A DNA stretch of 64,000 nucleotides from Gemmatimonadota bacterium (lineage in GTDB: Bacteria; Gemmatimonadota; Gemmatimonadetes; Palauibacterales; Palauibacteraceae). The notes under the pieces were generated by a model. The model was not told the DNA's origin and made no database searches. It worked only from the letters and a program-made list of their open reading frames with translations. The translations under genes and the position numbers were made by a program. The stretch spans positions 2,624,001 to 2,688,000 of the forward strand of contig OY762926.1 in assembly GCA_963666735.1 (NCBI GenBank), given 5' to 3'. Below, one piece after another: positions 1 through 64,000 of the stretch (positions are counted from its first letter, which is position 1; each line of letters opens with the position of its first letter).

Positions 1-2329
1 TCCGGACTCCCACCGCGTCGTATATCGCGTTCGCGATCGCCGGGAGCGACGGGTGGAGCGGACCCTCCCCCGCCTCCTTGGCGCCGTAGGGACCCTCTGG
101 ATCCACCGACTCGACGATGAGAGCCTCGAACTCCGGGCAGTCCATGGAGGTGGGGATCCGGTAGTCCAGGAGCGAGGGCGACGCGTGCAGGCCGCCCTCC
201 ACCGGCCCCTCGCGGAAGAGCTGCTCCTCGAAGATCGCCTCGGCGAATCCCATGTAGGCGGAGCCCTCGATCTGGCCTTCGACGAGCACCGGGTTGAGCG
301 CGCGGCCGCAGTCGTGCGCCACCCAGATGTTCTTCACGCCGACGACCCCCGTGTCCTCCTCGACCTCGACTTCCGCCACGTGCGCGGTGAAGGAGTAGGC
401 GGGCGACGATCCGATCGTGCCGCCGCGGTAATCTCCGTGCACATCCTTCGGCGTGTCGTAGGAGCCGGCGGCCCCGAGCAGGCCGAACTTCGCCTCGGCG
501 ATGTTGAAGGCCTCCGAGATGGGGAGGCGTCGGCCGGCGTCTTCCGGGGCCTCGGAGTCGAAGGCCCAGCCCCGCGCCAGACGCACCCGCGCGGGCGGCA
601 CGTCCCACTGCTCCGCGACGGCCTCCGTCACCTGCGCGCGCAGCGTGCGGCAGGCCTCGAGGCAGGCGTTCCCCACCATGACCGTCTCGCGCGACGAGTA
701 CGCGCCCAGGTCCACCGGCGTGAGGTCCGTGTCGGCGGAGAAGACGCGCACGTAGTCGAGCGGAACGCCGAGTTCCTCGCACGCGATGTAGGCCATGGTC
801 GAGTCGGACCCCTGTCCGATCTCCGAGGCGCCGTGCAGGATCGCCACCCGGCCGGAGCGCTCGACCTGGACCTGCACCGCGGCCTGGGGCATCTCGTTCG
901 GATAGATCGGGTAGTTCGTGCCGGAGATGTAGGAGGAGGCCGCCATCCCGAGGCCGCGACCCGCCGGCAGCCGCCGGTAGCGCTTCTTCCAGTCGCTGGC
1001 GCGTTCCACCGCTTCGAGGCACTCCAGGAAACCGTTGGACCGCACCCTGAACTCGTTCACCGTCCGACCCGTGCCCATGAAGTTGCGGCGGCGGAGTTCG
1101 AACGGGTCGAGGTCGAGCTTCTCGGCCATCTTGTCGAGCGAGATCTCGTACGCGAAGCGCGGCTGCACGGAGCCGTGGCCGCGCTTGGGGCCGCACGGGG
1201 CCACGTTCGTGTAGACCCGGGTCGAGTCGAAGCGGTAGGACTCGATGTGGCAGGGCGAGGTGAGAAGCTGTCCCGAGTAGTACGTCGTCACGAGACCGAA
1301 CGAGGCGTAGGCGCCGCCATCGAGGACCGTGTGCGCGTCGAGCGCCCTGAGCTTCCCGTCGCGCGAGGCGCCGAGCCGGTACTTCATGCGCATGGGGTGG
1401 CGGCCGCGGTGCGAGTAGAACAGTTCCTCGCGCGTGTAGAGGACCTTCACCGGACGGCCCGTCCGCATCGCGAGGAGCGCCACGCAGAACTCGAGATCGA
1501 ACGGCTCCGACTTGCCGCCGAAGGCCCCTCCCACCGCCGGCTGCGTGACCCGCACCTTCGCCACGTCGTGATCGAGTACCCGCGCCAGCTCCCGCTGCAG
1601 GTAGTGCGGGACCTGCGTCGAGGACCACACCTCGAGCACGCCATCCGGGCTGAGCCGTGAGATCGCGCAGTGAGGCTCGATCGGCGTGTGCGTCGTCCCG
1701 TGGAAGAAGTACTCCCCCTCGACGGTGACGTCCGCCTCCGCCATGCGCGCGTCCACATCCCCGAACTCGAGGTGGACGTGCTTGAGGATGTTGCCGTTCG
1801 CCCCCGGCTTGCGCGGCGCGTGGATGGGCTCCGCGGCGGCCTCGGGCGTCAGCGACTCCTCGGGTGAGAGATAGACGGGAAGCGGCTCGTACTCGACGTG
1901 GATCCGCTCGAGCGCCGCGTTCGCCGTGTCCTCGTCGACCGCCGCCACCGCGGCCACCGCGTCGCCGATGAAGCGCACCTTGTCGACGCAGAGCGCGTGC
2001 TCGTCGCGAGTCCAGGGGATGATCCCGTACGGCAGGGGCATGTCCCGTCCGGTGATGACGCCGTGCACGCCTTCGAGAGCCTCGGCCTCGGCCGTGTCGA
2101 TCGAGACGATGCGCGCGTGCGCTTCGGTGGAGCGGAGGATCTTCCCGTGCAGCATCCCCGGCAGGACGATGTCGTCCGTGTAGATCTCGCGGCCGGTCGA
2201 CTTGCGCAGCCCCTCGATCCGGCGCGCGCGGCGGCCCAACGCCGTGAACTCGGCGCCGGCCAATTCGGGAAGCCTCTCCGGGAATTCCGCGGCCTCAAGC
2301 TGCCGGGGCGTCAATTCGTGCGGGTGCAT
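1..2329 (-). CDS. Xanthine dehydrogenase-family molybdopterin-binding large subunit (HcrA/CoxL-like), runs off the left edge
   Basis: Translated by hand from ATG 2329 (absent from the ORF track because it has no stop in the window): MHPHELTPRQLEAAEF...KSTGREIYTDDIVLPGMLHGKILRSTEAHARI, GGAFGGK loop, C-terminal DPEGPYGAKEAGEGPLHPSLPAIANAIYDAVG. Confidence 0.92.
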   Translation of the reverse strand, partial: MHPHELTPRQLEAAEFPERLPELAGAEFTALGRRARRIEGLRKSTGREIYTDDIVLPGMLHGKILRSTEAHARIVSIDTAEAEALEGVHGVITGRDMPLPYGIIPWTRDEHALCVDKVRFIGDAVAAVAAVDEDTANAALERIHVEYEPLPVYLSPEESLTPEAAAEPIHAPRKPGANGNILKHVHLEFGDVDARMAEADVTVEGEYFFHGTTHTPIEPHCAISRLSPDGVLEVWSSTQVPHYLQRELARVLDHDVAKVRVTQPAVGGAFGGKSEPFDLEFCVALLAMRTGRPVKVLYTREELFYSHRGRHPMRMKYRLGASRDGKLRALDAHTVLDGGAYASFGLVTTYYSGQLLTSPCHIESYRFDSTRVYTNVAPCGPKRGHGSVQPRFAYEISLDKMAEKLDLDPFELRRRNFMGTGRTVNEFRVRSNGFLECLEAVERASDWKKRYRRLPAGRGLGMAASSYISGTNYPIYPNEMPQAAVQVQVERSGRVAILHGASEIGQGSDSTMAYIACEELGVPLDYVRVFSADTDLTPVDLGAYSSRETVMVGNACLEACRTLRAQVTEAVAEQWDVPPARVRLARGWAFDSEAPEDAGRRLPISEAFNIAEAKFGLLGAAGSYDTPKDVHGDYRGGTIGSSPAYSFTAHVAEVEVEEDTGVVGVKNIWVAHDCGRALNPVLVEGQIEGSAYMGFAEAIFEEQLFREGPVEGGLHASPSLLDYRIPTSMDCPEFEALIVESVDPEGPYGAKEAGEGPLHPSLPAIANAIYDAVGVR

Positions 2330-2400
2330 GCGTCCAATCTACGTCCCGGCCCCGGGCGGAGCATCAAGTGCTGACGAGATCCGGGTTCATCGCCCCCGGT

Positions 2401-3657
2401 TTACCGTTCCCCCTCCGGGGCCCGTCCCATCGCGCGAAGGAGGTCGTAGTAGTCGATCCAGGCGGCGGATCGCATGGACAGGGCGCTGAGCCGCGCGCTC
2501 CGGAAGGCGTTCGCCGCATCGAGCAACTCCAGTAACGACATTTCATTCTCCCGGTACGCCGCCGTCGCCGAGGCGAGCAACGCCTCGGCATCCGCCAACA
2601 GGCCATCCGCCGCGGCTGCGAGACGGCCTCGACTGGAAGTGTACCGGTCCGAGGTCGTCAGGAGATCGTTCTCCGCCATCCGTCTCCGGAGGTTGAGGCG
2701 ATGGGCGGCCGCGGCACTCCGGGCGTCGGCTTCCTCCCGGGCGCCCCCTCCCCGGTCGAAGAAAGGCAGGGGGAGATCGACCCCCAGGCTGACCCCCTCG
2801 AATCCATCCAACTGACTTCGATATCCGATACCGACGGTGGGGTTGGGTATCCAACGTGAGTTCGCAACGGAGAGCTCGGACTGCGCGGCGTCCAGATCCC
2901 GTAGCGCAGCCTCCAGGTCCGGCCGCTCGGGCAGGGCGCCGAGGGCGTCTTCCCGAGTCACCGGTGGCGGCACCCCTTCCAGCCCCGCCGACGGTCCGAT
3001 TTCCGCGTTGTCGGTCCCGGGAAGGATCAACGCGGCCAAGCGCCGGCGGGCGTCCCGCACCCGGAGTTCCGCCTCGGCCACATCCTGTTCGGCCTGCACT
3101 CGTTCCAGTCGCAGGCGTCGGGCCTCGTAGGCGGAAATATCTCCCTCTTCCAGACGGATTTCCGCGTCCTCGGCCACCTCCCGGATCACCGACGCGGCCC
3201 GCCGAACCGTGAGTTCCGCCGCCTCCGCAAACCAAGCCAGCGCCCAGGCCTCGCGAACCTCGAACGCGAGCTGAATCGAGTCCGCGCGGAAACGGGCCGC
3301 GCTCGCGCCGATCATGTGGGCGGCCGCGCGGTAACGGGCGGCCGTCCGGCCGGGCCATTCCAGGGGTTGAGAGAGGACGAGGTTGTCTTCCCGGTACTCG
3401 TCCGCACCACGGTCGAGAGCGTCGCGCCGGACCGAGAGCGACGGGTTGAACCACGCACGAGACTGGCGCGCGGCTCCCGCGATCCCGGCGGCCTCGGAGC
3501 GCGCGAGCCGGAGCGCCAGGCTGTTTTCCGCGAACGCCTCGAGGGCCGCCGCGAGCGAGACCCGGCGGACGCCTTCCTGACCGAAAGCTGCGTGCGGCAG
3601 AAGGAGCAGAACGAAAAGGGCGCCAAGCCCCAGGAGCGCGATGTAGCGGATGTTCAA
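2401..3657 (-). CDS. TolC/CzcC-type outer-membrane efflux protein
   Basis: TTG start after GAGGAA, signal peptide (LLLLPHAAFG), OEP repeats, GVDLPLPFFDRG, AYRENEMSLLELLDA. Confidence 0.88.
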   Translation of the reverse strand: MNIRYIALLGLGALFVLLLLPHAAFGQEGVRRVSLAAALEAFAENSLALRLARSEAAGIAGAARQSRAWFNPSLSVRRDALDRGADEYREDNLVLSQPLEWPGRTAARYRAAAHMIGASAARFRADSIQLAFEVREAWALAWFAEAAELTVRRAASVIREVAEDAEIRLEEGDISAYEARRLRLERVQAEQDVAEAELRVRDARRRLAALILPGTDNAEIGPSAGLEGVPPPVTREDALGALPERPDLEAALRDLDAAQSELSVANSRWIPNPTVGIGYRSQLDGFEGVSLGVDLPLPFFDRGGGAREEADARSAAAAHRLNLRRRMAENDLLTTSDRYTSSRGRLAAAADGLLADAEALLASATAAYRENEMSLLELLDAANAFRSARLSALSMRSAAWIDYYDLLRAMGRAPEGER

Positions 3658-3769
3658 TTCCTCGTCGCGATAGCCCGGATCGGGTTTCACGGGGTTTCGA
3701 CGCGGTCGGCGGCGTACCCGGATCTCACGGCCAACCTCACCGATCGCCGCACCGCGCAGCAAGTGCGGC

Positions 3770-3791
3770 CCCGCGTGAAGCCCGCGTGAAG
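3770..3791 (-). promoter_or_regulatory. Perfect 11-bp tandem direct repeat (CTTCACGCGGG)x2 upstream of the TolC gene; candidate winged-helix response-regulator site
   Basis: cccgcgtgaag at 3770-3780 and 3781-3791. Confidence 0.45.
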
Positions 3792-3964
3792 AGTGACCCC
3801 GCGCCACGGTTTCGGTAAGCCGGGCGACGGCCCGAAGCGCCGTCCGGGACCAGCAAGCGCGCAAGCACCCGGATCGCGCGTCGGAGGCGGATCCTACTTT
3901 CGGCGGTGACAGCACGTTCGGGGATGTCGTCCGCGCCGGACCCCTCACCCGTGCCTGCTGGGGG

Positions 3965-5320
3965 TCACCTTCCGGTAAAGACGCCCAGCACGTCGGTGAG
4001 GAGCCACCAGGTGCCGACGGCGAGGATGGCGGCGGGGATGACGAAGCGGAGCCAGTAGTAGAGCCACATCGGGGGCACGCCCCGCGTCCGGGGCCGGTCC
4101 CCGCCCGCCGCGAGCTGCCGAAGGACTTCGGAGCGGTCGAGCGCCCACCCCACCGCGACGACGGAGAGCAGCGCGCCGAGCGTCTGGAAGCCGGAGCCGA
4201 AGGTCAGGTCCCACGGCGTGAAGACGCTCATGTTGATCATCGGGGGGAAAGCGAACACGAACACCGCGCCGGTCGTGAGGGTCACGGCGCGCGAGCGGTC
4301 GAGGCGCGTGTTGTCGGTGACGCCGGCCACGAGCACCTCGAGCGCCGCCACGTCCGAGAGGTAGGCGCCGCCGAACAGCGCCAGGAAGAAGAGCGTTCCG
4401 AACACGGCGCCGGCGGGGATGCGCGCGAACACCTCGGGAAGCGTCGCGAACAGGAGGCCGGGGCCGCTCCCCGGTTCGAGTCCAAAGGCGAACACGGCGG
4501 GGAAGATGACGAGGCCGGCGAGGAGCCCGGCGCACAGGTCGCCGCCCGCCGTGAAGACGGCGTTGCCGCGCAGGGGATCGTCCCGGTTCAGGTAGGAGCC
4601 GTACACGACCATGAACGTGCCGCCCAGCGAGAGGCTGAAGATGGCCTGCCCGAGCGCGCCGAGCATGACCGGCGGCGTGAGCGCCCCCGGGTCGAACGCG
4701 CCCAGGTACCATCGGAGCCCCTCGCCCGCCCCCGGCAGCGTGAGCGAACGGACGATGAGGATCACCAGCCCCGCGAGAAGGGCCGGGACGATGAAGCGGC
4801 TGGCCTTCTCGATCCCGCCCCGGAGGCCGCGGCGCAGCACGGCGGCGCAGGTGAGGAGGACGGCGCCGGTGCAGACGCACTGCAGGAGGAGGGAGCGCGG
4901 CGAGAAGCCCTCCTCCGGCGGCAGGATCGCGGCTGCGTCGATCTCGATGCCGACGCCGGAGAGCAGCCCGGCCAAGGCGTGGTACAGCACCCAGCCGAGC
5001 GCGTTCGAGTAGTAGCCGGTGGCCGCGGTCACGCCGGCGAAGAAGATCCAGCCGAGAGCCCGGCCGAAGGGGAGGCCGGCCGACTCGAACGCGCCGGCCG
5101 GGCCGCGGCGGGTGTGCCGGCCCAGCGTCCATTCGGCCATGAGCGCGGGCACGCCGATCAGCACCACGGCCAGGACGTAGAAGGCCACGAAGGGCGCCCC
5201 GCCGAACTCGCCGACCATGTACGGGAAGCGCCACACGTTCCCGAGACCGACGGCGACGCCGATCATCGTGGCCACGAGCCCGAAGCGGGAGCCGAACGTC
5301 TCGCGTCTGTCTCGTTCCAT
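3965..5320 (-). CDS. Sodium-dependent transporter, NSS/SNF family
   Basis: GVAVGLGNVWRFPY, GGAPF, QAIFSLSLG, GPGLLF motifs; many TM helices. Confidence 0.93.
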   Translation of the reverse strand: MERDRRETFGSRFGLVATMIGVAVGLGNVWRFPYMVGEFGGAPFVAFYVLAVVLIGVPALMAEWTLGRHTRRGPAGAFESAGLPFGRALGWIFFAGVTAATGYYSNALGWVLYHALAGLLSGVGIEIDAAAILPPEEGFSPRSLLLQCVCTGAVLLTCAAVLRRGLRGGIEKASRFIVPALLAGLVILIVRSLTLPGAGEGLRWYLGAFDPGALTPPVMLGALGQAIFSLSLGGTFMVVYGSYLNRDDPLRGNAVFTAGGDLCAGLLAGLVIFPAVFAFGLEPGSGPGLLFATLPEVFARIPAGAVFGTLFFLALFGGAYLSDVAALEVLVAGVTDNTRLDRSRAVTLTTGAVFVFAFPPMINMSVFTPWDLTFGSGFQTLGALLSVVAVGWALDRSEVLRQLAAGGDRPRTRGVPPMWLYYWLRFVIPAAILAVGTWWLLTDVLGVFTGR

Positions 5321-5441
5321 GCTCGACCTCTAGCTTGGCGGGTCGCATGTCGCCGCCGGCGCCCGGCGCCCCGGTGGACTCGCCCCTCGCTGACGGGCGA
5401 AACCTTGGGGGAGGGGCCGGCCGAGAGAAAGGGACGCCAGC

Positions 5442-6569
5442 GTGAAAGCTCCCTGGTTCCGCCGCTATCTGCTGCCGGGGCTCGTCTTCCAGTCGGCCGT
5501 CATCGCGGGCGGATACGGCACGGGACGGGAGAACGTCGAGTTCTTCCTCTTGATCGGCCCCACGCCCGGGCTCGCGGCCATGGCCCTCTCGACGGCGATC
5601 TGGAGCGCGGTGTGCGCCGTCACGTTCGAACTCGCGCGCCAGTACCGCAGTTACGAGTACCGCAACTTCTTCAAGCGTCTGCTCGGGCCGTCCTGGGTGC
5701 TGTTCGAGGTCACGTACGTGTTGCTGACGCTGCTCGTGCTGGCCGTCATCGGGGCGGCGGCGGGCTCGATCGTGGACGAGACGTTCGGGCTCCCGTACGC
5801 GCTGGGCGTGATCGTGGCGCTGGGGGCGGTCGCGCTGCTCCTCTTCTACGGCAGCGCGGCGATCGAGCGCTTCTTCGCGGGCTGGTCGTTCGCGCTCTAC
5901 GCCGTGTTCGTGGCGCTCGTCGTGTGGTCGCTGGTGCGCTTCGGGTCCACGCTCGGCCCGAGCTTTGCCGCCAGCAGCCTCAACGGTGACTGGCTCGTGA
6001 AGGGGGTGCAGTACGGAGGCTACAACCTCTCCGCCGCCGCCGTGGCGCTGTTCACCGTGCGCCACATCCAGACCCGGAAGCAGGCCGTGTGGGCCGGCCT
6101 GCTGGCCGGCGTCATCGGGATGCTGCCCGCCCTCTTCTTCTACCTCGCGATGGTGCCGCACTACCCGGCCATCGTCGACGCGACCGTCCCCTCGAACTTC
6201 ATCCTCGAGGCGCTCGGGTCGAGGACGTTCCAGATCGCCTACCAGATCATCCTTTTCGGCACCCTGATCGAGACCGGGACGGGGATGATCCACGCCGTGA
6301 ACGAACGGCTCGCGGCCACCCGGCGCGAGCGGGGCACCGCGATGCCGGGTTGGGCCAGACCCGCGGTCGCGGCGGTCTTCCTCGGCGTCGCGCTGTCGCT
6401 CACCCCTCTCGGCCTCATCGACCTCATCCGGCAGGGATACGGGACGATCACCTGGGGGTTCATCGTCTACTACGTCCTGCCCGTCCTCACCATCGGCGCG
6501 TGGCTCGCGTTCCGGAAGCGGGGAAGAGCGGGAACCGCCGGGTTACCCGGAGGGAGTGACGGGCCGTGA
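5442..6569 (+). CDS. YkvI-like membrane protein (putative amino-acid transporter)
   Basis: FQSAVIAGGYGTGRENVEFF N-terminal motif, about 10 TM segments. Confidence 0.82.
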   Translation: MKAPWFRRYLLPGLVFQSAVIAGGYGTGRENVEFFLLIGPTPGLAAMALSTAIWSAVCAVTFELARQYRSYEYRNFFKRLLGPSWVLFEVTYVLLTLLVLAVIGAAAGSIVDETFGLPYALGVIVALGAVALLLFYGSAAIERFFAGWSFALYAVFVALVVWSLVRFGSTLGPSFAASSLNGDWLVKGVQYGGYNLSAAAVALFTVRHIQTRKQAVWAGLLAGVIGMLPALFFYLAMVPHYPAIVDATVPSNFILEALGSRTFQIAYQIILFGTLIETGTGMIHAVNERLAATRRERGTAMPGWARPAVAAVFLGVALSLTPLGLIDLIRQGYGTITWGFIVYYVLPVLTIGAWLAFRKRGRAGTAGLPGGSDGP

Positions 6570-7822
6570 ACACGCGCGCCATCCTCATCGGCCTCGCCCT
6601 CGGGCTGGGACTCGGGATCGCCGCCTCCGTCACCGGCTCTCCCGCGCTCCTGTGGACGGCCGAGGCCGTCGAACCGTTCGGGCAGGTCTTCCTGCGCGCG
6701 ATTCAGATGGTCGTGATTCCGCTCGTGGCCGCGGTCGTGTTCGTCGGCGTGGGGCGGATCGGGAGCCTCCGCAAGCTGGGGCGCATCGGCGGCCTCTCGG
6801 TCGGCTTCTTCTGGATCACGACGCTGCCGGCGATCCTCATCGGGATGGGCGTAATGGGCTTCGCGCTCACCTTCACCGCGCCGGTGCCGCCCCCGACCCC
6901 GACGACGGACCTGAACACGGCGACGCCGGGCATCATCGACTTCCTCGTGAACCTCGTGCCGAGGAACCCGGTACAGGCGGCGGCGGACGGATCGCTGCTC
7001 TCGATCCTCATCTTCGTCGTCCTCCTCGCGGCGGCCACGACGACGCTCCCGCGGGAGAAGCGGGAGTTGCTCACCGGATTCGCGGAGACGGCCGGCGACG
7101 CGCTCATCAAGCTCATGACCTGGGTGCTGTGGACGGCCCCGGTGGGCGTGTTCGGTCTCGCCGCGCCGGTGACCGCGCGCACGGGGCTGGCGATGCTGCA
7201 GAACCTCGGCGTCTTCATCCTCGCCGTGGTCGTGGGCCTCTTCATCCTGAAGGGTCTCGTCCTGCTGCCGATGGTCCGCTTCGCCGGTGGCATGCGGGCG
7301 GGGCGGTTCATCCGCGGCACGGTGGGCACGTACACGGTGGGCTTCACCACGACGACGTCGGTGGGCACGCTGCCGATGATGCTGCGGGAGGCGGAGAAGC
7401 TGGAACTGCGCCGGGACGGCTACACGCTGATCCTCCCGCTGGCGGCCTCGATCAACCGCCCGGGGAGCGCCCTCTTCCAGAGCGCTTCGCTGGTCTTCCT
7501 CGCCGCCATGTACGGGGTTCCGCTCGATGCGGGGCTGATCGCCGCGGCGGTCCTCGCGATCTTCCTCGCCGCCATGACGGTGGCGCCGGTGCCGAGCGCG
7601 AGCATCGTGTCGATGGTGCCCGCACTCGATGTGGTGGGCGTGCCCCTGGCCGGACTCGGGATCCTGCTCGGCATCGACCGCGTGCCCGATGTCTTCCGCT
7701 CGGCGGCGAACGTCATCGGCCACATGGCCGCCGCCACGACCGTCGATGCGATGACGCGAAACGATGGAGGGACGGAGGCGCCCGAGAAGACTGGCGGGAA
7801 TTCACCGGAGGATCCGCCTTGA
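6566..7822 (+). CDS. Dicarboxylate/amino acid:cation symporter (DAACS)
   Basis: FLRAIQMVVIPL, FTTTTSVGTLP, LPLAASIN, GIDRVPDVFRSAANV; GTGA overlap with upstream gene. Confidence 0.93.
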   Translation: MNTRAILIGLALGLGLGIAASVTGSPALLWTAEAVEPFGQVFLRAIQMVVIPLVAAVVFVGVGRIGSLRKLGRIGGLSVGFFWITTLPAILIGMGVMGFALTFTAPVPPPTPTTDLNTATPGIIDFLVNLVPRNPVQAAADGSLLSILIFVVLLAAATTTLPREKRELLTGFAETAGDALIKLMTWVLWTAPVGVFGLAAPVTARTGLAMLQNLGVFILAVVVGLFILKGLVLLPMVRFAGGMRAGRFIRGTVGTYTVGFTTTTSVGTLPMMLREAEKLELRRDGYTLILPLAASINRPGSALFQSASLVFLAAMYGVPLDAGLIAAAVLAIFLAAMTVAPVPSASIVSMVPALDVVGVPLAGLGILLGIDRVPDVFRSAANVIGHMAAATTVDAMTRNDGGTEAPEKTGGNSPEDPP

Positions 7823-7909
7823 GGATTCGATGGTTACACCGAACTCGGAGGGTAGGCCGAAGCTAAGCGGCGAACCTCTTCTCATCGATGCAGGGGAGTG
7901 GGAACTCGG

Positions 7910-8326
7910 ATGGATCGGATAACGCCGGAAACGCGGAGCCGGGTCATGAGCCGTATCCGCGCGAAGGATACGTCTCCGGAGATAGCTGTCCGGCGTTACC
8001 TGCACGCACGAGGATTACGCTTCCGGCTGCACCGCCACGACCTTCCTGGGCGACCGGATCTCGTGCTTCCAAGGTACGCCACCGTCGTGCAAGTCTACGG
8101 CTGCTTCTGGCATCAACACGCCGACCCGAATTGCGGAGATGCCCATCATCCGCGAAGCAATCGAAAGTATTGGATACCGAAGCTGGAGCGTACTCGACGT
8201 CGAGACCGCCGGAACCAGGCTGCACTGGAGGCGATGGGCTGGAACGTGGAGATCATTTGGGCCTGCGAGATTTCCGAAGACCGGCTGCTGCAGCTGGTGG
8301 ATTCGCTTCGTCGGCGCATCGCGTAG
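7910..8326 (+). CDS. vsr: Very-short-patch-repair endonuclease
   Basis: MDRITPETRSRVMSRIRAKDTSPE, LPGRPDLV, GCFWHQH, YWIPKLERTRRRD. Confidence 0.95.
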   Translation: MDRITPETRSRVMSRIRAKDTSPEIAVRRYLHARGLRFRLHRHDLPGRPDLVLPRYATVVQVYGCFWHQHADPNCGDAHHPRSNRKYWIPKLERTRRRDRRNQAALEAMGWNVEIIWACEISEDRLLQLVDSLRRRIA

Positions 8327-8472
8327 CCCACGGCGCTTATCGGTGCTTGGCCGCCAACCACCCACTCCGATGTTCCCGCGCCGCCTCCCATCCCCCCATT
8401 ACGGTGTTGCGATTGCACCCCGTAACCTCTATCTTGGCACCAACCCGTATGAAACCCGAACATCGGCTCTAG

Positions 8473-9654
8473 ATGACACAACCTGAATTCGTCACCGTTG
8501 ACCTGTTTGCGGGAGCTGGGGGGCTCTCCCTTGGCTTCCACGACGCCGGTTTCCGCCCGCTTCTGGGTTCCGACCTCGACGCGGATGCCGCGCGTACGTT
8601 TCGGCACAGTTTTCCCGAGACCGATTTCGCCGAAACGAGAATCGAAGATCTCGACGCAACCGAGATTCTACATGCAACCGGGTGCAGGCGAGGCGAGCTT
8701 GACGTATTGCTCGGCGGTCCACCCTGCCAAGCGTTCAGCGTTTACAATCACCAGCGGGGCTTTCACGACGAACGGTCAGGTTTGTTCCGCGAGTATCTGC
8801 GAATCGTCAAGGGGTTGATGCCGCGCGCGCTGGTCATCGAGAACGTCGTAGGCATGAGCTCTCTAGGGAACGGACGGGCCATCCGGGAAATTCACCGCGA
8901 ACTCGAACTGCTAGGCTTCACGGTTGAGCATCAGATCCTGAAGTCGGAGGAATTCGGTGTCCCCCAGGAGCGCCGAAGGATTTTCTTCCTCGCGTCGCGC
9001 GACGGCCCCGTCGTATGGCCGGAGCCGACTCACGGCAGTCGCGGGAACCTCTTCAGCCAACAGGTGGTGCCCTTCGTGAGCGTTGAAGAGGCGATCTCCG
9101 ACCTGCCCCCGCTCGGCATCGGCGACGGCATCGAGGAACGCGTACCCTATCCGTGTCCGCCGAAAAGCAGCTATCAACGTCGGATGCGCGAGGATTCCCC
9201 CGGGGTCACGAATCACGTCTCCGCCGCCTTGGCGGACATCAATCGGAGACGCATGGCATACATTCCGCAGGGCGGAAGTTGGCGAGATATCCCCTTCGAC
9301 CTGTTGCCTGCGGGGATGCAACGCGCCCGGCGCTGCGATCACACCAAGCGTTACGGACGGCTTCACCCTTCTGGGCTTGCCAGCACGATTCTGACGAAAT
9401 GCGACCTTCACTGGGGGGCTTACATCCATCCCACCCAAGACCGGACCCTCACGGTTCGAGAGGCGGCAAGATTCCAGTCTTTCCCGGACCGAATCAGGTT
9501 CAGCGGTTCTCGCGTCGAGCAGTACCGTCAGGTGGGGAACGCCGTACCGCCACTCTTGGCCAAGGCCGTCGCTGAAGCGGTGAGGAGAATGCTCACTGCG
9601 GGCGCGGCAGCACCGCGACGGGCAGCGGCGCATGTGTCATCACCCGCCGCCTGA
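8473..9654 (+). CDS. dcm: DNA (cytosine-5) methyltransferase
   Basis: Motifs DLFAGAGG, GGPPCQAFS, ENV, QERRRIF, LTVREAARFQSFPD, YRQVGNAVPP. Confidence 0.95.
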   Translation: MTQPEFVTVDLFAGAGGLSLGFHDAGFRPLLGSDLDADAARTFRHSFPETDFAETRIEDLDATEILHATGCRRGELDVLLGGPPCQAFSVYNHQRGFHDERSGLFREYLRIVKGLMPRALVIENVVGMSSLGNGRAIREIHRELELLGFTVEHQILKSEEFGVPQERRRIFFLASRDGPVVWPEPTHGSRGNLFSQQVVPFVSVEEAISDLPPLGIGDGIEERVPYPCPPKSSYQRRMREDSPGVTNHVSAALADINRRRMAYIPQGGSWRDIPFDLLPAGMQRARRCDHTKRYGRLHPSGLASTILTKCDLHWGAYIHPTQDRTLTVREAARFQSFPDRIRFSGSRVEQYRQVGNAVPPLLAKAVAEAVRRMLTAGAAAPRRAAAHVSSPAA

Positions 9655-9886
9655 CGCAAGCTGATCGGCAGGCCAGCCCAAGGCACGGCCACCGGCTGGA
9701 TAATCCTAACGGCCCGAGGATGTTGCCAGCCTCACGTTCGCTGGGCTTCTGCTCGACCCGAGAAAGCTCGGCTGGGCTCGTCTAGCTTGCCATCGACGCA
9801 TGCTTGATGCAGATATTGGCGTAGCTGAAGAACCTGCACGACCCTTGGATTCCCAAACCCATGAGCCCTCGACACCGACAATTCGA

Positions 9887-10747
9887 ATGAGCCGCTACGG
9901 GATTGCGGAGTGGTACGGTCGACCCTTCTTGGATCTCTGTTCGGACGAACGCCAGAGTTTGGCCGCAACGGCGCCCCAAGCGCTCCAAGAGATTGAGCCC
10001 CCGGATTGTCCGTTTCGTTCGATCACATGCAACAAGCAGGGTGGTGTATGTTCCATCCAGCCCTACGAGGAAGAGGGGGGACGTATCGGGCAAGTCGGCG
10101 GAGAGCCTGTCATTACCTGCCCAAACCGGTTCGAGCACGGACAACTTCTAATTCGCTGGCTGGCAGAGATCGTTAGCTTCTCCTCCGAGGAGGCGATGAT
10201 TGCCCGAGAAGTCCCGTTCATGAGAAGTACGACGACAGGTACGCCGGCGGGCAAGATTGACCTGGTCTTGGCGTCCCTTAGGCAGGGATTGCGATGGTTC
10301 GGACTTGAGGTACAAGCCGTTTATTTCTCCGGTCAGGGCATGTCCGAGGAATTCGAGGCGCTCCGTCACGACGCTCATGAGACACCCCCCTTCCCATTAC
10401 ATGCCCGACGACCGGATTGGCGCTCGTCAAGCGCAAAGCGACTGATGCCCCAGCTACGGGTGAAGGGCCCTACCCTCCGCCGCTGGCACTCCAAGATCGC
10501 AGTCGCTGTCGATGCGCCGTTCTTCGAGTCGCTTGGGGGACCATCGGACCCGCCAAGCCATGACCTCGACTCGGGCGACGTGTTGTGGCTGGTAACCTCA
10601 CTAAGCAACGGTCAGCTGGAGCGCCATCACTGGGAGGTGCTGACGCTCGAAGAATCCGGCAAGAAACTACTCGCGGCGGAGCCAGTTACTCGGGCTGCCT
10701 TTGAACAGGATCTTCGCGGCAAGCTAGCTCCGCTCGGAGAACCGTAG
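9887..10747 (+). CDS. NotI-family type II restriction endonuclease
   Basis: IAEWYG, Cys4 metal site CPF..CNKQGGVCS...ITCPNRF, KIDLVL..LEVQAVYFSG, RPDWRSSSAKRLMPQL; adjacent to dcm and vsr. Confidence 0.88.
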   Translation: MSRYGIAEWYGRPFLDLCSDERQSLAATAPQALQEIEPPDCPFRSITCNKQGGVCSIQPYEEEGGRIGQVGGEPVITCPNRFEHGQLLIRWLAEIVSFSSEEAMIAREVPFMRSTTTGTPAGKIDLVLASLRQGLRWFGLEVQAVYFSGQGMSEEFEALRHDAHETPPFPLHARRPDWRSSSAKRLMPQLRVKGPTLRRWHSKIAVAVDAPFFESLGGPSDPPSHDLDSGDVLWLVTSLSNGQLERHHWEVLTLEESGKKLLAAEPVTRAAFEQDLRGKLAPLGEP

Positions 10748-10800
10748 GCAGGTGTTATCGCTCGTCGATGTATCTCGAGGGTCTGCCCCCAGAGCTACGC

Positions 10801-10821
10801 ACTTCGCCCGGCGAGTTTTTT
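10801..10821 (+). terminator. Possible weak intrinsic terminator after the restriction gene
   Basis: Short hairpin TCGC-ccg-GCGA followed by T6. Confidence 0.3.
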
Positions 10822-10852
10822 CCTTTGCGGTCACGCGTTGGGGGCCAATACC

Positions 10853-11275
10853 ATGACGAAGCTCCCCGCGTCCGGTCCCCTGCCGAGGCCTCGGGACCCG
10901 GAAGAGGGGCGCGAGACGCTGCGCGAGGAGGCGATCCCGGCCGACGACGTCCAGCGCGTCCGCCTGCGGGCGCTGGAGTTCACGTCGCTGTGCCCGAAGA
11001 CAGGACAGCCGGACTTCGGGAGGGTGACGATCGACTACGAGCCGCGCGACCGCTGCCTGGAGTCGAAGGCGCTCAAGTTCTACCTGTGGTCCTTCCGGGA
11101 CGAGGGGGAGTTCTGCGAGACGCTCGCGGCCCGGATCGCCGATGACATCGTCTACGCCGTGGCACCGCGCTGGGTGCGCGTCAACGTCGAACAGAATGTG
11201 CGCGGCGGCATCGAGATCATTGCCGCCGCCGAGCGCGGCGAGCCGCCCGCAGAAGATTGCCAGCGAACCCACTAA
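10853..11275 (+). CDS. queF: NADPH-dependent preQ0 reductase (unimodular QueF)
   Basis: EFTSLCPKTGQPDF catalytic motif, QueF signature ESKALKFY, VRGGI. Confidence 0.92.
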   Translation: MTKLPASGPLPRPRDPEEGRETLREEAIPADDVQRVRLRALEFTSLCPKTGQPDFGRVTIDYEPRDRCLESKALKFYLWSFRDEGEFCETLAARIADDIVYAVAPRWVRVNVEQNVRGGIEIIAAAERGEPPAEDCQRTH

Positions 11276-12987
11276 CGTGTCATGCGCGTATCATGAACGG
11301 GGGCTTGACCTCCGATGAGCGCCTCTACCAGATCGGCACGGCGAAAGGCTGCGGACAATCGCTGCAGGGTACGCTCCCGATCCTTGAAGAGAGGCTCCAG
11401 TGCCACCTCGATGTCCCTCTCGGCTCTCGCCGCATAATCTTCCGCCCGAGCCGAGATAAGGTCCTTCGCCTGGTCGAACGTTTGATGGTTCAGCTTCTGG
11501 AGTTCCTTGATCGATAGGTCCATGTCCGCTAGCAGGAACCCGCCCATAAGCATGGCGACGAACCTGGAACCATACGCCAGAAAATCCGGTGCGTCCGGTG
11601 GAGGACGCTTGCGGCGATTCTCCGCCTGCCTAAGCAGCAAAGCTGCCGCTGCCGCCTGTGCACCGTTGAGATCCTCGGTGAAGATCTTGTTGTACAGTGC
11701 CCCAAAATGTTCTCGCCTCGAGAACCTCGCCTGATGTGGCCTCTCCCGCCACACGGCGAGCACCGCCTCCGCAACAACGGCGCTCGTGAATTCCCCCGGC
11801 GATACCTTACGGTCCTCCCGTTTCGTTCGGTATTTATATCCCAATCTGGCGATTGACTCGCCGAGAGCCTTCTGTCGAGCGTCGTTTGACTTCAAATCCC
11901 TAAGATCGACGGGATTCTGACTGTTGGTGGCGAACGTGATGGATTCCACTAGTTCCTGATCCTCCGAATCCAGCTCATAGATGCGCACAAGTACTTGCGC
12001 CGCCCGGATGTCAAGTCCCGTATCCCTGGCCGTCCGCTGAACGGTGCGGGCCGTCTGCCCGCCATTTACGACTTGGCAGTCGGCGAGCTTCACTCGCCAG
12101 TTACCCTTCTCGAGCGCGTTGTGCCGGAACTTGGAGCACGTGATGGTGATTCCGTTGTTGAAGAAATAGAAGTTCCCCCGCTGGGTCTCGTCTCGTAGCG
12201 TGGCCGCCACGGCCTCATTGACCCGGTTACCGGCGAGGCCCAAGTAACGACGGATATTACGCTCGAACAGACGATTGCCATGAAGTTCGGTGAGCCGTGC
12301 GAGTTCCGAGACGGACATGCGTCCGACCAAGACGCGTCGATAATCAAAGGTCTCGACAGTCGCTTCCCCCACGAGCTGGAGGTCTGCGGAAATCTCTCTC
12401 GGCGTTTGCAGTTGGCGGAGTATTTCCTCGGGCCCGATATGACGCCACTCGACTTGCGATCCGAAATCCGCCCGCGCACCGTCGATGCGATCCTCCGCCT
12501 CGGACGACCAACGCCGACCGTTGTTTGCCGCGACTGCGGTGACGTGCGGTATCGCACCGGCCCTGACGAAGGATCGGATGTCCTCGACGCGCTGCGACAG
12601 GCGGTCGTTCAAACTGACCTTCCTCTCGGGGTCGAAGAGCGTGCCGGTCGCGTCGATCAGAGCGGCGATTCCGGTCTCCGGGAACCCGGACTGCCCATCG
12701 AGACGCTGCCGGTATTTCCCTTGGATCAAGACGATGGGAAGCTCACCGTCCTCCGGTGGGTCGAAGTAGATTGCGTCAACGCCGAAATCGTGGGCCCCAT
12801 CGACTATTCCGTCGAATGCCTCGTCGTCGGTAAGGCCGAAGGCGGTCTTTGCCACGAGAAAAAGAAACGCGGCAGAGCGTTTCTTCTGCTCGTCGTTGCC
12901 CATCCCGAGTTCGTCCGTGAGAATGTCCGAGTTGTCTTCAACGATCCCTGTGACGCGCTGGTCGATGATTTGCGTGGCAAGATTCAT
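11272..12987 (-). CDS. AIPR family protein (abortive infection phage resistance)
   Basis: DGAHDFGVDAIY..IQGKY, LFERNIRRYLG, FYFFNNGITI, QVVNGGQT, ATNSQNPVDLRDLKSND. Confidence 0.92.
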   Translation of the reverse strand: MNLATQIIDQRVTGIVEDNSDILTDELGMGNDEQKKRSAAFLFLVAKTAFGLTDDEAFDGIVDGAHDFGVDAIYFDPPEDGELPIVLIQGKYRQRLDGQSGFPETGIAALIDATGTLFDPERKVSLNDRLSQRVEDIRSFVRAGAIPHVTAVAANNGRRWSSEAEDRIDGARADFGSQVEWRHIGPEEILRQLQTPREISADLQLVGEATVETFDYRRVLVGRMSVSELARLTELHGNRLFERNIRRYLGLAGNRVNEAVAATLRDETQRGNFYFFNNGITITCSKFRHNALEKGNWRVKLADCQVVNGGQTARTVQRTARDTGLDIRAAQVLVRIYELDSEDQELVESITFATNSQNPVDLRDLKSNDARQKALGESIARLGYKYRTKREDRKVSPGEFTSAVVAEAVLAVWRERPHQARFSRREHFGALYNKIFTEDLNGAQAAAAALLLRQAENRRKRPPPDAPDFLAYGSRFVAMLMGGFLLADMDLSIKELQKLNHQTFDQAKDLISARAEDYAARAERDIEVALEPLFKDRERTLQRLSAAFRRADLVEALIGGQAPVHDTRMTR

Positions 12988-13097
12988 GTCATCTCTTCTG
13001 GCTCGCGGCGCTTCATATGTCCTCCGCAGGTTCGCACGGTTCGACCTTCGGTAACGTAGCCCCTACCGCGGCGGGCGACACAAGTTAGCTCCTCGCT

Positions 13098-14681
13098 TCA
13101 GGGCATTTGGCGCAGGCTGCGGCCGGGGCGGGCGCCGGTCGGCTCCCCGTCCGACCACGTCTCGACGCCCCCGAGCCACACGCTCTCGATGCCCTCCGCC
13201 CGACGGGTCCCGTAGTCGAAGGTCGACCGGTCCACCACGCGCTCCGGGTCGAAGATCACGAGGTCCGCCCGGGCCCCGGCGCGCAGCACGCCCCGGTCGT
13301 TCAGCCCCAGCCGCCGCGCCGGCATCGAGGTCGCGCGCGCGACGGCCCGCTCCAGCGTCAGGATGCCGCGTTCCCGCACGTAGTGGCCCAGCACTCGCGG
13401 GAAGGTCCCCGCCCCGCGCGGATGCGCGCTCCGCACGCCGCCGTCGCTCGCCGTCATCACCCACTCCGAGGCCATGAACGTGTCGACGTCCTCGTCGCTC
13501 ATCGTGTGGCCGATGAGTCCCGAGCCCCCGTTCTCCATGATCCATATGTACGCCTCAACCTCGGTCATCTCCTTGCGCCGGGCGATTTCGTCCAGCCGCA
13601 GCCCGTTGAGTTCGGGCTCGGGTTCGAAGGCGACGATCTGCAGCCGGCCGCCGCCCCCCGCCGCCGCGATCCCCTTCGCGACGGAGTCCGGGTTCGAGAA
13701 CATCCGGGAGCGGACGACGATCGCGAGCCCCGACTGCCAGGCCGCGTACGGGTACTGATCCGCCGTCACGTCCAGTCCTTCCGCGTTGGCCCGCCCGATC
13801 CGCTCCAGCACGTCGGGAGCCCGCCCCCACACCGAAGCGTTGCCCGCCTTGATGTGCGAGATCTGTACGGGGAGACCCGCCTCCCGCCCGATGCGGATGG
13901 CCTCGTCGACCGCTTCGAGCAGCCCCTCCTCCTCATCCCGCATGTGCGACATGTAGAAGCCGCCGTGGCCCGCCGAGGCCCGCGCCAAGGCAATCAACTC
14001 TCCGGTGGAGGAGTAGAAGCCGGGGTCGTATTCGAGTCCGCTGGAGAGGCCGAAGGCCCCTTCCGTCATTCCCTGCTCGACGCGCACCGTCATGTCCGCG
14101 ATCTCGGCGTCGGTCGCGGTGCGCCGGTAATCCTCCCCCAGCACGAGACCGCGCACCGTCCCGTGTCCGACGAGCGTCGCGACGTCCACCGCGGGACGCA
14201 GTTCGTCGATGCGCCCGAGGTAGTCCGAGACCGGCCACGGCGAGGAGCCGTCGGCCCCCACCGCGATCGTCGTGATCCCCTGCGCGAGCTGGGTCGTGGC
14301 CAGGGGTGAATCGAACAAGCGGGTCGTGGAGTGGTTGTGGATGTCGATGAAGCCCGGGGCGAGGACGAGACCCGTGAGGTCGCGCCGTTCGGCGCCGGGC
14401 GGAGCCTCGATGGAGCCGGGCGCGCCGAGCGCCGTAATGCGGCCCCCCTCGATGAGCAGGTCGCCGACATAGCGGGGGGCGCCCGTTCCGTCGACGAGCG
14501 TCGCGTTCGTGAACAGGACCGTGGCCGGTTCCTGCGCCACGCCCCCGGCCGCCTGCGCGGCGGTCCCCTGCGCGGCGGTCCCCTCCGCGGCGCCGGGTCC
14601 GGCCGCACTTCCCAGGATGAGCGCCGTCAGGAGCCGGATGGTTCGCCGGCGGGGGCGGGGGCGTTTCGTTCGAGCAGACAT
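13098..14681 (-). CDS. Secreted N-acyl-D-amino-acid deacylase (amidohydrolase family)
   Basis: APGFIDIHNH, GLSSGLEYDPG, SHMRDE, QISHIK, HPRGAGTFPRVLG; signal peptide. Confidence 0.88.
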   Translation of the reverse strand: MSARTKRPRPRRRTIRLLTALILGSAAGPGAAEGTAAQGTAAQAAGGVAQEPATVLFTNATLVDGTGAPRYVGDLLIEGGRITALGAPGSIEAPPGAERRDLTGLVLAPGFIDIHNHSTTRLFDSPLATTQLAQGITTIAVGADGSSPWPVSDYLGRIDELRPAVDVATLVGHGTVRGLVLGEDYRRTATDAEIADMTVRVEQGMTEGAFGLSSGLEYDPGFYSSTGELIALARASAGHGGFYMSHMRDEEEGLLEAVDEAIRIGREAGLPVQISHIKAGNASVWGRAPDVLERIGRANAEGLDVTADQYPYAAWQSGLAIVVRSRMFSNPDSVAKGIAAAGGGGRLQIVAFEPEPELNGLRLDEIARRKEMTEVEAYIWIMENGGSGLIGHTMSDEDVDTFMASEWVMTASDGGVRSAHPRGAGTFPRVLGHYVRERGILTLERAVARATSMPARRLGLNDRGVLRAGARADLVIFDPERVVDRSTFDYGTRRAEGIESVWLGGVETWSDGEPTGARPGRSLRQMP

Positions 14682-14771
14682 ATCGCGTTACCTTCGTGTT
14701 TCCGTGATGATGTACGGGCGCGGTCCCCGAACAGTAGACCCGCCTCGGCAGGTTCCAATAGAGAGAGAACG

Positions 14772-15323
14772 ATGAAAAGATACGCTCGTCTTCCGCTTTC
14801 GTTCGCCACCCTGCTCCTGGCGCTGGCGCCCGCGACGCTGGCGGGCCAGGCCGGGGGCCAGGCCGCCGATGGGCCGCTCAGGATCGGCGTCATCGATCTG
14901 GACGCCGCCGCGTTCGGGTCGCCGGCCGGACAGGAACTCGCGCAGCAGCTGACGGACTTCCAGCAGGAACTCGCCACGGAGCTACAGGTGCGGCAGGAGG
15001 CCGTGCGCGCGGTCGAGCTACGGGTCGCCGAAGCCGACAGCCTGACGGTCGACGAGCGACGGGTGCTCGAACGCGAGTACCAGGACGCCCTCACCGCTTT
15101 CCAGCGCTACCAGCAGGACAAGCAGGAGGAGGCCACGGCCCTTCAGGACGACGGACGCGAGCGGATCCGGGGGGAACTCGCGCCCGTGATCGAAGCGATC
15201 CAGGCGGAACTCGGGTACGACCTGATCCTGAACGCGACGAGCCCCATCATCATCCTGTTCAGCGAACGCGTCGACATCACCCAACTCGTCATCGACCGCC
15301 TCGCGGACGCCCCCGGCCCGTAG
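14772..15323 (+). CDS. OmpH/Skp periplasmic chaperone
   Basis: Signal peptide, LRIGVIDL, coiled coil, GYDLIL...VDITQLVIDRL. Confidence 0.88.
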   Translation: MKRYARLPLSFATLLLALAPATLAGQAGGQAADGPLRIGVIDLDAAAFGSPAGQELAQQLTDFQQELATELQVRQEAVRAVELRVAEADSLTVDERRVLEREYQDALTAFQRYQQDKQEEATALQDDGRERIRGELAPVIEAIQAELGYDLILNATSPIIILFSERVDITQLVIDRLADAPGP

Positions 15324-15331
15324 GGGAACCG

Positions 15332-16135
15332 TCAGCGGTGGGGACGCAGCAGATCCAGTAGGTCGGCCCGTGCGGGGACTTCTTCTCCGCTTTCCAGGAA
15401 CGGGCGGATATCGGCCTCGACCGCCTTCCACTCCACGCCCGCGATTCTCGCCGCGACCGCCTCGCGCCATGTGTCCCCGGTCAGTGCCGACGCCGCGGGT
15501 TCCGTCTGGCGGCGCGCCGCGTTCAGGAGATCCAGATTCGGGGGCGGCCACGCGGGATCGCTCAGATACCAGGCGAGGTCGTAGATGTCCCGCCCCTTCA
15601 GCCAGGGCCGGTGGAGCACCGCGTGCAGTTTGCCGGCCAGCAGCGACGCGCGGTCATGGTGATGGATCCGCAGGGACACGTGCCGCCGCACGAGGCGCGT
15701 CTCGGTCACCGCGCCCGCGGGCGGGCGGGTGTCCACCTCGAGCTTGATCCTGAGTGTCTCGTCGCGGTGGCTCGACAGACCGAACTCATGGGAGAGTCCC
15801 CGGAAACGGAACCATCCGGCGTGGACGGCCGCCGCGTCGCGGAGCGAAGCCATCGAGTCGTAGCCCTCCCGCCGGAACTGCGCGGTGATGGACGTCAGCC
15901 AGCGCCGCGGATCATAGCTCTCGCGGGGCCCTTCGAGGGCGAAGTCGAGGTCCTCGGAGTATCTCGGCAACCTGAACAGGAAGCGCAAAGCCGTACCGCC
16001 CTGGAAGGCCAGCGGCGACATGGCTCCGACCCTCTGCAGACCCTCCAGGATTCGGGCCTGCAGGTATTCTCGCATCACGTTGCGGCCGGCCTGTGGATCG
16101 AGACCCCGGACCAACTCTCGGAGATGGTCCTTCAC
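15332..16135 (-). CDS. AbiEii-type nucleotidyltransferase toxin (type IV TA)
   Basis: LAFQGGTALR, RYSEDLDF, IKLEVD, KLHAVL, KGRDIYDL. Confidence 0.9.
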   Translation of the reverse strand: MKDHLRELVRGLDPQAGRNVMREYLQARILEGLQRVGAMSPLAFQGGTALRFLFRLPRYSEDLDFALEGPRESYDPRRWLTSITAQFRREGYDSMASLRDAAAVHAGWFRFRGLSHEFGLSSHRDETLRIKLEVDTRPPAGAVTETRLVRRHVSLRIHHHDRASLLAGKLHAVLHRPWLKGRDIYDLAWYLSDPAWPPPNLDLLNAARRQTEPAASALTGDTWREAVAARIAGVEWKAVEADIRPFLESGEEVPARADLLDLLRPHR

Positions 16136-16779
16136 GTGACCGGCAGGGGTTCGTACGGCGGCGCCGGGTCACTCGCGCGCCGGATGAGGTGGGCCGCGGC
16201 GCGGGCCAGCTTCGGACTCCCCGTGGCGGCCGCCATCGCCCGCAGCCGCGCGGGCGAGAGATCGTCGACATCCAGACGCAACTCGTCGATCCAGGCCGGG
16301 GCATCGCCCCCGGGCTGCAGGTGCGCCAGGTCGAGGAAGGCCTTCTCGGGGCGGGCGACGAACGCGCTCTGTCCGACGACCAGGTCCACGAGTCGATAGC
16401 CGGTACGCAGCGCCGGCTTGACGTAGCGGAAGGAGAACCGCCCCAGCGGCGTCTCCCTCACGTGAGGGCGCGCGGGGCCGCAACTGGTGACCTCCGGCAC
16501 GTATTCCGGGATCGCGTTCGCGAAGGCGAGCGCCGACAGCCCGCTCACGTAGGAGCCGGGCGAGAGGCGGTTGGCAACGAGGAAGGGATGCGGATGCGCC
16601 TTCCGGTACGGTGGCGCCAACGCGAACAACCCGCGCCGGAGCCGCAGCAGTTTGCCGGCGGCGCACCAACGGCTGAGCTGCGCCTGGAGACCTGGCTCCG
16701 GAGCCCGCCCGCCGCGAAGGAAGCCGGTCTCGAACACTGGCTCATCCGCGACGATTTCAAGCAATTCTGCAAATTTCAT
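16132..16779 (-). CDS. AbiEi-type antitoxin
   Basis: QLSRWCAAGKLLRLRRGLF wHTH, SYVSGLSAL, ARPEKAFLD; GTGA-coupled to the toxin. Confidence 0.85.
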   Translation of the reverse strand: MKFAELLEIVADEPVFETGFLRGGRAPEPGLQAQLSRWCAAGKLLRLRRGLFALAPPYRKAHPHPFLVANRLSPGSYVSGLSALAFANAIPEYVPEVTSCGPARPHVRETPLGRFSFRYVKPALRTGYRLVDLVVGQSAFVARPEKAFLDLAHLQPGGDAPAWIDELRLDVDDLSPARLRAMAAATGSPKLARAAAHLIRRASDPAPPYEPLPVT

Positions 16780-16884
16780 GCAGAAAACGTGCTGTAATTG
16801 GCAAATAATCGCAACGAATTGTCGTGCCCCCCCCACAACGCGTTTGGGAGCGGGAAGAGGCGAGTCCCTACCGGGGGAGCACGA

Positions 16885-17454
16885 TCAGGGATCGTGGAGT
16901 TCGACCAGCATCTCGATCTCGACCGACTGGTCCCGCGGGAGCGACGCCATGCCCACGGCGGCGCGGGCGTGCTTCGAGATCGCGGGGCCGAACACCTGTT
17001 CCATGAGGTCCGAGCACCCGTTGATGACCTGCGAGTGCTGTGTGAAGTCGGGCTGCGTGTTCACCATCCCGAATACGCGCACGATCCGCTTCACGCGGGA
17101 GAGGTCGCCGATTTCCCGGGCGAGCGACGCGAGGAGGCAGACGCCGACCCAGCGGGCGATCTCGTAACCTTCGTCGACGGTGTGGTCGAGACCGACCTTC
17201 CCCGTGTTCGTCTCGTCGAGCCCGCCGCACGGGCCGTGACCGGCGAGGAAGACGAGATTCCCCGTCGTCACCGCCTTCACGAAGTTGGCCGTCGGCGCGT
17301 CCGGGGTCGGGAGTTCGATCCCGAGTTCGGCGAGGCGTTCTTCCGGAGTCTGGGCGGCGACTCCGCTGGCCGGGGGCAGCAGGACGAGGAGTCCCGCGAG
17401 CGCCCCGACGACGGTGCGCGGCGTGTGCGCGGATCGCGGGGAGGGCGAAGTCAC
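16885..17454 (-). CDS. RidA/YjgF-family protein with N-terminal signal peptide
   Basis: PEERLAELGIELP, LVFLAGHGP, VINGCSDL, HARAAVGMASLP..VEIEM; GTG start overlaps upstream TGA. Confidence 0.88.
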   Translation of the reverse strand: MTSPSPRSAHTPRTVVGALAGLLVLLPPASGVAAQTPEERLAELGIELPTPDAPTANFVKAVTTGNLVFLAGHGPCGGLDETNTGKVGLDHTVDEGYEIARWVGVCLLASLAREIGDLSRVKRIVRVFGMVNTQPDFTQHSQVINGCSDLMEQVFGPAISKHARAAVGMASLPRDQSVEIEMLVELHDP

Positions 17455-17975
17455 GCGGCCCCCTCCGGATCGCGCCGCCGGGAGACGATCGCGTCGGGGG
17501 TCTCGCCCGTGCGGATCGCTTCGGCCGCGATGTCCACGGCCTCGAAGATCTTCGTATAGCCGGTGCAGCGGCAGAGATTGCCGGAGAGCGCCCGCGCGAC
17601 GTCCTCCCGAGCGGGGTCCGGATCGCGGGTCAGCAGTCCATGGGCCGAGCAGAGAATACCCGGTGTGCAGAAGCCGCATTGCGCCCCTCCCGTGAGATCG
17701 AAGGCGTCCTGGAGCGGGTGCGGGCCGGACGCGTCCGCGAGACCTTCGACGGTCGTGATCTCGTGACCCGTGGCCTCGTGCACCGGCATGATGCAGGAGA
17801 GGACGGCCTCGCCATCGCGGAGCACCGTGCACGCCCCGCAGTCCCCCTTGTCGCACCCCTGCTTCGATCCCGTGAGGCCGAGCCCGTAGCGGAGGGTCTC
17901 GAGGAGGGTGTAGTGGGACGGCACTCCGACCCGGCGCCGGTCTCCGTTCACCCGCAGTTCCACCACTTCATGCAT
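17451..17975 (-). CDS. (2Fe-2S)-binding small subunit of an XDH/CODH-family enzyme
   Basis: GSKQGCDKGDCGACTV, QCGFCTPG, GNLCRCTGY. Confidence 0.93.
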   Translation of the reverse strand: MHEVVELRVNGDRRRVGVPSHYTLLETLRYGLGLTGSKQGCDKGDCGACTVLRDGEAVLSCIMPVHEATGHEITTVEGLADASGPHPLQDAFDLTGGAQCGFCTPGILCSAHGLLTRDPDPAREDVARALSGNLCRCTGYTKIFEAVDIAAEAIRTGETPDAIVSRRRDPEGAA

Positions 17976-18133
17976 GATGACCAAGTTGCCCGGGGGGCTC
18001 ACGCGCGGCAACCGAATCCGCTCGCGGACGCGGCCGGGTGCGCGCCCCGGTGCGCATCTTGTGACGAAAGCCCCATCTTCAGTCGTCTGGAGAGCGTCCG
18101 CCCGTGGATGACGGCCATACGAGGGATCACACC

Positions 18134-19762
18134 ATGCATCGCCCGGTTCGACCAACTCTGCTCTCGCTGCTGCGCTCACTCCTGCTCTCCGCCGCGGGAC
18201 TATGCGCGCTCACCCCCGGCACCGCGTGGGCCCAGGAAATCCCGCTCGACCGCTGGCTGGTCACGAGCGCGGAGCATGCGGCGGGCGAACCCCCGCTCCC
18301 CGTGGCGGGGCCGGACCGATTTCCGGACCGGAACGCCGAAACCGCTGCGGGTACGTGGTCGCTCTTTCGCCGCGACGGACAGGCGGCGCTGGATTTCTCG
18401 GAGTTCTCGGAGACCGGGCAGGCGACGCTCGCCCACGCGTACCTGAAGTCGGCCGCCGACGCGAGCGTGCGGCTCGAACTGGGCGCCGAGCCGTGCACCC
18501 GGCTCGAGGCGTGGGTGAACGCGCAGCACATCGCGGACGCCGGGAGCGCGCGCGAAGTGCGGCTGGCGGCGGGCTGGAACACGCTGCTCGTCGTGCTCGA
18601 CGGCGAACCCGGTTGTGAGCGCTCGCTCTCCGCGCGGCTCTCCCCGGACACGGGCCCGAACGTGCGGGCGGAACGCGACGACCGCCCCGGCGACCGGTTG
18701 ACCGTGCAGGCCTCCCGCCCTCCCGGCGTACGGCCGACCTGGCCCGACGGGGTCGTGACGGTCTCGGTCCCCCGCATCACGGGGCTCGCCTGGCACCCGG
18801 ACGGGGACGATCTCCAGGCCGCCATCCGCTATGACCTCGCAAGCTGGGGTCGCGAATTCGGGGCCGGCACGGCCGGCGGCGATGCCCCGGGGATCCAGCG
18901 CCCCGGAGGCCGATTCCGGAACCCGCTCGATCTTCCCCGCCGGAGCGGCGGCGCCCCGGGCGATGCGGGCGATGCGGGCGCAGACGATGATGAGACCGGG
19001 CCGACCGACCCGGAGGGGCTGCGTGCGCGGATGGTCGCTCAGTTGCTGGGCCGGCCGGAAGCCCGTGTCCCCGCGCCGAGCGCGGGGTCCGCCGAGTTGC
19101 GCCTCGCGGGCGAGTCGTTCGTCGCCGCGTCCAACGAACTCCAGCCGGGCGTGCCCGTCTCCTTCGAGGGTGTGCTCGAGTTCCGGAAGCTCCGTGAGGC
19201 CGCGCTGCGGAACGACGGCATGAAGGGCGAGTTCCGCTGGGACGGGGGAGACGGAGAAGGCGAGGGGCGCATGCCGGCGGCGCCTGTTCTGAGAGCGCTG
19301 CACGGCCCGCTGGACCTGGCGCTCACCGTCGGGGCGGACGGCGTGTGGCGCGGCAGATTGCGGGTGCCGGACGCCCTGGCCGGCTTCACGCTCCGAGGTG
19401 CGGAGGGGTCGTGGACGGTCGACGGATCCGCGGCGGAGGACGGCCTCCTGTGCAGCCCGTGCGAGCGCGGCCGACGGCTGGAAATCGAGTTCCGCGGGGC
19501 CGGCGCCACGGTTGCCGGCACTGATGTGGAGGGACCGCGCGCGCGCATCGCGGGCCCCGGCCTCCCGGACCTGCCCGAAACCGGCGCGGCGGGGGCGATC
19601 GAACTGTTGAGGGCGCTGGAGGGGGATAACGGCCGCTACCGTGCCCTTATTGGGGATCCCGGGGATCCTGGGGGCCCTGCGGGTTCCGGGAGTCCGCCGG
19701 GTCCTCCGCTTCAGGCGGTTTCGGCGGTTCAGGCGGCTCCGGCGGCGCGGGCTCGGTCGTAG
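18134..19762 (+). CDS. Secreted hypothetical protein with an N-terminal beta-sandwich resembling glycoside-hydrolase accessory domains
   Basis: Signal peptide ending AWA-Q; AHAYLKS...VRLELG...AWVN...VRLAAGWNTLLV pattern. Confidence 0.6.
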   Translation: MHRPVRPTLLSLLRSLLLSAAGLCALTPGTAWAQEIPLDRWLVTSAEHAAGEPPLPVAGPDRFPDRNAETAAGTWSLFRRDGQAALDFSEFSETGQATLAHAYLKSAADASVRLELGAEPCTRLEAWVNAQHIADAGSAREVRLAAGWNTLLVVLDGEPGCERSLSARLSPDTGPNVRAERDDRPGDRLTVQASRPPGVRPTWPDGVVTVSVPRITGLAWHPDGDDLQAAIRYDLASWGREFGAGTAGGDAPGIQRPGGRFRNPLDLPRRSGGAPGDAGDAGADDDETGPTDPEGLRARMVAQLLGRPEARVPAPSAGSAELRLAGESFVAASNELQPGVPVSFEGVLEFRKLREAALRNDGMKGEFRWDGGDGEGEGRMPAAPVLRALHGPLDLALTVGADGVWRGRLRVPDALAGFTLRGAEGSWTVDGSAAEDGLLCSPCERGRRLEIEFRGAGATVAGTDVEGPRARIAGPGLPDLPETGAAGAIELLRALEGDNGRYRALIGDPGDPGGPAGSGSPPGPPLQAVSAVQAAPAARARS

Positions 19763-20243
19763 GCGGGGCGATGACCGGCTCCGCGGACGCCTGCGGGCCG
19801 AACGTCGGACGCGAGGAGTCCGTGGACCAGGGATCGATGAACTCCTGAGCCGGATCCACCTCATCGCGCGGCGTCGGCGGCTCCTGTTCCTCGACGACCG
19901 GCCCCGCGGCCGCTTCGGAGTCGGATGCGCCCTGTTCGCCCTCCGCCTCGTCCGCGGAAGCGGCGGACGTCTCGGCCGCCGCGGCAGTGCCGACGGCGGC
20001 AGTGCCGGCGATCGTCGCGTTGCTCGCGGTCGACGGTTTCGGAGGCGCGGGCGGCGACTTCCACTGCGTCTCCCGGCCGGCGGCCTCGAGTTCGCGCTGG
20101 ATCTCGTTCATCCCCTTCCGGAACTCGCGGATCCCCTTGCCGATGGTGCGGGTGATCTCCGGGAGGCGGCGGGGCCCGAACACGATGAGCACGAGCATCG
20201 CAATGAGGAGGATCTCGCTGATTCCGAACCCGGTCATATTCAT
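19647..20243 (-). CDS. tatA: Twin-arginine translocase TatA/TatB subunit
   Basis: GFGISEILLIAMLVLIVFGPRRLPEITRTIGKGIREFRK followed by a long acidic, Pro-rich tail. Confidence 0.85.
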   Translation of the reverse strand: MNMTGFGISEILLIAMLVLIVFGPRRLPEITRTIGKGIREFRKGMNEIQRELEAAGRETQWKSPPAPPKPSTASNATIAGTAAVGTAAAAETSAASADEAEGEQGASDSEAAAGPVVEEQEPPTPRDEVDPAQEFIDPWSTDSSRPTFGPQASAEPVIAPPTTEPAPPEPPEPPKPPEAEDPADSRNPQGPQDPRDPQ

Positions 20244-20276
20244 GACAGTGCGATCAGCCGGGCGGGCGGGCCGAAC

Positions 20277-20825
20277 TCAGGGCGTCAGCGCCCGCAGCAC
20301 GTCCTCGCCGTAGAACATGCCGATGTACCTGGCCTGCACCGGCGTGACCCTGCGGACGGCCCAGACCAGCTCGACGTGGTTGGGTTCGCGAGGCTCCGCC
20401 GGGAGCGAGAACCCGCATTCGCCCAACAGACGGTCCGCCTTCTTCAGGTTGCACCTGCTGCAGGCCGTGACCACGTTCGACCACCCGTTGTCTCCGCCAC
20501 GCGAGATCGGAGTCACGTGGTCGCGCGTCAGCGACTCGCGATACCCCAGGTCGCGCCGGTGACGGCCGCAGTACTGACAGCGATAGGCGTCGCGGGCGAA
20601 CAGGAAGGTGTTCGTGACCTGACGGCGGAAACGGCGGGGGATCTGGATGAACCGCGCGAGGCGGATGACGACGGGCGTATCCATCCGTACGCGCTCGGAT
20701 CGGATGGGACGTTCCGAATCCACCTCGAGCGCGGCGGCCTTCCGGTCGATGACCAGGCGAACGGCGCGCCGGACCGGAATGATCGTCAACGGCTCGTATG
20801 AAGCGTTCAGGGCCAGACAGCCCAT
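20277..20825 (-). CDS. HNH endonuclease
   Basis: CLALNASYEPL, LFARDAYRCQYCG, LTRDHVTP.SRGG..WSNVVTACSRCN. Confidence 0.9.
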   Translation of the reverse strand: MGCLALNASYEPLTIIPVRRAVRLVIDRKAAALEVDSERPIRSERVRMDTPVVIRLARFIQIPRRFRRQVTNTFLFARDAYRCQYCGRHRRDLGYRESLTRDHVTPISRGGDNGWSNVVTACSRCNLKKADRLLGECGFSLPAEPREPNHVELVWAVRRVTPVQARYIGMFYGEDVLRALTP

Positions 20826-20894
20826 GAGCGACCCCCCAATTGGATTCGGTGCGGAAAACAAGCAATCCGGCTGCAACGTGTCAAGCGAAAGAAC

Positions 20895-23225
20895 GTGTCA
20901 AGCGAAACCCCTGATGAGGAGGCGGTGCGGGACGTAGGCTCCGCCGGCGTGTGCGAAGTGGCGGTCGCGCGGACGTTCCTCGGCACGCTCGCGTACTCGG
21001 TCCCCGCTTCGCTCGTCGGCGTCGTGGAGCCGGGCATGCGGGTTCGCGTGCCGCTCGGCGGGGGCACGGCGGTCGGGGTCGTGGACCGTCTCGGGCTGAG
21101 GACGGACCGGGGACGGAAACCCCGGCTGCGGGAGTTGCGGGGCGTGCTCGACGAAGCACCGGTGATCGACGCGCTGCTCCTCGATCTCTGCCGCTGGATC
21201 TCGGACTACTACGTGGCGCCTCTCGGCGTGGTGCTGAGGGCGGCCCTCCCGCCGGGGGCGCTCGGGTCCCGGGCCGGCGCGGGAGGGAGCCCCGGCCGGC
21301 CGCGCACCGAGCGCCTGCTCCGGCTTGTGCGCGAACTGCGAACGCTGAGCGAACGGAACCGCGCCTTCGGGCGGGCGAAGCGGCAGCGCGAGTTGTATGA
21401 GACGCTCGAGTCGCTCGGCGGACAGGCGGGCGTCGGGCACCTGATGAAGCAACTCGGCTTCGGCCGGAGCGTGCTCAACGGGCTCGTGGAGCGGCGCCTG
21501 GCGGAGTTCGTCGAGCGCGAAGTGGAGCGGGATCCGTTCGCCGGCCCGGTCGAGGCGGAGCCCCGGTTCACGCTGACGCCGGACCAGACCCGGGTCGTGA
21601 GCGATCTCGAGCGTCTCGACGCGCCGGGGTGCGTCGCGCTCCTGCGCGGCGTGACGGGCTCGGGCAAGACCGCCGTCTACCTGGAAGTGCTGGAGCGTCA
21701 ACTCGCGCTGGGCCGCTCCGGCATCTTCCTCGTGCCGGAGATCGCGCTCACCCCCCAGACCGTGCAGCGCTTCCGCGCCCGCTTTGGCGACGAGGTCACC
21801 GTGTTGCATTCGGGGCTCTCGGACGGGGAGCGCTTCGACGCCTGGCGCAGTCTGCGCGAGGGGAGGAAGCGGATTGCGATCGGCCCGCGCTCCGCGGTGT
21901 TCGCGCCGGTCCGGAATCTGGGCGCGATCATCGTCGACGAGGAGCACGAGAGCAGCTACAAGCAGTCCGATGTGCCGCGCTACCACGCCCGGTCCGTCGC
22001 GATCATGCGCGCGCGGCTGGAGGGGGGCCTGTGCGTGCTCGGATCCGCGACGCCCGCCCTCGAGAGCTGGGAGAACGCGCGGACCGGCCGCTATCATCTG
22101 CTCGAACTCGAGGAACGGGTGACGGGCCACGGACTCCCATCGGTGGAACTCGTCGACCTGCGCGCCGACACCGGCGAGGGCCCGGGACGGGACGCGGAGG
22201 ACCCCGCTCCGGGTGGCGGACCGCGCGTCTTCTCCGAACGGCTGCGGGAGGCGGTCGCCGCGCGCCTGGAACGGGGCGAACAGACGATCCTCTTTCTCAA
22301 CCGCCGCGGATACGCCTCCTTCGCCGAGTGCGCGGCCTGCGGTCACGTGTGGAGTTGCGACGCCTGTTCGGTGACCCTCACGTATCATCGCCGCCGCCGG
22401 CAGCTCGTGTGTCATCACTGCGGCTCGACGAGTCCCCTCCCCGCCGGGTGCGCCGAGTGCGGCGGCCCCGCGCCGCGCTACTCCGGGGTCGGCACCGAAC
22501 AGGTCGAGCGCCGGGTGGGCGAACTCTTCCCCGAGGCCGGCATCGCCCGCATGGACCTCGACACCACGGGCTCCAAGTGGGCGCACGTCGAGATTCTGGA
22601 GGCGTTCCGGAGGCAGGAGGTCGACATCCTGCTCGGCACGCAGATGATCGCCAAGGGCCTCGACTTCCCGCAGGTCACGCTCGTGGGAGTGATCAACGCG
22701 GACGTCGGCCTCCACCTGCCGGACTTCCGCGCCAGCGAACGCACCTTCCAACTGCTGGAGCAGGTCGCCGGACGGGCCGGGCGGGGCGACGAACCGGGGG
22801 AGGTGCTGGTCCAGACCTCTCGTCCGCGGCACTACGCGCTCGCCGCGGCGGCCGAGCACGACTACGTCGGTTTCGCGGACCGCGAACTCGGAGACCGCGA
22901 GGAACCCGGCTATCCGCCGCACCGCCGGCTCGCGAACCTGGTCATCTCCGGAAAGACCGAGTCCCGGGTGATCGACATCGCCGAGGAACTGTCCGAGTGG
23001 ACGCGCCGACTGATTCGAGGTCGCCGGCTCACCGGGATCGAGGTCATCGGCCCGGCCCCCTGCCCCATCGATCGACTCCGGGAGCGGTGGAGGTGGCACT
23101 TCCTGATCAAGGCGGACCGCGCCGCGACGCTCGGAGGCGTTCTCCGCTTCCTCGGAGAGCAGCGGGGCCAGCCCGGTTCGGGCCTCCGGCTCGAGATCGA
23201 CCGCGATCCCGAGGCACTCCTGTGA
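20895..23225 (+). CDS. priA: Primosomal protein N'
   Basis: GVTGSGKT, VPEIALTPQ, DEEHE, Cys-rich zinc module, GTQMIAKGLDFP, QVAGRAGR. Confidence 0.97.
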   Translation: MSSETPDEEAVRDVGSAGVCEVAVARTFLGTLAYSVPASLVGVVEPGMRVRVPLGGGTAVGVVDRLGLRTDRGRKPRLRELRGVLDEAPVIDALLLDLCRWISDYYVAPLGVVLRAALPPGALGSRAGAGGSPGRPRTERLLRLVRELRTLSERNRAFGRAKRQRELYETLESLGGQAGVGHLMKQLGFGRSVLNGLVERRLAEFVEREVERDPFAGPVEAEPRFTLTPDQTRVVSDLERLDAPGCVALLRGVTGSGKTAVYLEVLERQLALGRSGIFLVPEIALTPQTVQRFRARFGDEVTVLHSGLSDGERFDAWRSLREGRKRIAIGPRSAVFAPVRNLGAIIVDEEHESSYKQSDVPRYHARSVAIMRARLEGGLCVLGSATPALESWENARTGRYHLLELEERVTGHGLPSVELVDLRADTGEGPGRDAEDPAPGGGPRVFSERLREAVAARLERGEQTILFLNRRGYASFAECAACGHVWSCDACSVTLTYHRRRRQLVCHHCGSTSPLPAGCAECGGPAPRYSGVGTEQVERRVGELFPEAGIARMDLDTTGSKWAHVEILEAFRRQEVDILLGTQMIAKGLDFPQVTLVGVINADVGLHLPDFRASERTFQLLEQVAGRAGRGDEPGEVLVQTSRPRHYALAAAAEHDYVGFADRELGDREEPGYPPHRRLANLVISGKTESRVIDIAEELSEWTRRLIRGRRLTGIEVIGPAPCPIDRLRERWRWHFLIKADRAATLGGVLRFLGEQRGQPGSGLRLEIDRDPEALL

Positions 23226-23298
23226 GCGGACCGTCAAACTCCCGTCGCACTCCCCGCTTCGCTTGTTGGGAGGGTCACGCTCCGACAGGTTGTGCTAC

Positions 23299-23326
23299 TG
23301 GTTCACGCTGGTTCACGGTGGTTCAC
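23299..23326 (+). promoter_or_regulatory. Three TGGTTCAC direct repeats with 10-bp period upstream of the Cys/His-rich lipoprotein gene
   Basis: Copies at 23299, 23309 and 23319. Confidence 0.45.
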
Positions 23327-23383
23327 AATCCGCCGTAAGTTCGCCGTCATCCGCCGCAAATCGGTGCATGTGAGGAAGAGGGA

Positions 23384-24676
23384 ATGAGAAGTCACGTTCG
23401 GGGCCTCGGGCTCGTCATGGCGATCGGGATCGCGTCGACCACCTGCGGGGGATCGTCGCTGCCGCCCGGGATGTCGGCCGGAGCCGTGGCCGCGTTTGAG
23501 GCGTGCCGCGAGTTGGCGTGGGAGGAGAAGCAGGGATGCTACGAAGCGCGGCTCCTCGACGAACTCGACGGGGCCGGGGTGGGCGCGTCGCTGGAAATGC
23601 TCGAGTCGCTGGCCGCGGCGGACATGGCGGTTCGGTCGCAGTCCCATGTTCTCACCCACGCGATCGGCATCAACGCCTACTCCCCCGGCGAGTCGTTCGC
23701 CGATGTCTTCGGAGAGTGCACGGAACTCTTCCAGTCGGGGTGCTACCACGGGGTCGTCCAGGCCTATTTCATCGCCACGGGCGACCCGAACGAGGAGATG
23801 GTCGCCGGACTCTGCGAGCCCTACGAAGCGGACCCCGCCGACCGCTGGCTGCTCTTCCAGTGCCTGCACGGTCTCGGACACGGCCTGACGATGTACTACG
23901 GCCACCACCTTCTCATGGCGCTCGAGGGCTGCGACCTGCTGGCGACCCGATGGAACCGCGACTCCTGCTACGGCGGCGCGTTCATGGAGAACGTCGTCAA
24001 CGCGATCGCCCCTCATCATCCGGCCGCCGCGCTCGTGTCCGATGGAGCCGCGATGGACGCGATGGAGGGCGGGGCGGAGGAAGCGGCCGAAGCCCCCGAC
24101 CATGGCGCGGGCGCGCACGATCACGGGGCGATGGCGATGGCCGAGGGCATGACGGAGGGCATCGAACCGTTCGAGGCCATGCGCGCCGACGACCCGCACT
24201 ATCCCTGCTCGATTCTGGACGAGCAGTACCTGACCGCCTGTTACCTGATGCAGACGTCCGCCATGCTCTGGCTGAACGACTGGGACATCGCGGACGCGGC
24301 CTCCTCCTGTCGCGAGGCGCCCGACGGTTGGCGAGACGACTGCTTCGTGAGCCTCGGCCGCGACATCAGCGGCCGCACGCTTCAGGACGAGGGCGACGCG
24401 CGCCGCGAGTGCCAAGAGACGCCGGAGGACTATCGCGAATGGTGCTACGCGGGCGTCGTCAAGAACTTCGTCGACGTCACCGCGACGACGGAAGCCGGTT
24501 TCTCGTTCTGCCGCACCGTCGAGGACTGGGCCAAACCCCGGTGCCACGAAGCCATGGGGGAGGAACTGTACGTGCTCTACGCGGACGAAGCCGGGCGGCG
24601 CGAGGCGTGCGAGGCGTCGGAGACGGAAGAACTCGCGCTCGCGTGCCGGCGCGGCGCCCGCGTGCGGACGGATTAG
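23384..24676 (+). CDS. Cys/His-rich helical-repeat lipoprotein of unknown function
   Basis: Lipobox-like STTC; SHVLTHAIG, GCYHG, QCLHGLGHG, SCYGGAFMEN; nine Cys pairs. Confidence 0.8.
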   Translation: MRSHVRGLGLVMAIGIASTTCGGSSLPPGMSAGAVAAFEACRELAWEEKQGCYEARLLDELDGAGVGASLEMLESLAAADMAVRSQSHVLTHAIGINAYSPGESFADVFGECTELFQSGCYHGVVQAYFIATGDPNEEMVAGLCEPYEADPADRWLLFQCLHGLGHGLTMYYGHHLLMALEGCDLLATRWNRDSCYGGAFMENVVNAIAPHHPAAALVSDGAAMDAMEGGAEEAAEAPDHGAGAHDHGAMAMAEGMTEGIEPFEAMRADDPHYPCSILDEQYLTACYLMQTSAMLWLNDWDIADAASSCREAPDGWRDDCFVSLGRDISGRTLQDEGDARRECQETPEDYREWCYAGVVKNFVDVTATTEAGFSFCRTVEDWAKPRCHEAMGEELYVLYADEAGRREACEASETEELALACRRGARVRTD

Positions 24677-24688
24677 CAGCCCGGCCGG

Positions 24689-25384
24689 CTAACCGTCCCC
24701 GTTGCCGCTCTCCGCTCCGCTCTCTGCGCCTCTCGCCGCGCGCATGAAGCGTCGCAGCAGCCTCTCGTCGAGCCGACCGTCCGTTCTCACTCCCGAGCAG
24801 ACATCCACGCCGAAGGGACGAACCGCGCGCAGGGCCGCGGCCACGTTGGTCGACCGGAGGCCCCCGGCGAGGTAAACCGGACAGTCGGCCCGCTCGACGA
24901 TGGCGCGGCTGTGGCTCCAGTCGTGCACGCGGCCCGTGCCCCCGAGTTGCCGCACGGGGAGGTCCGGGTCGCCCGAATCGAGCAGGACCGCGTCGACCAG
25001 CGGCGCCACCGCGACCGCTTCCTCCACCGAGTGCTCCCCCCGGACGTGCACCACCTGAACGAGCGACACCCCCGGCAGACGGCGGCGCAGACCGCGGAGC
25101 GCATCGGGCGTCAGCCGGTCCACGAGTTGGAGCGTGTCGGCCCCGGCGTCGCGCTGCTGGGCCGCGATCTCCTCCGGGTCCGTTCGCGACGTGAGCAGGA
25201 AGGTCGCGACGCCGCGGGGGACTCCGGCCGCGATGCGGCGGATCGTCGCCTCGTCGATGACCCCCGGCCCGCTCGGCATCGCGGAGACGAGGCCGATCGC
25301 CGTCGCCCCGTAGCGGGCGGCCAGCGCGGCCTCCCCGGGGCTCTCGATACAGCAGATCTTGACGGCGGGCTCACGCCGGCTCAG
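24689..25384 (-). CDS. trpF: Phosphoribosylanthranilate isomerase (probable CTG start)
   Basis: [40 protein letters not shown]. Confidence 0.88.
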
Positions 25385-26418
25385 GCGGGCGCCCCCGTGG
25401 CGGCGCGCTCGACGCCGAGTCCCGGGCCGTCGGGCAGGACGATTCGACCCTCCTCGAGATGCGGGCCGTTGAACGGATCGGAACGGAGGAGCGCGGCGCC
25501 GTCCAGGTCCGCGTAGTCCACGAGCGGGGCCAGGTGCGCCGCGGGCGCGATCCCGAGGCTCGTCTCCAGCATGCACCCGAGCATGACCGAGAGGCCGCAC
25601 GCGCGCGCGGTGTGCACCATGCGGAGCGCCTCTCTCGGACCTCCGCACTTCGCGAGTTTGATGTTGATGCCGTCGACGAGGCCGTCGAGTCGCGGGATGT
25701 CGCTTGCCACGATGCTCGACTCGTCCACGACGATGGGCAGGACCGCGCGCGAGCGGACGAAGGCCAACTCGTCGTTCTCCGTCGGCGGGAGCGGCTGCTC
25801 CACGAACTCCACCCCGTACTCGGCGCACATCGCGATCCCCTCCACGGCCTCGGCGGGAGTCCAGGCCGCGTTCGCGTCCACGCGCAGGATCTTGTCGGGC
25901 GCCGCGCCGCGGACGGCGCTCAGCCGCGCTTCGTCGTCGTCGCTCCCGAGCTTGATCTTGAGGATGGGCCACGCTTCGGCCTCGCGCGTCTTGCGGGCCA
26001 TGACGTCCGGAGCGTCGATGCCGATCGTGAACGAACTGAGGGGCGCGTCCGCCGGATCCAGGCCCCACAGCTTCCAGAGCGGAAGCCCGGCGCGCTTTCC
26101 GACCCAGTCGTGAAGCGCGGCGGAAACCGCGCAGCGGGCCGACCCGTTGCGGCCGAGGAGGCTCGCGAGGTCCCGCTCTATGTTCTCGAGCCGGAACGGG
26201 TCTTCGACCTCCTCGAGGCGGGGGGCCAGCTTCTTCAGCGCGGCTTCCACCGTGTCCGCCGTCTCCCCGTAGTACCCGGACGGATCCGCCTCGCCCCAGC
26301 CTTCGATCCCCTCGTGTTCCAGCCGCAGCCACACCAGGTCGTCACCCGTCTTCACGCCCCGGCTGATGCCGAAGGGGTGCGCCGTCTCGACGTGGAACTG
26401 CTCCCAGGAAACTCTCAA
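25381..26418 (-). CDS. L-Ala-D/L-Glu dipeptide epimerase (enolase superfamily)
   Basis: [54 protein letters not shown] start overlaps upstream TGA. Confidence 0.92.
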
Positions 26419-27650
26419 CGCTCGCTCGTCCGCCAGAGGTTGTACTGGATGCGGGAAGGCGTGACTTCCGGTCCGTCCTCGCGCATGTAGACGTCGATTT
26501 CCGTCCGGTGGCCGAAGCGTCCCTCCAGGTAGACGCCGGGCTCGACGGAAAAGCCGACGCCCGCCACGAGCCGCCGGTCGTCCCGCATCTCGATGCTGTC
26601 CAGGGTGGGACCGACGCCGTGGAGTTCGCGGTCGATGCCGTGCCCGGTGCGATGGAAGATGGCGTCTTCGTAGCCGCGCGCGATCAGCGTGTCCCGGGCG
26701 GCCCGGTCCGCGTCGGCGCCGGTGGCGCCCGGGTCCTCCCGGATGACGTCGACCGCCGCGTCGCGGGCCGCGACGACCGCCTCCCAGCCGGCGATCACGT
26801 CGGCGGGCGGCGCCGGGCCGAGAAAACCCATCCACGTCTGGTCGGCGAAGACCGCGTCGGGTTCCCCCGCCACGCGCCCCCACAGATCGACCATGAACAC
26901 CCGGTCCGCCGTCAGGATCGACGATCCCTCGGCCCGGGGTTCGTAGTGCGGCTTGGCGGCGTTGGGACCCACCGCGACGATCGTGTCCGCCTCCGTCAGG
27001 CCCTCGGCGCGCAGGCGCGCCCGGATCCACTCGGCGAGGTCGTGCTCCGTAACCGGGGTGGGCTCGTCGGAGGTATCGAATGCGGCGGCGGTCCCGGGAT
27101 CCGCCTCGGGCGTCAGTCCCGCCGCGCGCGCGGCCAGTTCGAACGCCGTCCGCGCGGTCCGCGCCAGGATCTCGGCCGCCCCGTGGTGCAGTGCGTGCCC
27201 GTGCGCGCCCCACTGGGCCGCCGTCCCGGAGATCAGGTCCACCGAACTGACGACCCGGGGCCCGAGCGACTCGACCAGTTCGACGACGCCGGCGGGGACG
27301 TGGTCCACATACGGGATCGAGTCCCGGGGGCTCACCTCCATCGCGACCGTATCCATGCCCCGCAGCATCTCGCGCAGCGCCGCCTCCATCTCGTCCCAAC
27401 CGACGTAGCTCGTGAGCCGGTGCGGCCACCCCTCCCAACCGGACACCTCGATCTTCTGGACGAGCGCGTGCGGCGTCCGCCCCGGTTCGATGAGGACGAA
27501 GTACCGGCGTTTCTGGCCTTCGGGCAGGCCGACGAGGTGCGCCGCCAGCGGATTGAGGGCCCGGAAGTCGTACAGCAGCCAGGCATCGGTTTTCTGTCGC
27601 TCGAGCTCGCGGGAAGCGGTCTCCAGGAAGGTGGCGTCGAGGTCGGGCAA
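26415..27650 (-). CDS. M24-family (Xaa-Pro) aminopeptidase
   Basis: AKPHY, VDLW, ADQTW, HRTGHGID, SVEPGVY, RTEID. Confidence 0.9.
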   Translation of the reverse strand: MPDLDATFLETASRELERQKTDAWLLYDFRALNPLAAHLVGLPEGQKRRYFVLIEPGRTPHALVQKIEVSGWEGWPHRLTSYVGWDEMEAALREMLRGMDTVAMEVSPRDSIPYVDHVPAGVVELVESLGPRVVSSVDLISGTAAQWGAHGHALHHGAAEILARTARTAFELAARAAGLTPEADPGTAAAFDTSDEPTPVTEHDLAEWIRARLRAEGLTEADTIVAVGPNAAKPHYEPRAEGSSILTADRVFMVDLWGRVAGEPDAVFADQTWMGFLGPAPPADVIAGWEAVVAARDAAVDVIREDPGATGADADRAARDTLIARGYEDAIFHRTGHGIDRELHGVGPTLDSIEMRDDRRLVAGVGFSVEPGVYLEGRFGHRTEIDVYMREDGPEVTPSRIQYNLWRTSER

Positions 27651-27688
27651 GGCCGGGCTCCTGTTCTGCGGGGCGCGCTTCGGGGCGG

Positions 27689-28657
27689 TCAGCCCGTGGC
27701 GTCGCGCAGGGCCGTCAGGTGTGAGACGACGTTGCGTCCCAGTTCGTCGGGATTGTAACCGCCCTCGAGGAAGGAGACCACGCGGTTTCGGGCCGTGGCC
27801 CGCGTCCGCTCGACGACCCCGTGCGTCAGGGTGTCGAAGTGCGCCGGGGTGAGCGTGAAGCCCCCCAGCGGATCTTCCGCCCCCGCGTCGAACCCGGCGG
27901 AGATGAGCGTGATGTCGGGCTCGAAGTCGGCCGTGGCCCGGTCCACGCCATCGAGCAGCGTCTCCACATAGCGTTCGGGCGGGAGACCCGCGGGCATGGG
28001 GAGATTCAGCGTCGTTCCCTCCCCCGCTCCCCGCCCGCCTTCATCGGCCGACCCGGTGCCGGGGAAGAGCGGGTGCTGGTGCATCGAGAGGAAGAAGACG
28101 GAGGGGTCGTCATAGAAGATGTCCTGGGTCCCGTTTCCGTGGTGCACGTCCCAATCCACGATCAGCACCCGCTCGACTTCCGGCCGGACCAGGGCGTGAC
28201 GCGCGGCCACGCCGATGTGATTGAAGAGGCAGAAGCCCATGGCCCGGTCCGGCGTCGCGTGGTGGCCCGGCGGGCGCACGGCGCAGAGAGCGGCGCGGCA
28301 CGTCCCGTCGAGCACCGCGTCCACCGCCGCGACGCCGCACCCGGAGGCGGCCACGGCGGCGTCCCAGCTTCCCGGCGAGACGGGCGTGTCGGGATCGATC
28401 CGCTCGATCCGTCCGCTCTCGACGGACCGGTCGCAGACCGCACGCACGCGCTCCACGTGTCCCGGCGTGTGGGCCCGCTCCAGTTCGGCGACGCCGGCCG
28501 GGGGCGGCATGACGGGGAGGACATCCTCGTGAAGCTCGGGCAGCGCCCGCTCGAGCGCGCTCATCACGGCGCGGAGCCGGCCCTGGTGCTCCGGGTGACC
28601 CCAGCCCGTGTCGTGACGGCTGCAGTCGGGATGCTGAAACAGACCCAGACGCGTCAG
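27689..28657 (-). CDS. Histone-deacetylase-family amidohydrolase (probable CTG start)
   Basis: Frame extends upstream of the track start to LTRLGLFQHPDCSRHDTGWGHPEHQGRL; RPPGHHA, GFCLFN, DWDVHHGNGTQ, SAGFDA, LEGGY. Confidence 0.92.
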   Translation of the reverse strand: MTRLGLFQHPDCSRHDTGWGHPEHQGRLRAVMSALERALPELHEDVLPVMPPPAGVAELERAHTPGHVERVRAVCDRSVESGRIERIDPDTPVSPGSWDAAVAASGCGVAAVDAVLDGTCRAALCAVRPPGHHATPDRAMGFCLFNHIGVAARHALVRPEVERVLIVDWDVHHGNGTQDIFYDDPSVFFLSMHQHPLFPGTGSADEGGRGAGEGTTLNLPMPAGLPPERYVETLLDGVDRATADFEPDITLISAGFDAGAEDPLGGFTLTPAHFDTLTHGVVERTRATARNRVVSFLEGGYNPDELGRNVVSHLTALRDATG

Positions 28658-28667
28658 GGTCCGCCGC

Positions 28668-29507
28668 CTAGGTCGCGAAGGTGGCGAGGCTCTGTCCCTC
28701 GGGACCTTCCCGCAACTCCCGCAGCGCCCGGTCCCGGAGCTGGCGGACGCGTTCGCGCGTCACGCCCAGCAGGCGACCGATCTGCTCCAGCGTATGCGGG
28801 TCTTCGCCCTGCAGTCCGTAGTACAGGCGGACGACGCGGGCGTCCCGCGGCCGCAGACGCCGCAGGCCCTCGGCGATGTGCCGCTTCAGCAGACGCCCTT
28901 CGACGACTTCCGCGACATCCGTTTCGTCCGCGAGGAACCGCTCCGCGAGATCGCTGTCGTCGGCGGCCCCGACCCGCGCGTCGAGTCGAACCTCGCGCGC
29001 GTTCAGCCTCCGCAGCAGGGCGACCGTGGGCACCGTCAGCTTCGCTCCCTCCGCGATTTCCCGATCACTGGGTTCGCGATCGAGAGCCTGACGCAGTTCG
29101 CCCCGCACGCGGAGCATGCGCGCCAACTCGGTCGCCCGGTTGAGAGGCACGCGCACGGGCCGGCCCTGCTTCGCGATGGCGGACAGGATCGCCTGGCGAA
29201 TCCACCACACGGCGTAGCTGATGAACTTCACGCCGTGGTCCGGGTCGAACTTCCGGGCGGCAATGATCAGACCGACGTTCCCCTCCTGAATGAGGTCGAG
29301 GAAGCTCAGCCCCTTGTTGCGGTAGCGTCGGGCGACCGAGATGACGAAGCGCAGATTCGCACGGACGAGGCGGTCGAGGGCGGAGGCGTCCCCGCCGCGG
29401 GCGGAGCGGGCGGTCTCGCGCTCCTCGCTGGGGCTCAGGAGCGGATAACGACCCAGTTCCTCGAGGTAGCGTTCGAGGATGTTCGGCGACAAACCTTCGC
29501 GACCCAT
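28668..29507 (-). CDS. Sigma-70 factor (RpoD/SigA-like, short form)
   Basis: LVRANLRFVISVA, DLIQEGNVGL, KFISYAVWWIRQ, TLEQIG..GVTRERVRQ; ATG after GAGGAAG. Confidence 0.93.
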   Translation of the reverse strand: MGREGLSPNILERYLEELGRYPLLSPSEERETARSARGGDASALDRLVRANLRFVISVARRYRNKGLSFLDLIQEGNVGLIIAARKFDPDHGVKFISYAVWWIRQAILSAIAKQGRPVRVPLNRATELARMLRVRGELRQALDREPSDREIAEGAKLTVPTVALLRRLNAREVRLDARVGAADDSDLAERFLADETDVAEVVEGRLLKRHIAEGLRRLRPRDARVVRLYYGLQGEDPHTLEQIGRLLGVTRERVRQLRDRALRELREGPEGQSLATFAT

Positions 29508-29663
29508 CGCAACTTCCTCCCTTCGCGGGCGTCGGCCAGGCCGGGCGGCCGGCCCATCTGCCGGCGTCGGCCGCCACGCACGAAACGTCGGTCGCTCCCC
29601 CGAAGCTAGCGCGGCTGGGCGCCCCCGCAAATCTGTCGCCGGATGCGCCACCCGCGGAGCCCG

Positions 29664-30467
29664 TCAGAAGCGGCCCCGGGCGCGCTCACGAGCCGGGAGG
29701 ACCTCGAGGCAGGTGGTCCACCAACCCGTGAGGATCGTGTCCACGAACTCCTCCGGCAGCGCTTCGTCGCGCATCTCGCGTGCGAGGCGCTCATGATCGT
29801 AGTCCACGGGCACGAACTCGAGGGCCGGCGGCGCCCCGGAGGCGGCGCCGAAATCGATCAGCGCGTACCAGACCTCCGTCCTCCCGTCGTTCGCGGGCCG
29901 GCCCAGCACGCCGACGTTCGCGAACAGCCCGCCGCCGGACAGCGGGCGCTGCCACGGAATCCCGGTATGGGTCGCGAGCACGACATCCGCCTCGTACTCG
30001 CGGGCGATCCAGGCCAGGAACTGCGTCGAGGTGGCGGATTCCCAGAGGAATTCGTTCATGCGCCGGGGGCTGCCGTGGCACATGAGCACCCGCGTGCCGT
30101 TCACGTCCAGACGGATCTCGCCGGGGAGACGGCCCATCCAGCGGCGCCACCGCTCGTGCGTGTTCCGAAACGTGTAGCGGTACGAGAGGCGCGCGAAGTA
30201 GTTGTCGCGGGGATCGGTGTAGCCGCACTGGCAATCGTCGAGGCCGCGCGCGATCGAATCGTCATAGTTCCCGCGCAGGACGCGCACATCGTGGTCGACG
30301 AGGAGCGGAAAGACCCGGTCCGGATGGGGGCCGAACGCCCCCAGGTCGCCCAGGCAGTAGAGCGCCTCCGCTCCCCGCGCCGTCGCGTCCTCGATCGCGG
30401 CGGCGAGCGCCAGGTGATTGCTGTAGACACCGCCGAAGACGGCGATCCGGCGCGGTTCAGGAGACAT
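29664..30467 (-). CDS. Calcineurin-like metallophosphoesterase, variant motif I (GGVYSN) with CxCG insert
   Basis: CLGDLG, LRGNYD, CHGSP, THTG, NVG. Confidence 0.87.
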   Translation of the reverse strand: MSPEPRRIAVFGGVYSNHLALAAAIEDATARGAEALYCLGDLGAFGPHPDRVFPLLVDHDVRVLRGNYDDSIARGLDDCQCGYTDPRDNYFARLSYRYTFRNTHERWRRWMGRLPGEIRLDVNGTRVLMCHGSPRRMNEFLWESATSTQFLAWIAREYEADVVLATHTGIPWQRPLSGGGLFANVGVLGRPANDGRTEVWYALIDFGAASGAPPALEFVPVDYDHERLAREMRDEALPEEFVDTILTGWWTTCLEVLPARERARGRF

Positions 30468-31407
30468 CCTGCCCGATGCCCCCGTAGTTGGAGCAGATCG
30501 CGCCGTACAGCCAGCACGTGTAGCACGCGGACTCGTCGAGCCGCACCGGGCGGGAGGCCTCCTCCAGCGTCGAACCCATGCGGGCCGCCGGCGTCTCGAT
30601 GAGGATGGGGCAGGCGTAGATGCCGCGGTTCGTCACCACCCGGCTCGAAGCGCAGAGCAGTTGGTTCTCGTCGTACCCCTCCATCATCGCCTCCGTCACC
30701 CGCTCCTCGTCCGTGTACGGGCGCACGCGGTCCGCTTCGCGTCCGATGCGGAGGGAGGGGAGGATCTTGAGCCGCGGGTTCTCGTACCCGAGGGCCCGAA
30801 GCCGGGCGACGAACGCCTGTCGCACCTCCTCATCTTGTTCCGGTTCCCACACCTGCGTGGCGGTGATGATCGGGAGGAATCCCTCCTCGAGCAGCTTCCG
30901 AACGCCGTCCATGGCGCGGTCGAACGTGCCCTCGCCCCGGATGGGGTCGTTCGTCTCGGGCGACGGCCCATCGAGAGAAACGCGCATCTCGAGCGAGTAG
31001 CTCGCCGCGCGCGCGATCCGGGCGATGGGTTTCAGGGCTCGCGCGGGGAGCAGCGTCCCGTTCGTCAGCACGGAGACCGGTCCCCGCTCCAGGGTCCGCT
31101 CCAGCATGGCCGGGAGATCGGGGTGCATGAACGGCTCGCCGCCGGTGAAGTAGTACTCCTTGACGCCCCACGACTCCGAGCGCCGGAGCCAGTCCTCGAC
31201 CTCGGCGAGCGACAGGAACTCGAAGCTGCGGTTGTCCGGGGCGCAGCTGATGAAGCAGTGGACGCAGCGCAAGTTGCAGACCGTTCCCGTGACCTGGAAC
31301 CAGAGCGTATCCAGGTGGTCGAGCTGCACGAGAGGCGCCTCGCCGGCCGCCCCGGCGCCGTTCGGCGCGGGCGCCGCCGAGTGGATTCGCCGCGCCTGCC
31401 TCCTCAC
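30457..31407 (-). CDS. Radical SAM protein with Cys-rich C-terminal extension
   Basis: CNLRCVHC, FTGGEPF, LTNG, VSLDG; C-terminal CASSR..CPIL..CYTC.....C; GTGA-coupled to the HD gene. Confidence 0.92.
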   Translation of the reverse strand: MRRQARRIHSAAPAPNGAGAAGEAPLVQLDHLDTLWFQVTGTVCNLRCVHCFISCAPDNRSFEFLSLAEVEDWLRRSESWGVKEYYFTGGEPFMHPDLPAMLERTLERGPVSVLTNGTLLPARALKPIARIARAASYSLEMRVSLDGPSPETNDPIRGEGTFDRAMDGVRKLLEEGFLPIITATQVWEPEQDEEVRQAFVARLRALGYENPRLKILPSLRIGREADRVRPYTDEERVTEAMMEGYDENQLLCASSRVVTNRGIYACPILIETPAARMGSTLEEASRPVRLDESACYTCWLYGAICSNYGGIGQDVS

Positions 31408-32756
31408 GCCAGGACTGCCGTTCCCGAGTCCAGTTGTGCCTCCACTTCCTCTTCGGCGGCTTCGATCAGCGCCAGCACCGGCTTCGGATCGCGCGGCGCG
31501 GAAGGTTCGAAGGAGAAGATGCGCAGCACCCTGGCCGAGTGGTGCAGGGAACGTCCGAGCCGGGGGATGTCGATGAGGCCGCGCTCGCCCATCTCGGTCA
31601 GCCGGCGGACTTCGCCGTCGTTCCGCACGAGGAGCAGGTTGAGTTCGAGCATGCCCGGGTAGCTCGGGTAGTCGAGCATCACCGCTCCCTCGGACAGACC
31701 CCACTCGAGGGCCATGCGCCGCTCGAGCGCGGCGACGAGGTCCGCGCGACGCGACGGCCACGACGACAACGCGTTCGGAAGCTGGTCGCCCGTCAACTCC
31801 ACGAGCCGCTTCGGGAGGCGCCGGTCCACGAGCGCGCGCAGCAACTGGGCGGCGCGGCCGAACGTCGATGAGGGATCGTGCTCCCGGCCCGCCAACGATC
31901 GTTCTATCCGCCGGCCGATGAGCGAGAGCAGTTCCTCGTCGCTGGGACCCGCCAGGTCCTCCGAGGAGAGCAGACCGCTTTCGAGCGCCGTCTGGACGAG
32001 GCGCACGAAGGTCAGCGTCGCGGCGCGCACGGCGTGGTGCCAGTAGACGTTGCGGAACATCTGGTACTTCGAGAAGAGGAGCGTCTCCAGCGCGCTGAGT
32101 CCTTTCTCGCTGACCGCGAGTTCGAGCGGGCGTCCGGCCCCTTCGCGCGCGACCGTGAGGGCCGGAAGCAGCCGGTCCACGTCCACGGCCCCGTACGGCA
32201 CACCGCAGAAGAGGGAATCGCGCCGGAGGTAGTCGATCTTGTCGAGGTCCAGCGATCCCGAGATCAGCCCCTGCAACGGGTGGCCGGACTGTCCGCGAAT
32301 GAGGGCGCCGATGCGGGCGCCGGCATCCGAACCGTACCGCTCGAGGACCCGGCGGATGGGGTCCGCCGCCATGAAGCGCGCCGCGATCTCCTCGTGGTCT
32401 CCCGGGGTCGCTCCCGGATCGAGTTCCTCCACCGCGTGCGAGAATGCGTAATGCCCGACATCGTGCAGGAGCGCGCCGAGACGAACGACCGGCAGTTCGC
32501 CCATGTCCTCCGCGTCCAGCGCGTCGAGGTGTCCGTCGCGCTCGAGGCAGGAGATGGCCCGCGAAACGAGATGGTAGACCCCGAGGGCGTGCAGGAAGCG
32601 GTTGTGGACGCCGCCGGGATACACGAGGTGCGCGAAGCCGAGTTGCTTGACGCGCCGCAGTCGCTGGAACTGGGGCGTGTCGAGAATCTCCGCCGCGTCC
32701 TCGTCCAGGCGGACGTTCCCCCACAGGGGATCACGGATCGTGCGTATTCTGGCCAT
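31404..32756 (-). CDS. HD-domain phosphohydrolase (SAMHD1/dNTPase-like)
   Basis: IRDPLWG, FQRLRRVKQLG, HNRFLHALGV, LLHDVGH..FSH, DLDKIDYLRRDS, VYWHH. Confidence 0.92.
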   Translation of the reverse strand: MARIRTIRDPLWGNVRLDEDAAEILDTPQFQRLRRVKQLGFAHLVYPGGVHNRFLHALGVYHLVSRAISCLERDGHLDALDAEDMGELPVVRLGALLHDVGHYAFSHAVEELDPGATPGDHEEIAARFMAADPIRRVLERYGSDAGARIGALIRGQSGHPLQGLISGSLDLDKIDYLRRDSLFCGVPYGAVDVDRLLPALTVAREGAGRPLELAVSEKGLSALETLLFSKYQMFRNVYWHHAVRAATLTFVRLVQTALESGLLSSEDLAGPSDEELLSLIGRRIERSLAGREHDPSSTFGRAAQLLRALVDRRLPKRLVELTGDQLPNALSSWPSRRADLVAALERRMALEWGLSEGAVMLDYPSYPGMLELNLLLVRNDGEVRRLTEMGERGLIDIPRLGRSLHHSARVLRIFSFEPSAPRDPKPVLALIEAAEEEVEAQLDSGTAVLA

Positions 32757-32984
32757 GGGTGTCGCTGAACATGTTCGGCGGAGCCGTCAACGGGCAATCA
32801 ACGGCCGCCGCCGCATGCCACCTTAGGCCGCCCCAAGCCGCCGCATGCCGCCAGTTCGGGCGGGCGGCGGTGTTGCGGCGCGGACGGGGCCCTTGCGAGC
32901 TTGCCAGACCTTGGCTGTCGGGTTCCTCCGCCCCGGGCGCCCTCGAGGATCTCCGAGGCGGGAACATGCTGAACGGGAGGCGGC

Positions 32985-33368
32985 GTGGAGATCAAACGCG
33001 ACCGGATGGTCCACCTCGGATACGCGAAGTACTGGCGCTCCGACCAGATCGTGGGACTGCTCCCGATCGAGGAAGACCGGGGACCCGGCAGGCGGACGGA
33101 GGTCTTCGTCGCCAGCAGCCCCGAGCCCGTGACCGCGTCTCGATCCGAGGCTTCCATCCTCCGGGACATGGCGTCGCTCCCGGACGAAGCCCGGGTCGCC
33201 GAGGCCGGCTCCATCGCCGAGGACCTCGTGGGCGCGCTGCGCGACCTGTCGCCCGTACTCAAGCGGATGCTGAAGAACGAAGAGGGGTTCGACGTCGAGT
33301 ACTGGGCCGGCAGACTCCGCCGGGTCATGGAGTCGGATGATGACGGGCAGGAGGACCTCTTCGGCTGA
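32985..33368 (+). CDS. Hypothetical protein, possibly a distant RemA/DUF370-like fold
   Basis: GTG after GGGAGG; host-like codon usage; VHLGYAKYWRSDQIVGL...GRRTEV. Confidence 0.75.
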   Translation: MEIKRDRMVHLGYAKYWRSDQIVGLLPIEEDRGPGRRTEVFVASSPEPVTASRSEASILRDMASLPDEARVAEAGSIAEDLVGALRDLSPVLKRMLKNEEGFDVEYWAGRLRRVMESDDDGQEDLFG

Positions 33369-33511
33369 CGCGTCCGCACGGCAGAACCGATGCGGCGGTA
33401 TCAACGGGATGTTTAGATGATGCCGCTGGGAAAAGTTCAAGCTCAGGGCGACGGGGATGAGGCTCAGGCGACGCCCCGGGCCGACAGTTGCGTTCGACGC
33501 CACGGTTGAGG

Positions 33512-33578
33512 GTCTTGCGCAACCACGCCCATATGGCTAAAGGTTTCGGGAGATAGTCCCCTGACCCGGGAGGACCAA
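33512..33578 (+). promoter_or_regulatory. Conserved cassette promoter/leader, copy 1
   Basis: GTCTTGCG-N16-GCTA-N15-AGTCCCCT-N4-CGGGAGG-N5-ATG; same motif spacing as 47559-47631. Confidence 0.6.
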
Positions 33579-33818
33579 ATGTTGCGCCTCAAGTCGTTCC
33601 TTCGCCCGCCTCTGTACCTCTTGCTCCTCGTGCTCGCGCTTCCGGTTACCGTGCGGGAAGTTACCGCCGCGAACCTGCTGGACTGTGAATCCCAGTGCTC
33701 GCACATGAGCGCGATAGTGTATCGGGAAGCGCTGGACGACGGCCACACTCCTACAGGTGCCAGAGCCATAGCCCGGCGTGCGTACAACAGGTGTATGAAA
33801 AACTGCGGCCCCGAATGA
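33579..33818 (+). CDS. Small secreted Cys-rich peptide (CxxxC-x31-CxxxC)
   Basis: Strong RBS GGGAGG, signal peptide, ATGA overlap with the downstream propeller gene. Confidence 0.75.
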   Translation: MLRLKSFLRPPLYLLLLVLALPVTVREVTAANLLDCESQCSHMSAIVYREALDDGHTPTGARAIARRAYNRCMKNCGPE

Positions 33819-34912
33819 GATACTGCGGCCGCTTCGTGACAGGCCGGAGCCCGGCGCTTATCGTCCTGCTCACCACTGCCTGTGGTGGGCCGGGCGATTT
33901 GCCCGCCCCCCAGTACGTCGAGCCCATCGCTTCCACGGAGGTCCCGGCGAGTCTATCCCGGTCACTTGTTCTGCTTGAAGGCGGTATCGCCTGTGTAACA
34001 GAGACGTACTGGCACCGCATCGTCTGTACGCATCCCCGTGGCGAATCGCTTGCGTTCGGCACGAAGGGTGAGGGTCCGGGCGAACTCCTTTTCCCCGAGG
34101 TCGTGTTACGGGCACAAGACGGGATGATCGGTGTGCTGGACACCGAACTGCACCGCCTGTCTCTGTTCACGGAAGCGGGCGAGTTCGTGAAGGCCACATC
34201 AGATTTTCCTTTGGGGTTCCGTGGATACGAGCGGAAGGTGGTAGGGGAGACGTTAGTCGGCTCCTATCGCGATCAATCGCGGAATCTGATGTTCGCGGAG
34301 ATTGAGTTAGCGACGGGTCGTGTCCTTCGGGAGCGGATTTTTCCCCTCGAGAACGATGTTGTCGACTGCTCGACGCAAAGTGCGACAAATAGGCGGCTTA
34401 GCGCTGGATACTCAGGATCCGACCGAAGCCTCCTGTTCGTAGCGTGCCACGGTGAGTTTCTGGTGTGGTACGCCGACCGTAAGGATGCGGAACCGGCGGC
34501 CATCGTCCGATCAACCTACGTTGAGCGGTATCCGTCCGACCGTGAAGTGGCCTCGGTTGTACGTACGCTGCAAACGGAGCCCTGGATTGCCACTAGCGAA
34601 GAAGAGGTAAGGGCAACACCCAAGGTTTGGTACGGGCCGAGGGTCGTGGATGACAGGGGACGGTTCTGGGCGGTGTCGCGCTGGGAGTATCTTGAAGACG
34701 TGATTCCGCGTACGAGCTACATCGATTTGTTCGACCTTACGAGCGAGGGTCCACGGTACGCGCTCACGCTGGAGTTGCAGGACAAGGTGATCGGGATGGA
34801 TGTCCTCGACGATACGCTTGCCGTCCTCGTTGAGCGTGATGCTGGCAACGTGCAAGCGGAGCGGCGCGTGGACTGGTACGATATTTTGACCGTGGGTGAT
34901 CTCAAGTTTTAG
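33815..34912 (+). CDS. Six-bladed beta-propeller (NHL/TolB-like) lipoprotein
   Basis: Lipobox LTTAC, FGTKGEGPGEL, VVDDRGRFWAV, terminal VDWYDI. Confidence 0.82.
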   Translation: MRYCGRFVTGRSPALIVLLTTACGGPGDLPAPQYVEPIASTEVPASLSRSLVLLEGGIACVTETYWHRIVCTHPRGESLAFGTKGEGPGELLFPEVVLRAQDGMIGVLDTELHRLSLFTEAGEFVKATSDFPLGFRGYERKVVGETLVGSYRDQSRNLMFAEIELATGRVLRERIFPLENDVVDCSTQSATNRRLSAGYSGSDRSLLFVACHGEFLVWYADRKDAEPAAIVRSTYVERYPSDREVASVVRTLQTEPWIATSEEEVRATPKVWYGPRVVDDRGRFWAVSRWEYLEDVIPRTSYIDLFDLTSEGPRYALTLELQDKVIGMDVLDDTLAVLVERDAGNVQAERRVDWYDILTVGDLKF

Positions 34913-34988
34913 CCGAGGATCGCGCGTGCGCGCGGACGTCGGCTACGAGTCGCCCGTGAGCGTCGAGCGGGTGAGACGGAAAGGCGGC

Positions 34989-37202
34989 GTGATTCTCCCA
35001 GGGCGAAATCTACGCCGCCACACTTTCGGTGCGGGGTGCGCTTCCGACCCCCCGGGGCTGGCCCGGGGAGAGAACGCCACGACTCGCGACCGGCCGCGAA
35101 GACGGAGTAAGTCTACCGCAAGGGCGGCGGTCGCTGCGGCGCTGTCTATGCCGATCGCCCTTGGAGGCCAGGAAATCCCCGCAGCGTCGGCCGCGGCTCC
35201 GCAGGCCGGGGTCTCCGATGGTTGGAACTCCGAGGCGGCCCTTCTCCTCATCGAGCGCGCGATCGAGGCGCGGCGGCACGCCTGGGCCGACAGTTCCCTG
35301 CAACGATTACGGGCCGACGTGCAGGGGCATGTCTACTACCTGGGCGACATCCTCGGGGAACGGCACGTCATCCGGGCGGACCAGCTCGCGCTGGATGTCC
35401 GCTGGCAGAACCCGGACCGGACGATGCAGACGATCGTCGGGCGCCGGCACGAACGCCGGCTGCCGACGACCATCCATTATCACCTCGACCACCTCTTTCT
35501 CGTCCTCGACAACTTCGGGGATCGGATCCGGCTCGGAGACGGCCTCGAGATCCGCAACGTGCTCCATCCCGCGGGGGCGGGCGCGCGTACGTTCTACGAA
35601 TACCGGCTCGCGGACTCGCTCGAGATCCGGCTCCGCGACCGAACCGCCCGGGTCTTCGAGTTGGAGGTCCGCCCGCAGGAAGCGACGGCCGCGGGCGCGG
35701 TGGGGTCGCTCTTCGTCGAACGGGAGACGGGGGCCATCGCGCGCATGCGGCTCACGTTCACCCGTGCCGCCTATCGCGATCCGCAGATCGTGCGGCTCGT
35801 CGTCGACCTGCGCTCGGCGCTGTGGGAAGGCCGTTACTGGCTGCCCGACGAGCAGGAGGTCGAGATCGCGCGATCGCTTCCGTGGTTCGACTTTCCGCTC
35901 GAGACGCTGATCCGGACCCGCCTCCGCGTCCTCGACTACGAATTCGACGAGGAGGCGCTCTTCAGCCTGGGCGCCGGCCAGCTCATCTACAGCTATCGCG
36001 AGGAGGAACTGGCCCGCTTCGATGCATGGGAAGACCCGCTCTACGGGGGGCCCCTCGAGGAGGGAGGCGCCGACGGCGATCCGGAGGCGGCGGTCGCGAA
36101 GGCCCGCGAGCTTCTGCGGCGGCAGACGCTGCTCGGCGGCCGACGCTGGCAACTCGCGCTTCCGAACGCGTCGGGGGGAATCCGCGCGCGGCGTTCCGAG
36201 GGCCTGTTCATCGGGGCCGGCGGCGCCTACCGGCCGGACGATCTCACGCGGGTGTCGTTCGGGGGCGGCCACGCGGTCGGGGCGGCGCGGCCCCAGGCGA
36301 GCCTCGGAGTTCGGCGCCGGCTGGGAGGGGTCGACATCGAGATCGACGGGTGGCTCAGGACTCATCGCGACGCGGGACCGACCGCGGGCGCGGGGGTGCT
36401 GCGCACGCTCGCGCTCCTCGCCGAGGGAGAGGACTACGAGGACCCGTACCTCGCCACCGGCGGACGGATCGGGATCGCGCGCCGCGGCGGCCCCGTGCGC
36501 TGGCGCGTGGGCGCGTCCTTCGAGAGCCACGAGCGGGCGGATCTCGTCGTCGGGACCGAACTGTTCGGCGACCGGCCGCTTCGCCCCGTGCGTCCCGTCG
36601 ACGAGGGGGAACTCGCACGGCTCGATGCGGGCGTGACGGTGGACCTCGCGAGCGGCCCGGGCGCGCGCTGGGGGCTGGAACTCGCGGGCGAAGCGGCGGC
36701 GAGCGGCGTCGGGAACTTCGGCTACACGCGCGCCACCGTCGCGCTGCGGGCCGCCCGCGGCGGCTCGGACGGCGCGTGGGACTGGGCGAGTGGCGTGGAA
36801 TTCGGTCTCGCCGGCGGGGAGTTGCCGGCCCAGCGGCTCTTTCTGCTCGGCGGACGCGGTTCGCTGCCCGGCTACGAGTTCCGCGGCTGGGGCGGGGACC
36901 GCATGGCGCTGTGGCGCGCCGAGGTGTCCCGCGCCATCGCCTCCCCCTGGGTGCGGTTGCGCGCCGTCGGCGCCATCGGCTGGGCCGGACTCGGGAGCCC
37001 GGGGGAGGACGCCGCCCGCCGCTTCGGCGTGAGCGGAACCGAGGGGCTGCGCGCCTCGGCCGGAGTGGGCCTGGGCCTCTTCTACGACATCCTACGCCTC
37101 GACGTCATGCGCGGCCTGCGCGGCGGTCCGGCACCCGACGGGAGCGAAGGGAACTGGGTCGTCCTCCTCTCCGTGGACCCCCGATTCCTCAGGATCCTGT
37201 GA
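34989..37202 (+). CDS. Outer-membrane beta-barrel protein with N-terminal periplasmic domain (start uncertain)
   Basis: Signal-like AAVAAALSMPIALGG-Q; C-terminal LGGRGSLPGYEFR, GVGLGLFYDILRLDV amphipathic strands. Confidence 0.75.
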   Translation: MILPGRNLRRHTFGAGCASDPPGLARGENATTRDRPRRRSKSTARAAVAAALSMPIALGGQEIPAASAAAPQAGVSDGWNSEAALLLIERAIEARRHAWADSSLQRLRADVQGHVYYLGDILGERHVIRADQLALDVRWQNPDRTMQTIVGRRHERRLPTTIHYHLDHLFLVLDNFGDRIRLGDGLEIRNVLHPAGAGARTFYEYRLADSLEIRLRDRTARVFELEVRPQEATAAGAVGSLFVERETGAIARMRLTFTRAAYRDPQIVRLVVDLRSALWEGRYWLPDEQEVEIARSLPWFDFPLETLIRTRLRVLDYEFDEEALFSLGAGQLIYSYREEELARFDAWEDPLYGGPLEEGGADGDPEAAVAKARELLRRQTLLGGRRWQLALPNASGGIRARRSEGLFIGAGGAYRPDDLTRVSFGGGHAVGAARPQASLGVRRRLGGVDIEIDGWLRTHRDAGPTAGAGVLRTLALLAEGEDYEDPYLATGGRIGIARRGGPVRWRVGASFESHERADLVVGTELFGDRPLRPVRPVDEGELARLDAGVTVDLASGPGARWGLELAGEAAASGVGNFGYTRATVALRAARGGSDGAWDWASGVEFGLAGGELPAQRLFLLGGRGSLPGYEFRGWGGDRMALWRAEVSRAIASPWVRLRAVGAIGWAGLGSPGEDAARRFGVSGTEGLRASAGVGLGLFYDILRLDVMRGLRGGPAPDGSEGNWVVLLSVDPRFLRIL

Positions 37203-37232
37203 CGCCCCCACTGGTGCAGGAGCGTAGCCTCA

Positions 37233-37509
37233 TTGGCGATCCCGCAGCGGACGACCGAGTGTCGTACCGGAGCGGCCCGCCTAACCGCCGCCGAGCGCGT
37301 CGCGCTGACGGATGTGCTCACGAACGCTATCTTAGGCGGCGATGGCGACGGGGGCGGTCCTGGCGCGGAATCTTGCTCTGTAAACTGCAAGTTCGCGCAT
37401 GATGATTGCTCGGTTACCTGCCAGGATGGGTATTATGCTTGCTGCGACCACAAGTTTCTGGTTCGGTACCAGCTGTGGCTGCGAAGAGCAGACTCCGACC
37501 ATAATGTGA
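37233..37509 (+). pseudogene. Frameshifted Cys-rich peptide with a double-glycine-like leader
   Basis: Removing one T from TTT 37455-37457 gives ...ILGG-DGDGGGPGAESCSVNCKFAHDDCSVTCQDGYYACCDHKFWFGTSCGCEEQTPTIM*, ending just before the propeller ATG at 37519. Confidence 0.6.
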
Positions 37510-37518
37510 GCGGTCCCG

Positions 37519-38676
37519 ATGATTATATCACCTATGAGGATACGGCGTTGGCTATGCGGTTGCGGCGCGCTCGGCGCGATGTGGAGCGGCAGTGCCGCAG
37601 ATCCCGCAAGCGCGCTCCAAGCGGAGTGGCATTTGGCGGTCGCGCCGGTCTCGGAGTTTGGCCTTCGGGAAGGGCTGCCGCTGCACCGTGTCACCGGCGC
37701 GGTGGTTCTAGCGGATGGCCGCCTTGTTATCGCCGACGCCGGGAACCACCGTTTGCTGCATGTCTCGGCACAGGGTGAGTTGGTTCGTACGCTCGGACGC
37801 AAAGGCGGCGGACCTGGTGAATTCGAGTCGATCACCGCTCTGTTCGCGACGGACACGACCGTGTTGGCTTACGACGCTATGCAGTCGCGCGTAACCGTGT
37901 GGAACCTCGACGGGAACCCCACAGTATATCGATTGCCGGCGCCGCAGCAGCGACCCACGGCACTTGCCGCCATAGCTTCCGCTTCGGAATGGATATTGAC
38001 CGGCAATGAACCCCTTGAGACCACGAGTAGGGGATTGGTGACGCAGGAGGCATCGATCCTAACGTACGATCCGGTGGAGGATCGGTCCGTGAGGGTGGAT
38101 CGCCGACCGGTGAGATACGGATACGTCAGGTGGAGCGGGGACCGCTATTCACAGGGGTCTACACAGTTCCGGATGGGCTTCCTGGGATCGGCTCACATCG
38201 CGGGGAAGGCCGGCAGATGGTTTTTCGTTCCTATCGACAGCGCGGTTGTGGAGATCCGCGATGCAACGGAAGAGGCGGACCCCACAAAGATGCACCTGCC
38301 CATGGAGAGCGGGCCCTACTCGGTGCGGAAACTGAGGGAAGCGCGAGACGGTCTCATCTCCATCTCTTCAAGTTCGCACGCGAACCGGCTCAGGCAAGTG
38401 TATGACGATGTGGAGAGGAACCTGCCGCCGCGGACGCCGCCCGCTCGGCGAGTGCTAATGCTTGGCGAGAGTCTGTGGGTTGAGCGGTTTGAGTCCCGTA
38501 CGGACGGCAGTTCTGTTTGGCTGGTGGTCGATCCGAGTGAGCGCAAGGTCTTGGCTACGGCAGTCATCGCGCCGGGAATCACTTTGCTCGGCGGGAACGG
38601 GAGCGTGGCGGTCGTACTCACGCGGACGGAGCTGGGGGAAGAGGTAGTGAGTGTTCGGTCGATCCTACGCCCCTGA
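37519..38676 (+). CDS. Secreted six-bladed beta-propeller protein
   Basis: DGRLVIADAGNHRLL, LGRKGGGPGEF, LWVE, ELGEEVVSV. Confidence 0.82.
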   Translation: MIISPMRIRRWLCGCGALGAMWSGSAADPASALQAEWHLAVAPVSEFGLREGLPLHRVTGAVVLADGRLVIADAGNHRLLHVSAQGELVRTLGRKGGGPGEFESITALFATDTTVLAYDAMQSRVTVWNLDGNPTVYRLPAPQQRPTALAAIASASEWILTGNEPLETTSRGLVTQEASILTYDPVEDRSVRVDRRPVRYGYVRWSGDRYSQGSTQFRMGFLGSAHIAGKAGRWFFVPIDSAVVEIRDATEEADPTKMHLPMESGPYSVRKLREARDGLISISSSSHANRLRQVYDDVERNLPPRTPPARRVLMLGESLWVERFESRTDGSSVWLVVDPSERKVLATAVIAPGITLLGGNGSVAVVLTRTELGEEVVSVRSILRP

Positions 38677-38940
38677 GCACGCCGGGTTGGAGGTGCCCAG
38701 GCCGTCTCAACCGATCCAATAGCCGCCCCTCTTCGGACCTGCGCCTGTTCGTGGCCGGTGCGTTGAGACCGTTGGACCAACCTGGTCGAACACCCGACCC
38801 TCGCCGCCACCTCGGCGGGTGTTTGCCCGCTCCCGATTCAGTCCCCGGCCTCGAACCCGTACCGCTTCGATCAGGCTTCGTACGCTCCTCGCTGGCCCAT
38901 CGTGGCCGGGAGTCTTGTTTCCCCGGGCGGGCGATGTAAG

Positions 38941-38955
38941 GATTCACCGTGAATC
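38941..38955. promoter_or_regulatory. Perfect inverted repeat GATTCAC-C-GTGAATC upstream of the oxidoreductase operon
   Basis: Seen directly, 33 nt upstream of the ATG at 38989. Confidence 0.4.
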
Positions 38956-38988
38956 GTTGTGTCTCCAGCTCTTGCTTGAGGTTCGCCC

Positions 38989-39621
38989 ATGAGTGACGCC
39001 GAGATCACGACCGAGACGCCAACCGGTCATTCCCGAAGGACGTTCATCAAGGGGGTCATCGCGACCGGCGCGGTGGTCTCCTCCTCCAGCCATCTCTTTC
39101 GGGCCCGGAGCCTGTCGGCCAGCGCCGCGGTGCGGGCGTCGATGCCCCGCATGATCTCGCTGAACGTGAACGGCGTGTCGCGTTCGGTGGATGTCATGCC
39201 GCAGGAGACGCTGGCGATGACGCTGCGCTACAAGCTCGGGCTCACCGGCACGAAGCTCGGGTGCGACCGCGCGGAGTGCGGTGCCTGCACGGTGCTCATC
39301 GACGGGGTCTCCCACTACGCGTGCTCGATGCTGACGAACGTGGTGCGCGACCGGTCGGTGACGACGATCGAGGGACTCGAGGGCGCGGACGGCACGCTGC
39401 ACCCGGTGCAGCAGGCGGTGATCGACGAGGGTGGATTCCAGTGCGCCTTCTGCGCGCCCGGCTTCATCATGAGCATGGTCGCGCTCACGAACGAGAATCC
39501 CGAGCCCACGCGCCAGGAGACGGCGGAGGCGCTCTCCGGCAATCTCTGCCGCTGCGGGGACTACAACAAAATCCTGAACTCCGCCATGCGTGCCGCCGAG
39601 TACGCGCGGCGCACGGTGTGA
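38989..39621 (+). CDS. Tat-exported 2Fe-2S subunit (PaoA/YagT-like)
   Basis: Tat motif SRRTFIK; GTKLGCDRAECGACTV, QCAFCAPG, NLCRCG. Confidence 0.93.
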   Translation: MSDAEITTETPTGHSRRTFIKGVIATGAVVSSSSHLFRARSLSASAAVRASMPRMISLNVNGVSRSVDVMPQETLAMTLRYKLGLTGTKLGCDRAECGACTVLIDGVSHYACSMLTNVVRDRSVTTIEGLEGADGTLHPVQQAVIDEGGFQCAFCAPGFIMSMVALTNENPEPTRQETAEALSGNLCRCGDYNKILNSAMRAAEYARRTV

Positions 39622-39634
39622 GGGGAGGACGGTC

Positions 39635-42031
39635 ATGGCGCTAATCGGACAGGACATTTCGCCGCCGGATCTGCGCGCGAAAGTCACGGGACGAGCGAAG
39701 TACGCGGAGGACTTCCGGGCGGAGGGCATGGTGTTCGCCAAGCTCCTCCTCAGCCCCATGCCGCACGCCCGCGTGCGCAGCGTGGACGCGAGCGGCGCGC
39801 TCGCGATGCCCGGCGTGCTCGGGATTCTGCGGGCGAGCGAGGTCAACCAGCCCGACGCACCGGGCGAAGCCGCGCTCACGGATGAGCCGAAGTACGTGGG
39901 CGAGCCGATCCTCGCGCTGGCGGCGGTCGACGAGACGACGGCGGCGGACGCGATCGAGGCGATCGACATCGACCTTGAGCCGCTCCCCTTCGCGATCGAC
40001 CCGCTCGACAGCCTGCGGCCCGGCGGCCCGGACGCCCGTCTCGAGGGGAACGTGATGCGTGCCGGCGAGAGCGGGCGGGAATTCGTCTCCATGAAGTGGC
40101 CGCAGGCGGAGTTCGACGCGGCAGAAGCCGAGGGCCGGCTGCCGATGGGCGAGCCGGACTTCACCTGGGACCATGGCGACCTCGACGCCGCCTTCGACGC
40201 GGCGGACTACGTGCTCGAAGACACCGTGGTGCATCAGTCGCTGACCCACCATCCGATGGAGCCCCGCAGCTCCATGGCGTACTGGGACAACGGCCGCTGC
40301 TACCTGTACGGGTCCACGCAGAGCACGCAGCGCACGCACGGCGCACTGGCGGCGCAGCTCGACCTCGACCCCGAGAACCTCGTCTTCGTCGGACAGTACT
40401 GCGGCGGCGGCTTCGGATCCAAGATCGCCGGCGCCCCCATCTACCAGGTCACGGCCCTCCTCGCGAGGAAGATCCAGCGGCCGGTGATGATGCGGATCAA
40501 CCGCTACGAGGAAAACTACATCGGCCGCGGCCGACCGGGGTTCCAAGCTTGGACGAGGATGGGCTTCCGCAACGATGGGAAGATCACGGGGATCGATCTC
40601 TACATCGTGCAGGACCACGGACCGTACGGACGGTCCGGGGACTACATCCAGGCCGGGAACGTCGCCGACCTCATGTATCAGCCCGACGCGATGCGTTTCC
40701 GCGGCCTCACGCTCTACACGAACACCCCACCCCGGGCGGCGCAGCGGGGGCCGGGCGGCGCCCAGATCGTCGCCATGCTCGAGCCGCTCGTCGACAAGGC
40801 GGCGCGCGAACTGGGGCTGGACCGGGTGGAGGTCCGCAAGATCAACGCCCCGTCGCACGACTCCGAGTTCGGGCCGCAGCGGGCGACGACGACGAGCGCC
40901 TTCGTGCGCGAAGCGATCGATGCCGGCGCGGCGCAGTTCGACTGGGCCGGGAAGCAGGCGCTCAGCGGTCAGCGGAACGGTACGAAAGTCACGGGGGTCG
41001 GCGTGGGCCTCAGCCCCTATGTCGGCGGTTCCTCCGGCTTCGACGGGCTCCTCCTCATCCGCCCGGACGGGAAGCTGTACATCCACCAGGGGATCGGGAA
41101 CCTCGGCACGCACTCGATGGCGGACACGGCCCGCGCCGCGGCGGACGAACTCGGGCTCGAGTGGGACGACTGCGCGGTCATCTGGGGCGACAGCTCGCAG
41201 CACCATCCATACAGCTCGGTGCAGGCGGGAAGCCAGACGATCCACGCGCACACGCGCGCCAACTACGCCGCCGCACTCGACATGAAGCGGAAGCTGCAGG
41301 AGGTCGCGACCGCCGCGCTGGGCGGCTCGGCGAGCGCGTACCGGGTCGGTGGCGCGCGCGTGACCGGGCCGGGGGGCTCCATGAGCTTCTCGCAGGCTTC
41401 GGAGCGCGCGATCGCCATGGGCGGCGAATACTCCGGCGAGGAGTTGCCGGAGGACATCAACGACTACACTCGGGCTTCCGCGACGCAGCTTGCGGGCCAG
41501 GGCCTGATGGGCGTCGCCCGGGACAACTTCTCGCACGAGGGTTCGACGTGGTCGTGGGTCATGGGCTTCGCGGTCGTCGAACTCGACACCGAGACGGGCG
41601 ATGTGCGGCTCGTCGACTACACGGGGTCGGCCGACTGCGGGATCGTGGTGCACCCGCGCAGCCTCGCGGCGCAGATCCACGGCGGCAGCGTGCAGGGCTT
41701 CGGCCAGGCGCGCAGCCAAAAGTGGGTGTTCGACCCGAAGTGGGGCGTGCCCTTCGCCCACCGGCTCTATACCGCGAGACCTCCCGGCATCCTCGACGTG
41801 CCGCTCAGCATGGACTGGGCGGCGGCGGGCGAGCCGGACCCGCAGACGCCGATCGGCGCCAAGGGGATCGGAGAACCTCCGGTCGGGGCCGGGTCCGCGG
41901 CGGTCACCTCCGCGATCGCGGACGCGCTCGGCGGGCGCTGCCTGTGCCGGATCCCGCTGACGACGGACGTGATCCTGGCCGAACTCGAGGGCCGGGCGCA
42001 GCCGCACGCACTCACCGAGATCCACAGCTAG
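39635..42031 (+). CDS. Xanthine oxidoreductase-family Mo-cofactor subunit
   Basis: KVTGRAKYAED, HHPMEPR, GGGFGSK, QRGPG, AKGIGEPP. Confidence 0.93.
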   Translation: MALIGQDISPPDLRAKVTGRAKYAEDFRAEGMVFAKLLLSPMPHARVRSVDASGALAMPGVLGILRASEVNQPDAPGEAALTDEPKYVGEPILALAAVDETTAADAIEAIDIDLEPLPFAIDPLDSLRPGGPDARLEGNVMRAGESGREFVSMKWPQAEFDAAEAEGRLPMGEPDFTWDHGDLDAAFDAADYVLEDTVVHQSLTHHPMEPRSSMAYWDNGRCYLYGSTQSTQRTHGALAAQLDLDPENLVFVGQYCGGGFGSKIAGAPIYQVTALLARKIQRPVMMRINRYEENYIGRGRPGFQAWTRMGFRNDGKITGIDLYIVQDHGPYGRSGDYIQAGNVADLMYQPDAMRFRGLTLYTNTPPRAAQRGPGGAQIVAMLEPLVDKAARELGLDRVEVRKINAPSHDSEFGPQRATTTSAFVREAIDAGAAQFDWAGKQALSGQRNGTKVTGVGVGLSPYVGGSSGFDGLLLIRPDGKLYIHQGIGNLGTHSMADTARAAADELGLEWDDCAVIWGDSSQHHPYSSVQAGSQTIHAHTRANYAAALDMKRKLQEVATAALGGSASAYRVGGARVTGPGGSMSFSQASERAIAMGGEYSGEELPEDINDYTRASATQLAGQGLMGVARDNFSHEGSTWSWVMGFAVVELDTETGDVRLVDYTGSADCGIVVHPRSLAAQIHGGSVQGFGQARSQKWVFDPKWGVPFAHRLYTARPPGILDVPLSMDWAAAGEPDPQTPIGAKGIGEPPVGAGSAAVTSAIADALGGRCLCRIPLTTDVILAELEGRAQPHALTEIHS

Positions 42032-42044
42032 GGGAGATAGAACG

Positions 42045-43043
42045 ATGGCCGTGATTCGCGACATGATGCCCGCGTTCGAGCTCTTCCAGCCGACGAGCGT
42101 GGACGAGGCGCTGGACGTGCTCGAGCGCCACGACAACACCTGGGTCCTGGCCGGCGGCCTCGACTCGATGGACTGGTTCAAGGACCGCATCAAGCGGCCC
42201 GACGTCGTCGTCGAACTGGGCTCCGTGAGCGAGCTGAGCGGGATCCGCGCCAGCGGAGACGGGCTCGAGATCGGCGCCATGACCTCGCTGCGCGACGTGG
42301 TGTCGAACGAGGAGGTGCGGTCCCGCTTCGGAATCCTCGCCGACGCCGCCGCCGAGGTGGCGACGCCGCAGATCCGGAACCAGGGGACGCTGGGCGGCAA
42401 CCTCATCCAGGACACGCGCTGCTGGTACTACCGGGGCGGGTGGCCGTGCTACCGCGCGGGCGGGAACATCTGCTACGCGGGGACGCCGCAGTCCATGAAC
42501 CGCGAGCACGCCGTGACCGGACAGAGCCGCTGCGTGGCCGTCAACGGGGCGGACACGGCCGGGGCGCTGGTCGCCCTCGGCGCACAGATGATGGTGCGCA
42601 GTTCGAGCGGCGAGCGCGTCTACGAGGCCGAGGACTTCTTCGTCGGCCCGGAGATCGACATCCAGCGCATGACCGTGCTGGAGCCGGGAGACCTCCTGAC
42701 GCACGTGCGCATCCCCGGCGACTGGGCGGGCGCGCGCTTCTACTGGGAGAAGGTCCGCGACCGGAAGTCGTGGGACTGGGCGCTGGCCAGCGTGGCCGCC
42801 GCGATCGTGGAGTCGAACGGCACGATCGAGCGCGCCCGGATCGCGATCAACGGCGTGGCCCCGACGCCCGTGCGGCTGACCGATGTCGAGCGCCTCGTAC
42901 AGGGGATGCCGGCGGACGACGACACCGGCATGGCGGCCGGCGAACTCGCCACGCGCGGCTTCAAGCCGCTGCGCCACAACGACTACAAGGTGCCGCTCGC
43001 GCGGAATCTCGTCCGGCGCGCGGTGCGGGGAGACATGGCCTAA
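42045..43043 (+). CDS. FAD-binding subunit with extra Fe-S Cys motif (PaoB/YagS-like)
   Basis: LAGGLD, ATPQIRNQGTLGGN, TRCWYYR...C.....CYA...NREHA..SRCVAV. Confidence 0.92.
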   Translation: MAVIRDMMPAFELFQPTSVDEALDVLERHDNTWVLAGGLDSMDWFKDRIKRPDVVVELGSVSELSGIRASGDGLEIGAMTSLRDVVSNEEVRSRFGILADAAAEVATPQIRNQGTLGGNLIQDTRCWYYRGGWPCYRAGGNICYAGTPQSMNREHAVTGQSRCVAVNGADTAGALVALGAQMMVRSSSGERVYEAEDFFVGPEIDIQRMTVLEPGDLLTHVRIPGDWAGARFYWEKVRDRKSWDWALASVAAAIVESNGTIERARIAINGVAPTPVRLTDVERLVQGMPADDDTGMAAGELATRGFKPLRHNDYKVPLARNLVRRAVRGDMA

Positions 43044-43919
43044 ATGGAGATCCTCAGAACGGCGCCGAATCCCTGGGGCCAGGAGGTACTCGTCGGCGTC
43101 GCCTGGGATCTGCTCTGGGCCGCCGCCATCGCCGGCTTCGTGTTCGTGGTCGGACACCATCTATACGTCTGGATCATGGCGCCCAGGGCTCCGAAAAGCG
43201 CGCCGAAGGCGGCTCCCGAGGTGCCCGAGCGCGTGGAGCGCCACTCACAGGCGTCCCGGACGTTCCACTGGCTCATGGCGGCGACCATGCTCACGCTGCT
43301 CGTCACGGCGTTCTTCCCCGTGATCGGCGTCCAGTTCGCCTGGGTCACCATTCACTGGATCGCCGGCGTCGTCCTCACCCTCCTCATCATCTACCACATC
43401 ATCCACGCGACGACGAAACAGGATTTCTGGTCCGTGTGGACCGGGACGAAGGAACTCGGGCAGGCGTTCCAGGCGATCGGGAAGTTCCTGCGTCGCGAGC
43501 CGGCCAAGGAGGAGCGGTCCGGGAAGTACCCCCTCGACCAGCGCGCCTACCACAACGCCGTGACGCTCGTCTCGGGCGGCGTGATCGTCACGGGGATCCT
43601 CATGATGGTGGGCGTCGACACCTGGTTCTGGGCGAGTAATCCGTACTTCCTCGCCGACTCCACGTGGGGGCTCGTGTTCGTCATGCACGGGCTGTGCGGG
43701 GTCGGGCTCGTCACGATGGTCATCGCCCACGTCTACTTCGCCATCCGGCCCGAGAAGCGCTGGATGACCCGCTCCATGATCAAGGGCTGGATCACGCGCG
43801 AGGAATACCTCGAGCACTACGACCCGGACCTCTGGAAGCTGGGGACGGAGCCCGCCGGGGCCGAGTCGGCCGGAGGGAGCGCGTCGTCCGCGGATCCCGA
43901 CGGGGTCGTGCCCGCTTGA
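43044..43919 (+). CDS. FdnI-like di-haem cytochrome b membrane subunit
   Basis: RTFHW, TIHW, GKYPLDQRAYH, VMHG, IAHVYFAIRPE..RSMIKGWI....YLEHY. Confidence 0.85.
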   Translation: MEILRTAPNPWGQEVLVGVAWDLLWAAAIAGFVFVVGHHLYVWIMAPRAPKSAPKAAPEVPERVERHSQASRTFHWLMAATMLTLLVTAFFPVIGVQFAWVTIHWIAGVVLTLLIIYHIIHATTKQDFWSVWTGTKELGQAFQAIGKFLRREPAKEERSGKYPLDQRAYHNAVTLVSGGVIVTGILMMVGVDTWFWASNPYFLADSTWGLVFVMHGLCGVGLVTMVIAHVYFAIRPEKRWMTRSMIKGWITREEYLEHYDPDLWKLGTEPAGAESAGGSASSADPDGVVPA

Positions 43920-44302
43920 GCCGCGAGGAGCTGAAGGCTCACATCGAGGTCCTCGAGAAGGCGTACGAGTTCCTCCTCTCCTACGCCGCGCTCGGCGCCG
44001 AGCAGGAGGAAGCCTCGAAGGTCGGCGGCCAGTTGCGGGAATACCTGAGCCGGACGGATGCCGCGCTCCGGGCGCTGGCGAACGACCTCGGCGGCCTCGT
44101 CGCGGCGGAGGGACTCGAGCCGGCCGGCGCCTACGGAGAGATGATCGGCGTCACGTCCGCGGACGCCGCCCGGGCCGGGGCCGCCGTGCGGCTGGTCCTC
44201 ACCCAGGAGACGATCAGCTCGCAGTTGATCGACAACCTCAACGCCTCCTCCCACCTGCGGGCGCTCCTCACCGACCTCTTCCTCCTCGACGACGTCGTCT
44301 GA
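43916..44302 (+). CDS. Hypothetical helical protein, last gene of the oxidoreductase operon
   Basis: TTG start overlapping upstream TGA; EKAYEFLLSYAA...ISSQLIDNLNASSHLRALLTDLFLLDDVV. Confidence 0.75.
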   Translation: MSREELKAHIEVLEKAYEFLLSYAALGAEQEEASKVGGQLREYLSRTDAALRALANDLGGLVAAEGLEPAGAYGEMIGVTSADAARAGAAVRLVLTQETISSQLIDNLNASSHLRALLTDLFLLDDVV

Positions 44303-44312
44303 CCGAAACGCG
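44243..44312 (+). repeat. 70-bp direct repeat, copy 1 (3' end of gene 43916-44302)
   Basis: 68/70 identical to 45828-45897. Confidence 0.95.
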
Positions 44313-44348
44313 GCGGATTCGTTACCGCGTCTCTATCGCCTGAGTCCG

Positions 44349-45617
44349 TCAGGGGGTTCCGGCGCGGTCGGGGCAGTTGCGGTTGACCCGGTAGCGGTGG
44401 ACGTAGGGGACGCCGAATTCGCCGGGCGCCGTCGCCCAGACCTCGGTGCGACCGGCCCGGAGGATTCGCAGCCGCGGCTCCCAGTCTTTGTGGTCCGGCG
44501 GTCCCTCAATGCGCACCGAGCCCTCGAGTTCCCCGCCTTCAGCGTAGATCTCCCACACGTCGGCCGGGTCCGGCCACGCCTCGCGGAGGAGCCAGATCGA
44601 ACCGTCTCCGCCGGCCACGATCCGGCGCACGGGGGGATAATGCTCGGGAAAGGTGATGATTTCGCGTCCGATCCGCCGCTTGCGCCCGGGGTTGCCCGTG
44701 TCCCACGGAGACCCGCCCCGGGCCAGCTGGTCCGCCTTGAGTTCCCGCTGCAGCGATGCCTCGGCGCGCGTGACCGGCCGAGGTTCGTACGGGACCGCGC
44801 GATGGAGCAGGGTGTCGCCGTCGAACCGGATCTTCAGGAGATCGAAGCTCGCATCCGCCCGATCCTCCCTGACCTCCCCGATGAGGACGACGGCGGAGCC
44901 GTCCGGGGTCGCGGCAACCGGCAACCAGGACTCGCCCGCCCACGGACCGAGCGGATGCGAGGTCATCACTCCCCACCCGTACCGGTCCGTCTCGTGCTCG
45001 AGGGTGCGGGATGCCAGATGGCGTTCGACGATCGCGAGCGTGTCCACGACCTCGCCGGACGCCGAGACGCGGCGCAGGGCGGCCCGGTCGGCCTTCAGGA
45101 AGCGGTCCAGGTCCTCGTTCACGGTCCGGGAGGGCAGGAAGGCGCCGCCGGGTAGCGGCCTGCCGGGATTCAGGTTCGACCCCTCCTCCGGAAGCCGGAT
45201 CCGGAAGCTCACGCGATCGATCTCGGACCCATCGGCCGACAGGAACTGCGTACCGAGTCTGTGGCTTATCCACAACGTATCCCCCAGCCAGCCCACTTGG
45301 CGGGGCGGCGCGGGGAACTCGCCGGGTCCCTGGCCCTCGCGTCCGATCGTGCCCGCGGGTCGGCCGTCCGGCCAGAAGACGCGGATGGGATCCCAGGACT
45401 GGAGGAGGTACACTCTGCCGTCGGGCCCGATTGCCAAGTCCCGCACATAGGTGAGGGCCCCGTCACCGTCCACGGACCCCAGACGGAGCGTCTCCTCCAG
45501 TTCCCAGGGTCGTTCGCACACTTCCTGCCCCGCGAGCGGAGCCGCACCGAACGCCACGTACCCAGCCGCGACGCCGACCAGGGCGGCCGCCGCGCGGATC
45601 CGGCGGAGGCGCGTCAC
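44349..45617 (-). CDS. Secreted six-bladed beta-propeller protein (GTG 45617 preferred; ATG 45716 possible)
   Basis: Signal peptide, LRLGSVDG, DLAIGPDGRVYLL, IGREGQGPGEF, GGDGSIWL, FGVPYVHRYRV. Confidence 0.85.
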   Translation of the reverse strand: MTRLRRIRAAAALVGVAAGYVAFGAAPLAGQEVCERPWELEETLRLGSVDGDGALTYVRDLAIGPDGRVYLLQSWDPIRVFWPDGRPAGTIGREGQGPGEFPAPPRQVGWLGDTLWISHRLGTQFLSADGSEIDRVSFRIRLPEEGSNLNPGRPLPGGAFLPSRTVNEDLDRFLKADRAALRRVSASGEVVDTLAIVERHLASRTLEHETDRYGWGVMTSHPLGPWAGESWLPVAATPDGSAVVLIGEVREDRADASFDLLKIRFDGDTLLHRAVPYEPRPVTRAEASLQRELKADQLARGGSPWDTGNPGRKRRIGREIITFPEHYPPVRRIVAGGDGSIWLLREAWPDPADVWEIYAEGGELEGSVRIEGPPDHKDWEPRLRILRAGRTEVWATAPGEFGVPYVHRYRVNRNCPDRAGTP

Positions 45618-45827
45618 GCGCCGGCGTGCCGGGCGGCGAGGACCCCGGCTTCCAGCGAGACCTGGCTCATTGCGAGCGTCTCCCCCCCCCCCGCGGCGTC
45701 CAGTGGTCATATGCATCCACGGCGTCACCTCGTGCCCTCGGGTTTCGGCGACGCGCACGGGCCAGCAGGTCCAAGGGTCCGGGTCGTCCCCAAGCCCGAT
45801 GATGAGCCCCGGGCGCGACAGTCACAA

Positions 45828-45897
45828 GCCTCGTCCCACCTGCGGGCGCTCCTCACCGACCTCTTCCTCCTCGACGACGTCGTCTGACGGAAACGCG
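45828..45897 (+). repeat. 70-bp direct repeat, copy 2 (orphan gene 3' end ASSHLRALLTDLFLLDDVV*)
   Basis: 68/70 identical to 44243-44312. Confidence 0.95.
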
Positions 45898-45974
45898 TCA
45901 ACACTCCTCCCCGAGCGGCATCAGCCTGGTCAGGTTCGGCTGCCGATCCGCTGATCATTGATCGACCAGTCCCG

Positions 45975-46004
45975 ATGGCATAACGTTGCACCAATTGATG
46001 CCAT
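45975..46004. promoter_or_regulatory. Inverted repeat ATGGCAT-N16-ATGCCAT, probable TA autorepression operator
   Basis: Directly upstream of the antitoxin start. Confidence 0.5.
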
Positions 46005-46011
46005 GAAGTGA

Positions 46012-46275
46012 ATGCACAGGGAGCGACCGTTGAAAACCCTCACCGTACGGAAGATCCCTCCGGAACTTGCCCGCGCGCTGGATGCCGAAAAGCGACGCCG
46101 AGGCCGGTCGCTCAACCAGACCGTCATCGATCTCCTCCGCCAGAGCCTCGGGGTCGGGAGACGGAGGTCCAACGGCCTCGCGCGGTTCGCCGGCGACTGG
46201 ACCGAGGAGGAGTACCGGGAATTCAAGGAAGCGACGAGGGTGTTCGAGGAAATCGACGAGGAGATGTGGCGGTGA
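46012..46275 (+). CDS. Ribbon-helix-helix antitoxin (VapB/FitA-like)
   Basis: LTVRKIPPELARALDAE...SLNQTVIDLL; acidic C-terminus; GTGA-coupled to the PIN toxin. Confidence 0.85.
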   Translation: MHRERPLKTLTVRKIPPELARALDAEKRRRGRSLNQTVIDLLRQSLGVGRRRSNGLARFAGDWTEEEYREFKEATRVFEEIDEEMWR

Positions 46276-46667
46276 CTCGCTACTGCCTGGACACGTCGGC
46301 CTACAGTCGTTTTCGTCGCGGGCACCGCCGGCTGGCCGAGGTGCTGGACTCGGGCGCGTGGATCGGTGTGCCCGCGACCGTGATTGGCGAGTTGCGCTAT
46401 GGCTTCCAGGTGGGCGGACGCCGGGCGTACAACGAGGCGAAGCTGTCGGACTTTCTTGCCAGTCCGGCGGTCGAGGTGCTGGAGGTGAATGAGGATGTGG
46501 CGGCGTGTTACGCCGACATCGTGGCGGCGTTGCGCCGGGCCGGCACACCCGTACCCGCGAACGACGCCTGGATCGCAGCCTGCGCGGCGCACACCGGTTC
46601 AACGGTGCTCACCGCAGACGCGCACTTCGAACGCATCCGGCGCATCGGCGTTCTCACGGTCTCGTGA
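46272..46667 (+). CDS. vapC: PIN-domain ribonuclease toxin
   Basis: CLDTSAY, VIGEL, PANDAWIAA, LTADAHF. Confidence 0.92.
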   Translation: MTRYCLDTSAYSRFRRGHRRLAEVLDSGAWIGVPATVIGELRYGFQVGGRRAYNEAKLSDFLASPAVEVLEVNEDVAACYADIVAALRRAGTPVPANDAWIAACAAHTGSTVLTADAHFERIRRIGVLTVS

Positions 46668-46679
46668 GCCGCCTCGGGG

Positions 46680-47387
46680 TTATCCTTCCGTGCGGGTGAA
46701 GGTAAAGGTGCCGATGGGTTCGTCGGAGAAGGGAGTCACGCCCCGCAGGCTGTGAATCGGTTCCCTCGGCTGGGTATCGTCGTTGGCCGAATTGTAGGAA
46801 GGCCCGCTGTCCGTCCCCGCGTCGTAGGGGTAGAGGACGACCTCGAGTTCGCCGACCCAGTTGCCCGCGGCGTCGCGCAGCGGCAGGTCCGACACTCCCA
46901 CGAACCAGTCCGGGCTCGGGGCAATCATCGTGACGAGGGTGACGAGCGGGAAGTCCTCGCGAAGCGTGACCGCCTGAATCGTCGTGCTTCCGGGACTGCG
47001 GATCCCGGACCCGTTGATGACCGCCAGCGCGTTCGCCGGGATTTCGGCCCGGATCTCATTCGTCAGAGCACTGGTGCTTCCGGTTTCCGCCATGCTCTCG
47101 ATCCCCGGCGTGGCGGTGCCCTCCGGTGCCCAGAAGGTCGCGTCTTCGTCGTGCACGGCGCCGATCAGCGGCGAGAAGTGCGCCCCTCCCGGGAAGTTGG
47201 CCGGGTGCGTGGAGGCACTCCACGTCGCCTCGAAGACCACGCGGTACGTCGCCGTGGTCGCCGTTGCCGGGGGCGGCTCCGGGTCGGGCCTCGGCGCCGG
47301 GTCGGTCCCGGCGCCGCCGCACGCGAGCGTGGCGAGGACCGCAACCGCCAGCGGTCCGATCCAAGTGTTCGAGAACGTCGGCAACAT
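46680..47387 (-). CDS. Spondin_N-domain lipoprotein
   Basis: Lipobox TLAC; YRVVFEATWS..THP.NFP..AHFSPLIGAVH, MIAPSPDWFVGV, YDAGTDSG. Confidence 0.9.
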   Translation of the reverse strand: MLPTFSNTWIGPLAVAVLATLACGGAGTDPAPRPDPEPPPATATTATYRVVFEATWSASTHPANFPGGAHFSPLIGAVHDEDATFWAPEGTATPGIESMAETGSTSALTNEIRAEIPANALAVINGSGIRSPGSTTIQAVTLREDFPLVTLVTMIAPSPDWFVGVSDLPLRDAAGNWVGELEVVLYPYDAGTDSGPSYNSANDDTQPREPIHSLRGVTPFSDEPIGTFTFTRTEG

Positions 47388-47440
47388 TGGGTTCACGGTG
47401 GCTCTAACCCGTGAAGTCCCGCCAGGTTCCGGCGGCAATC

Positions 47441-47512
47441 TCAGGCTTTCGCGTGCCAGGCGGAGTGAGCCTCCGTCTCTCGCTTGGCGGGGCAACCGAC
47501 CTGGGGCTCCGC
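47441..47512 (-). repeat. Decayed duplicate of the epimerase gene 3' end (49926-49997)
   Basis: Ungapped 47/72 nt identity with a 13-nt exact core; AEPQVGCPAKRETEAHSAWHAKA* versus AAPVAGLPAELEAEVLAAWHARV*. Confidence 0.75.
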
Positions 47513-47558
47513 AGGTAATGAGGGAATCAACGTAATTCCGATACCGATACTCTCAGTA

Positions 47559-47631
47559 GTCTTGCGTAGAGTAGCATCACGTGCTACGGCTTCTTCGAGC
47601 GAGTCCCCTTCCAATCTCGGGAGGCGCCAGA
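47559..47631 (+). promoter_or_regulatory. Conserved cassette promoter/leader, copy 2
   Basis: GTCTTGCG-N16-GCTA-N15-AGTCCCCT-N8-CGGGAGG-N7-ATG. Confidence 0.6.
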
Positions 47632-48120
47632 ATGTCCTGCTTCAACTACTTCCAGAGGTCCGCAGTATTCGTCACGCGGGTCGTCGCCCTGCGGGTGCCG
47701 TCTGTCACCGCCACCACGCCGGGAGCACCGCTGTTCCGCCGAATCGTGGCCTCGGTGCTCGTTGCCACGATAGCAGTTCCTTCGCTGGCAAATGCTCGCG
47801 AACTCCCCGAGGACGAGGGACTGGAGCACGCTCTGCCACCCGCGGCAGCTCCCGTTGCCCAAGCGGGCATGAGTCTCAACGGCTGCCCTTCGCTAAACGG
47901 AGTCCCCGGGGCGGGAGGCTGCGTGACGGTGTGGCTGACGTGGGACGTCGCCATGAGTACGCCGGGCCCCGTCAGCGTCACCATCACCTTGCTCGAGCGT
48001 CGGATCGAATGTGTAAGCTGCGACTGCATATGGACCTACGAGGACAGCAATGGGCATCTGCGGCTCTTGCGGGACACGTGGCTTGACTGCGGAAGCAGCC
48101 ACGACGACGACTTGATGTGA
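47632..48120 (+). CDS. Small secreted Cys-rich protein (six Cys in the mature part)
   Basis: RBS GGGAGG; signal-like RRIVASVLVATIAVPSLANA; GTGA overlap with the propeller gene. Confidence 0.7.
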   Translation: MSCFNYFQRSAVFVTRVVALRVPSVTATTPGAPLFRRIVASVLVATIAVPSLANARELPEDEGLEHALPPAAAPVAQAGMSLNGCPSLNGVPGAGGCVTVWLTWDVAMSTPGPVSVTITLLERRIECVSCDCIWTYEDSNGHLRLLRDTWLDCGSSHDDDLM

Positions 48121-49264
48121 AGTCGATTCTCCGAAATGGCACGGTCGCGGTAGCACTCACGTTCCTCGCGGTGGCATGTGGGGACGGGGGCGGCGAGGTG
48201 GATCCGATAAGGGTGGCCGGATACCGCGTTTGGATACCCGGCCCGCTCGTTGAGCGGTACCCCCCGGACCCACACGACCTTCAGGCGGAGGACATCGTTG
48301 AAGGCGGCCTGGATCTTGCGGTGGGTGTAGGGGAGGGGGAAGGGATATACGTCCTCGATGCGGGGGCGAGGCACGTCCTGCGCCTGGACGGTGACGCAAC
48401 GCTGCAAGCCGTGATCGGCCGTCCCGGTGGTGGCCCCGGAGAGTTAGGAGCGCCGGTCTCGATCGAGGCGGACCTGCGGGGTGGTGTTTGGGTGGCGGAC
48501 AGGCAACACCATCGGCTGTCGCGCTTCGATTCAGACGGAGAACTCCTGGAGGAAACGCCGGTACCCTCGACGGTGCGTGGCTTCACGGTGCTGCCGAACG
48601 GCACGTTGCTGTACCGCAAGTTTGAGAACGGGGTGGCCACGCTGGCGCTGCACTCGGGGCGAGGGGCCGTGGATCTAGCCGCGGATCTTCCGGCGGAGTT
48701 GGCGCCGCAGGACTTGGCCTCCTACCTGGCTGAGTACGACCTTGAGTTTGCAGTGCTCGCCCCGGACACCGTCATCGCTTTCCGGAATTCGGGTCTTCGC
48801 GCCTACGGGGCATGGCGGATGGCGCTCGACACCTCGTCAGCTCGGATCACCGACATCGCCCGGGTGCCCATGCCCGTTTGGCTCTCAGAGGCGATTCGCG
48901 CCCAAGCGGAGGAAATCGAAGCATCCGCCCCCGAACGGGCCGAGGGATTCCGCCATCCGCTCGCAGATCGATCATCCCGTTCTCCAGGGGCGCGCGTATG
49001 GCCTCAGGCGATTTCTGGATCGTGCCGCATGTCATCGGCGGCACCGTGACTGCCACGACGATCCCTCTCCTGTCGGGCGATTCCGTTACCATCGTCCTAC
49101 GGTCGAGACCCTTGCGGGAGATAGATCGTTGCAACGGCAAGGTGGACTATGCGGTGTTCGGGGAAAGGTTGGCGATGCTCTGCAGCGACGAATTGCGCGT
49201 CTATGCGTTGCAGCGCGTCGAACCGGAAAGGTTGCCATTCGATACGAACCCGGCTGACGGGTGA
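48117..49264 (+). pseudogene. Six-bladed beta-propeller/NHL lipoprotein with a frameshift near 48950-48970
   Basis: Lipobox AVAC, IYVLDAG, IGRPGGGPGEL, VWVADR; the C-terminal blades continue in the frame of ORF 48812-49264, whose TGA overlaps the next GTG. Confidence 0.72.
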
Positions 49265-49920
49265 GGGAGGACCGGCTCCCAACCCGAACCCTCCCCCTCT
49301 ATCGGCGTCTTCTGCTGCTGCTCTTGAGACCGGGGCGTCTCTTCACGATGCTGCGGGAGGAACCCGTTTGGAAGGATGCGCTCGCGTGGCAGGTTCTTCT
49401 TGGCGCGCTGCTCTCCATCGCAGCGGCCATCGACACGCTCCCTCGCGTCTTCGAGTTCGGATCCGTGGCCCCGGTCGCCAGCCTTGCGACCCTTGGCATC
49501 GCCGCGGGGCTCGCCGTCTTGGTGGCCAGCCTCGCTGTTCCGCTGTTCTACGCTTCGGTGGCGGCCGTCCTGTTCATCGGCGTGAGATTCGTCATGCGGT
49601 GCGCCGTGTCCTTCGCCGAGATCTTCAGCGCCACGGTGCATGCGGCGTATGTCCTGCTCCTGGGCAGAATGATCACGTCGCTCCCGCCTCTTTCCGGGGC
49701 ATCTCTCATGGGCCCTCCGCAGCTTGGCTTTCGGCAACCCGCTCCCGACACCTCTTTCGGACCCTTACTGGTCGCGGGAGTCGTGGAGGCAGCGTTCTTC
49801 GCGCTGTTGGGCGTTGCGTTATGCCGGGTTTGTGGCCGTCGCCGGGTCGCCGTGGCGGCTGCGTTGGGAATTGCACTCTACGTGGCGACTATCGCGCTGA
49901 CGTTCGTGTTCCGGCTTTAG
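49261..49920 (+). CDS. Yip1-like membrane protein
   Basis: LLLRPGRLFTMLREEPVWK N-terminal motif, about five TM helices. Confidence 0.65.
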   Translation: MREDRLPTRTLPLYRRLLLLLLRPGRLFTMLREEPVWKDALAWQVLLGALLSIAAAIDTLPRVFEFGSVAPVASLATLGIAAGLAVLVASLAVPLFYASVAAVLFIGVRFVMRCAVSFAEIFSATVHAAYVLLLGRMITSLPPLSGASLMGPPQLGFRQPAPDTSFGPLLVAGVVEAAFFALLGVALCRVCGRRRVAVAAALGIALYVATIALTFVFRL

Positions 49921-49925
49921 AGTCT

Positions 49926-51047
49926 TCAGACGCGGGCGTGCCAGGCGGCGAGGACCTCGGCTTCCAGCTCGGCGGGAAGGCCGGCCACGGGGGCGGCGCG
50001 GCGCGCCTCGGGGAGCGAGTTCCACCACTCGACCGTGTCGCGGGCGGTGTCCGCGAGGGGACGGAAGGTGAGCCCTGCCTGCATGGCGGCCGCCACCGCA
50101 ACCTGGTTCATCCCGACCGTCTCCCCTTCGGGCGGCGTCCAGTTCGTCATGTGGCCCCACGGCGCCACCTCGTGCTCGCGCATGAACTCCGTCGACACCC
50201 AGGTGAAGGTGGCGTCGGCGCCGAGGGCACCCCGGATCTCCTCCAGCATGTCGCCGAACTGCTGCACCTCGCCCGTCGCGTTGTACGTACCTCCGTTCCC
50301 GGGCGTCTCGACGAGGCGCACGATCCACTCGGAGAGGTCGCGGGCGTCGACGTTCTGCACCGGATCGGCGGGGGTGTTGGGGGCCAGGACCTCGCCGCCG
50401 CGGCCGACCCGCACCGGCCAGTAGGTCCAGCGGTCCGTGTTGTCTCCGGGCCCGATGATGAGCCCCGGGCGCACGATGATCGCGTCCTCGCCGAAGGCGT
50501 CGCGCGCGTACGCTTCGCAGCGCGCCTTCCTCGGCCCGTACGCGCCGTCGTCCTCGGCCTCGTCCGGGGACAGTTGTCCGACGTGGTAGTCCTCATCGAT
50601 CCCGACCGTGGCGAAGTCGGCGTAGGCGGAGATGGACGAGACGAAGAGGTAGCGGTCGACCTGGTCGCGCAGGAGTTCCGCGGTCGAGGCGACCCAGCTT
50701 GGGTAGGAAGCGGAGTTGTCGATGACGGCGTCCCACTCCCGACCCTCGAGCGCGGACAGGTCGCTCGTCCGGTCGCCGATCAGGTGTTCGACGCGCTCGA
50801 AGTAGTCGTGATAGAAGGGCGGTTCGGTCTGCCCGCGCGTGAAGATCGAGATCTCGTGGCCCCGGTCGATCGCGTACTTCACCTGGTGAGGGCCGATGAA
50901 ACGGGTCCCGCCCAGGATGAGGATGCGGAGAGGCCGGTCGGCGGCGCCCGCGCAGGCGGCGGAGCCGAAGGCGCCGAGTACGCCGAGCGCGCCACCGGCG
51001 CGGGCGGACGTCTGCACGAACTCTCGGCGGGTCTGGTTCCATGTCAT
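49926..51047 (-). CDS. Tat-exported NAD-dependent epimerase/dehydratase-family protein
   Basis: TRREFV Tat motif; ILILGGTRFIG, FVSSISAY, YGPRK, RPGLIIGPGD. Confidence 0.9.
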   Translation of the reverse strand: MTWNQTRREFVQTSARAGGALGVLGAFGSAACAGAADRPLRILILGGTRFIGPHQVKYAIDRGHEISIFTRGQTEPPFYHDYFERVEHLIGDRTSDLSALEGREWDAVIDNSASYPSWVASTAELLRDQVDRYLFVSSISAYADFATVGIDEDYHVGQLSPDEAEDDGAYGPRKARCEAYARDAFGEDAIIVRPGLIIGPGDNTDRWTYWPVRVGRGGEVLAPNTPADPVQNVDARDLSEWIVRLVETPGNGGTYNATGEVQQFGDMLEEIRGALGADATFTWVSTEFMREHEVAPWGHMTNWTPPEGETVGMNQVAVAAAMQAGLTFRPLADTARDTVEWWNSLPEARRAAPVAGLPAELEAEVLAAWHARV

Positions 51048-51102
51048 CGTGATCTGCCCTTTCCTGTGCTTTCCTGCCTGTGCTTTCCCGTGCTGTCTTC
51101 CG

Positions 51103-52311
51103 TTATCTCTCTTCGGGGCGCGGCCCGGACCAGCCGTATGCGTGCGCGACGGTGATCGCGATCTCGGCCGCAAGCTCGCCCCCCGAGTCGGAGTTCGTCA
51201 TCACGAAGACGCCGTCGTCCCCCTCGATGTACGCCGCGAACGTGCAGCGGAACCCCTGGTTCGAGCCGCCGTGCCGAAAGCGTTCGCCGTCCTCGGAGAT
51301 CGCGGGGCCCAACCCCCAGTCGTCCGCGTCGGGCGTCAGCATCTCGCGGGCGAGCGCCTCTCCCAGCACGAGGTCCGACTCGCCCCTCCACGCGCGCTGC
51401 ATCTCGCGGGCGTAGAGCGCGAGTTCGCTCGGCGTCGTCCACAGGCCGGCGGCCGCCTGTTCGGGATAGGTGTGCCGCCCGCCCGGGACGCGCTCGCCGT
51501 CCGCCCGGTAGCCCGTCGCGATGTCGTCCTGCCGCTCGGGCGGGATCGGCTGCTCGTACGTCGAGCGCGACATCCCGATCGGGTCGAGGACTTCCTCTCG
51601 CATGACGGTGGCGAACGGCGCGCCGCGGACGTCCGCTACGAGTTGCTGCATCACGGTGTATCCGCCGCCGGAGTAGCGCCAACTCTCCCCCGGCGCCTTG
51701 TAGACGCGCACGGGGTCCGTGTTGCCGCGGCCATCGAGGACGCCCGACCCGTCCGGCGCCTCCTCATCCGGACCGTAGCCCGGGAAGCCCCACACGGTGA
51801 GGCCGGCCCGGTGCGTGAGAAGCCCTCGCAGGGTGACGGGCGCCCCCTCCGTGAACTCGTTCCCCGGCAACCGCCAACTCGTGAGATGGGCGTTGACATC
51901 GCCATCGAGATCGACGCGGCCCGATTCCACGAGCCGCAGGGCCGCGAGCGCCGCCACGGGCTTGGAGATGGACGCGGCCTGGAACAGCGTGTTCGGCGTC
52001 ACCGGGCGACCCGACTCGACATCGGCGAGTCCGTAGCCGCGGGCCCAGGCGATCTCGCCGTCGACCAGGACCGCAACGCTGACGCCGGGTACGCCCAGTT
52101 CGGCCATGCGGTCGGCGAGCGAGCGTCGCGCGACGGGCGCGCCGCGAATCGTGAAGGTCGGCAGCAGCGCCGACTCGACGAGCGCCTGCGGGGATCCGTC
52201 CGCCGCCCCCACCGGCAAGGATCGGTCGGGCGTGGACGGCGGCGCGCACGCGAGCGCGGACACGAGCGCATACATCGTACAGGCGATGAGGGCGGTCCGG
52301 GCTGCGTTCAC
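51103..52311 (-). CDS. Serine hydrolase (class C beta-lactamase-like) lipoprotein
   Basis: Lipobox ALAC; FQAASISK, LLTHRAG, YSGGGY, HGGSNQGF. Confidence 0.9.
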   Translation of the reverse strand: MNAARTALIACTMYALVSALACAPPSTPDRSLPVGAADGSPQALVESALLPTFTIRGAPVARRSLADRMAELGVPGVSVAVLVDGEIAWARGYGLADVESGRPVTPNTLFQAASISKPVAALAALRLVESGRVDLDGDVNAHLTSWRLPGNEFTEGAPVTLRGLLTHRAGLTVWGFPGYGPDEEAPDGSGVLDGRGNTDPVRVYKAPGESWRYSGGGYTVMQQLVADVRGAPFATVMREEVLDPIGMSRSTYEQPIPPERQDDIATGYRADGERVPGGRHTYPEQAAAGLWTTPSELALYAREMQRAWRGESDLVLGEALAREMLTPDADDWGLGPAISEDGERFRHGGSNQGFRCTFAAYIEGDDGVFVMTNSDSGGELAAEIAITVAHAYGWSGPRPEER

Positions 52312-55100
52312 GGTCCCTTCCCGAATTTGCAGTCGTACCAGCTGCGGCCGATGCCGAGATCGACGCGCAGGGGGACCGTCAGTTCGATAGCCCCCTCCAT
52401 CTCCTCGCGCACGATCCGGCCGATGGCTTCAACCTCGGCCTCCGGGGCCTCGATGAGCAACTCGTCGTGCACCTGCAGGAGCATGCGGGCCTCGGTTTCC
52501 TCGAGACGTTCGTGCAGGCGGATCATCGACACCTTGATGAGGTCCGCCGCGGATCCCTGGATGGGAGAGTTCGTCGCGGTCCGTTCGCCGTAGCCGCGAA
52601 TCCCGGGGTTCCTGGACCGGATCTCGGGGATGTACCGCCGACGCCCGAACAGCGTCTCGACGTAGTTCCGGTCCCGCGCCACTTCCTTCATCTCCTCGAG
52701 GTAGGCCGCGACGCCCGCGAACCTCTCGAAGTATCCGGCGATGAACTCGCCCGCCTGCGTCCGTGAGATGCCGAGTTGCTGGGCGAGCGCGAACGGACCC
52801 TGGCCGTAGATGGTCGCGAAGTTGATCGTCTTCGCCTGCTCGCGCATGGTCGGCGTCACGTCATCCGCCTCGACGCCGAAGATCCGGGCTGCGGTCTCCC
52901 GGTGGATGTCGCGCTCCGCCCGGAACGCTTCCACGAACGCCTCATCCCCGGAGAGATGGGCCATCACCCGGAGTTCGATCTGGGAGTAGTCCGCCCCCAC
53001 GAACCGGTGGCCGGGGGCGGCGACGAACCCCTTCCGGATCTCGCGCCCCAGGGCGCGCCGGATCGGGATGTTCTGGAGGTTCGGGTCCGAGGAGGAGAGT
53101 CGGCCCGTCGCGGCGACGGTCTGGTTGAAGCGGGTGTGGATGCGCCCCTCGGCGTCGATCAGCCTCGGGAGCACCTTCACGTACGTGCCGTCCAGCTTGT
53201 CGAGTTCCCGGTGTTCGAGGATGAGGCGCGGCAGATCGTGGCCCATGGCCGCGAGTTGTTCGAGCACGGACTCGTCCGTCGAGGGACCGGTCTTCGTCTT
53301 CTTGAGGACGGGCAGCGCGAGCTGGTCGAAGAGAAGCGCCCGCATCTGCGGCACGGAGCGGAGGTTGACCTCGGTCCCGGCGATCTTGTGGATCTCCGAG
53401 CGCACGGCGTCGAGATCGCGGCGCAGGCGGTCCCGGAGATCGCCGAAGAAGTCGAGGTCGATCGCGATGCCGGCCCGCTCCATGCTCGCGAGGACCGTGA
53501 CCAGCGGCATCTCGACCTCGCGGAAGAGGCGGCCCATGCCCGTGCGCACGAGGTCGGCTTCGTCGACCTTCGCGAGGCGGTGCAGGAGGGCGGCGCGGGG
53601 GCCGGCCCATTCGGCGGCTCGCGCGGGCTCGACCGATGCCACGGGCAGACGGTTCCGTCCGGTGCCCGTGATGGCGTCGCCCGTCTCGAGCGCGACGCTC
53701 AGGCGATCGGGGCCGAGGGTGGAGAGGGCGCGGTCGCGGCGGGCCGGATCCAGGCAGTAGGAGGAGATCCGCGTGTCGAACGAGCCGTCGGCGTCGAGAC
53801 CCCCCAACTCGACGCCGTGCCGGCGCAGGAGCTGGGCGGCGTACTTCAGATCGTGCCCGAGTTTCGGCGTGTCCGAGGCCAGCAGGTCGCGCAGGCCTCG
53901 CATGCCGGACGACGTCAGCTCCGGCAGGCCGACGGTCTCGCCCGCGTCGAAGGCGAGCGTCGGGTTCCCCGCCGCATCGTGCTGGACTTCCGGGGCCCGG
54001 TGTCCGAGGGGCAGGTAGAAGGCGCGGTCCTCGGAGGCGGCGAGCGCCAGGCCGACGAGGTCGGCGCTCAGCGGGTCGTCCGAACTGCCGGCCACGAACA
54101 GCCCGATCCGCGGTACTCCGGCGCATGCGGCCAGCACGTCGCCCAGCCCGTCCGTGCCGGCCACGACGTTCACCCGCGGCGCGTAACGCTCGGCTTCGGT
54201 CGCCGGAGCCTCCAGTTCCCTGAGCAGGTTGTGGAATTCCAGTTCGCGGAAGACGGACGCCGCCTTTTCAGTGTCCAGCGTCCGGGACCGGAGGCTGTCG
54301 AGATCCAGGCTCACGGGCGCATCGGTCCGGATCGTCACCAGCTGCCGGGAGCGCCGCGCGTCATCCGCATGCTTGAGGAGCGCGTTGCGCGCTCGCGCGG
54401 CCGTGATCTCTTCCGCGCGCGTCAGGATCGACTCGAGGTCGCCGAACTGCCGGATGAGGGCGGGCGCCGTCTTCTTCCCGATGCCGGGCACGCCGGGGAC
54501 GTTGTCCGACGAGTCGCCGAGGAGCGCCAGGAAGTCGGTCACGCGCTCCGGCGGCACGCCGAGCCGCTCCTCCGCATTGTCCGGCGTCACCCACACCTGA
54601 TCCACGCCGGCGGGTCCGCCGCGCCCCGGATTGAGCAACGCGGTGCGATCGTCTACGAGCTGATGGAAGTCCTTGTCTCCGGAGACGATGACGGTGTTCA
54701 GACCGCGGCTTGCGGCCTCCTGCGCGAGGGTTCCGATCACGTCGTCCGCCTCCCACCCGTCCGCCTCGATCACGGGCACCCGGAAGGCGTCGAAGACCTC
54801 CCGGCACCTGGGGAGGGATGCCCGGAGTTCGTCGGGCATCTTTTCTCGCGTGGCCTTGTATTCCGGGTAGATGTCGGTGCGGAAGCTGTCGCCGGCATCG
54901 AACGCGACGCCGAGATAGTCGGGTGCGTGATCGCCGATCAGCCGCATGAGGAAGCGGGCGATGCCGTACGGAGCCGACGTGTTCTCGCCGCTCGAGGTGG
55001 TGAGCGGCCGGTTGATCATGGCGAAGAACGCGCGGTAGATGAGCGCGTAACCGTCGAGCAGGAAGAGCGACGGACCCGCGGCGTGTGACGGCTTCACCAT
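52308..55100 (-). CDS. polA: DNA polymerase I
   Basis: LLDGYALIYRAFFA, EADDVIG, GDSSDNVPGV, TGRLSSSDPNLQNIP, DYSQIELR, KTINFATIYG, QVHDELL. Confidence 0.98.
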   Translation of the reverse strand: MVKPSHAAGPSLFLLDGYALIYRAFFAMINRPLTTSSGENTSAPYGIARFLMRLIGDHAPDYLGVAFDAGDSFRTDIYPEYKATREKMPDELRASLPRCREVFDAFRVPVIEADGWEADDVIGTLAQEAASRGLNTVIVSGDKDFHQLVDDRTALLNPGRGGPAGVDQVWVTPDNAEERLGVPPERVTDFLALLGDSSDNVPGVPGIGKKTAPALIRQFGDLESILTRAEEITAARARNALLKHADDARRSRQLVTIRTDAPVSLDLDSLRSRTLDTEKAASVFRELEFHNLLRELEAPATEAERYAPRVNVVAGTDGLGDVLAACAGVPRIGLFVAGSSDDPLSADLVGLALAASEDRAFYLPLGHRAPEVQHDAAGNPTLAFDAGETVGLPELTSSGMRGLRDLLASDTPKLGHDLKYAAQLLRRHGVELGGLDADGSFDTRISSYCLDPARRDRALSTLGPDRLSVALETGDAITGTGRNRLPVASVEPARAAEWAGPRAALLHRLAKVDEADLVRTGMGRLFREVEMPLVTVLASMERAGIAIDLDFFGDLRDRLRRDLDAVRSEIHKIAGTEVNLRSVPQMRALLFDQLALPVLKKTKTGPSTDESVLEQLAAMGHDLPRLILEHRELDKLDGTYVKVLPRLIDAEGRIHTRFNQTVAATGRLSSSDPNLQNIPIRRALGREIRKGFVAAPGHRFVGADYSQIELRVMAHLSGDEAFVEAFRAERDIHRETAARIFGVEADDVTPTMREQAKTINFATIYGQGPFALAQQLGISRTQAGEFIAGYFERFAGVAAYLEEMKEVARDRNYVETLFGRRRYIPEIRSRNPGIRGYGERTATNSPIQGSAADLIKVSMIRLHERLEETEARMLLQVHDELLIEAPEAEVEAIGRIVREEMEGAIELTVPLRVDLGIGRSWYDCKFGKGP

Positions 55101-55209
55101 GCGTGGCGCCGCCGCGCGGCGTTCACGGGCTGTCGGCGATGGTCAACATGGCATCTATGTATGGCCGGGGGGCGGTCCGTGGCAAAGCCCGGTGACAACC
55201 CGCTGACAG

Positions 55210-55240
55210 AAAAAAACGCCCCGCCGGGCGGGGCGGGGCG
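55210..55240 (-). terminator. Intrinsic terminator of the cold-shock gene
   Basis: 9-bp stem CGCCCCGCC/GGCGGGGCG, 6-nt loop, T7 tail on the minus strand. Confidence 0.85.
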
Positions 55241-55266
55241 CGTGAAGCTCCGGCTGTGGCGTCCGG

Positions 55267-55473
55267 TCAGGCGGTGCGCACGACGCGGGTCGCATGCAGG
55301 CCCTTCTCGCCCTGCGTGAACTCGTAGTCCACTTCCATCCCTTCCACGAGCGTCTTGTACCCGTCCATATCGATGGAAGAATAATGCACGAAAACGTCAG
55401 CGCCGCCGTCGGGCTGCTCGATGAAACCGTACCCCTTGGAGTCGTTGAACCACTTTACCGTACCTGATGGCAT
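55267..55473 (-). CDS. Cold-shock protein
   Basis: GTVKWFNDSKGYGFI, DVFVHYS. Confidence 0.96.
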   Translation of the reverse strand: MPSGTVKWFNDSKGYGFIEQPDGGADVFVHYSSIDMDGYKTLVEGMEVDYEFTQGEKGLHATRVVRTA

Positions 55474-55619
55474 CCTGCCTCCTGCGAGCCTCGGTGATGG
55501 GTGTTGCGGGCGCGTCGCGCGGCTGGCCGTGCATCGTGTTTCGCTCCGCCGGACATGAGAGAAAACCTATGCTATGGGAGCAATTTGGATGCGTCAACAC
55601 GTCGCCGGGGACGGTCGTT

Positions 55620-58010
55620 TCAGGGCTTCGAGGCGCCCAGGTCCGGGTACAGGAAGCGGTAGATTTCGGCGAGTTCCGTGACCGCGCGCACGTACTCGCG
55701 CGTCTCCCGGTAGGGGATCCGCTCGACCAGTTCCTCGTCATCCGAGAACTCGGGAAAGTCGCGCCAGCGCACGTAGCGATGGGGGCCGGCATTGTAGGAG
55801 ATCATCCCCGCGATGTCGAAGCCGTCGAAGCGGCCGAGCACTTCCGACAGATACCGGGTTCCGAGCCTCAGGTTGACCTGGGGGACCGTGAGCTGGTGAC
55901 GGCGGTAACCGGCGAGTCCGGCTCGAGAGGAGACGTCGCGGGCCGTCTCCGGCAGCAGTTGCATGAGACCGATGGCATTCGCCACGGAACGGATCTCGGG
56001 ATCGAACATCGACTCGCGACGCGAGAGTCCGGCAACGAAGTGGGGCGAGAGTCCGTTCCGCTGGGCCGCGGCGACGAGGGCCTCGCGGAACGGAAGCGGA
56101 TAGATCGCTTCGAGCAACGGCCGGGTCCAGCGGCCGCGAATGGCCTGCGCGCGCCACCCCTCGCGAATTCCCTCCCGCGTCCATTCCGCCGCGTTCAGGG
56201 CGTGCGCGAACGCGAGGATCGCGCCGTAGGTGGACGGTCCGCGCTCTCTGGCCCGGCGGTACTCCCGGCGTGCCCGCTCGGGCCACCCCACCTCCCGCAG
56301 CGTGTTCATGCGCCGGAGCGCGGTCGCGTGGATGGGGTCGAGATCGGGCAACGGCTCCGCTTCCCCAAGCCCGACCGTGGCCAGGCGATCCGCACCGGTG
56401 CGGGGCTCCGCGAGGATGGCGTAGTAGTCGAGCGGGTTGTACCGGAGGGCGCGGGCGTAGAACGCGCTCGCGGCCTGGGTGTCGCCCAGCGCCTCCGCCA
56501 CCTTGCCGCTCCAGTAGATGGCGCCCTGGATCCACCCGCCCTCCGGGTAGCGCTCACGGTATTCGGCAAGGAGAGCGCGCGCCTCCGCGTACCGGCCCTC
56601 GTGATACGCGAGGAGGGCGAGCCGCTCCAGCGACCGCGATCCGTAGCTCGCTTCCGGGAACGCGCGGTAGGAGCGCTCGAAGCCCTCCGCCGCGATGTCC
56701 GGGCGGCCGGCGTCGTGCTCGAGGTCCGCGAGCAGGTAGGCGGCGCGGGCGGCGACATCCCCGGAGCCGCGGGCGGCCGTCTCGTGAGCCGTCGCGGCGT
56801 CGCCGTCGCGTCCGAGCGCACGGTAGATGCCGGCGGCGAGCATCCACAGCGACGCCCGGGGTGCGGTGACGGAAGCGGGATCCGCGGTCCACGGGGCCAG
56901 CGTCTCCGCCGCCCGCGCGGGAGCGCCCAGTGCCATGTACGCCGAAGCGAGCGATTCGGCGATGCCGGGGCGTTCGGCCGCGGGTGCGAGCTCGAGCGCT
57001 TCCGAGAGATAGCCGGCGCCGCGGGAGTGACGGCCGGCGCGGGTGTCGGAGCGCCCGACATCCCGCAGCGTCCGCCACGACCGCGTGAGCGCGAGGAGCG
57101 CAGGTCCTGTCTCCGGCGTCTGGAGCCCTCTCGCGATCGCGTCCGCGAAGGCCGACGCCGCCAAGGCGGAATCCCCGGTAGCCAGGTAGTGCGGCCCGAG
57201 GTGCCGGGCGGCGAGGATGTTCCGGACGCCCCTGCCGGCGCGGCTCGCAAGCGCGGCCCCGCGTTCGGGATCATCGAGTTCGAAGGCCAGGCGGGCCGCC
57301 GGGAGGAGCGCGGAATCCGCGGGAACGAGCGCCTCCTGTATGATTGAGTCGGCGAGGGCGAAGGCGTCCCGGTCCTCGGCCTCCGCCAGGGCGTAGAGGC
57401 GGGAGAGCCGCAGCCACGGAGCGAACTCGGGGTATTCGCGCTCGGCGAGGGTGAGCTGGTCCCGCGCTTCGAACCACTGGTAGCGCCGGTAGGACACGCG
57501 GGCGAACTCCACCCGCGCGGCCAGCGGAGGCGTCCCGTCGACCGCGCCCAGATACGCGCGGTAGTGCGCCGCGGACCGGGTCACGCTGTCGAGCCCCGCG
57601 TACGCTCGAGCCCGGAGGAGCATGGCCTGCGCCCGCGCGGCCGGGGTCGAGCCGCCTTCCCGCTCCGAGAGGAGGTCCAGCACGGAACCCCATGCCCGCT
57701 GCTGCGCGAAGGCCTGCGCCGCCAGCAGCACGGCGGCCTCGTCCCCCCGCGCCGCGCCCGCGGCGAGCTCGCGCGCCAGCAGCGCCGATGCCGACACCGG
57801 CATCCGGACATCGAGGAGGCGCCGCGCCCGCTCCAGCACAGCGGGGTCTGCCGTCCGGGCCGCGGCGTCGCCGGGGTTGGGGGGCCGTGCCGCGTTCCCG
57901 GCCTGCGCGCCAAGCGCGGACGCCAGGACGAGCGTCAGCAGCGACCCCAGCCCGGGACCGCGTACGCAATGGAAGCGCACAAGGCGCTGAATTCGCCGTC
58001 GAACCTGCAC
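55620..58010 (-). CDS. Soluble lytic transglycosylase (Slt) with TPR-like region
   Basis: GTG after GGAGG; RRESMFDP..RSVANAIGLMQL, NLRLGTRYL, SYNAG, IPYRETREYV. Confidence 0.9.
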   Translation of the reverse strand: MQVRRRIQRLVRFHCVRGPGLGSLLTLVLASALGAQAGNAARPPNPGDAAARTADPAVLERARRLLDVRMPVSASALLARELAAGAARGDEAAVLLAAQAFAQQRAWGSVLDLLSEREGGSTPAARAQAMLLRARAYAGLDSVTRSAAHYRAYLGAVDGTPPLAARVEFARVSYRRYQWFEARDQLTLAEREYPEFAPWLRLSRLYALAEAEDRDAFALADSIIQEALVPADSALLPAARLAFELDDPERGAALASRAGRGVRNILAARHLGPHYLATGDSALAASAFADAIARGLQTPETGPALLALTRSWRTLRDVGRSDTRAGRHSRGAGYLSEALELAPAAERPGIAESLASAYMALGAPARAAETLAPWTADPASVTAPRASLWMLAAGIYRALGRDGDAATAHETAARGSGDVAARAAYLLADLEHDAGRPDIAAEGFERSYRAFPEASYGSRSLERLALLAYHEGRYAEARALLAEYRERYPEGGWIQGAIYWSGKVAEALGDTQAASAFYARALRYNPLDYYAILAEPRTGADRLATVGLGEAEPLPDLDPIHATALRRMNTLREVGWPERARREYRRARERGPSTYGAILAFAHALNAAEWTREGIREGWRAQAIRGRWTRPLLEAIYPLPFREALVAAAQRNGLSPHFVAGLSRRESMFDPEIRSVANAIGLMQLLPETARDVSSRAGLAGYRRHQLTVPQVNLRLGTRYLSEVLGRFDGFDIAGMISYNAGPHRYVRWRDFPEFSDDEELVERIPYRETREYVRAVTELAEIYRFLYPDLGASKP

Positions 58011-58159
58011 AGGAAGGCCTCCTTCCCACGTCGTCCCCACCCCATTCACGCCGGACCCGCCCTGCGGGCCCGACACCGAACTTCGATCCTCCGGTGGCCC
58101 CGATGCAAGCGGAGGGGCAGGCGGAGGGGGCAGGCGGAAGGCCGCCCGGGGCCCCATGC

Positions 58160-58190
58160 AAGAACGGCCCGCCGAGATGGCGGGCCGCTT
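58160..58190 (-). terminator. Probable terminator hairpin after the exbB/tolQ-like gene
   Basis: 9-bp stem CGGCCCGCC/GGCGGGCCG, 5-nt loop, followed by TTCTT. Confidence 0.6.
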
Positions 58191-58251
58191 GTTCGGAACC
58201 TCTTGTGTGCGCCGCGAACGCCGCGGCGACGGGCTCCTCTTCGAGCTGGTC

Positions 58252-58926
58252 CTAGCTGCCCACGCGCTCGTGCAGCGCGTCGATGAGACGCTGGGCGCTC
58301 TCTTCCATGTCGATCACGAGGCGGTCGATCTTCGTCACGAAGTAATTGTGGAAGATGTTGATCGGAATCGCGATCGTGAGACCGGTGGCGGTGGTGATGA
58401 GCGCGACCTTGATCCCGCCGGCGACCAGCGTCGCCTCCACTTCGCCCGCGATCTCGATCGCCTGGAAGGCCATGATCATCCCGATCACGGTTCCGAGGAA
58501 GCCGAGGAGCGGAGCGACGTTCGACAGCGTCGCCAGCCACACGAGACCCTTTTCGAGCCCCGCGACTTCGATGGCGCCGGCGTTCTCCACCGCCTGCGTC
58601 GCGCGCTCGGTCCCTTCGTTGTAGCGGGAGAGCCCGGCGCTGAGGACGTTCCCGGCCGGAGCCCCGGACTCGGTGCAGACTTCGAGCGCCTCCTCGAGGT
58701 GGCCGGAGGCGATCTGTTCGTCGGCCTCCCGGAGAACGTTCTTGTTCTTGCTGCCCTTCAGCTGCAGGTCGACCAGCTTCCAGACGATGATGAGGATCCC
58801 AATGGCCAGCGCGGCGCCGAGCGGCCACATCATCCACCCGCCGGCTTCCCAGATCTCCGCGAGGTTGAGCGTCTGTCCTTCGCCCAGCGTCAGTGTCTCC
58901 TGCAACCAGAGTGTGGACGCGATCAA
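58252..58926 (-). CDS. MotA/TolQ/ExbB proton-channel protein
   Basis: GGWMMWPL, APLLGFLGTVIGMI.AF, GGIKVALITTATGL. Confidence 0.92.
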   Translation of the reverse strand: MIASTLWLQETLTLGEGQTLNLAEIWEAGGWMMWPLGAALAIGILIIVWKLVDLQLKGSKNKNVLREADEQIASGHLEEALEVCTESGAPAGNVLSAGLSRYNEGTERATQAVENAGAIEVAGLEKGLVWLATLSNVAPLLGFLGTVIGMIMAFQAIEIAGEVEATLVAGGIKVALITTATGLTIAIPINIFHNYFVTKIDRLVIDMEESAQRLIDALHERVGS

Positions 58927-59032
58927 GGTGGGCCTCCCGGTAAGGTTGATCGATTTGACTGACTCGCGGCAACCGATGCACGGAGGCGTCGGAGTGCGAG
59001 CGGAACCAAGCTAGAAGCGGTCTGCGGGACCG

Positions 59033-59929
59033 TCAAGCGGTAGGGCAAGGCCGTTCCCGGAGCCAGAGCCAGGCGCGCGAGCGGTGGATGCGCTCGTAGC
59101 GGGCGGCGAGGCGGATCAGAGCCGGGGAGGTCGCGGTCCCCGCGGAAGCGCCCGTCGCGGCGGGGCCGGGCGCACCGAAAGCGCCGGCCACGCGGTCCGC
59201 GAGGCGCTCGACGATGAGGCGAGGATCGGGCGCCGGGTCGAGCAATTCGTTCAGGCCGATCGCGGGTCCCTTCCCGGAGACCCCCGCCACGGCGCCCTCG
59301 TCCGGCCCGACGTCGCCTCCGCCCAGGTCCCCGAGGCGCTGCCTGTCCTCGAGGAGGATGGACCCGTGCTGAAGCACGGCCCCGCGGCGGCGGCACTGCG
59401 CGCTGCCGACGAGCTTGCGGCCCCGCGCGGTGAGTTCTCCCGGGGCGGGATCGCGAAAGCAGCTCGCGGCGGAGATCCGGGAGGCCTCCGCGAGACTCGC
59501 CTCCGCCGCGTCGCCGCCAACCGTGTCGAGGGGGACACCCAGGGAGCGCAGCCCCTCGTCCAGCGCGCGGTGCACAGTCTGCAGGACGCCCCGGGGCCCG
59601 CCCCACGCCCGGGCCGGACAGGCGAAGGCGTACGTGATCTCCGGTCCATGGAAGACGGACCGGCCACCCGTCGGCCGCCGAACGGCGTCGACGCCGGGGC
59701 GGAGGTCGTCGGGAGCGCGCCCGAGCAGCCGGTCCGGCGCCGCCTGATGCCGGCCGAGCGACAGACACCAGGGCTCCCAGCCATAGAAGCGGAGGAGCGT
59801 CGAACCGTCCGCGGCGAGTTCGAGCATCGCCTCGTCCACGGCCATGTTGCGGGCGCCGTCCGCCACGGCCCAGGGGAGAGCGATGCAGGGAGGCCCCCCG
59901 GGCCGGACACGCGCGCGCCGCGCGGTCAC
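59033..59929 (-). CDS. Lipoate-protein ligase/octanoyltransferase (LplA/LipM family)
   Basis: NMAVDEA, LRFYGW..LSLG, RRPTGGRSVFH, CF, KLVGSAQ..QHGSI; next to the gcv genes. Confidence 0.88.
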   Translation of the reverse strand: MTARRARVRPGGPPCIALPWAVADGARNMAVDEAMLELAADGSTLLRFYGWEPWCLSLGRHQAAPDRLLGRAPDDLRPGVDAVRRPTGGRSVFHGPEITYAFACPARAWGGPRGVLQTVHRALDEGLRSLGVPLDTVGGDAAEASLAEASRISAASCFRDPAPGELTARGRKLVGSAQCRRRGAVLQHGSILLEDRQRLGDLGGGDVGPDEGAVAGVSGKGPAIGLNELLDPAPDPRLIVERLADRVAGAFGAPGPAATGASAGTATSPALIRLAARYERIHRSRAWLWLRERPCPTA

Positions 59930-60618
59930 AACTCCAGAGCCTCTCCGGGCTCGAGGATCACGACATCGGCGGCATCGCCCACGGCGTCCGTGAAGCGCGC
60001 CGGATCGACGTCGATCAACTCCCAGGTGCCGTAGTGGTTCGGCACGGCGATGCGGGGTTCGATCATCCTTATCGCGCGCGCGGCGTCCTCCGGGCCCATC
60101 GTGAAGTTGTCTCCGATCGGCACCAGCGCCACGTCCACTTCCCCGTTCAGAAGCTCCATGTCGCGCGTGAGCGCCGTATCTCCGGCGTGGTAGACGCGCG
60201 TGCCGTCCACGGTGAGGAGGATGCCGGCCGGAGTCGTCGTATACGCCTCGGCGCCCGGCGCGTCGATCTTTCCGCCGTGGATCGCCGGGGTGAGCTTGAC
60301 GCGCCCGAACGGGAACTCGTGGGCGCCGCCGATGTGCATGGCGTGGGCGTTCCCGTGGCCCTGCACTTCCCCGGCGTACGACACGATCTCGTAGGTGGCG
60401 ATGAGCTTCGCGTTCGTCGCCTGGAGGATGTCCCAGGTGTCCGCGATGTGGTCGCCGTGCCCGTGCGTGAGGAGGAGATAGTCGAGGCGGTCGGTGAAGT
60501 GTTCCGGTCCGACGTCCGCCACCGGATTCCCGGTCAGAAACGGGTCGATGAGGATCCGCGTTCCGTCCGCCGTCTCGATCTCGTAGCAGCTCTGGCCGTG
60601 AAAGACGAGCCGTGCCAT
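59926..60618 (-). CDS. Metallo-beta-lactamase-fold hydrolase (UPF0173-like)
   Basis: LIDPFLTGNP, THGHGDH, YHAGDT, PIGDNFTMGPEDA, HYGTW. Confidence 0.9.
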   Translation of the reverse strand: MARLVFHGQSCYEIETADGTRILIDPFLTGNPVADVGPEHFTDRLDYLLLTHGHGDHIADTWDILQATNAKLIATYEIVSYAGEVQGHGNAHAMHIGGAHEFPFGRVKLTPAIHGGKIDAPGAEAYTTTPAGILLTVDGTRVYHAGDTALTRDMELLNGEVDVALVPIGDNFTMGPEDAARAIRMIEPRIAVPNHYGTWELIDVDPARFTDAVGDAADVVILEPGEALEL

Positions 60619-60663
60619 CCGCTTCCTCCTGGTCGCGTAGCTGGTCCCGTGGGTCCCGTACGC

Positions 60664-63579
60664 CTATACCGCCGCCGTGCCGGCGCTCTCGTTTTCGTAG
60701 CTCTCGATCGGCGGACAGGCGCAGACGAGGTTCCGGTCCCCGTACGCGTTGTTCACGCGGCGCACGGGCGGCCAGAACTTCCACTCCCGGGTCGAAGGCG
60801 CCGGCCAGGCCGCTTCCCGCCGCGTGTAGGCGTGCTCCCATGCGTCGGCCGTGACCATCTCCGCGGTGTGGGGCGCGTTCTTCAGCGGATTGTCCTTCGC
60901 ATCCAGCGTCCCGTCCGCGATCCTTCCGATCTCCTCCCGAATCGAGATCAGCGCGTCGACGAGTCGGTCCAGTTCCCGCTTCGACTCGCTCTCGGTGGGC
61001 TCGATCATGATCGTGCCCGCCACCGGGAAGGACATCGTGGGCGCGTGGAATCCGTAGTCCATGAGCCGTTTCGCGACATCCTCGTCCGTCACGCCCGTCC
61101 CCCGCCTGAGCGGACGCAGATCGAGGATGAACTCGTGCGCGACCCGCCCGTGCTCGCCGCGATAGAGCACCTCGAAGTGCTCGCTCAGAAGGCTGGCCAT
61201 GTAGTTGGCGTTGAGCACGGCCGCCTCGGTTGCGGCGCGCACGCCGTCCCGGCCGAGCATGGCGATGTAGGCCCATGAGATCAGGAGAATCGAGGCGCTC
61301 CCCCACGGCGCCGCCGAGACCGGCGGGATCGCCGCTTCGCCGCCGACGTCGATGAGGGGGTGCCCCGGCAGGTACGGCGCGAGTTCATCGGTCACGCAGA
61401 TCGGACCCATCCCCGGGCCCCCGCCGCCGTGCGGAATCGCAAACGTCTTGTGGAGGTTGATGTGGATGACGTCGGCACCGTAGTCGCCCGGCCGGCAGAG
61501 GCCGACCTGGGCGTTGAGGTTGGCGCCATCGAGATATACGAGTCCGCCGTGCTCATGGACGATGTCCGTGACCTCGCGGATGGCCGACTCGAACACGCCG
61601 TGGGTGGACGGATACGTGATCATCGTCGCCGCGAGCCGGTCGGCGTGTTTCTCCGCCTTGGCGCGCAGATCGTCGACGTCGATGTTCCCGTTCTGGTCGC
61701 AGCGGACGACGACGACCTTCATCCCGGCCATCACCGCGCTCGCCGGGTTCGTCCCGTGCGCCGACGAAGGGATGAGGCACACGTCCCGGTGTCCCTCGCC
61801 CCGGTGCGCGTGCCGGGCCGCGATCACGAGGAGGCCGGTGTACTCCCCCTGTGCCCCCGAGTTCGGCTGCAGCGAGCAGGCGGGCAGTCCGCTCATCTCG
61901 CACAGCCACCGTTCCAGGTCGTCGAACAGGCGCCGATAGCCCCCGGCCTGGTCCACGGGGGCGAACGGGTGCAGGGACCCGAACTCCGGCCAGGTGACGG
62001 GGATCATCTCGGATGTCGCGTTGAGCTTCATCGTGCACGATCCGAGCGGGATCATGCTCGTGTTCAGCGACAGGTCCCGGGTTTCGAGCTTGTGGATGTA
62101 CCGCAGCATCTCGGTCTCGGAATGATACCGGTTGAAGACCGGGTGCTCGAGAACCCTCGAGGTGCGCGCGAGTTCCGCGGGATAGACGGGCTCCGGAATG
62201 TCCGCGACGACGTCCGCGGCGCGGAGTCCCGGTCCCTCCTCGCCCCCGCCACCCCCGAAGACCGCGAACAGGTCCTCGAGGTCCTCGCCCCGCACCGTCT
62301 CATCGAGCGCGATCCCGACGGTCCCATCCTCGAAGTCTCGCAGGTTGATGCCGCGCTCGCGCGCCCTGTCGAGAATCTCGGCGGAGGTGAAGCCGGAGGG
62401 GATGACCTGCAGGGTATCGAAGAACTGCTCGTGAACGATGGTGTGGCCGAGTCGGTCGAGTCCGCGGGCGAGGGCCCACGTCAACTTGCGGACGCGGGTC
62501 GCGATGGCGCGGATACCCTCCGGCCCGTGATACACGGCGTACATCCCGGCCATGATCGCGAGCAGCACCTGCGCGGTGCAGATGTTCGAGGTCGCCTTCT
62601 CTCGCCGAATGTGCTGCTCCCGCGTCTGAAGGGCCATCCGGAGCGCGGGATTCCCGTCCGCGTCGACCGAAACGCCGATAATCCGCCCCGGCAGCTTGCG
62701 CTTGAATGCGTCCGTGGCCGCGAGGTAGGCGGCGTGCGGCCCGCCGTAGCCCATGGGCACGCCGAATCGCTGAGAGTTGCCGACTGCGATGTCCGCGCCG
62801 AACTCGCCCGGCGGCACGAGCAGCGCGAGCGCGAGGAGGTCGGCTGCGACCACGACTCCGGCCCCGTGCTCGTGAAGGGCGTCGCAGAGACCCCGGTAGT
62901 CGAAAACCGCGCCTTCCGTGGTCGGGTACTGCAGCAGCGCGCCGAAGGCATCGTCCGGATCGTGGGCGGCGATGTCGCCGTGCTGGAAGAGCCGAACCTG
63001 GATTCCCAGCGGCCGGGCGCGGCCGCGGACGACGGCGACGGTCTGGGGGTGGCAGGCCTCGGATACGAGGAAGACGTTCCGGTCGTCGCTCCCCTTGCCG
63101 CCCCAGAGCATGAGCATCGCTTCCGCCGCGGCGGTGCCCTCGTCAAGGAGCGAGGCGTTCGCGATCGGAAGCCCCGTGAGGTCGATGACCATCGTCTGGA
63201 AGTTGAGCAGGGCCTCGAGGCGCCCCTGGGAGATCTCGGCCTGGTAGGGCGTATACTGTGTATACCAGCCGGGGTTCTCAAGGATGTTCCGGAGGATGAC
63301 GCCGGGCGTCAGCGTCCCGTGGTACCCCAGCCCGAGGTAGGACCGGAAGGGGCGGTTGAGGCGGGCGAGCTCCCCCGCGCGGTCAAGAAGCCTCCGCTCG
63401 GTGACCGCTTCGGGGAGGTCGAGGTCGCGACCCAAGCGGATCGGTTCGGGAACGGTCTCCTCGACAAGCTCGCCCAGGGTCGTCGCGCCCGTCACCTCCA
63501 GCATCGGCTCGATATCCGCGGGCGCCAGGCCTATGTGGCGCCCGGCGAACTCGCCGAACGGCTCCATTTCCAACTGCAT
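60664..63579 (-). CDS. gcvP: Glycine dehydrogenase (decarboxylating), P protein
   Basis: [55 protein letters not shown]. Confidence 0.98.
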
Positions 63580-63595
63580 GTTCAGGAGCGGGCCG

Positions 63596-63997
63596 TCAGA
63601 TCTCGTCCGCGTCGGCGACGAGAGCGGCGTACTGTTCGGCAGTGAGGAGGTCGTCGAAGTCTTCGGGCGCTTCGAGCTCGAGCCGGATCATCCATCCCTC
63701 ACCGTAGGTATCGCTGTTGACGAGACCGGGGTCGGCCTCCAGAGCGTCGTTCACCGCCACGATCGTTCCCGCGGCGGGGCAGAAGAGTTCGGAGACGGTC
63801 TTCACGGCCTCGACGGTCCCGAAGGCCTCCATCTGTCCGAACTCCTCGCCGGGCGCGGGGAGTTCGACGTAGACCACATCGCCCAGTTCGCCCTGGGCGT
63901 AGTCCGTGACCCCGATCAAGACCTCGCCGTCGACATCGGTTTCCCGCACGTACTCGTGCTCGGGCGTGTATCTGAGGTCTTCCGGAATGTCCGACAT
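63596..63997 (-). CDS. gcvH: Glycine cleavage system H protein
   Basis: [26 protein letters not shown] (lipoyl-Lys), YGEGW. Confidence 0.97.
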
Positions 63998-64000
63998 GCG

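Follow-up and report, generated by a model that had tools for sequence, protein, structure and literature searches.

The closest described counterparts of the element reported here are tandem repeats that lie ahead of bacterial genes. In Haemophilus influenzae, the leader of hmw1A carries a heptamer, (ATCTTTC)n, whose first repeat overlaps the −10 box and whose tract lies in the 5′ UTR, more repeats being accompanied by lower expression; the route from repeat number to expression (transcription, stability or translation) is left open in the portion of that study drawn on here (PMC8262952). The leaders of Moraxella catarrhalis uspA2, (AGAT)n, and uspA1, a poly-G tract, have strain-dependent repeat numbers that affect expression, as summarised in the sections used of PMC4679880. 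The same sections describe TAACTGA direct repeats of Beggiatoaceae, Cyanobacteria and Bacteroidetes, which overlap or replace the Shine–Dalgarno (SD) sequence, precede genes of all kinds and reach 169 sets per genome (PMC4679880). Most work on repeat-tuned leaders concerns individual adhesin genes of human pathogens. The element described here is a single longer, self-pairing repeat that stands ahead of many unrelated predicted secreted proteins in Ca. Palauibacter, a sponge-associated genus that is abundant and uncultured; two leaders of this kind lie in the 64,000-nucleotide stretch of DNA analysed (the window).

Results

A shared motif at two gene starts

The initial annotation had reported an identically spaced promoter/leader motif at two gene starts, and GTCTTGCG-N16-GCTA-N15-AGTCCCCT-N4/8-CGGGAGG-N5/7-ATG is indeed present exactly in this form at 33512–33581 and 47559–47634. 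The fixed-spacer pattern has two matches in the window at up to two mismatches and none in any of 100 dinucleotide shuffles; in the whole genome (3.98 Mb), the search returns just the two window copies at up to three mismatches and four sites at up to four. None of 40 relatives has a slightly shorter form of the pattern at up to one mismatch, so that the exact spacing is not conserved, and what is kept across relatives is a looser leader architecture. The spacers have the lengths annotated; the first is equal in both copies because it is the plain 17-nt sigma spacer, and the second is the second commonest value of the leader family described below (5 of 23). A fixed-spacing motif private to these two cassettes, as originally conceived, would explain the exact 19-base match, the equal spacers and their uniqueness in the genome, but its absence from the relatives, the fact that sigma spacing and a family-wide repeat account for it, and a 13-nt insertion that alters it in another population (run X11) make this version most improbable.

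The two cassettes

The features of both cassettes lie on the plus strand. Cassette 1 is preceded by an imperfect direct repeat, GCTCAGG[G]CGACG x2 (33440–33478), a candidate activator site that is length-variable, with a 12-nt insertion behind 33444 in run X11. The predicted sigma-70-type promoter 1 (33515–33543; TTGCGC, 17 nt, TAAAGG, no −7 T) is called from the family statistic and falls below the bar of a strict consensus scan. Repeat array 1 (33539–33562) comprises one decayed unit over the −10 box and one recognisable unit, GAGATAGTCCCCT (33550–33562), and the position of the −10 box places the predicted +1 at about 33550. The SD block GACCCGGGAGG with the start codon (33563–33581) resembles the unit, with which it has a CCCGGG core in common and is predicted to pair. 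P0001 (33579–33818) is a 79-aa predicted secreted protein with a CxxxC...CxxxC arrangement, whose first codons are part of the shared leader module, and its stop overlaps, as ATGA, the start of P0003 (33815–34912), an NHL-type β-propeller lipoprotein. A profile of P0003 and its relatives matches TRIM71 NHL domains (E 7e-27). Relatives of P0003 occur in 22 of 35 genus genomes and those of P0001, by direct search, in 2 of 35; an Atlas search with P0001 gave only leads below 0.9. Co-folding of mature P0001 with P0003 reaches 0.58, against 0.20 for the best control (contact agreement between runs 7% or more, partner pLDDT 71 or more). This is weak support: of the solved pairs, 116 of 157 reach the mark, as do 2 of 215 mismatched pairs, but only 18 of the solved pairs do so at or below 0.60, together with both mismatches.

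Cassette 2 begins with the predicted sigma-70-type promoter 2 (47562–47590; TTGCGT, 17 nt, TACGGC, a TG extended −10, no −7 T), also missed by the strict consensus scan. Repeat array 2 (47597–47609) is a single unit, GAGCGAGTCCCCT, at the predicted +1, which matches the family unit at 11 of 13 positions; the SD block CTCGGGAGG with the start codon (47616–47634) is predicted to pair with CCTTCC just upstream. P0002 (47632–48120), a 162-aa predicted secreted protein with 7 Cys, represents the commonest cargo family (13 of 35 leaders). It is followed, with a GTGA overlap, by P0004 (48117–49264), an NHL-type propeller lipoprotein that is frameshifted near 48941–48950 in this assembly (two frames versus a 413-aa relative), and a 219-aa membrane protein overlapping the propeller stop (49261–49920; weak YknW-family match, E 1.6e-5, under the cut-off) is likely the third gene.

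The description of the two cassettes as unrelated proved wrong. On the evidence of their sequences they are related, each consisting of a small predicted secreted Cys-rich protein and an NHL-propeller lipoprotein: a single iterated profile captures both propeller genes (cross E 1.2e-14 and 1.2e-23) together with 91 ORFs of this genome, and in genomes G051 and G013 close relatives of P0003 and P0004 are encoded by adjacent genes. Mature P0001 and mature P0002 are unrelated; the first 16 residues of P0001 recur on a P0002-type protein in G050, and the start of P0002 recurs on a P0001-type protein in G042. The first 7–10 codons (M-[SF]-R-[FL]-x-x-F) are common to unrelated cargo, with a pyrimidine fraction of 0.73 versus 0.52 in 114 secreted-like controls, and the leader module therefore reaches into the ORF. 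Cassettes of a small Cys-rich secreted protein and a 6-bladed/NHL propeller lipoprotein occur in Bacteroidota, in DUF5128/PF17170 neighbourhoods, with the same gene-pair layout; P0001–P0004 reach no Pfam or NCBIfam cut-off. We know of no 13-mer repeat leader from these Bacteroidota cassettes, and no paper describing cassettes of that type was found in the literature searched.

Elsewhere in the window, a third pair of small ORF and DUF5128/NHL propeller (37233–38676) has lower GC and no detected 13-mer leader, and a small defence cluster (8473–12987 and 15332–16836) comprises a C5 methylase, a NotI-family endonuclease, AIPR genes and an AbiEii-type toxin–antitoxin pair.

A leader family built on a 13-nt repeat

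Common descent of the two window leaders, proposed in the initial annotation, is supported, both being low-copy members of one leader family; they resemble each other no more than they do other members (0.15–0.5 ungapped identity upstream). A leader of this family consists of a TTGNNN-17-TA promoter-like pair, a tandem 13-mer, (G[AC]G[CT]GAGTCCCGG)n, and a ribosome-binding block that resembles the unit. The AGTCCCCT of the annotated motif is a remnant of this copy-number-variable repeat, and a decayed unit often fills the space from the last full unit to the SD block. Across the 35 distinct leaders tabulated (four more were seen, outside the filter of the table), n ranges from 1 to 36. The units stand head to tail without unique spacers, which rules out a CRISPR array. 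All 29 tandem arrays checked are in sense orientation and within 37 nt of the SD block and start; 24 have a TT[GT]-16/18-[TC]A pair, a predicted promoter, 4–14 nt upstream; and secretion is predicted for 22 of the 29 cargo proteins from a strong hydrophobic segment at the N terminus, a further 4 lying just under the bar and 3 being broken or without such a segment.

This genome holds eight members, the two window leaders and six that looser searches placed at about 333575, 336986, 2330574, 2571738, 2867743 and 2889810, compared with 91 propeller-like ORFs. All six head secreted-protein/propeller cassettes, several carry the 13-mer head to tail, with multi-copy arrays at 337001–337041 and 2571678–2571716 of the genome, and no family leader was found before a housekeeping gene in this genome, as the initial annotation would have it. 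Across the genus, 12 of 36 genomes have the leader pattern (0 matches for the reversed control), and these 12 also have the tandem unit. The unit occurs in 0 of the 109 remaining genomes of the order, and its one match among 381 Gemmatimonadota from other genera does not lie in a leader. In a scan of a named collection that required the SD block, 17 of 57 matches are true leaders, 15 of them titled Ca. Palauibacter and 2 just Gemmatimonadota or Gemmatimonadetes, the other 40 being set aside as chance after inspection.

Outside the genus, eight metagenome loci and one locus of a viral collection, together seven distinct loci, carry the tandem unit in 3–11 copies. Read by eye, the gene that follows begins with a signal-peptide-like sequence at all seven. 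A TTGACA-17-TANNNT pair stands 9 nt ahead of the first unit at two of them and a weaker, more distant pair at a third; of the others, two are truncated at a contig end and two have no pair at the 9-nt distance. The relatives of two of their cargo proteins are named Phycisphaerales and Phycisphaeraceae, and the unit is probably present in a second phylum; GroEL of locus L182 is equally close, at 68%, to a Planctomycetota and a Gemmatimonadales genome. The tandem unit occurs in 0 of 401 sampled Planctomycetota, a result that is uninformative since a cargo family is missing from that sample as well. On the viral-collection contig (L186/L206), a 7-unit array and its secreted-protein gene lie on the opposite strand beside ORFs that by eye resemble phage terminase and portal genes, and a prophage flank may carry or border this cassette.

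The P0002-type cargo family also stands behind another conserved leader, with GTTGA direct repeats, a GC-rich hairpin and GGAGG and no 13-mer (L046, L047, L050–L053, L055, L056, L059, L060 and G000:C1:3512330-3512432). In L005 and G000 such cargo follows a gyrase-B-like gene, possibly the ancestral site.

Predicted promoters

The annotated sigma-70 pair holds up in its −35 box, 17-nt spacer and TA, and falls short in that neither window copy has a −7 T, G and C standing there instead. In the family, 23 of 35 leaders have a TT[GT]NNN-17-[TC]A pair 5–14 nt ahead of the first unit, versus 160 of 25,918 control sites (0.6% of random AGT[CG][CAG] sites); the distance after the −10 hexamer is 10 nt in 8 and 11 nt in 5 of these 23. 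Counting 7 nt from the hexamer, the predicted +1 would fall on or within the first unit. The −7 T is found in 5 and missing in 18 of the 23 predicted leader promoters; among tRNA genes, all 12 with a promoter match (52 scanned) had one with −7 T. The leader promoters may be weak or factor-dependent, or may be served by one of three region-1.2 sigma factors.

One of the three region-1.2 genes of the genome, a 327-aa sigma-70 family gene below all NCBIfam equivalog cut-offs, lies in the window (28668–29651), and its position 4 kb upstream of cassette 1 is treated as coincidence. A sigma-54 reading of TTGC is rejected, the spacing to the upstream GG not fitting. Thirteen tRNA genes are clustered at G000:C1:2289347-2294905 on the minus strand.

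Several IS-like sequences present in multiple copies stop directly before TTGAC/TTGCG boxes in this genome and in the leaders of relatives, suggesting promoter-adjacent targeting; examples of multi-copy elements in G000 are C1:853252-853303, 174121-174359 and 611029-610814. Insertion of the array behind a conserved host promoter was also rejected: among the matches listed, no foreign leader had its promoter intact without the array in this genome, and for the 232 nt surrounding promoter 1 the matches in other genomes began only at the array.

Leader RNA and candidate regulators

The SD sequence is predicted to be mostly paired in all leaders listed, with an unpaired probability of 0.03–0.41, and the median energy needed to open it is predicted at 11.3 kcal/mol in the 35 leaders versus 7.1 in 122 ordinary genes, a comparison whose p value is overstated because the leaders are kin. 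In the window, the SD pairings first noted, GTCCCC with GGAGGAC and CCTTCC with GGGAGG, are borne out as the minimum-energy folds from the predicted +1 to AUG; these folds modestly beat shuffles (z −1.73 and −0.75; with longer flanks, z +0.41 and +0.30). Covariation, the signature by which an RBS-sequestering hairpin was to be recognised, did not appear: an alignment of 32 of the 35 leaders (three near-duplicates left out), in which invariant pairs are uninformative, gives four consensus pairs and no compensatory change. Pairing of the SD may be a by-product of the palindromic core of the unit. Its predicted accessibility shows no relation to n (Spearman −0.14, p 0.42), and a parity switch, in which odd or even copies would free the SD, has no effect (p 0.93).

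Described leader RNAs and regulators were rejected on the following evidence. A riboswitch or attenuator-type RNA would agree with an SD in a predicted stem, but there is no Rfam family and no covarying pair; Rfam 15 gave just two sub-threshold miRNA matches for eight loci, away from the arrays. The genome, 94% complete, encodes no PF02599 (CsrA), against a CsrA/RsmA target; a single NusG (one PF02357) and no NusG paralog, against an RfaH/UpxY ops element; and no CarD that could be found, only Mfd. The idea of a GANTC or CCNGG methylation array, in a genome with nine N6/N4 methylase matches of unassigned specificity, fails for GANTC, which is not avoided (observed/expected 0.91–1.01). As to a reverse transcriptase origin, the two matches to such enzymes lie far from all leaders.

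The array could nonetheless bind one regulator, as a DNA operator over +1 or through an RNA-binding protein that frees the SD at the mRNA 5′ end, the cassettes forming a regulon in which n sets binding strength. An operator over +1 is the classic repressor position and fits an array over the predicted start; the unit keeps its sequence behind unrelated promoters, in front of unrelated cargo and probably in two phyla, and the weak −10 boxes without −7 T suggest factor dependence. Weighing against such a regulator are the missing CsrA and CarD, the single NusG, the lack of GANTC avoidance, a 13-bp period out of helical phase and a search that found no regulator gene common to the leader neighbourhoods, an AraC-like HTH gene adjoining two loci only, and we regard the proposal as rather unlikely, though it is compatible with tuning by repeat number and would supply its mechanism. 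The AraC-like gene, a weak match to Pfam HTH_18, lies ahead of two leaders that have CACCGAT direct repeats in their promoters (L199:2416-3231, L201:3003-3803, L200) and has three homologues in G000, at 1927991, 1933093 and 2899046.

Copy number and strain differences

Strains were compared through assembled contigs, so that the differences are those between populations. One contig of run X11, which comes from another study and bears another host species label, has 13 extra letters, GGGAGAGAGTCCT, behind 33547, and its substitutions bring both units flanking the insertion nearer to consensus. Near-identical leaders with different n are seen at 1 versus 3 copies within this genome (L065/L076), 3 versus 6 (L187/L158) and 4 versus 10 (L087/L189). 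The window copies should slip rarely because both are short and decayed.

Both window cassettes occupy strain-variable slots. In runs X17 and X19, agreement with the window ends directly behind the stop at 33368, and cassette 1 is therefore absent or replaced there. In run X7, one contig has another propeller gene in place of 47319–48044, which covers leader 2 and most of P0002; run X11 retains leader 2. The minus-strand propeller gene at 44349–45758 of the window has another position in run X7, where it follows 47318, a sign of local rearrangement among strains.

Variation in n might also be neutral, the leaders descending from one cassette head and the self-complementary 13-mer slipping so easily that n drifts without any effect on expression. 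This would suit the flat relation between n and SD access, the lack of covariation, the broken cargo genes (L032, L063, L088 and L187), the presence of a cargo family behind a leader without the repeat, and the many short tandem duplications in this genome, which has 844 short tandem repeats, four other locus pairs also having a unit in common. It accounts poorly for the retention of the unit while promoter and cargo are both replaced, and for its recurrence, equally placed, outside the genus with unrelated cargo. Nor does this genome show a general excess of tandem repeats behind promoter-like sites (21 of 1688 versus 16.6 expected), which also counts against a general duplication of the first transcribed bases. 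We consider neutral drift unlikely.

Exchange of promoters and cargo

Homology between leaders switches at the array in both directions. Seven pairs have their cargo in common and an upstream identity at background (0.43–0.52; median 0.50): L078/L088, L064/L067, L061/L064, L010/L032, L083/L202, L089/L190 and L069/L081. Conversely, three have a promoter in common (0.88, 0.78 and 0.67) and unrelated cargo: L082/L149, L010/L073 and L038/L067. The switch itself is seen at the array in L078/L088, L064/L067 and L010/L032 one way and in L082/L149 and L010/L073 the other. Promoters and cargo genes would thus appear to have been swapped by recombination at the array. IS-like sequences ending before the −35 box explain turnover further upstream and not that of the promoter core, and insertion sequences beside several promoters could explain part of promoter turnover.

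Such exchange raises the question of whether the array is kept for it, as 26–40+ bp of common homology that lets cassettes swap promoters, expression being set by the captured promoter and not by n. The two-way switches and the strain-variable slots of both window cassettes agree with a recombination joint of this sort. We nevertheless hold it to be improbable, as there is no linked recombinase, exchange also occurs a few codons inside the ORF (L001/L004, L002/L017), and fast promoter divergence and IS insertion offer alternatives; no 13-mer unit recurs at the cassette ends in this genome, which disposes of an attachment-site model as well.

Discussion

The 13-mer leader is a real, sharply defined element of a known kind, and the two window copies are its least developed members. 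For its role, we favour, at about an even chance, a gene-leader module whose 13-nt repeat varies between strains and likely tunes the expression of predicted secreted proteins in the style of a contingency locus, with the two window sites as low-copy members. Under this proposal, transcription is predicted to start on the first unit, so that the mRNA would begin with the array, and pairing of the last unit over the SD is predicted to keep translation low. Slippage would add or remove units, the variation itself being observed; by analogy, longer arrays would alter mRNA output or stability and not SD access; and promoters and cargo genes would be exchanged by way of the common homology that the array provides. 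Counting against tuning are the constancy of SD access with n, the lack of covariation, the rarity of the −7 T and the insertion sequences beside several promoters.

A bolder version, which we offer as speculation and think unlikely to hold in full, makes the array a portable expression head of Gemmatimonadota and Phycisphaerales: a protein would read the mRNA 5′ end, n would set output, and the array would reassort promoters and secreted-protein genes without an integrase, yielding a combinatorial promoter-by-cargo library of exported Cys-rich proteins.

The natural alleles, with n from 1 to 36, are a ready series for asking how a 5′-UTR repeat changes expression, a question that is open even for hmw1A, and the unit can serve as bait for an unknown regulator. 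Should copy number prove neutral, the 13-mer would still be useful for recognising a mobile family of cassettes for secreted proteins. No description of the repeat was found in Rfam or in the largely open-access literature searched; the main text of PMC10469786 contains none of the words 'repeat', 'promoter' and 'propeller'.

With contingency loci, the leader has in common a repeat between predicted promoter and start, an n that differs between strains and cargo predicted to be secreted. The unit of described cases is 1–7 nt long, and because it measures 13 nt here the leader is likened to these loci, at the level of assembled sequence, and not counted among them. A TAACTGA-type network is ruled out by the canonical GGAGG and the nearly exclusive prediction of secreted cargo. 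As far as the sections of PMC4679880 used here describe them, the TAACTGA repeats resemble the 13-mer in that one unit forms short sense arrays before many starts, patchily across phyla and in up to dozens of copies; unlike them, the 13-mer leaders keep a canonical SD, begin at the predicted +1, form 1–4 tandem arrays per genome and head cargo that is almost all predicted to be secreted. From the same sections, uspA2 and uspA1 are alike in having a strain-dependent repeat number between the promoter and start codon of a surface protein, and differ in their short units, which serve single genes of a pathogen with no module across gene families (PMC4679880). The nearest likeness is with hmw1A/hmw2A, as presented in the portion of PMC8262952 drawn on: in both systems a repeat that begins at the −10 box occupies the 5′ UTR (by prediction here), varies between strains and heads genes for exported proteins. 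Unlike the hmw heptamer, the unit described here is a GC-rich, self-complementary 13-mer that the SD block resembles and is predicted to pair with, and this one repeat, here known from sequence, serves many unrelated cargo families in probably two phyla (PMC8262952).

What the first reader, a model, noticed from the sequence alone, without database searches (positions are those of the whole stretch)
33512..49920. Repeated 'small Cys-rich secreted peptide + six-bladed beta-propeller' cassettes: candidate undescribed variable ligand/receptor or toxin/immunity system
Seen in sequence: three visibly less GC-rich patches (33.5-34.9, 37.2-38.7, 47.6-49.9 kb) have the same layout. Each is a short Cys-rich ORF (4, 8 and 6 Cys in the predicted mature part) tightly coupled (ATGA or GTGA overlap, or a 9-nt gap) to a 365-385 aa secreted or lipoprotein propeller carrying the GxxGxGPGE motif. 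A fourth propeller (44.3-45.6 kb) has an 18-aa minigene in the peptide position. The peptides are unrelated to each other and the propellers are highly divergent, so the architecture is conserved while the sequence is not. Established knowledge: a loosely similar pairing exists in Bacteroidetes (NVEALA-type small proteins before TolB-like propellers), function unknown. Inference: these are cognate pairs, either a disulfide-rich antimicrobial or signal peptide with its immunity/receptor/chaperone propeller, exchanged as modules.
Basis: partly seen in the sequence, partly recalled or inferred. Interest (0 to 1): 0.86.

Follow-up and report, generated by a model that had tools for sequence, protein, structure and literature searches.

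The report
Swappable cysteine-peptide and propeller partner cassettes
A sponge-associated bacterium carries many recently inserted gene pairs in which each family of small cysteine-rich protein, predicted to be exported, travels with its own family of propeller-shaped protein; the propeller is often kept after the peptide is lost, so it likely binds the peptide and would protect against it, though binding and toxicity are untested.

Summary
Real, genome-wide and family-specific; three details are wrong. Cassette 1 is intact. The cassette-2 peptide and cassette-3 propeller are broken in this strain, and the "18-aa minigene" is a duplicated epimerase tail.

16 of 77 propellers have a secreted Cys-rich ORF directly upstream, against 1 of 777 control genes. 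The cassettes are absent at the same sites in congeners. Each peptide family pairs with one propeller clade (34 of 35 hairpin-peptide loci), also across families. Propellers persist without peptide under purifying selection (6 of 17 genomes), but no genome had the peptide alone. DsbA-like genes sit in several cassettes; one is a conserved DsbA-propeller fusion.

New here: unrelated cassettes share a promoter-leader with a 13-bp repeat in 1-10 copies, which elsewhere heads variable-tail lipoproteins (M15 peptidase) plus partner genes.

Best reading (0.45): an exported disulfide-bonded effector with a cognate binding/immunity propeller. The peptides are acidic, so not classical cationic antimicrobials. 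No binding, expression or toxicity is shown. The scan found this pairing before on other DNA; my literature searches found no description.

The parts
33515..33578 (+). Shared leader of cassette 1: sigma70-like TTGCGC-17-TAAAGG, one degenerate copy of the 13-bp unit (33548-33560), ribosome-binding site
   Evidence: Same layout at 29 tandem-array sites in the genus. The promoter is read by eye and was not called by the consensus scan.
33579..33818 (+). Peptide 1: 79 aa, hydrophobic leader, 4-Cys helical hairpin (CxxxC...CxxxC)
   Evidence: (helices 30-53 and 58-74, core pLDDT above 90); no Pfam family
33815..34912 (+). Propeller 1: 365-aa lipoprotein, NHL-type six-bladed propeller, intact
   Evidence: clade
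34939..35004 (.). 66-bp IS3-family remnant near the right junction of cassette 1
   Evidence: 81% identical to 8 other places in the genome; 6 of them checked, all at the end of one transposase gene; the IS3 label is recalled
37278..37509 (+). Peptide 2, pseudogene: 8-Cys core split over two frames, 5' part with start and signal missing
   Evidence: a 223-aa secreted homologous precursor lies upstream of the P2 homologue in L059
37519..38676 (+). Propeller 2: 385 aa, signal-like N-terminus, intact, DUF5128/NHL
   Evidence: passes PF17170 and PF01436 cut-offs
44349..45617 (-). Propeller 4: 422 aa, orphan; its clade includes a peptide-DsbA-propeller cassette at G000:2942-2944 kb
   Evidence: dN/dS 0.17-0.20 against orthologues in L033 and L036
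45614..45897 (.). Relics, not a peptide gene: epimerase 3'-end copy (includes the 18-aa 'minigene') and an 83-bp copy of the 3' end of the gene at 43916-44302
47562..47631 (+). Shared leader of cassette 3 (TTGCGT-17-TACGGC, one degenerate 13-bp unit, ribosome-binding site)
47632..48120 (+). Peptide 3: 162 aa, hydrophobic leader, 6 Cys with CxxCxC, acidic (net about -11)
48117..49264 (+). Propeller 3: lipoprotein, frameshifted near 48.95 kb in this strain
49261..49920 (+). Yip1/YknW-like multi-pass membrane protein, coupled to propeller 3
   Evidence: NCBIfam YknW 24.5 bits, below the cut-off of 110; Atlas lead Yip1 at 0.87-0.88, under 0.9; follows the propeller in 8 of 11 homologous loci

Best explanation
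These are recently inserted two- or three-gene modules in which each family of small cysteine-rich protein, predicted to be exported and disulfide-bonded, is inherited with one clade of NHL-type propeller; the propeller likely binds its cognate peptide in the cell envelope and would act as its immunity or capture protein in competition among sponge microbes. SHOWN: coupling, enrichment, empty sites in relatives, clade-specific pairing, purifying selection on both genes, peptide loss with propeller retention, DsbA neighbours and a fusion, and a shared repeat-variable leader. INFERRED: (1) both proteins are co-translated and exported by Sec; (2) a DsbA-like enzyme, cassette-encoded in some cases, forms the disulfides; (3) the propeller binds the mature peptide; (4) the peptide acts on other cells; (5) orphan propellers protect against, or intercept, neighbours' peptides; (6) repeat number in the leader varies expression between cells.
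For: Enrichment: 16 of 77 vs 1 of 777. Empty sites: cassettes 1 and 2 in 11 of 11 congener loci, cassette 3 in 9 of 9. Pairing: 34 of 35 hairpin-peptide loci have a P1-clade propeller directly downstream (E 1e-59 or better; unrelated propellers 1e-15 or worse); the 35th is at a contig end. All 22 hairpin-paired propellers fall in one clade and no clade mixes the named peptide classes; peptide and propeller similarity correlate, r=0.90 over 34 pairs. One-sided loss: P1-clade propeller in 17 of 36 genus genomes, peptide in 11, all among the 17; 7 of 11 P3 homologues lack a peptide. Orphan pairs keep dN/dS 0.19-0.50 (median 0.29, 13 pairs), like paired ones (median 0.34), including orphans that share a site. 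Seven tandem propellers without a detected peptide at G000:2382-2391 kb recall homogeneous polyimmunity loci (PMC3482391, passages). Peptide cores evolve faster than their propellers in 25 of 26 pairs. The same leader heads 9 large Cys-rich lipoproteins with variable tails (peptidase M15 in 3, one above cut-off; HExxH by eye in 4), each followed by a secreted partner gene in the 7 with room. Yip1-domain genes occur in bacteriocin clusters, with a suggested role in immunity or transport (PMC11580447, passages).
Against: No peptide matches a known toxin, bacteriocin or any Pfam family, and all 24 scored are acidic or neutral. Cassette 3 has an intact peptide with a frameshifted propeller, which strict self-toxicity would disfavour; an intact 57%-identical paralogue with its Yip1-like gene exists at G000:2866 kb, but cross-protection is assumed. 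3 of 29 leader arrays head a small secreted Cys protein with no propeller hit. The conserved DsbA-propeller fusion points equally to a folding role. About 60 of 77 propellers have no peptide by the strict rule, and an 11-member clade has none in this genome, so many may never have had one. Peptide dN/dS is above 1 in only 1 of 26 pairs. Linkage alone produces some co-inheritance, and kin genomes are not independent.
Confidence: 0.45

Rival explanations
1. Maturation and display: the propeller is a dedicated folding or holding partner that works with DsbA, and the peptide-propeller complex is a variable surface ligand facing the sponge host or other microbes.
For: 5 of 7 DsbA-like hits in the genome adjoin propellers (3 were seeds). 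A membrane-anchored DsbA-propeller fusion follows a 6-Cys peptide, and 36 of 51 homologues cover 90% or more of it with a thioredoxin family. H. pylori DsbI has a beta-propeller (PMC4597128, passages). The closest solved folds are animal NHL domains. The DNA occurs in sponge metagenomes. Lipobox-like motif in 20 of 62 propellers.
Against: A pure chaperone should decay once its client is gone, yet 6 genomes keep the P1-clade propeller with no hairpin peptide found, and orphans stay under purifying selection.
Confidence: 0.25
2. Signal and receptor: the peptides are strain-identity or quorum signals, the propellers are their receptors, and orphan propellers eavesdrop.
For: Acidic disulfide-rich peptides, family-specific partners and orphan retention fit this too. 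An AraC-type gene lies near one cassette.
Against: I saw no kinase or transducer coupled to the cassettes in the 20 neighbourhoods listed (output partly cut). The propellers have no transmembrane signalling part, and the cassettes are recent, scattered and often broken.
Confidence: 0.15
3. No interaction: propellers are general surface-binding proteins and the peptides hitch-hike on the same mobile DNA.
For: Most propellers are unpaired; linkage explains co-inheritance at short distances.
Against: The pairing holds at about 30% propeller identity and across two families. No hairpin peptide with downstream sequence lacked the cognate clade (34 of 34). Reading frames are coupled by overlap.
Confidence: 0.08
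4. Metal-binding or redox-buffering mini-proteins with a propeller as loader or receiver.
For: Acidic, Cys-rich peptides.
Against: DsbA-type neighbours imply disulfides rather than free thiols. Many unrelated Cys patterns and rapid turnover do not suit one metal. No metal-handling genes were seen beside the cassettes listed.
Confidence: 0.07

Closest known systems
Polymorphic toxin/immunity systems and polyimmunity loci (PMC3482391, passages); Myxococcus SitAI lipoprotein toxin cassettes (PMC8546572, passages)
   Same: Exported variable protein followed by a coupled cognate partner, on mobile DNA; orphan partners and tandem arrays; a shared 5' region in front of unrelated cargo.
   Different: The cargo is a 45-140-residue disulfide mini-protein with no recognisable toxin domain and no conserved escort domain. 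The partner is an exported propeller. Toxicity is not shown.
Bacteroidota NVEALA (PF14055) small proteins beside DUF5128/TolB-like six-bladed propellers
   Same: Small exported protein directly before a DUF5128-like propeller; a Bacteroides structural-genomics propeller (3s9j) is among the fold matches (Z 16.4).
   Different: No peptide here hits NVEALA; many unrelated Cys patterns; genus-specific repeat leader. 0 papers hold 'NVEALA' or 'DUF5128'.
Thioredoxin-plus-propeller proteins: H. pylori DsbI (PMC4597128, passages); NHLRC2 and SOQ1 (recalled, not read)
   Same: Redox domain joined to a beta-propeller, as in the fusion at G000:2420.8-2422.6 kb.
   Different: DsbI is a DsbB-like membrane partner. 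Here a DsbA-type domain is usually a separate gene or absent, and the module comes with a cognate peptide.
Bacteriocin clusters with Yip1-domain proteins (PMC11580447, passages)
   Same: Small peptide gene with a Yip1-like membrane gene (cassette 3).
   Different: Those peptides are leaderless or circular. These have Sec-type leaders, disulfides and acidic charge, and the Yip1 assignment is below cut-off.
NHL-repeat 'eukaryote-like proteins' of sponge symbionts (search listing only)
   Same: NHL-type propellers expanded (about 82) in a sponge-associated genome.
   Different: No cognate peptide genes are known to me for that class (recalled).

Membership tests
DUF5128 / NHL-type six-bladed propeller | Six-bladed NHL-type fold | tested here: met
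   P1 model vs Brat NHL: Z 20.6, rmsd 3.3, 259 aligned; profile hits are all NHL domains
DUF5128 / NHL-type six-bladed propeller | Pfam PF17170 gathering score | tested here: inconclusive
   P2 passes (26.4 vs 22.9); P3 12.2; P1 and P4 no hit
NVEALA (PF14055) peptides | Match to the Pfam model | tested here: not met
   No Pfam family for the 3 window peptide ORFs or the other small ORFs scanned
Polymorphic toxin/immunity system | Exported effector gene coupled to a cognate downstream partner | tested here: met
Polymorphic toxin/immunity system | Conserved N-terminal trafficking domain with a variable, recognisable toxin domain | tested here: not met
   Only a short 5' leader is shared; no toxin domain in the peptides. 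The large lipoproteins behind the same leader come closer.
Polymorphic toxin/immunity system | Orphan partner genes and tandem arrays kept by selection | tested here: met
Polymorphic toxin/immunity system | Toxicity neutralised by the partner | not testable with these tools
   Needs an experiment
Class II / cationic bacteriocin | Cationic mature peptide | tested here: not met
   24 of 24 have net charge between -12 and +1
Class II / cationic bacteriocin | Double-glycine leader with a C39 ABC exporter | tested here: inconclusive
   Leaders are Sec-like and no exporter was seen in the neighbourhoods listed (partly cut); no genome-wide exporter search was run
Yip1/YknW membrane proteins (gene 49261-49920) | Curated family score | tested here: inconclusive
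   YknW 24.5 bits vs cut-off 110; no Pfam hit; Atlas lead under 0.9
Phase variation by tandem repeats (leader) | Repeat copy number varies between close copies | tested here: met
   1 vs 3 copies in near-identical paralogues at G000:333 and 336 kb; 2-10 or more across arrays
Phase variation by tandem repeats (leader) | Copy number changes expression | tested here: inconclusive
   No correlation with predicted ribosome-site accessibility (rho -0.08, P 0.65, 35 leaders); expression itself not measurable here

The most novel reading that the evidence does not exclude
A widespread, undescribed class of bacterial conflict or identity system: a library of unrelated disulfide mini-protein folds, each matched to its own propeller binder, swapped between bacterial families inside sponges, collected as orphan binders, and expressed from a shared repeat-variable leader that also drives peptidoglycan-peptidase lipoproteins. 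It would be a bacterial counterpart of linked ligand/receptor self-recognition loci.
Probability: 0.3. Interest if true: 0.9.

Novelty: new variant of a known kind. Interest (0 to 1): 0.72.

Why it matters
DUF5128-type propellers are among the largest unexplained families in this genome (about 82 copies). Cognate peptides give them testable ligands and a matrix of matched and mismatched pairs. If the peptides act on other cells, this is a new source of stable natural mini-proteins and a mechanism for strain-level competition or recognition in sponge microbiomes. The repeat leader gives a DNA handle for finding further members without protein similarity.

Tried and rejected
Complex prediction of P1 with peptide 1, folded without alignments: no verdict, score 0.01; not evidence either way. 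No RNA holder listed. No clear fold match for peptide 1 in the PDB or the Atlas (best 0.82). The metagenome scan with P2 found no confirmed relative; the peptide alignment was too variable for a second scan. The 18-aa minigene as a peptide: rejected. Assembly error as the cause of the frameshifts: rejected. A double-glycine leader in the cassette-2 relic: considered by eye and dropped, because the homologue in L059 is a Sec-type precursor. Repeat number controlling ribosome-site access: no support. The consensus scan of 33350-35000 did not call the proposed promoter and found no terminator. The 66-bp repeat as a cassette recombination site: rejected, it is a transposase-end remnant; no target duplication seen at the three junctions. 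The careful search of the 99-row tree did not finish, so the quick tree is cited; 15 canonical-NHL or fragment ORFs of the 97 hits were left out of counts, and 5 more incomplete ones for the 77. Literature: 'NVEALA' 0 papers, 'DUF5128' 0; searches listed nothing on this pairing; the Palauibacterales paper has 0 occurrences of propeller, NHL or bacteriocin in its main text. No supplements were read.
Full report
SETTING. The window lies in a single-contig 3.98-Mb genome of 68.5% GC. Its DNA is held by runs of several studies, some labelled sponge metagenome. Named records that carry the same leader element or close protein homologues are Candidatus Palauibacter, Gemmatimonadota, so the genus is inferred from these.

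OBSERVATION. The three low-GC patches and four GxxGxGPGE proteins are real. Cassette 1 is intact. The cassette-2 peptide is a pseudogene here: six Cys lie in one frame, two plus the stop in another, and no start or signal remains. Short-read contigs of X1 and X5 equal the window, while X9 and X12 differ by one base in length there and X12 holds 155 more bases upstream. Propeller 3 is frameshifted near 48.95 kb. The minigene before propeller 4 is a copy of the epimerase 3' end. The P1 model is an NHL-type six-bladed propeller, and peptide 1 is predicted as a two-helix hairpin.

MORE THAN CHANCE. An iterated profile found 97 propeller ORFs, of which 82 are of this type with an N-terminal part. 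By one mechanical rule, 16 of 77 full-length ones have a secreted ORF with 4 or more Cys directly upstream, against 1 of 777 size-matched genes (P=6.5e-17), 1 of 267 signal-bearing genes and 1 of 119 low-GC genes. This is a lower bound, because broken peptides and three-gene forms are missed. Paired propellers are lower in GC (median 0.63) than unpaired ones (0.66) and the genome's genes (0.69).

MOBILITY. In 11 of 11 congener loci the genes flanking cassettes 1 and 2 are adjacent, and cassette 3 is absent from 9 of 9. The junctions show no target duplication. The sister of P1 in the tree is from another family of the class (support 100/99, 75% identical, with a similar peptide), and the AU test rejects that family's propellers as one clade, p=2.7e-50. 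I named that group after seeing the first tree, and the direction of transfer is not determined.

COGNATE PAIRING. Starting from the peptide: the hairpin profile matched 18 of 401 phylum genomes and 11 of 36 genus genomes. Of the 37 distinct matches, 35 were examined; 34 have a P1-clade propeller directly downstream and one lies at a contig end. That clade scores 1e-59 or better, while unrelated propellers score 1e-15 or worse. In a quick tree of 99 propellers, all 22 hairpin-paired ones form one clade with two unpaired paralogues, and the labels need 17 changes against a shuffled mean of 46.6. P3 homologues pair with CxxCxC peptides (4 of 11 loci), and the one good P2 homologue has a precursor with the same Cys pattern. 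Peptide and propeller similarities correlate (r=0.90, 34 pairs, 0 of 5000 permutations). Linkage and near-copies inflate this figure, so the deep-clade fidelity is the stronger point. Peptide cores are under purifying selection but evolve faster than their propellers (median dN/dS 0.53 vs 0.34; 25 of 26 pairs). Controls: 0.26-0.30 for the neighbouring outer-membrane gene and 0-0.11 for a core Fe-S gene.

ONE-SIDED LOSS. P1-clade propellers occur in 17 of 36 genus genomes and the peptide in 11, all among the 17. Seven of 11 P3 homologues lack a peptide and keep the Yip1-like gene. Orphan pairs have dN/dS 0.19-0.50, and P4 with its orthologues 0.17-0.20. Peptide relics with intact propellers recur in this genome (2330, 2866, 1922 and 3064 kb, and cassette 2). 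The reverse case also exists: cassette 3.

DsbA LINK. Five of 7 DsbA-like hits adjoin propellers, three of them being the seeds of the profile. The clade of P4 includes a peptide-DsbA-propeller cassette and a copy with a truncated DsbA. One gene fuses a membrane-anchored DsbA domain to a propeller behind a 6-Cys peptide, and 36 of 51 homologues span the fusion.

SHARED LEADER. Cassettes 1 and 3, though unrelated, start with the same element: a sigma70-like promoter read by eye, a 13-bp unit GGG(A/C)G(C/T)GAGTCCC, and CCCGGGAGG before the start codon. Tandem arrays of the unit occur in 12 of 114 family genomes, all in this genus; the reversed control gave 0. Of 29 arrays, 17 precede a small secreted Cys-containing ORF plus propeller, 3 a small secreted Cys protein without a propeller hit, and 9 a large Cys-rich lipoprotein. 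Three of these lipoproteins end in a peptidase M15 domain (one above cut-off), four show an HExxH motif by eye, and the seven with room are followed by a secreted gene of no known family. Copy number runs from 1 to 10 or more, and is 1 versus 3 in two near-identical paralogous cassettes. It does not track predicted ribosome-site access.

MECHANISM. Cognate fidelity with fast peptide change points to a specific protein-protein contact (inferred). A partner kept without its peptide, never the reverse among genomes, together with orphan arrays and a leader shared with enzyme-tailed lipoprotein/partner pairs, fits effector and immunity best (0.45). The DsbA fusion keeps a folding/display role alive (0.25), and signalling is possible (0.15). 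Against toxicity: acidic peptides, no known toxin homologue, and cassette 3's broken propeller.

KNOWN SYSTEMS. It works like polymorphic toxin/immunity cassettes (PMC3482391 and PMC8546572, passages seen) but lacks their escort and toxin domains, so it is not filed as a member. It is not NVEALA by Pfam. DsbI (PMC4597128, passages) and Yip1 in bacteriocin clusters (PMC11580447, passages) are partial parallels. PMC10469786 (passages) does not mention propellers. Searches found no description; subscription papers and supplements were not seen. The scan noted this pairing before: 13 findings in at least 11 genomes, and one more cassette in this genome. The look-up for the repeat leader returned no finding with all its words.

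VERDICT. Real and undescribed in what I could search; function untested. Interest 0.72.

Noticed in passing
L163, L169, L170, L173, L176, L177, L180 (first ORF after the repeat leader): Family of 440-650-aa Cys-rich lipoproteins with a shared N-terminal part and variable tails (peptidase M15 or HExxH), each followed by a 270-330-aa secreted gene: a candidate polymorphic effector/immunity family.
   Followed up: partly
L048:9840-11561 (G000:2420.8-2422.6 kb): Membrane-anchored DsbA-propeller fusion behind a 6-Cys peptide; conserved family.
   Followed up: partly
L160:2581-3102, L165:370-912: 174- and 181-aa secreted proteins with hydrophobic Gly/Ala-rich Cys-bearing tails behind the repeat leader; no propeller, no Pfam family; bacteriocin-like by eye.
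   Followed up: no
window 44230-47500: An 83-bp gene-end duplication and epimerase relics suggest a tandem duplication followed by reciprocal loss; in G007, G020 and G024 propeller 4 lies where cassette 3 is here.
   Followed up: partly
window 46012-46667: FitA-like/PIN (VapBC-type) toxin-antitoxin pair, patchy among congeners.
   Followed up: no
window 46680-47495: Spondin_N lipoprotein-like gene, conserved at this site in congeners.
   Followed up: no
P0008, P0012, P0013, P0020: Large proteins with 5-16 tandem copies of the same 4-Cys helical hairpin as peptide 1.
   Followed up: no
L187 (G000:2382.5-2391.2 kb); L186 (G013:C8): Arrays of tandem propellers, mostly without peptides.
   Followed up: partly
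window 35000-35163: The 5' end of the Omp85-like gene differs from congeners, as if replaced when cassette 1 was inserted.
   Followed up: no
L204, L213 (G206:966-970 kb): Three hairpin-peptide matches about 1.5 kb apart in a genome of another family; the two examined are followed by P1-clade propellers.
   Followed up: partly
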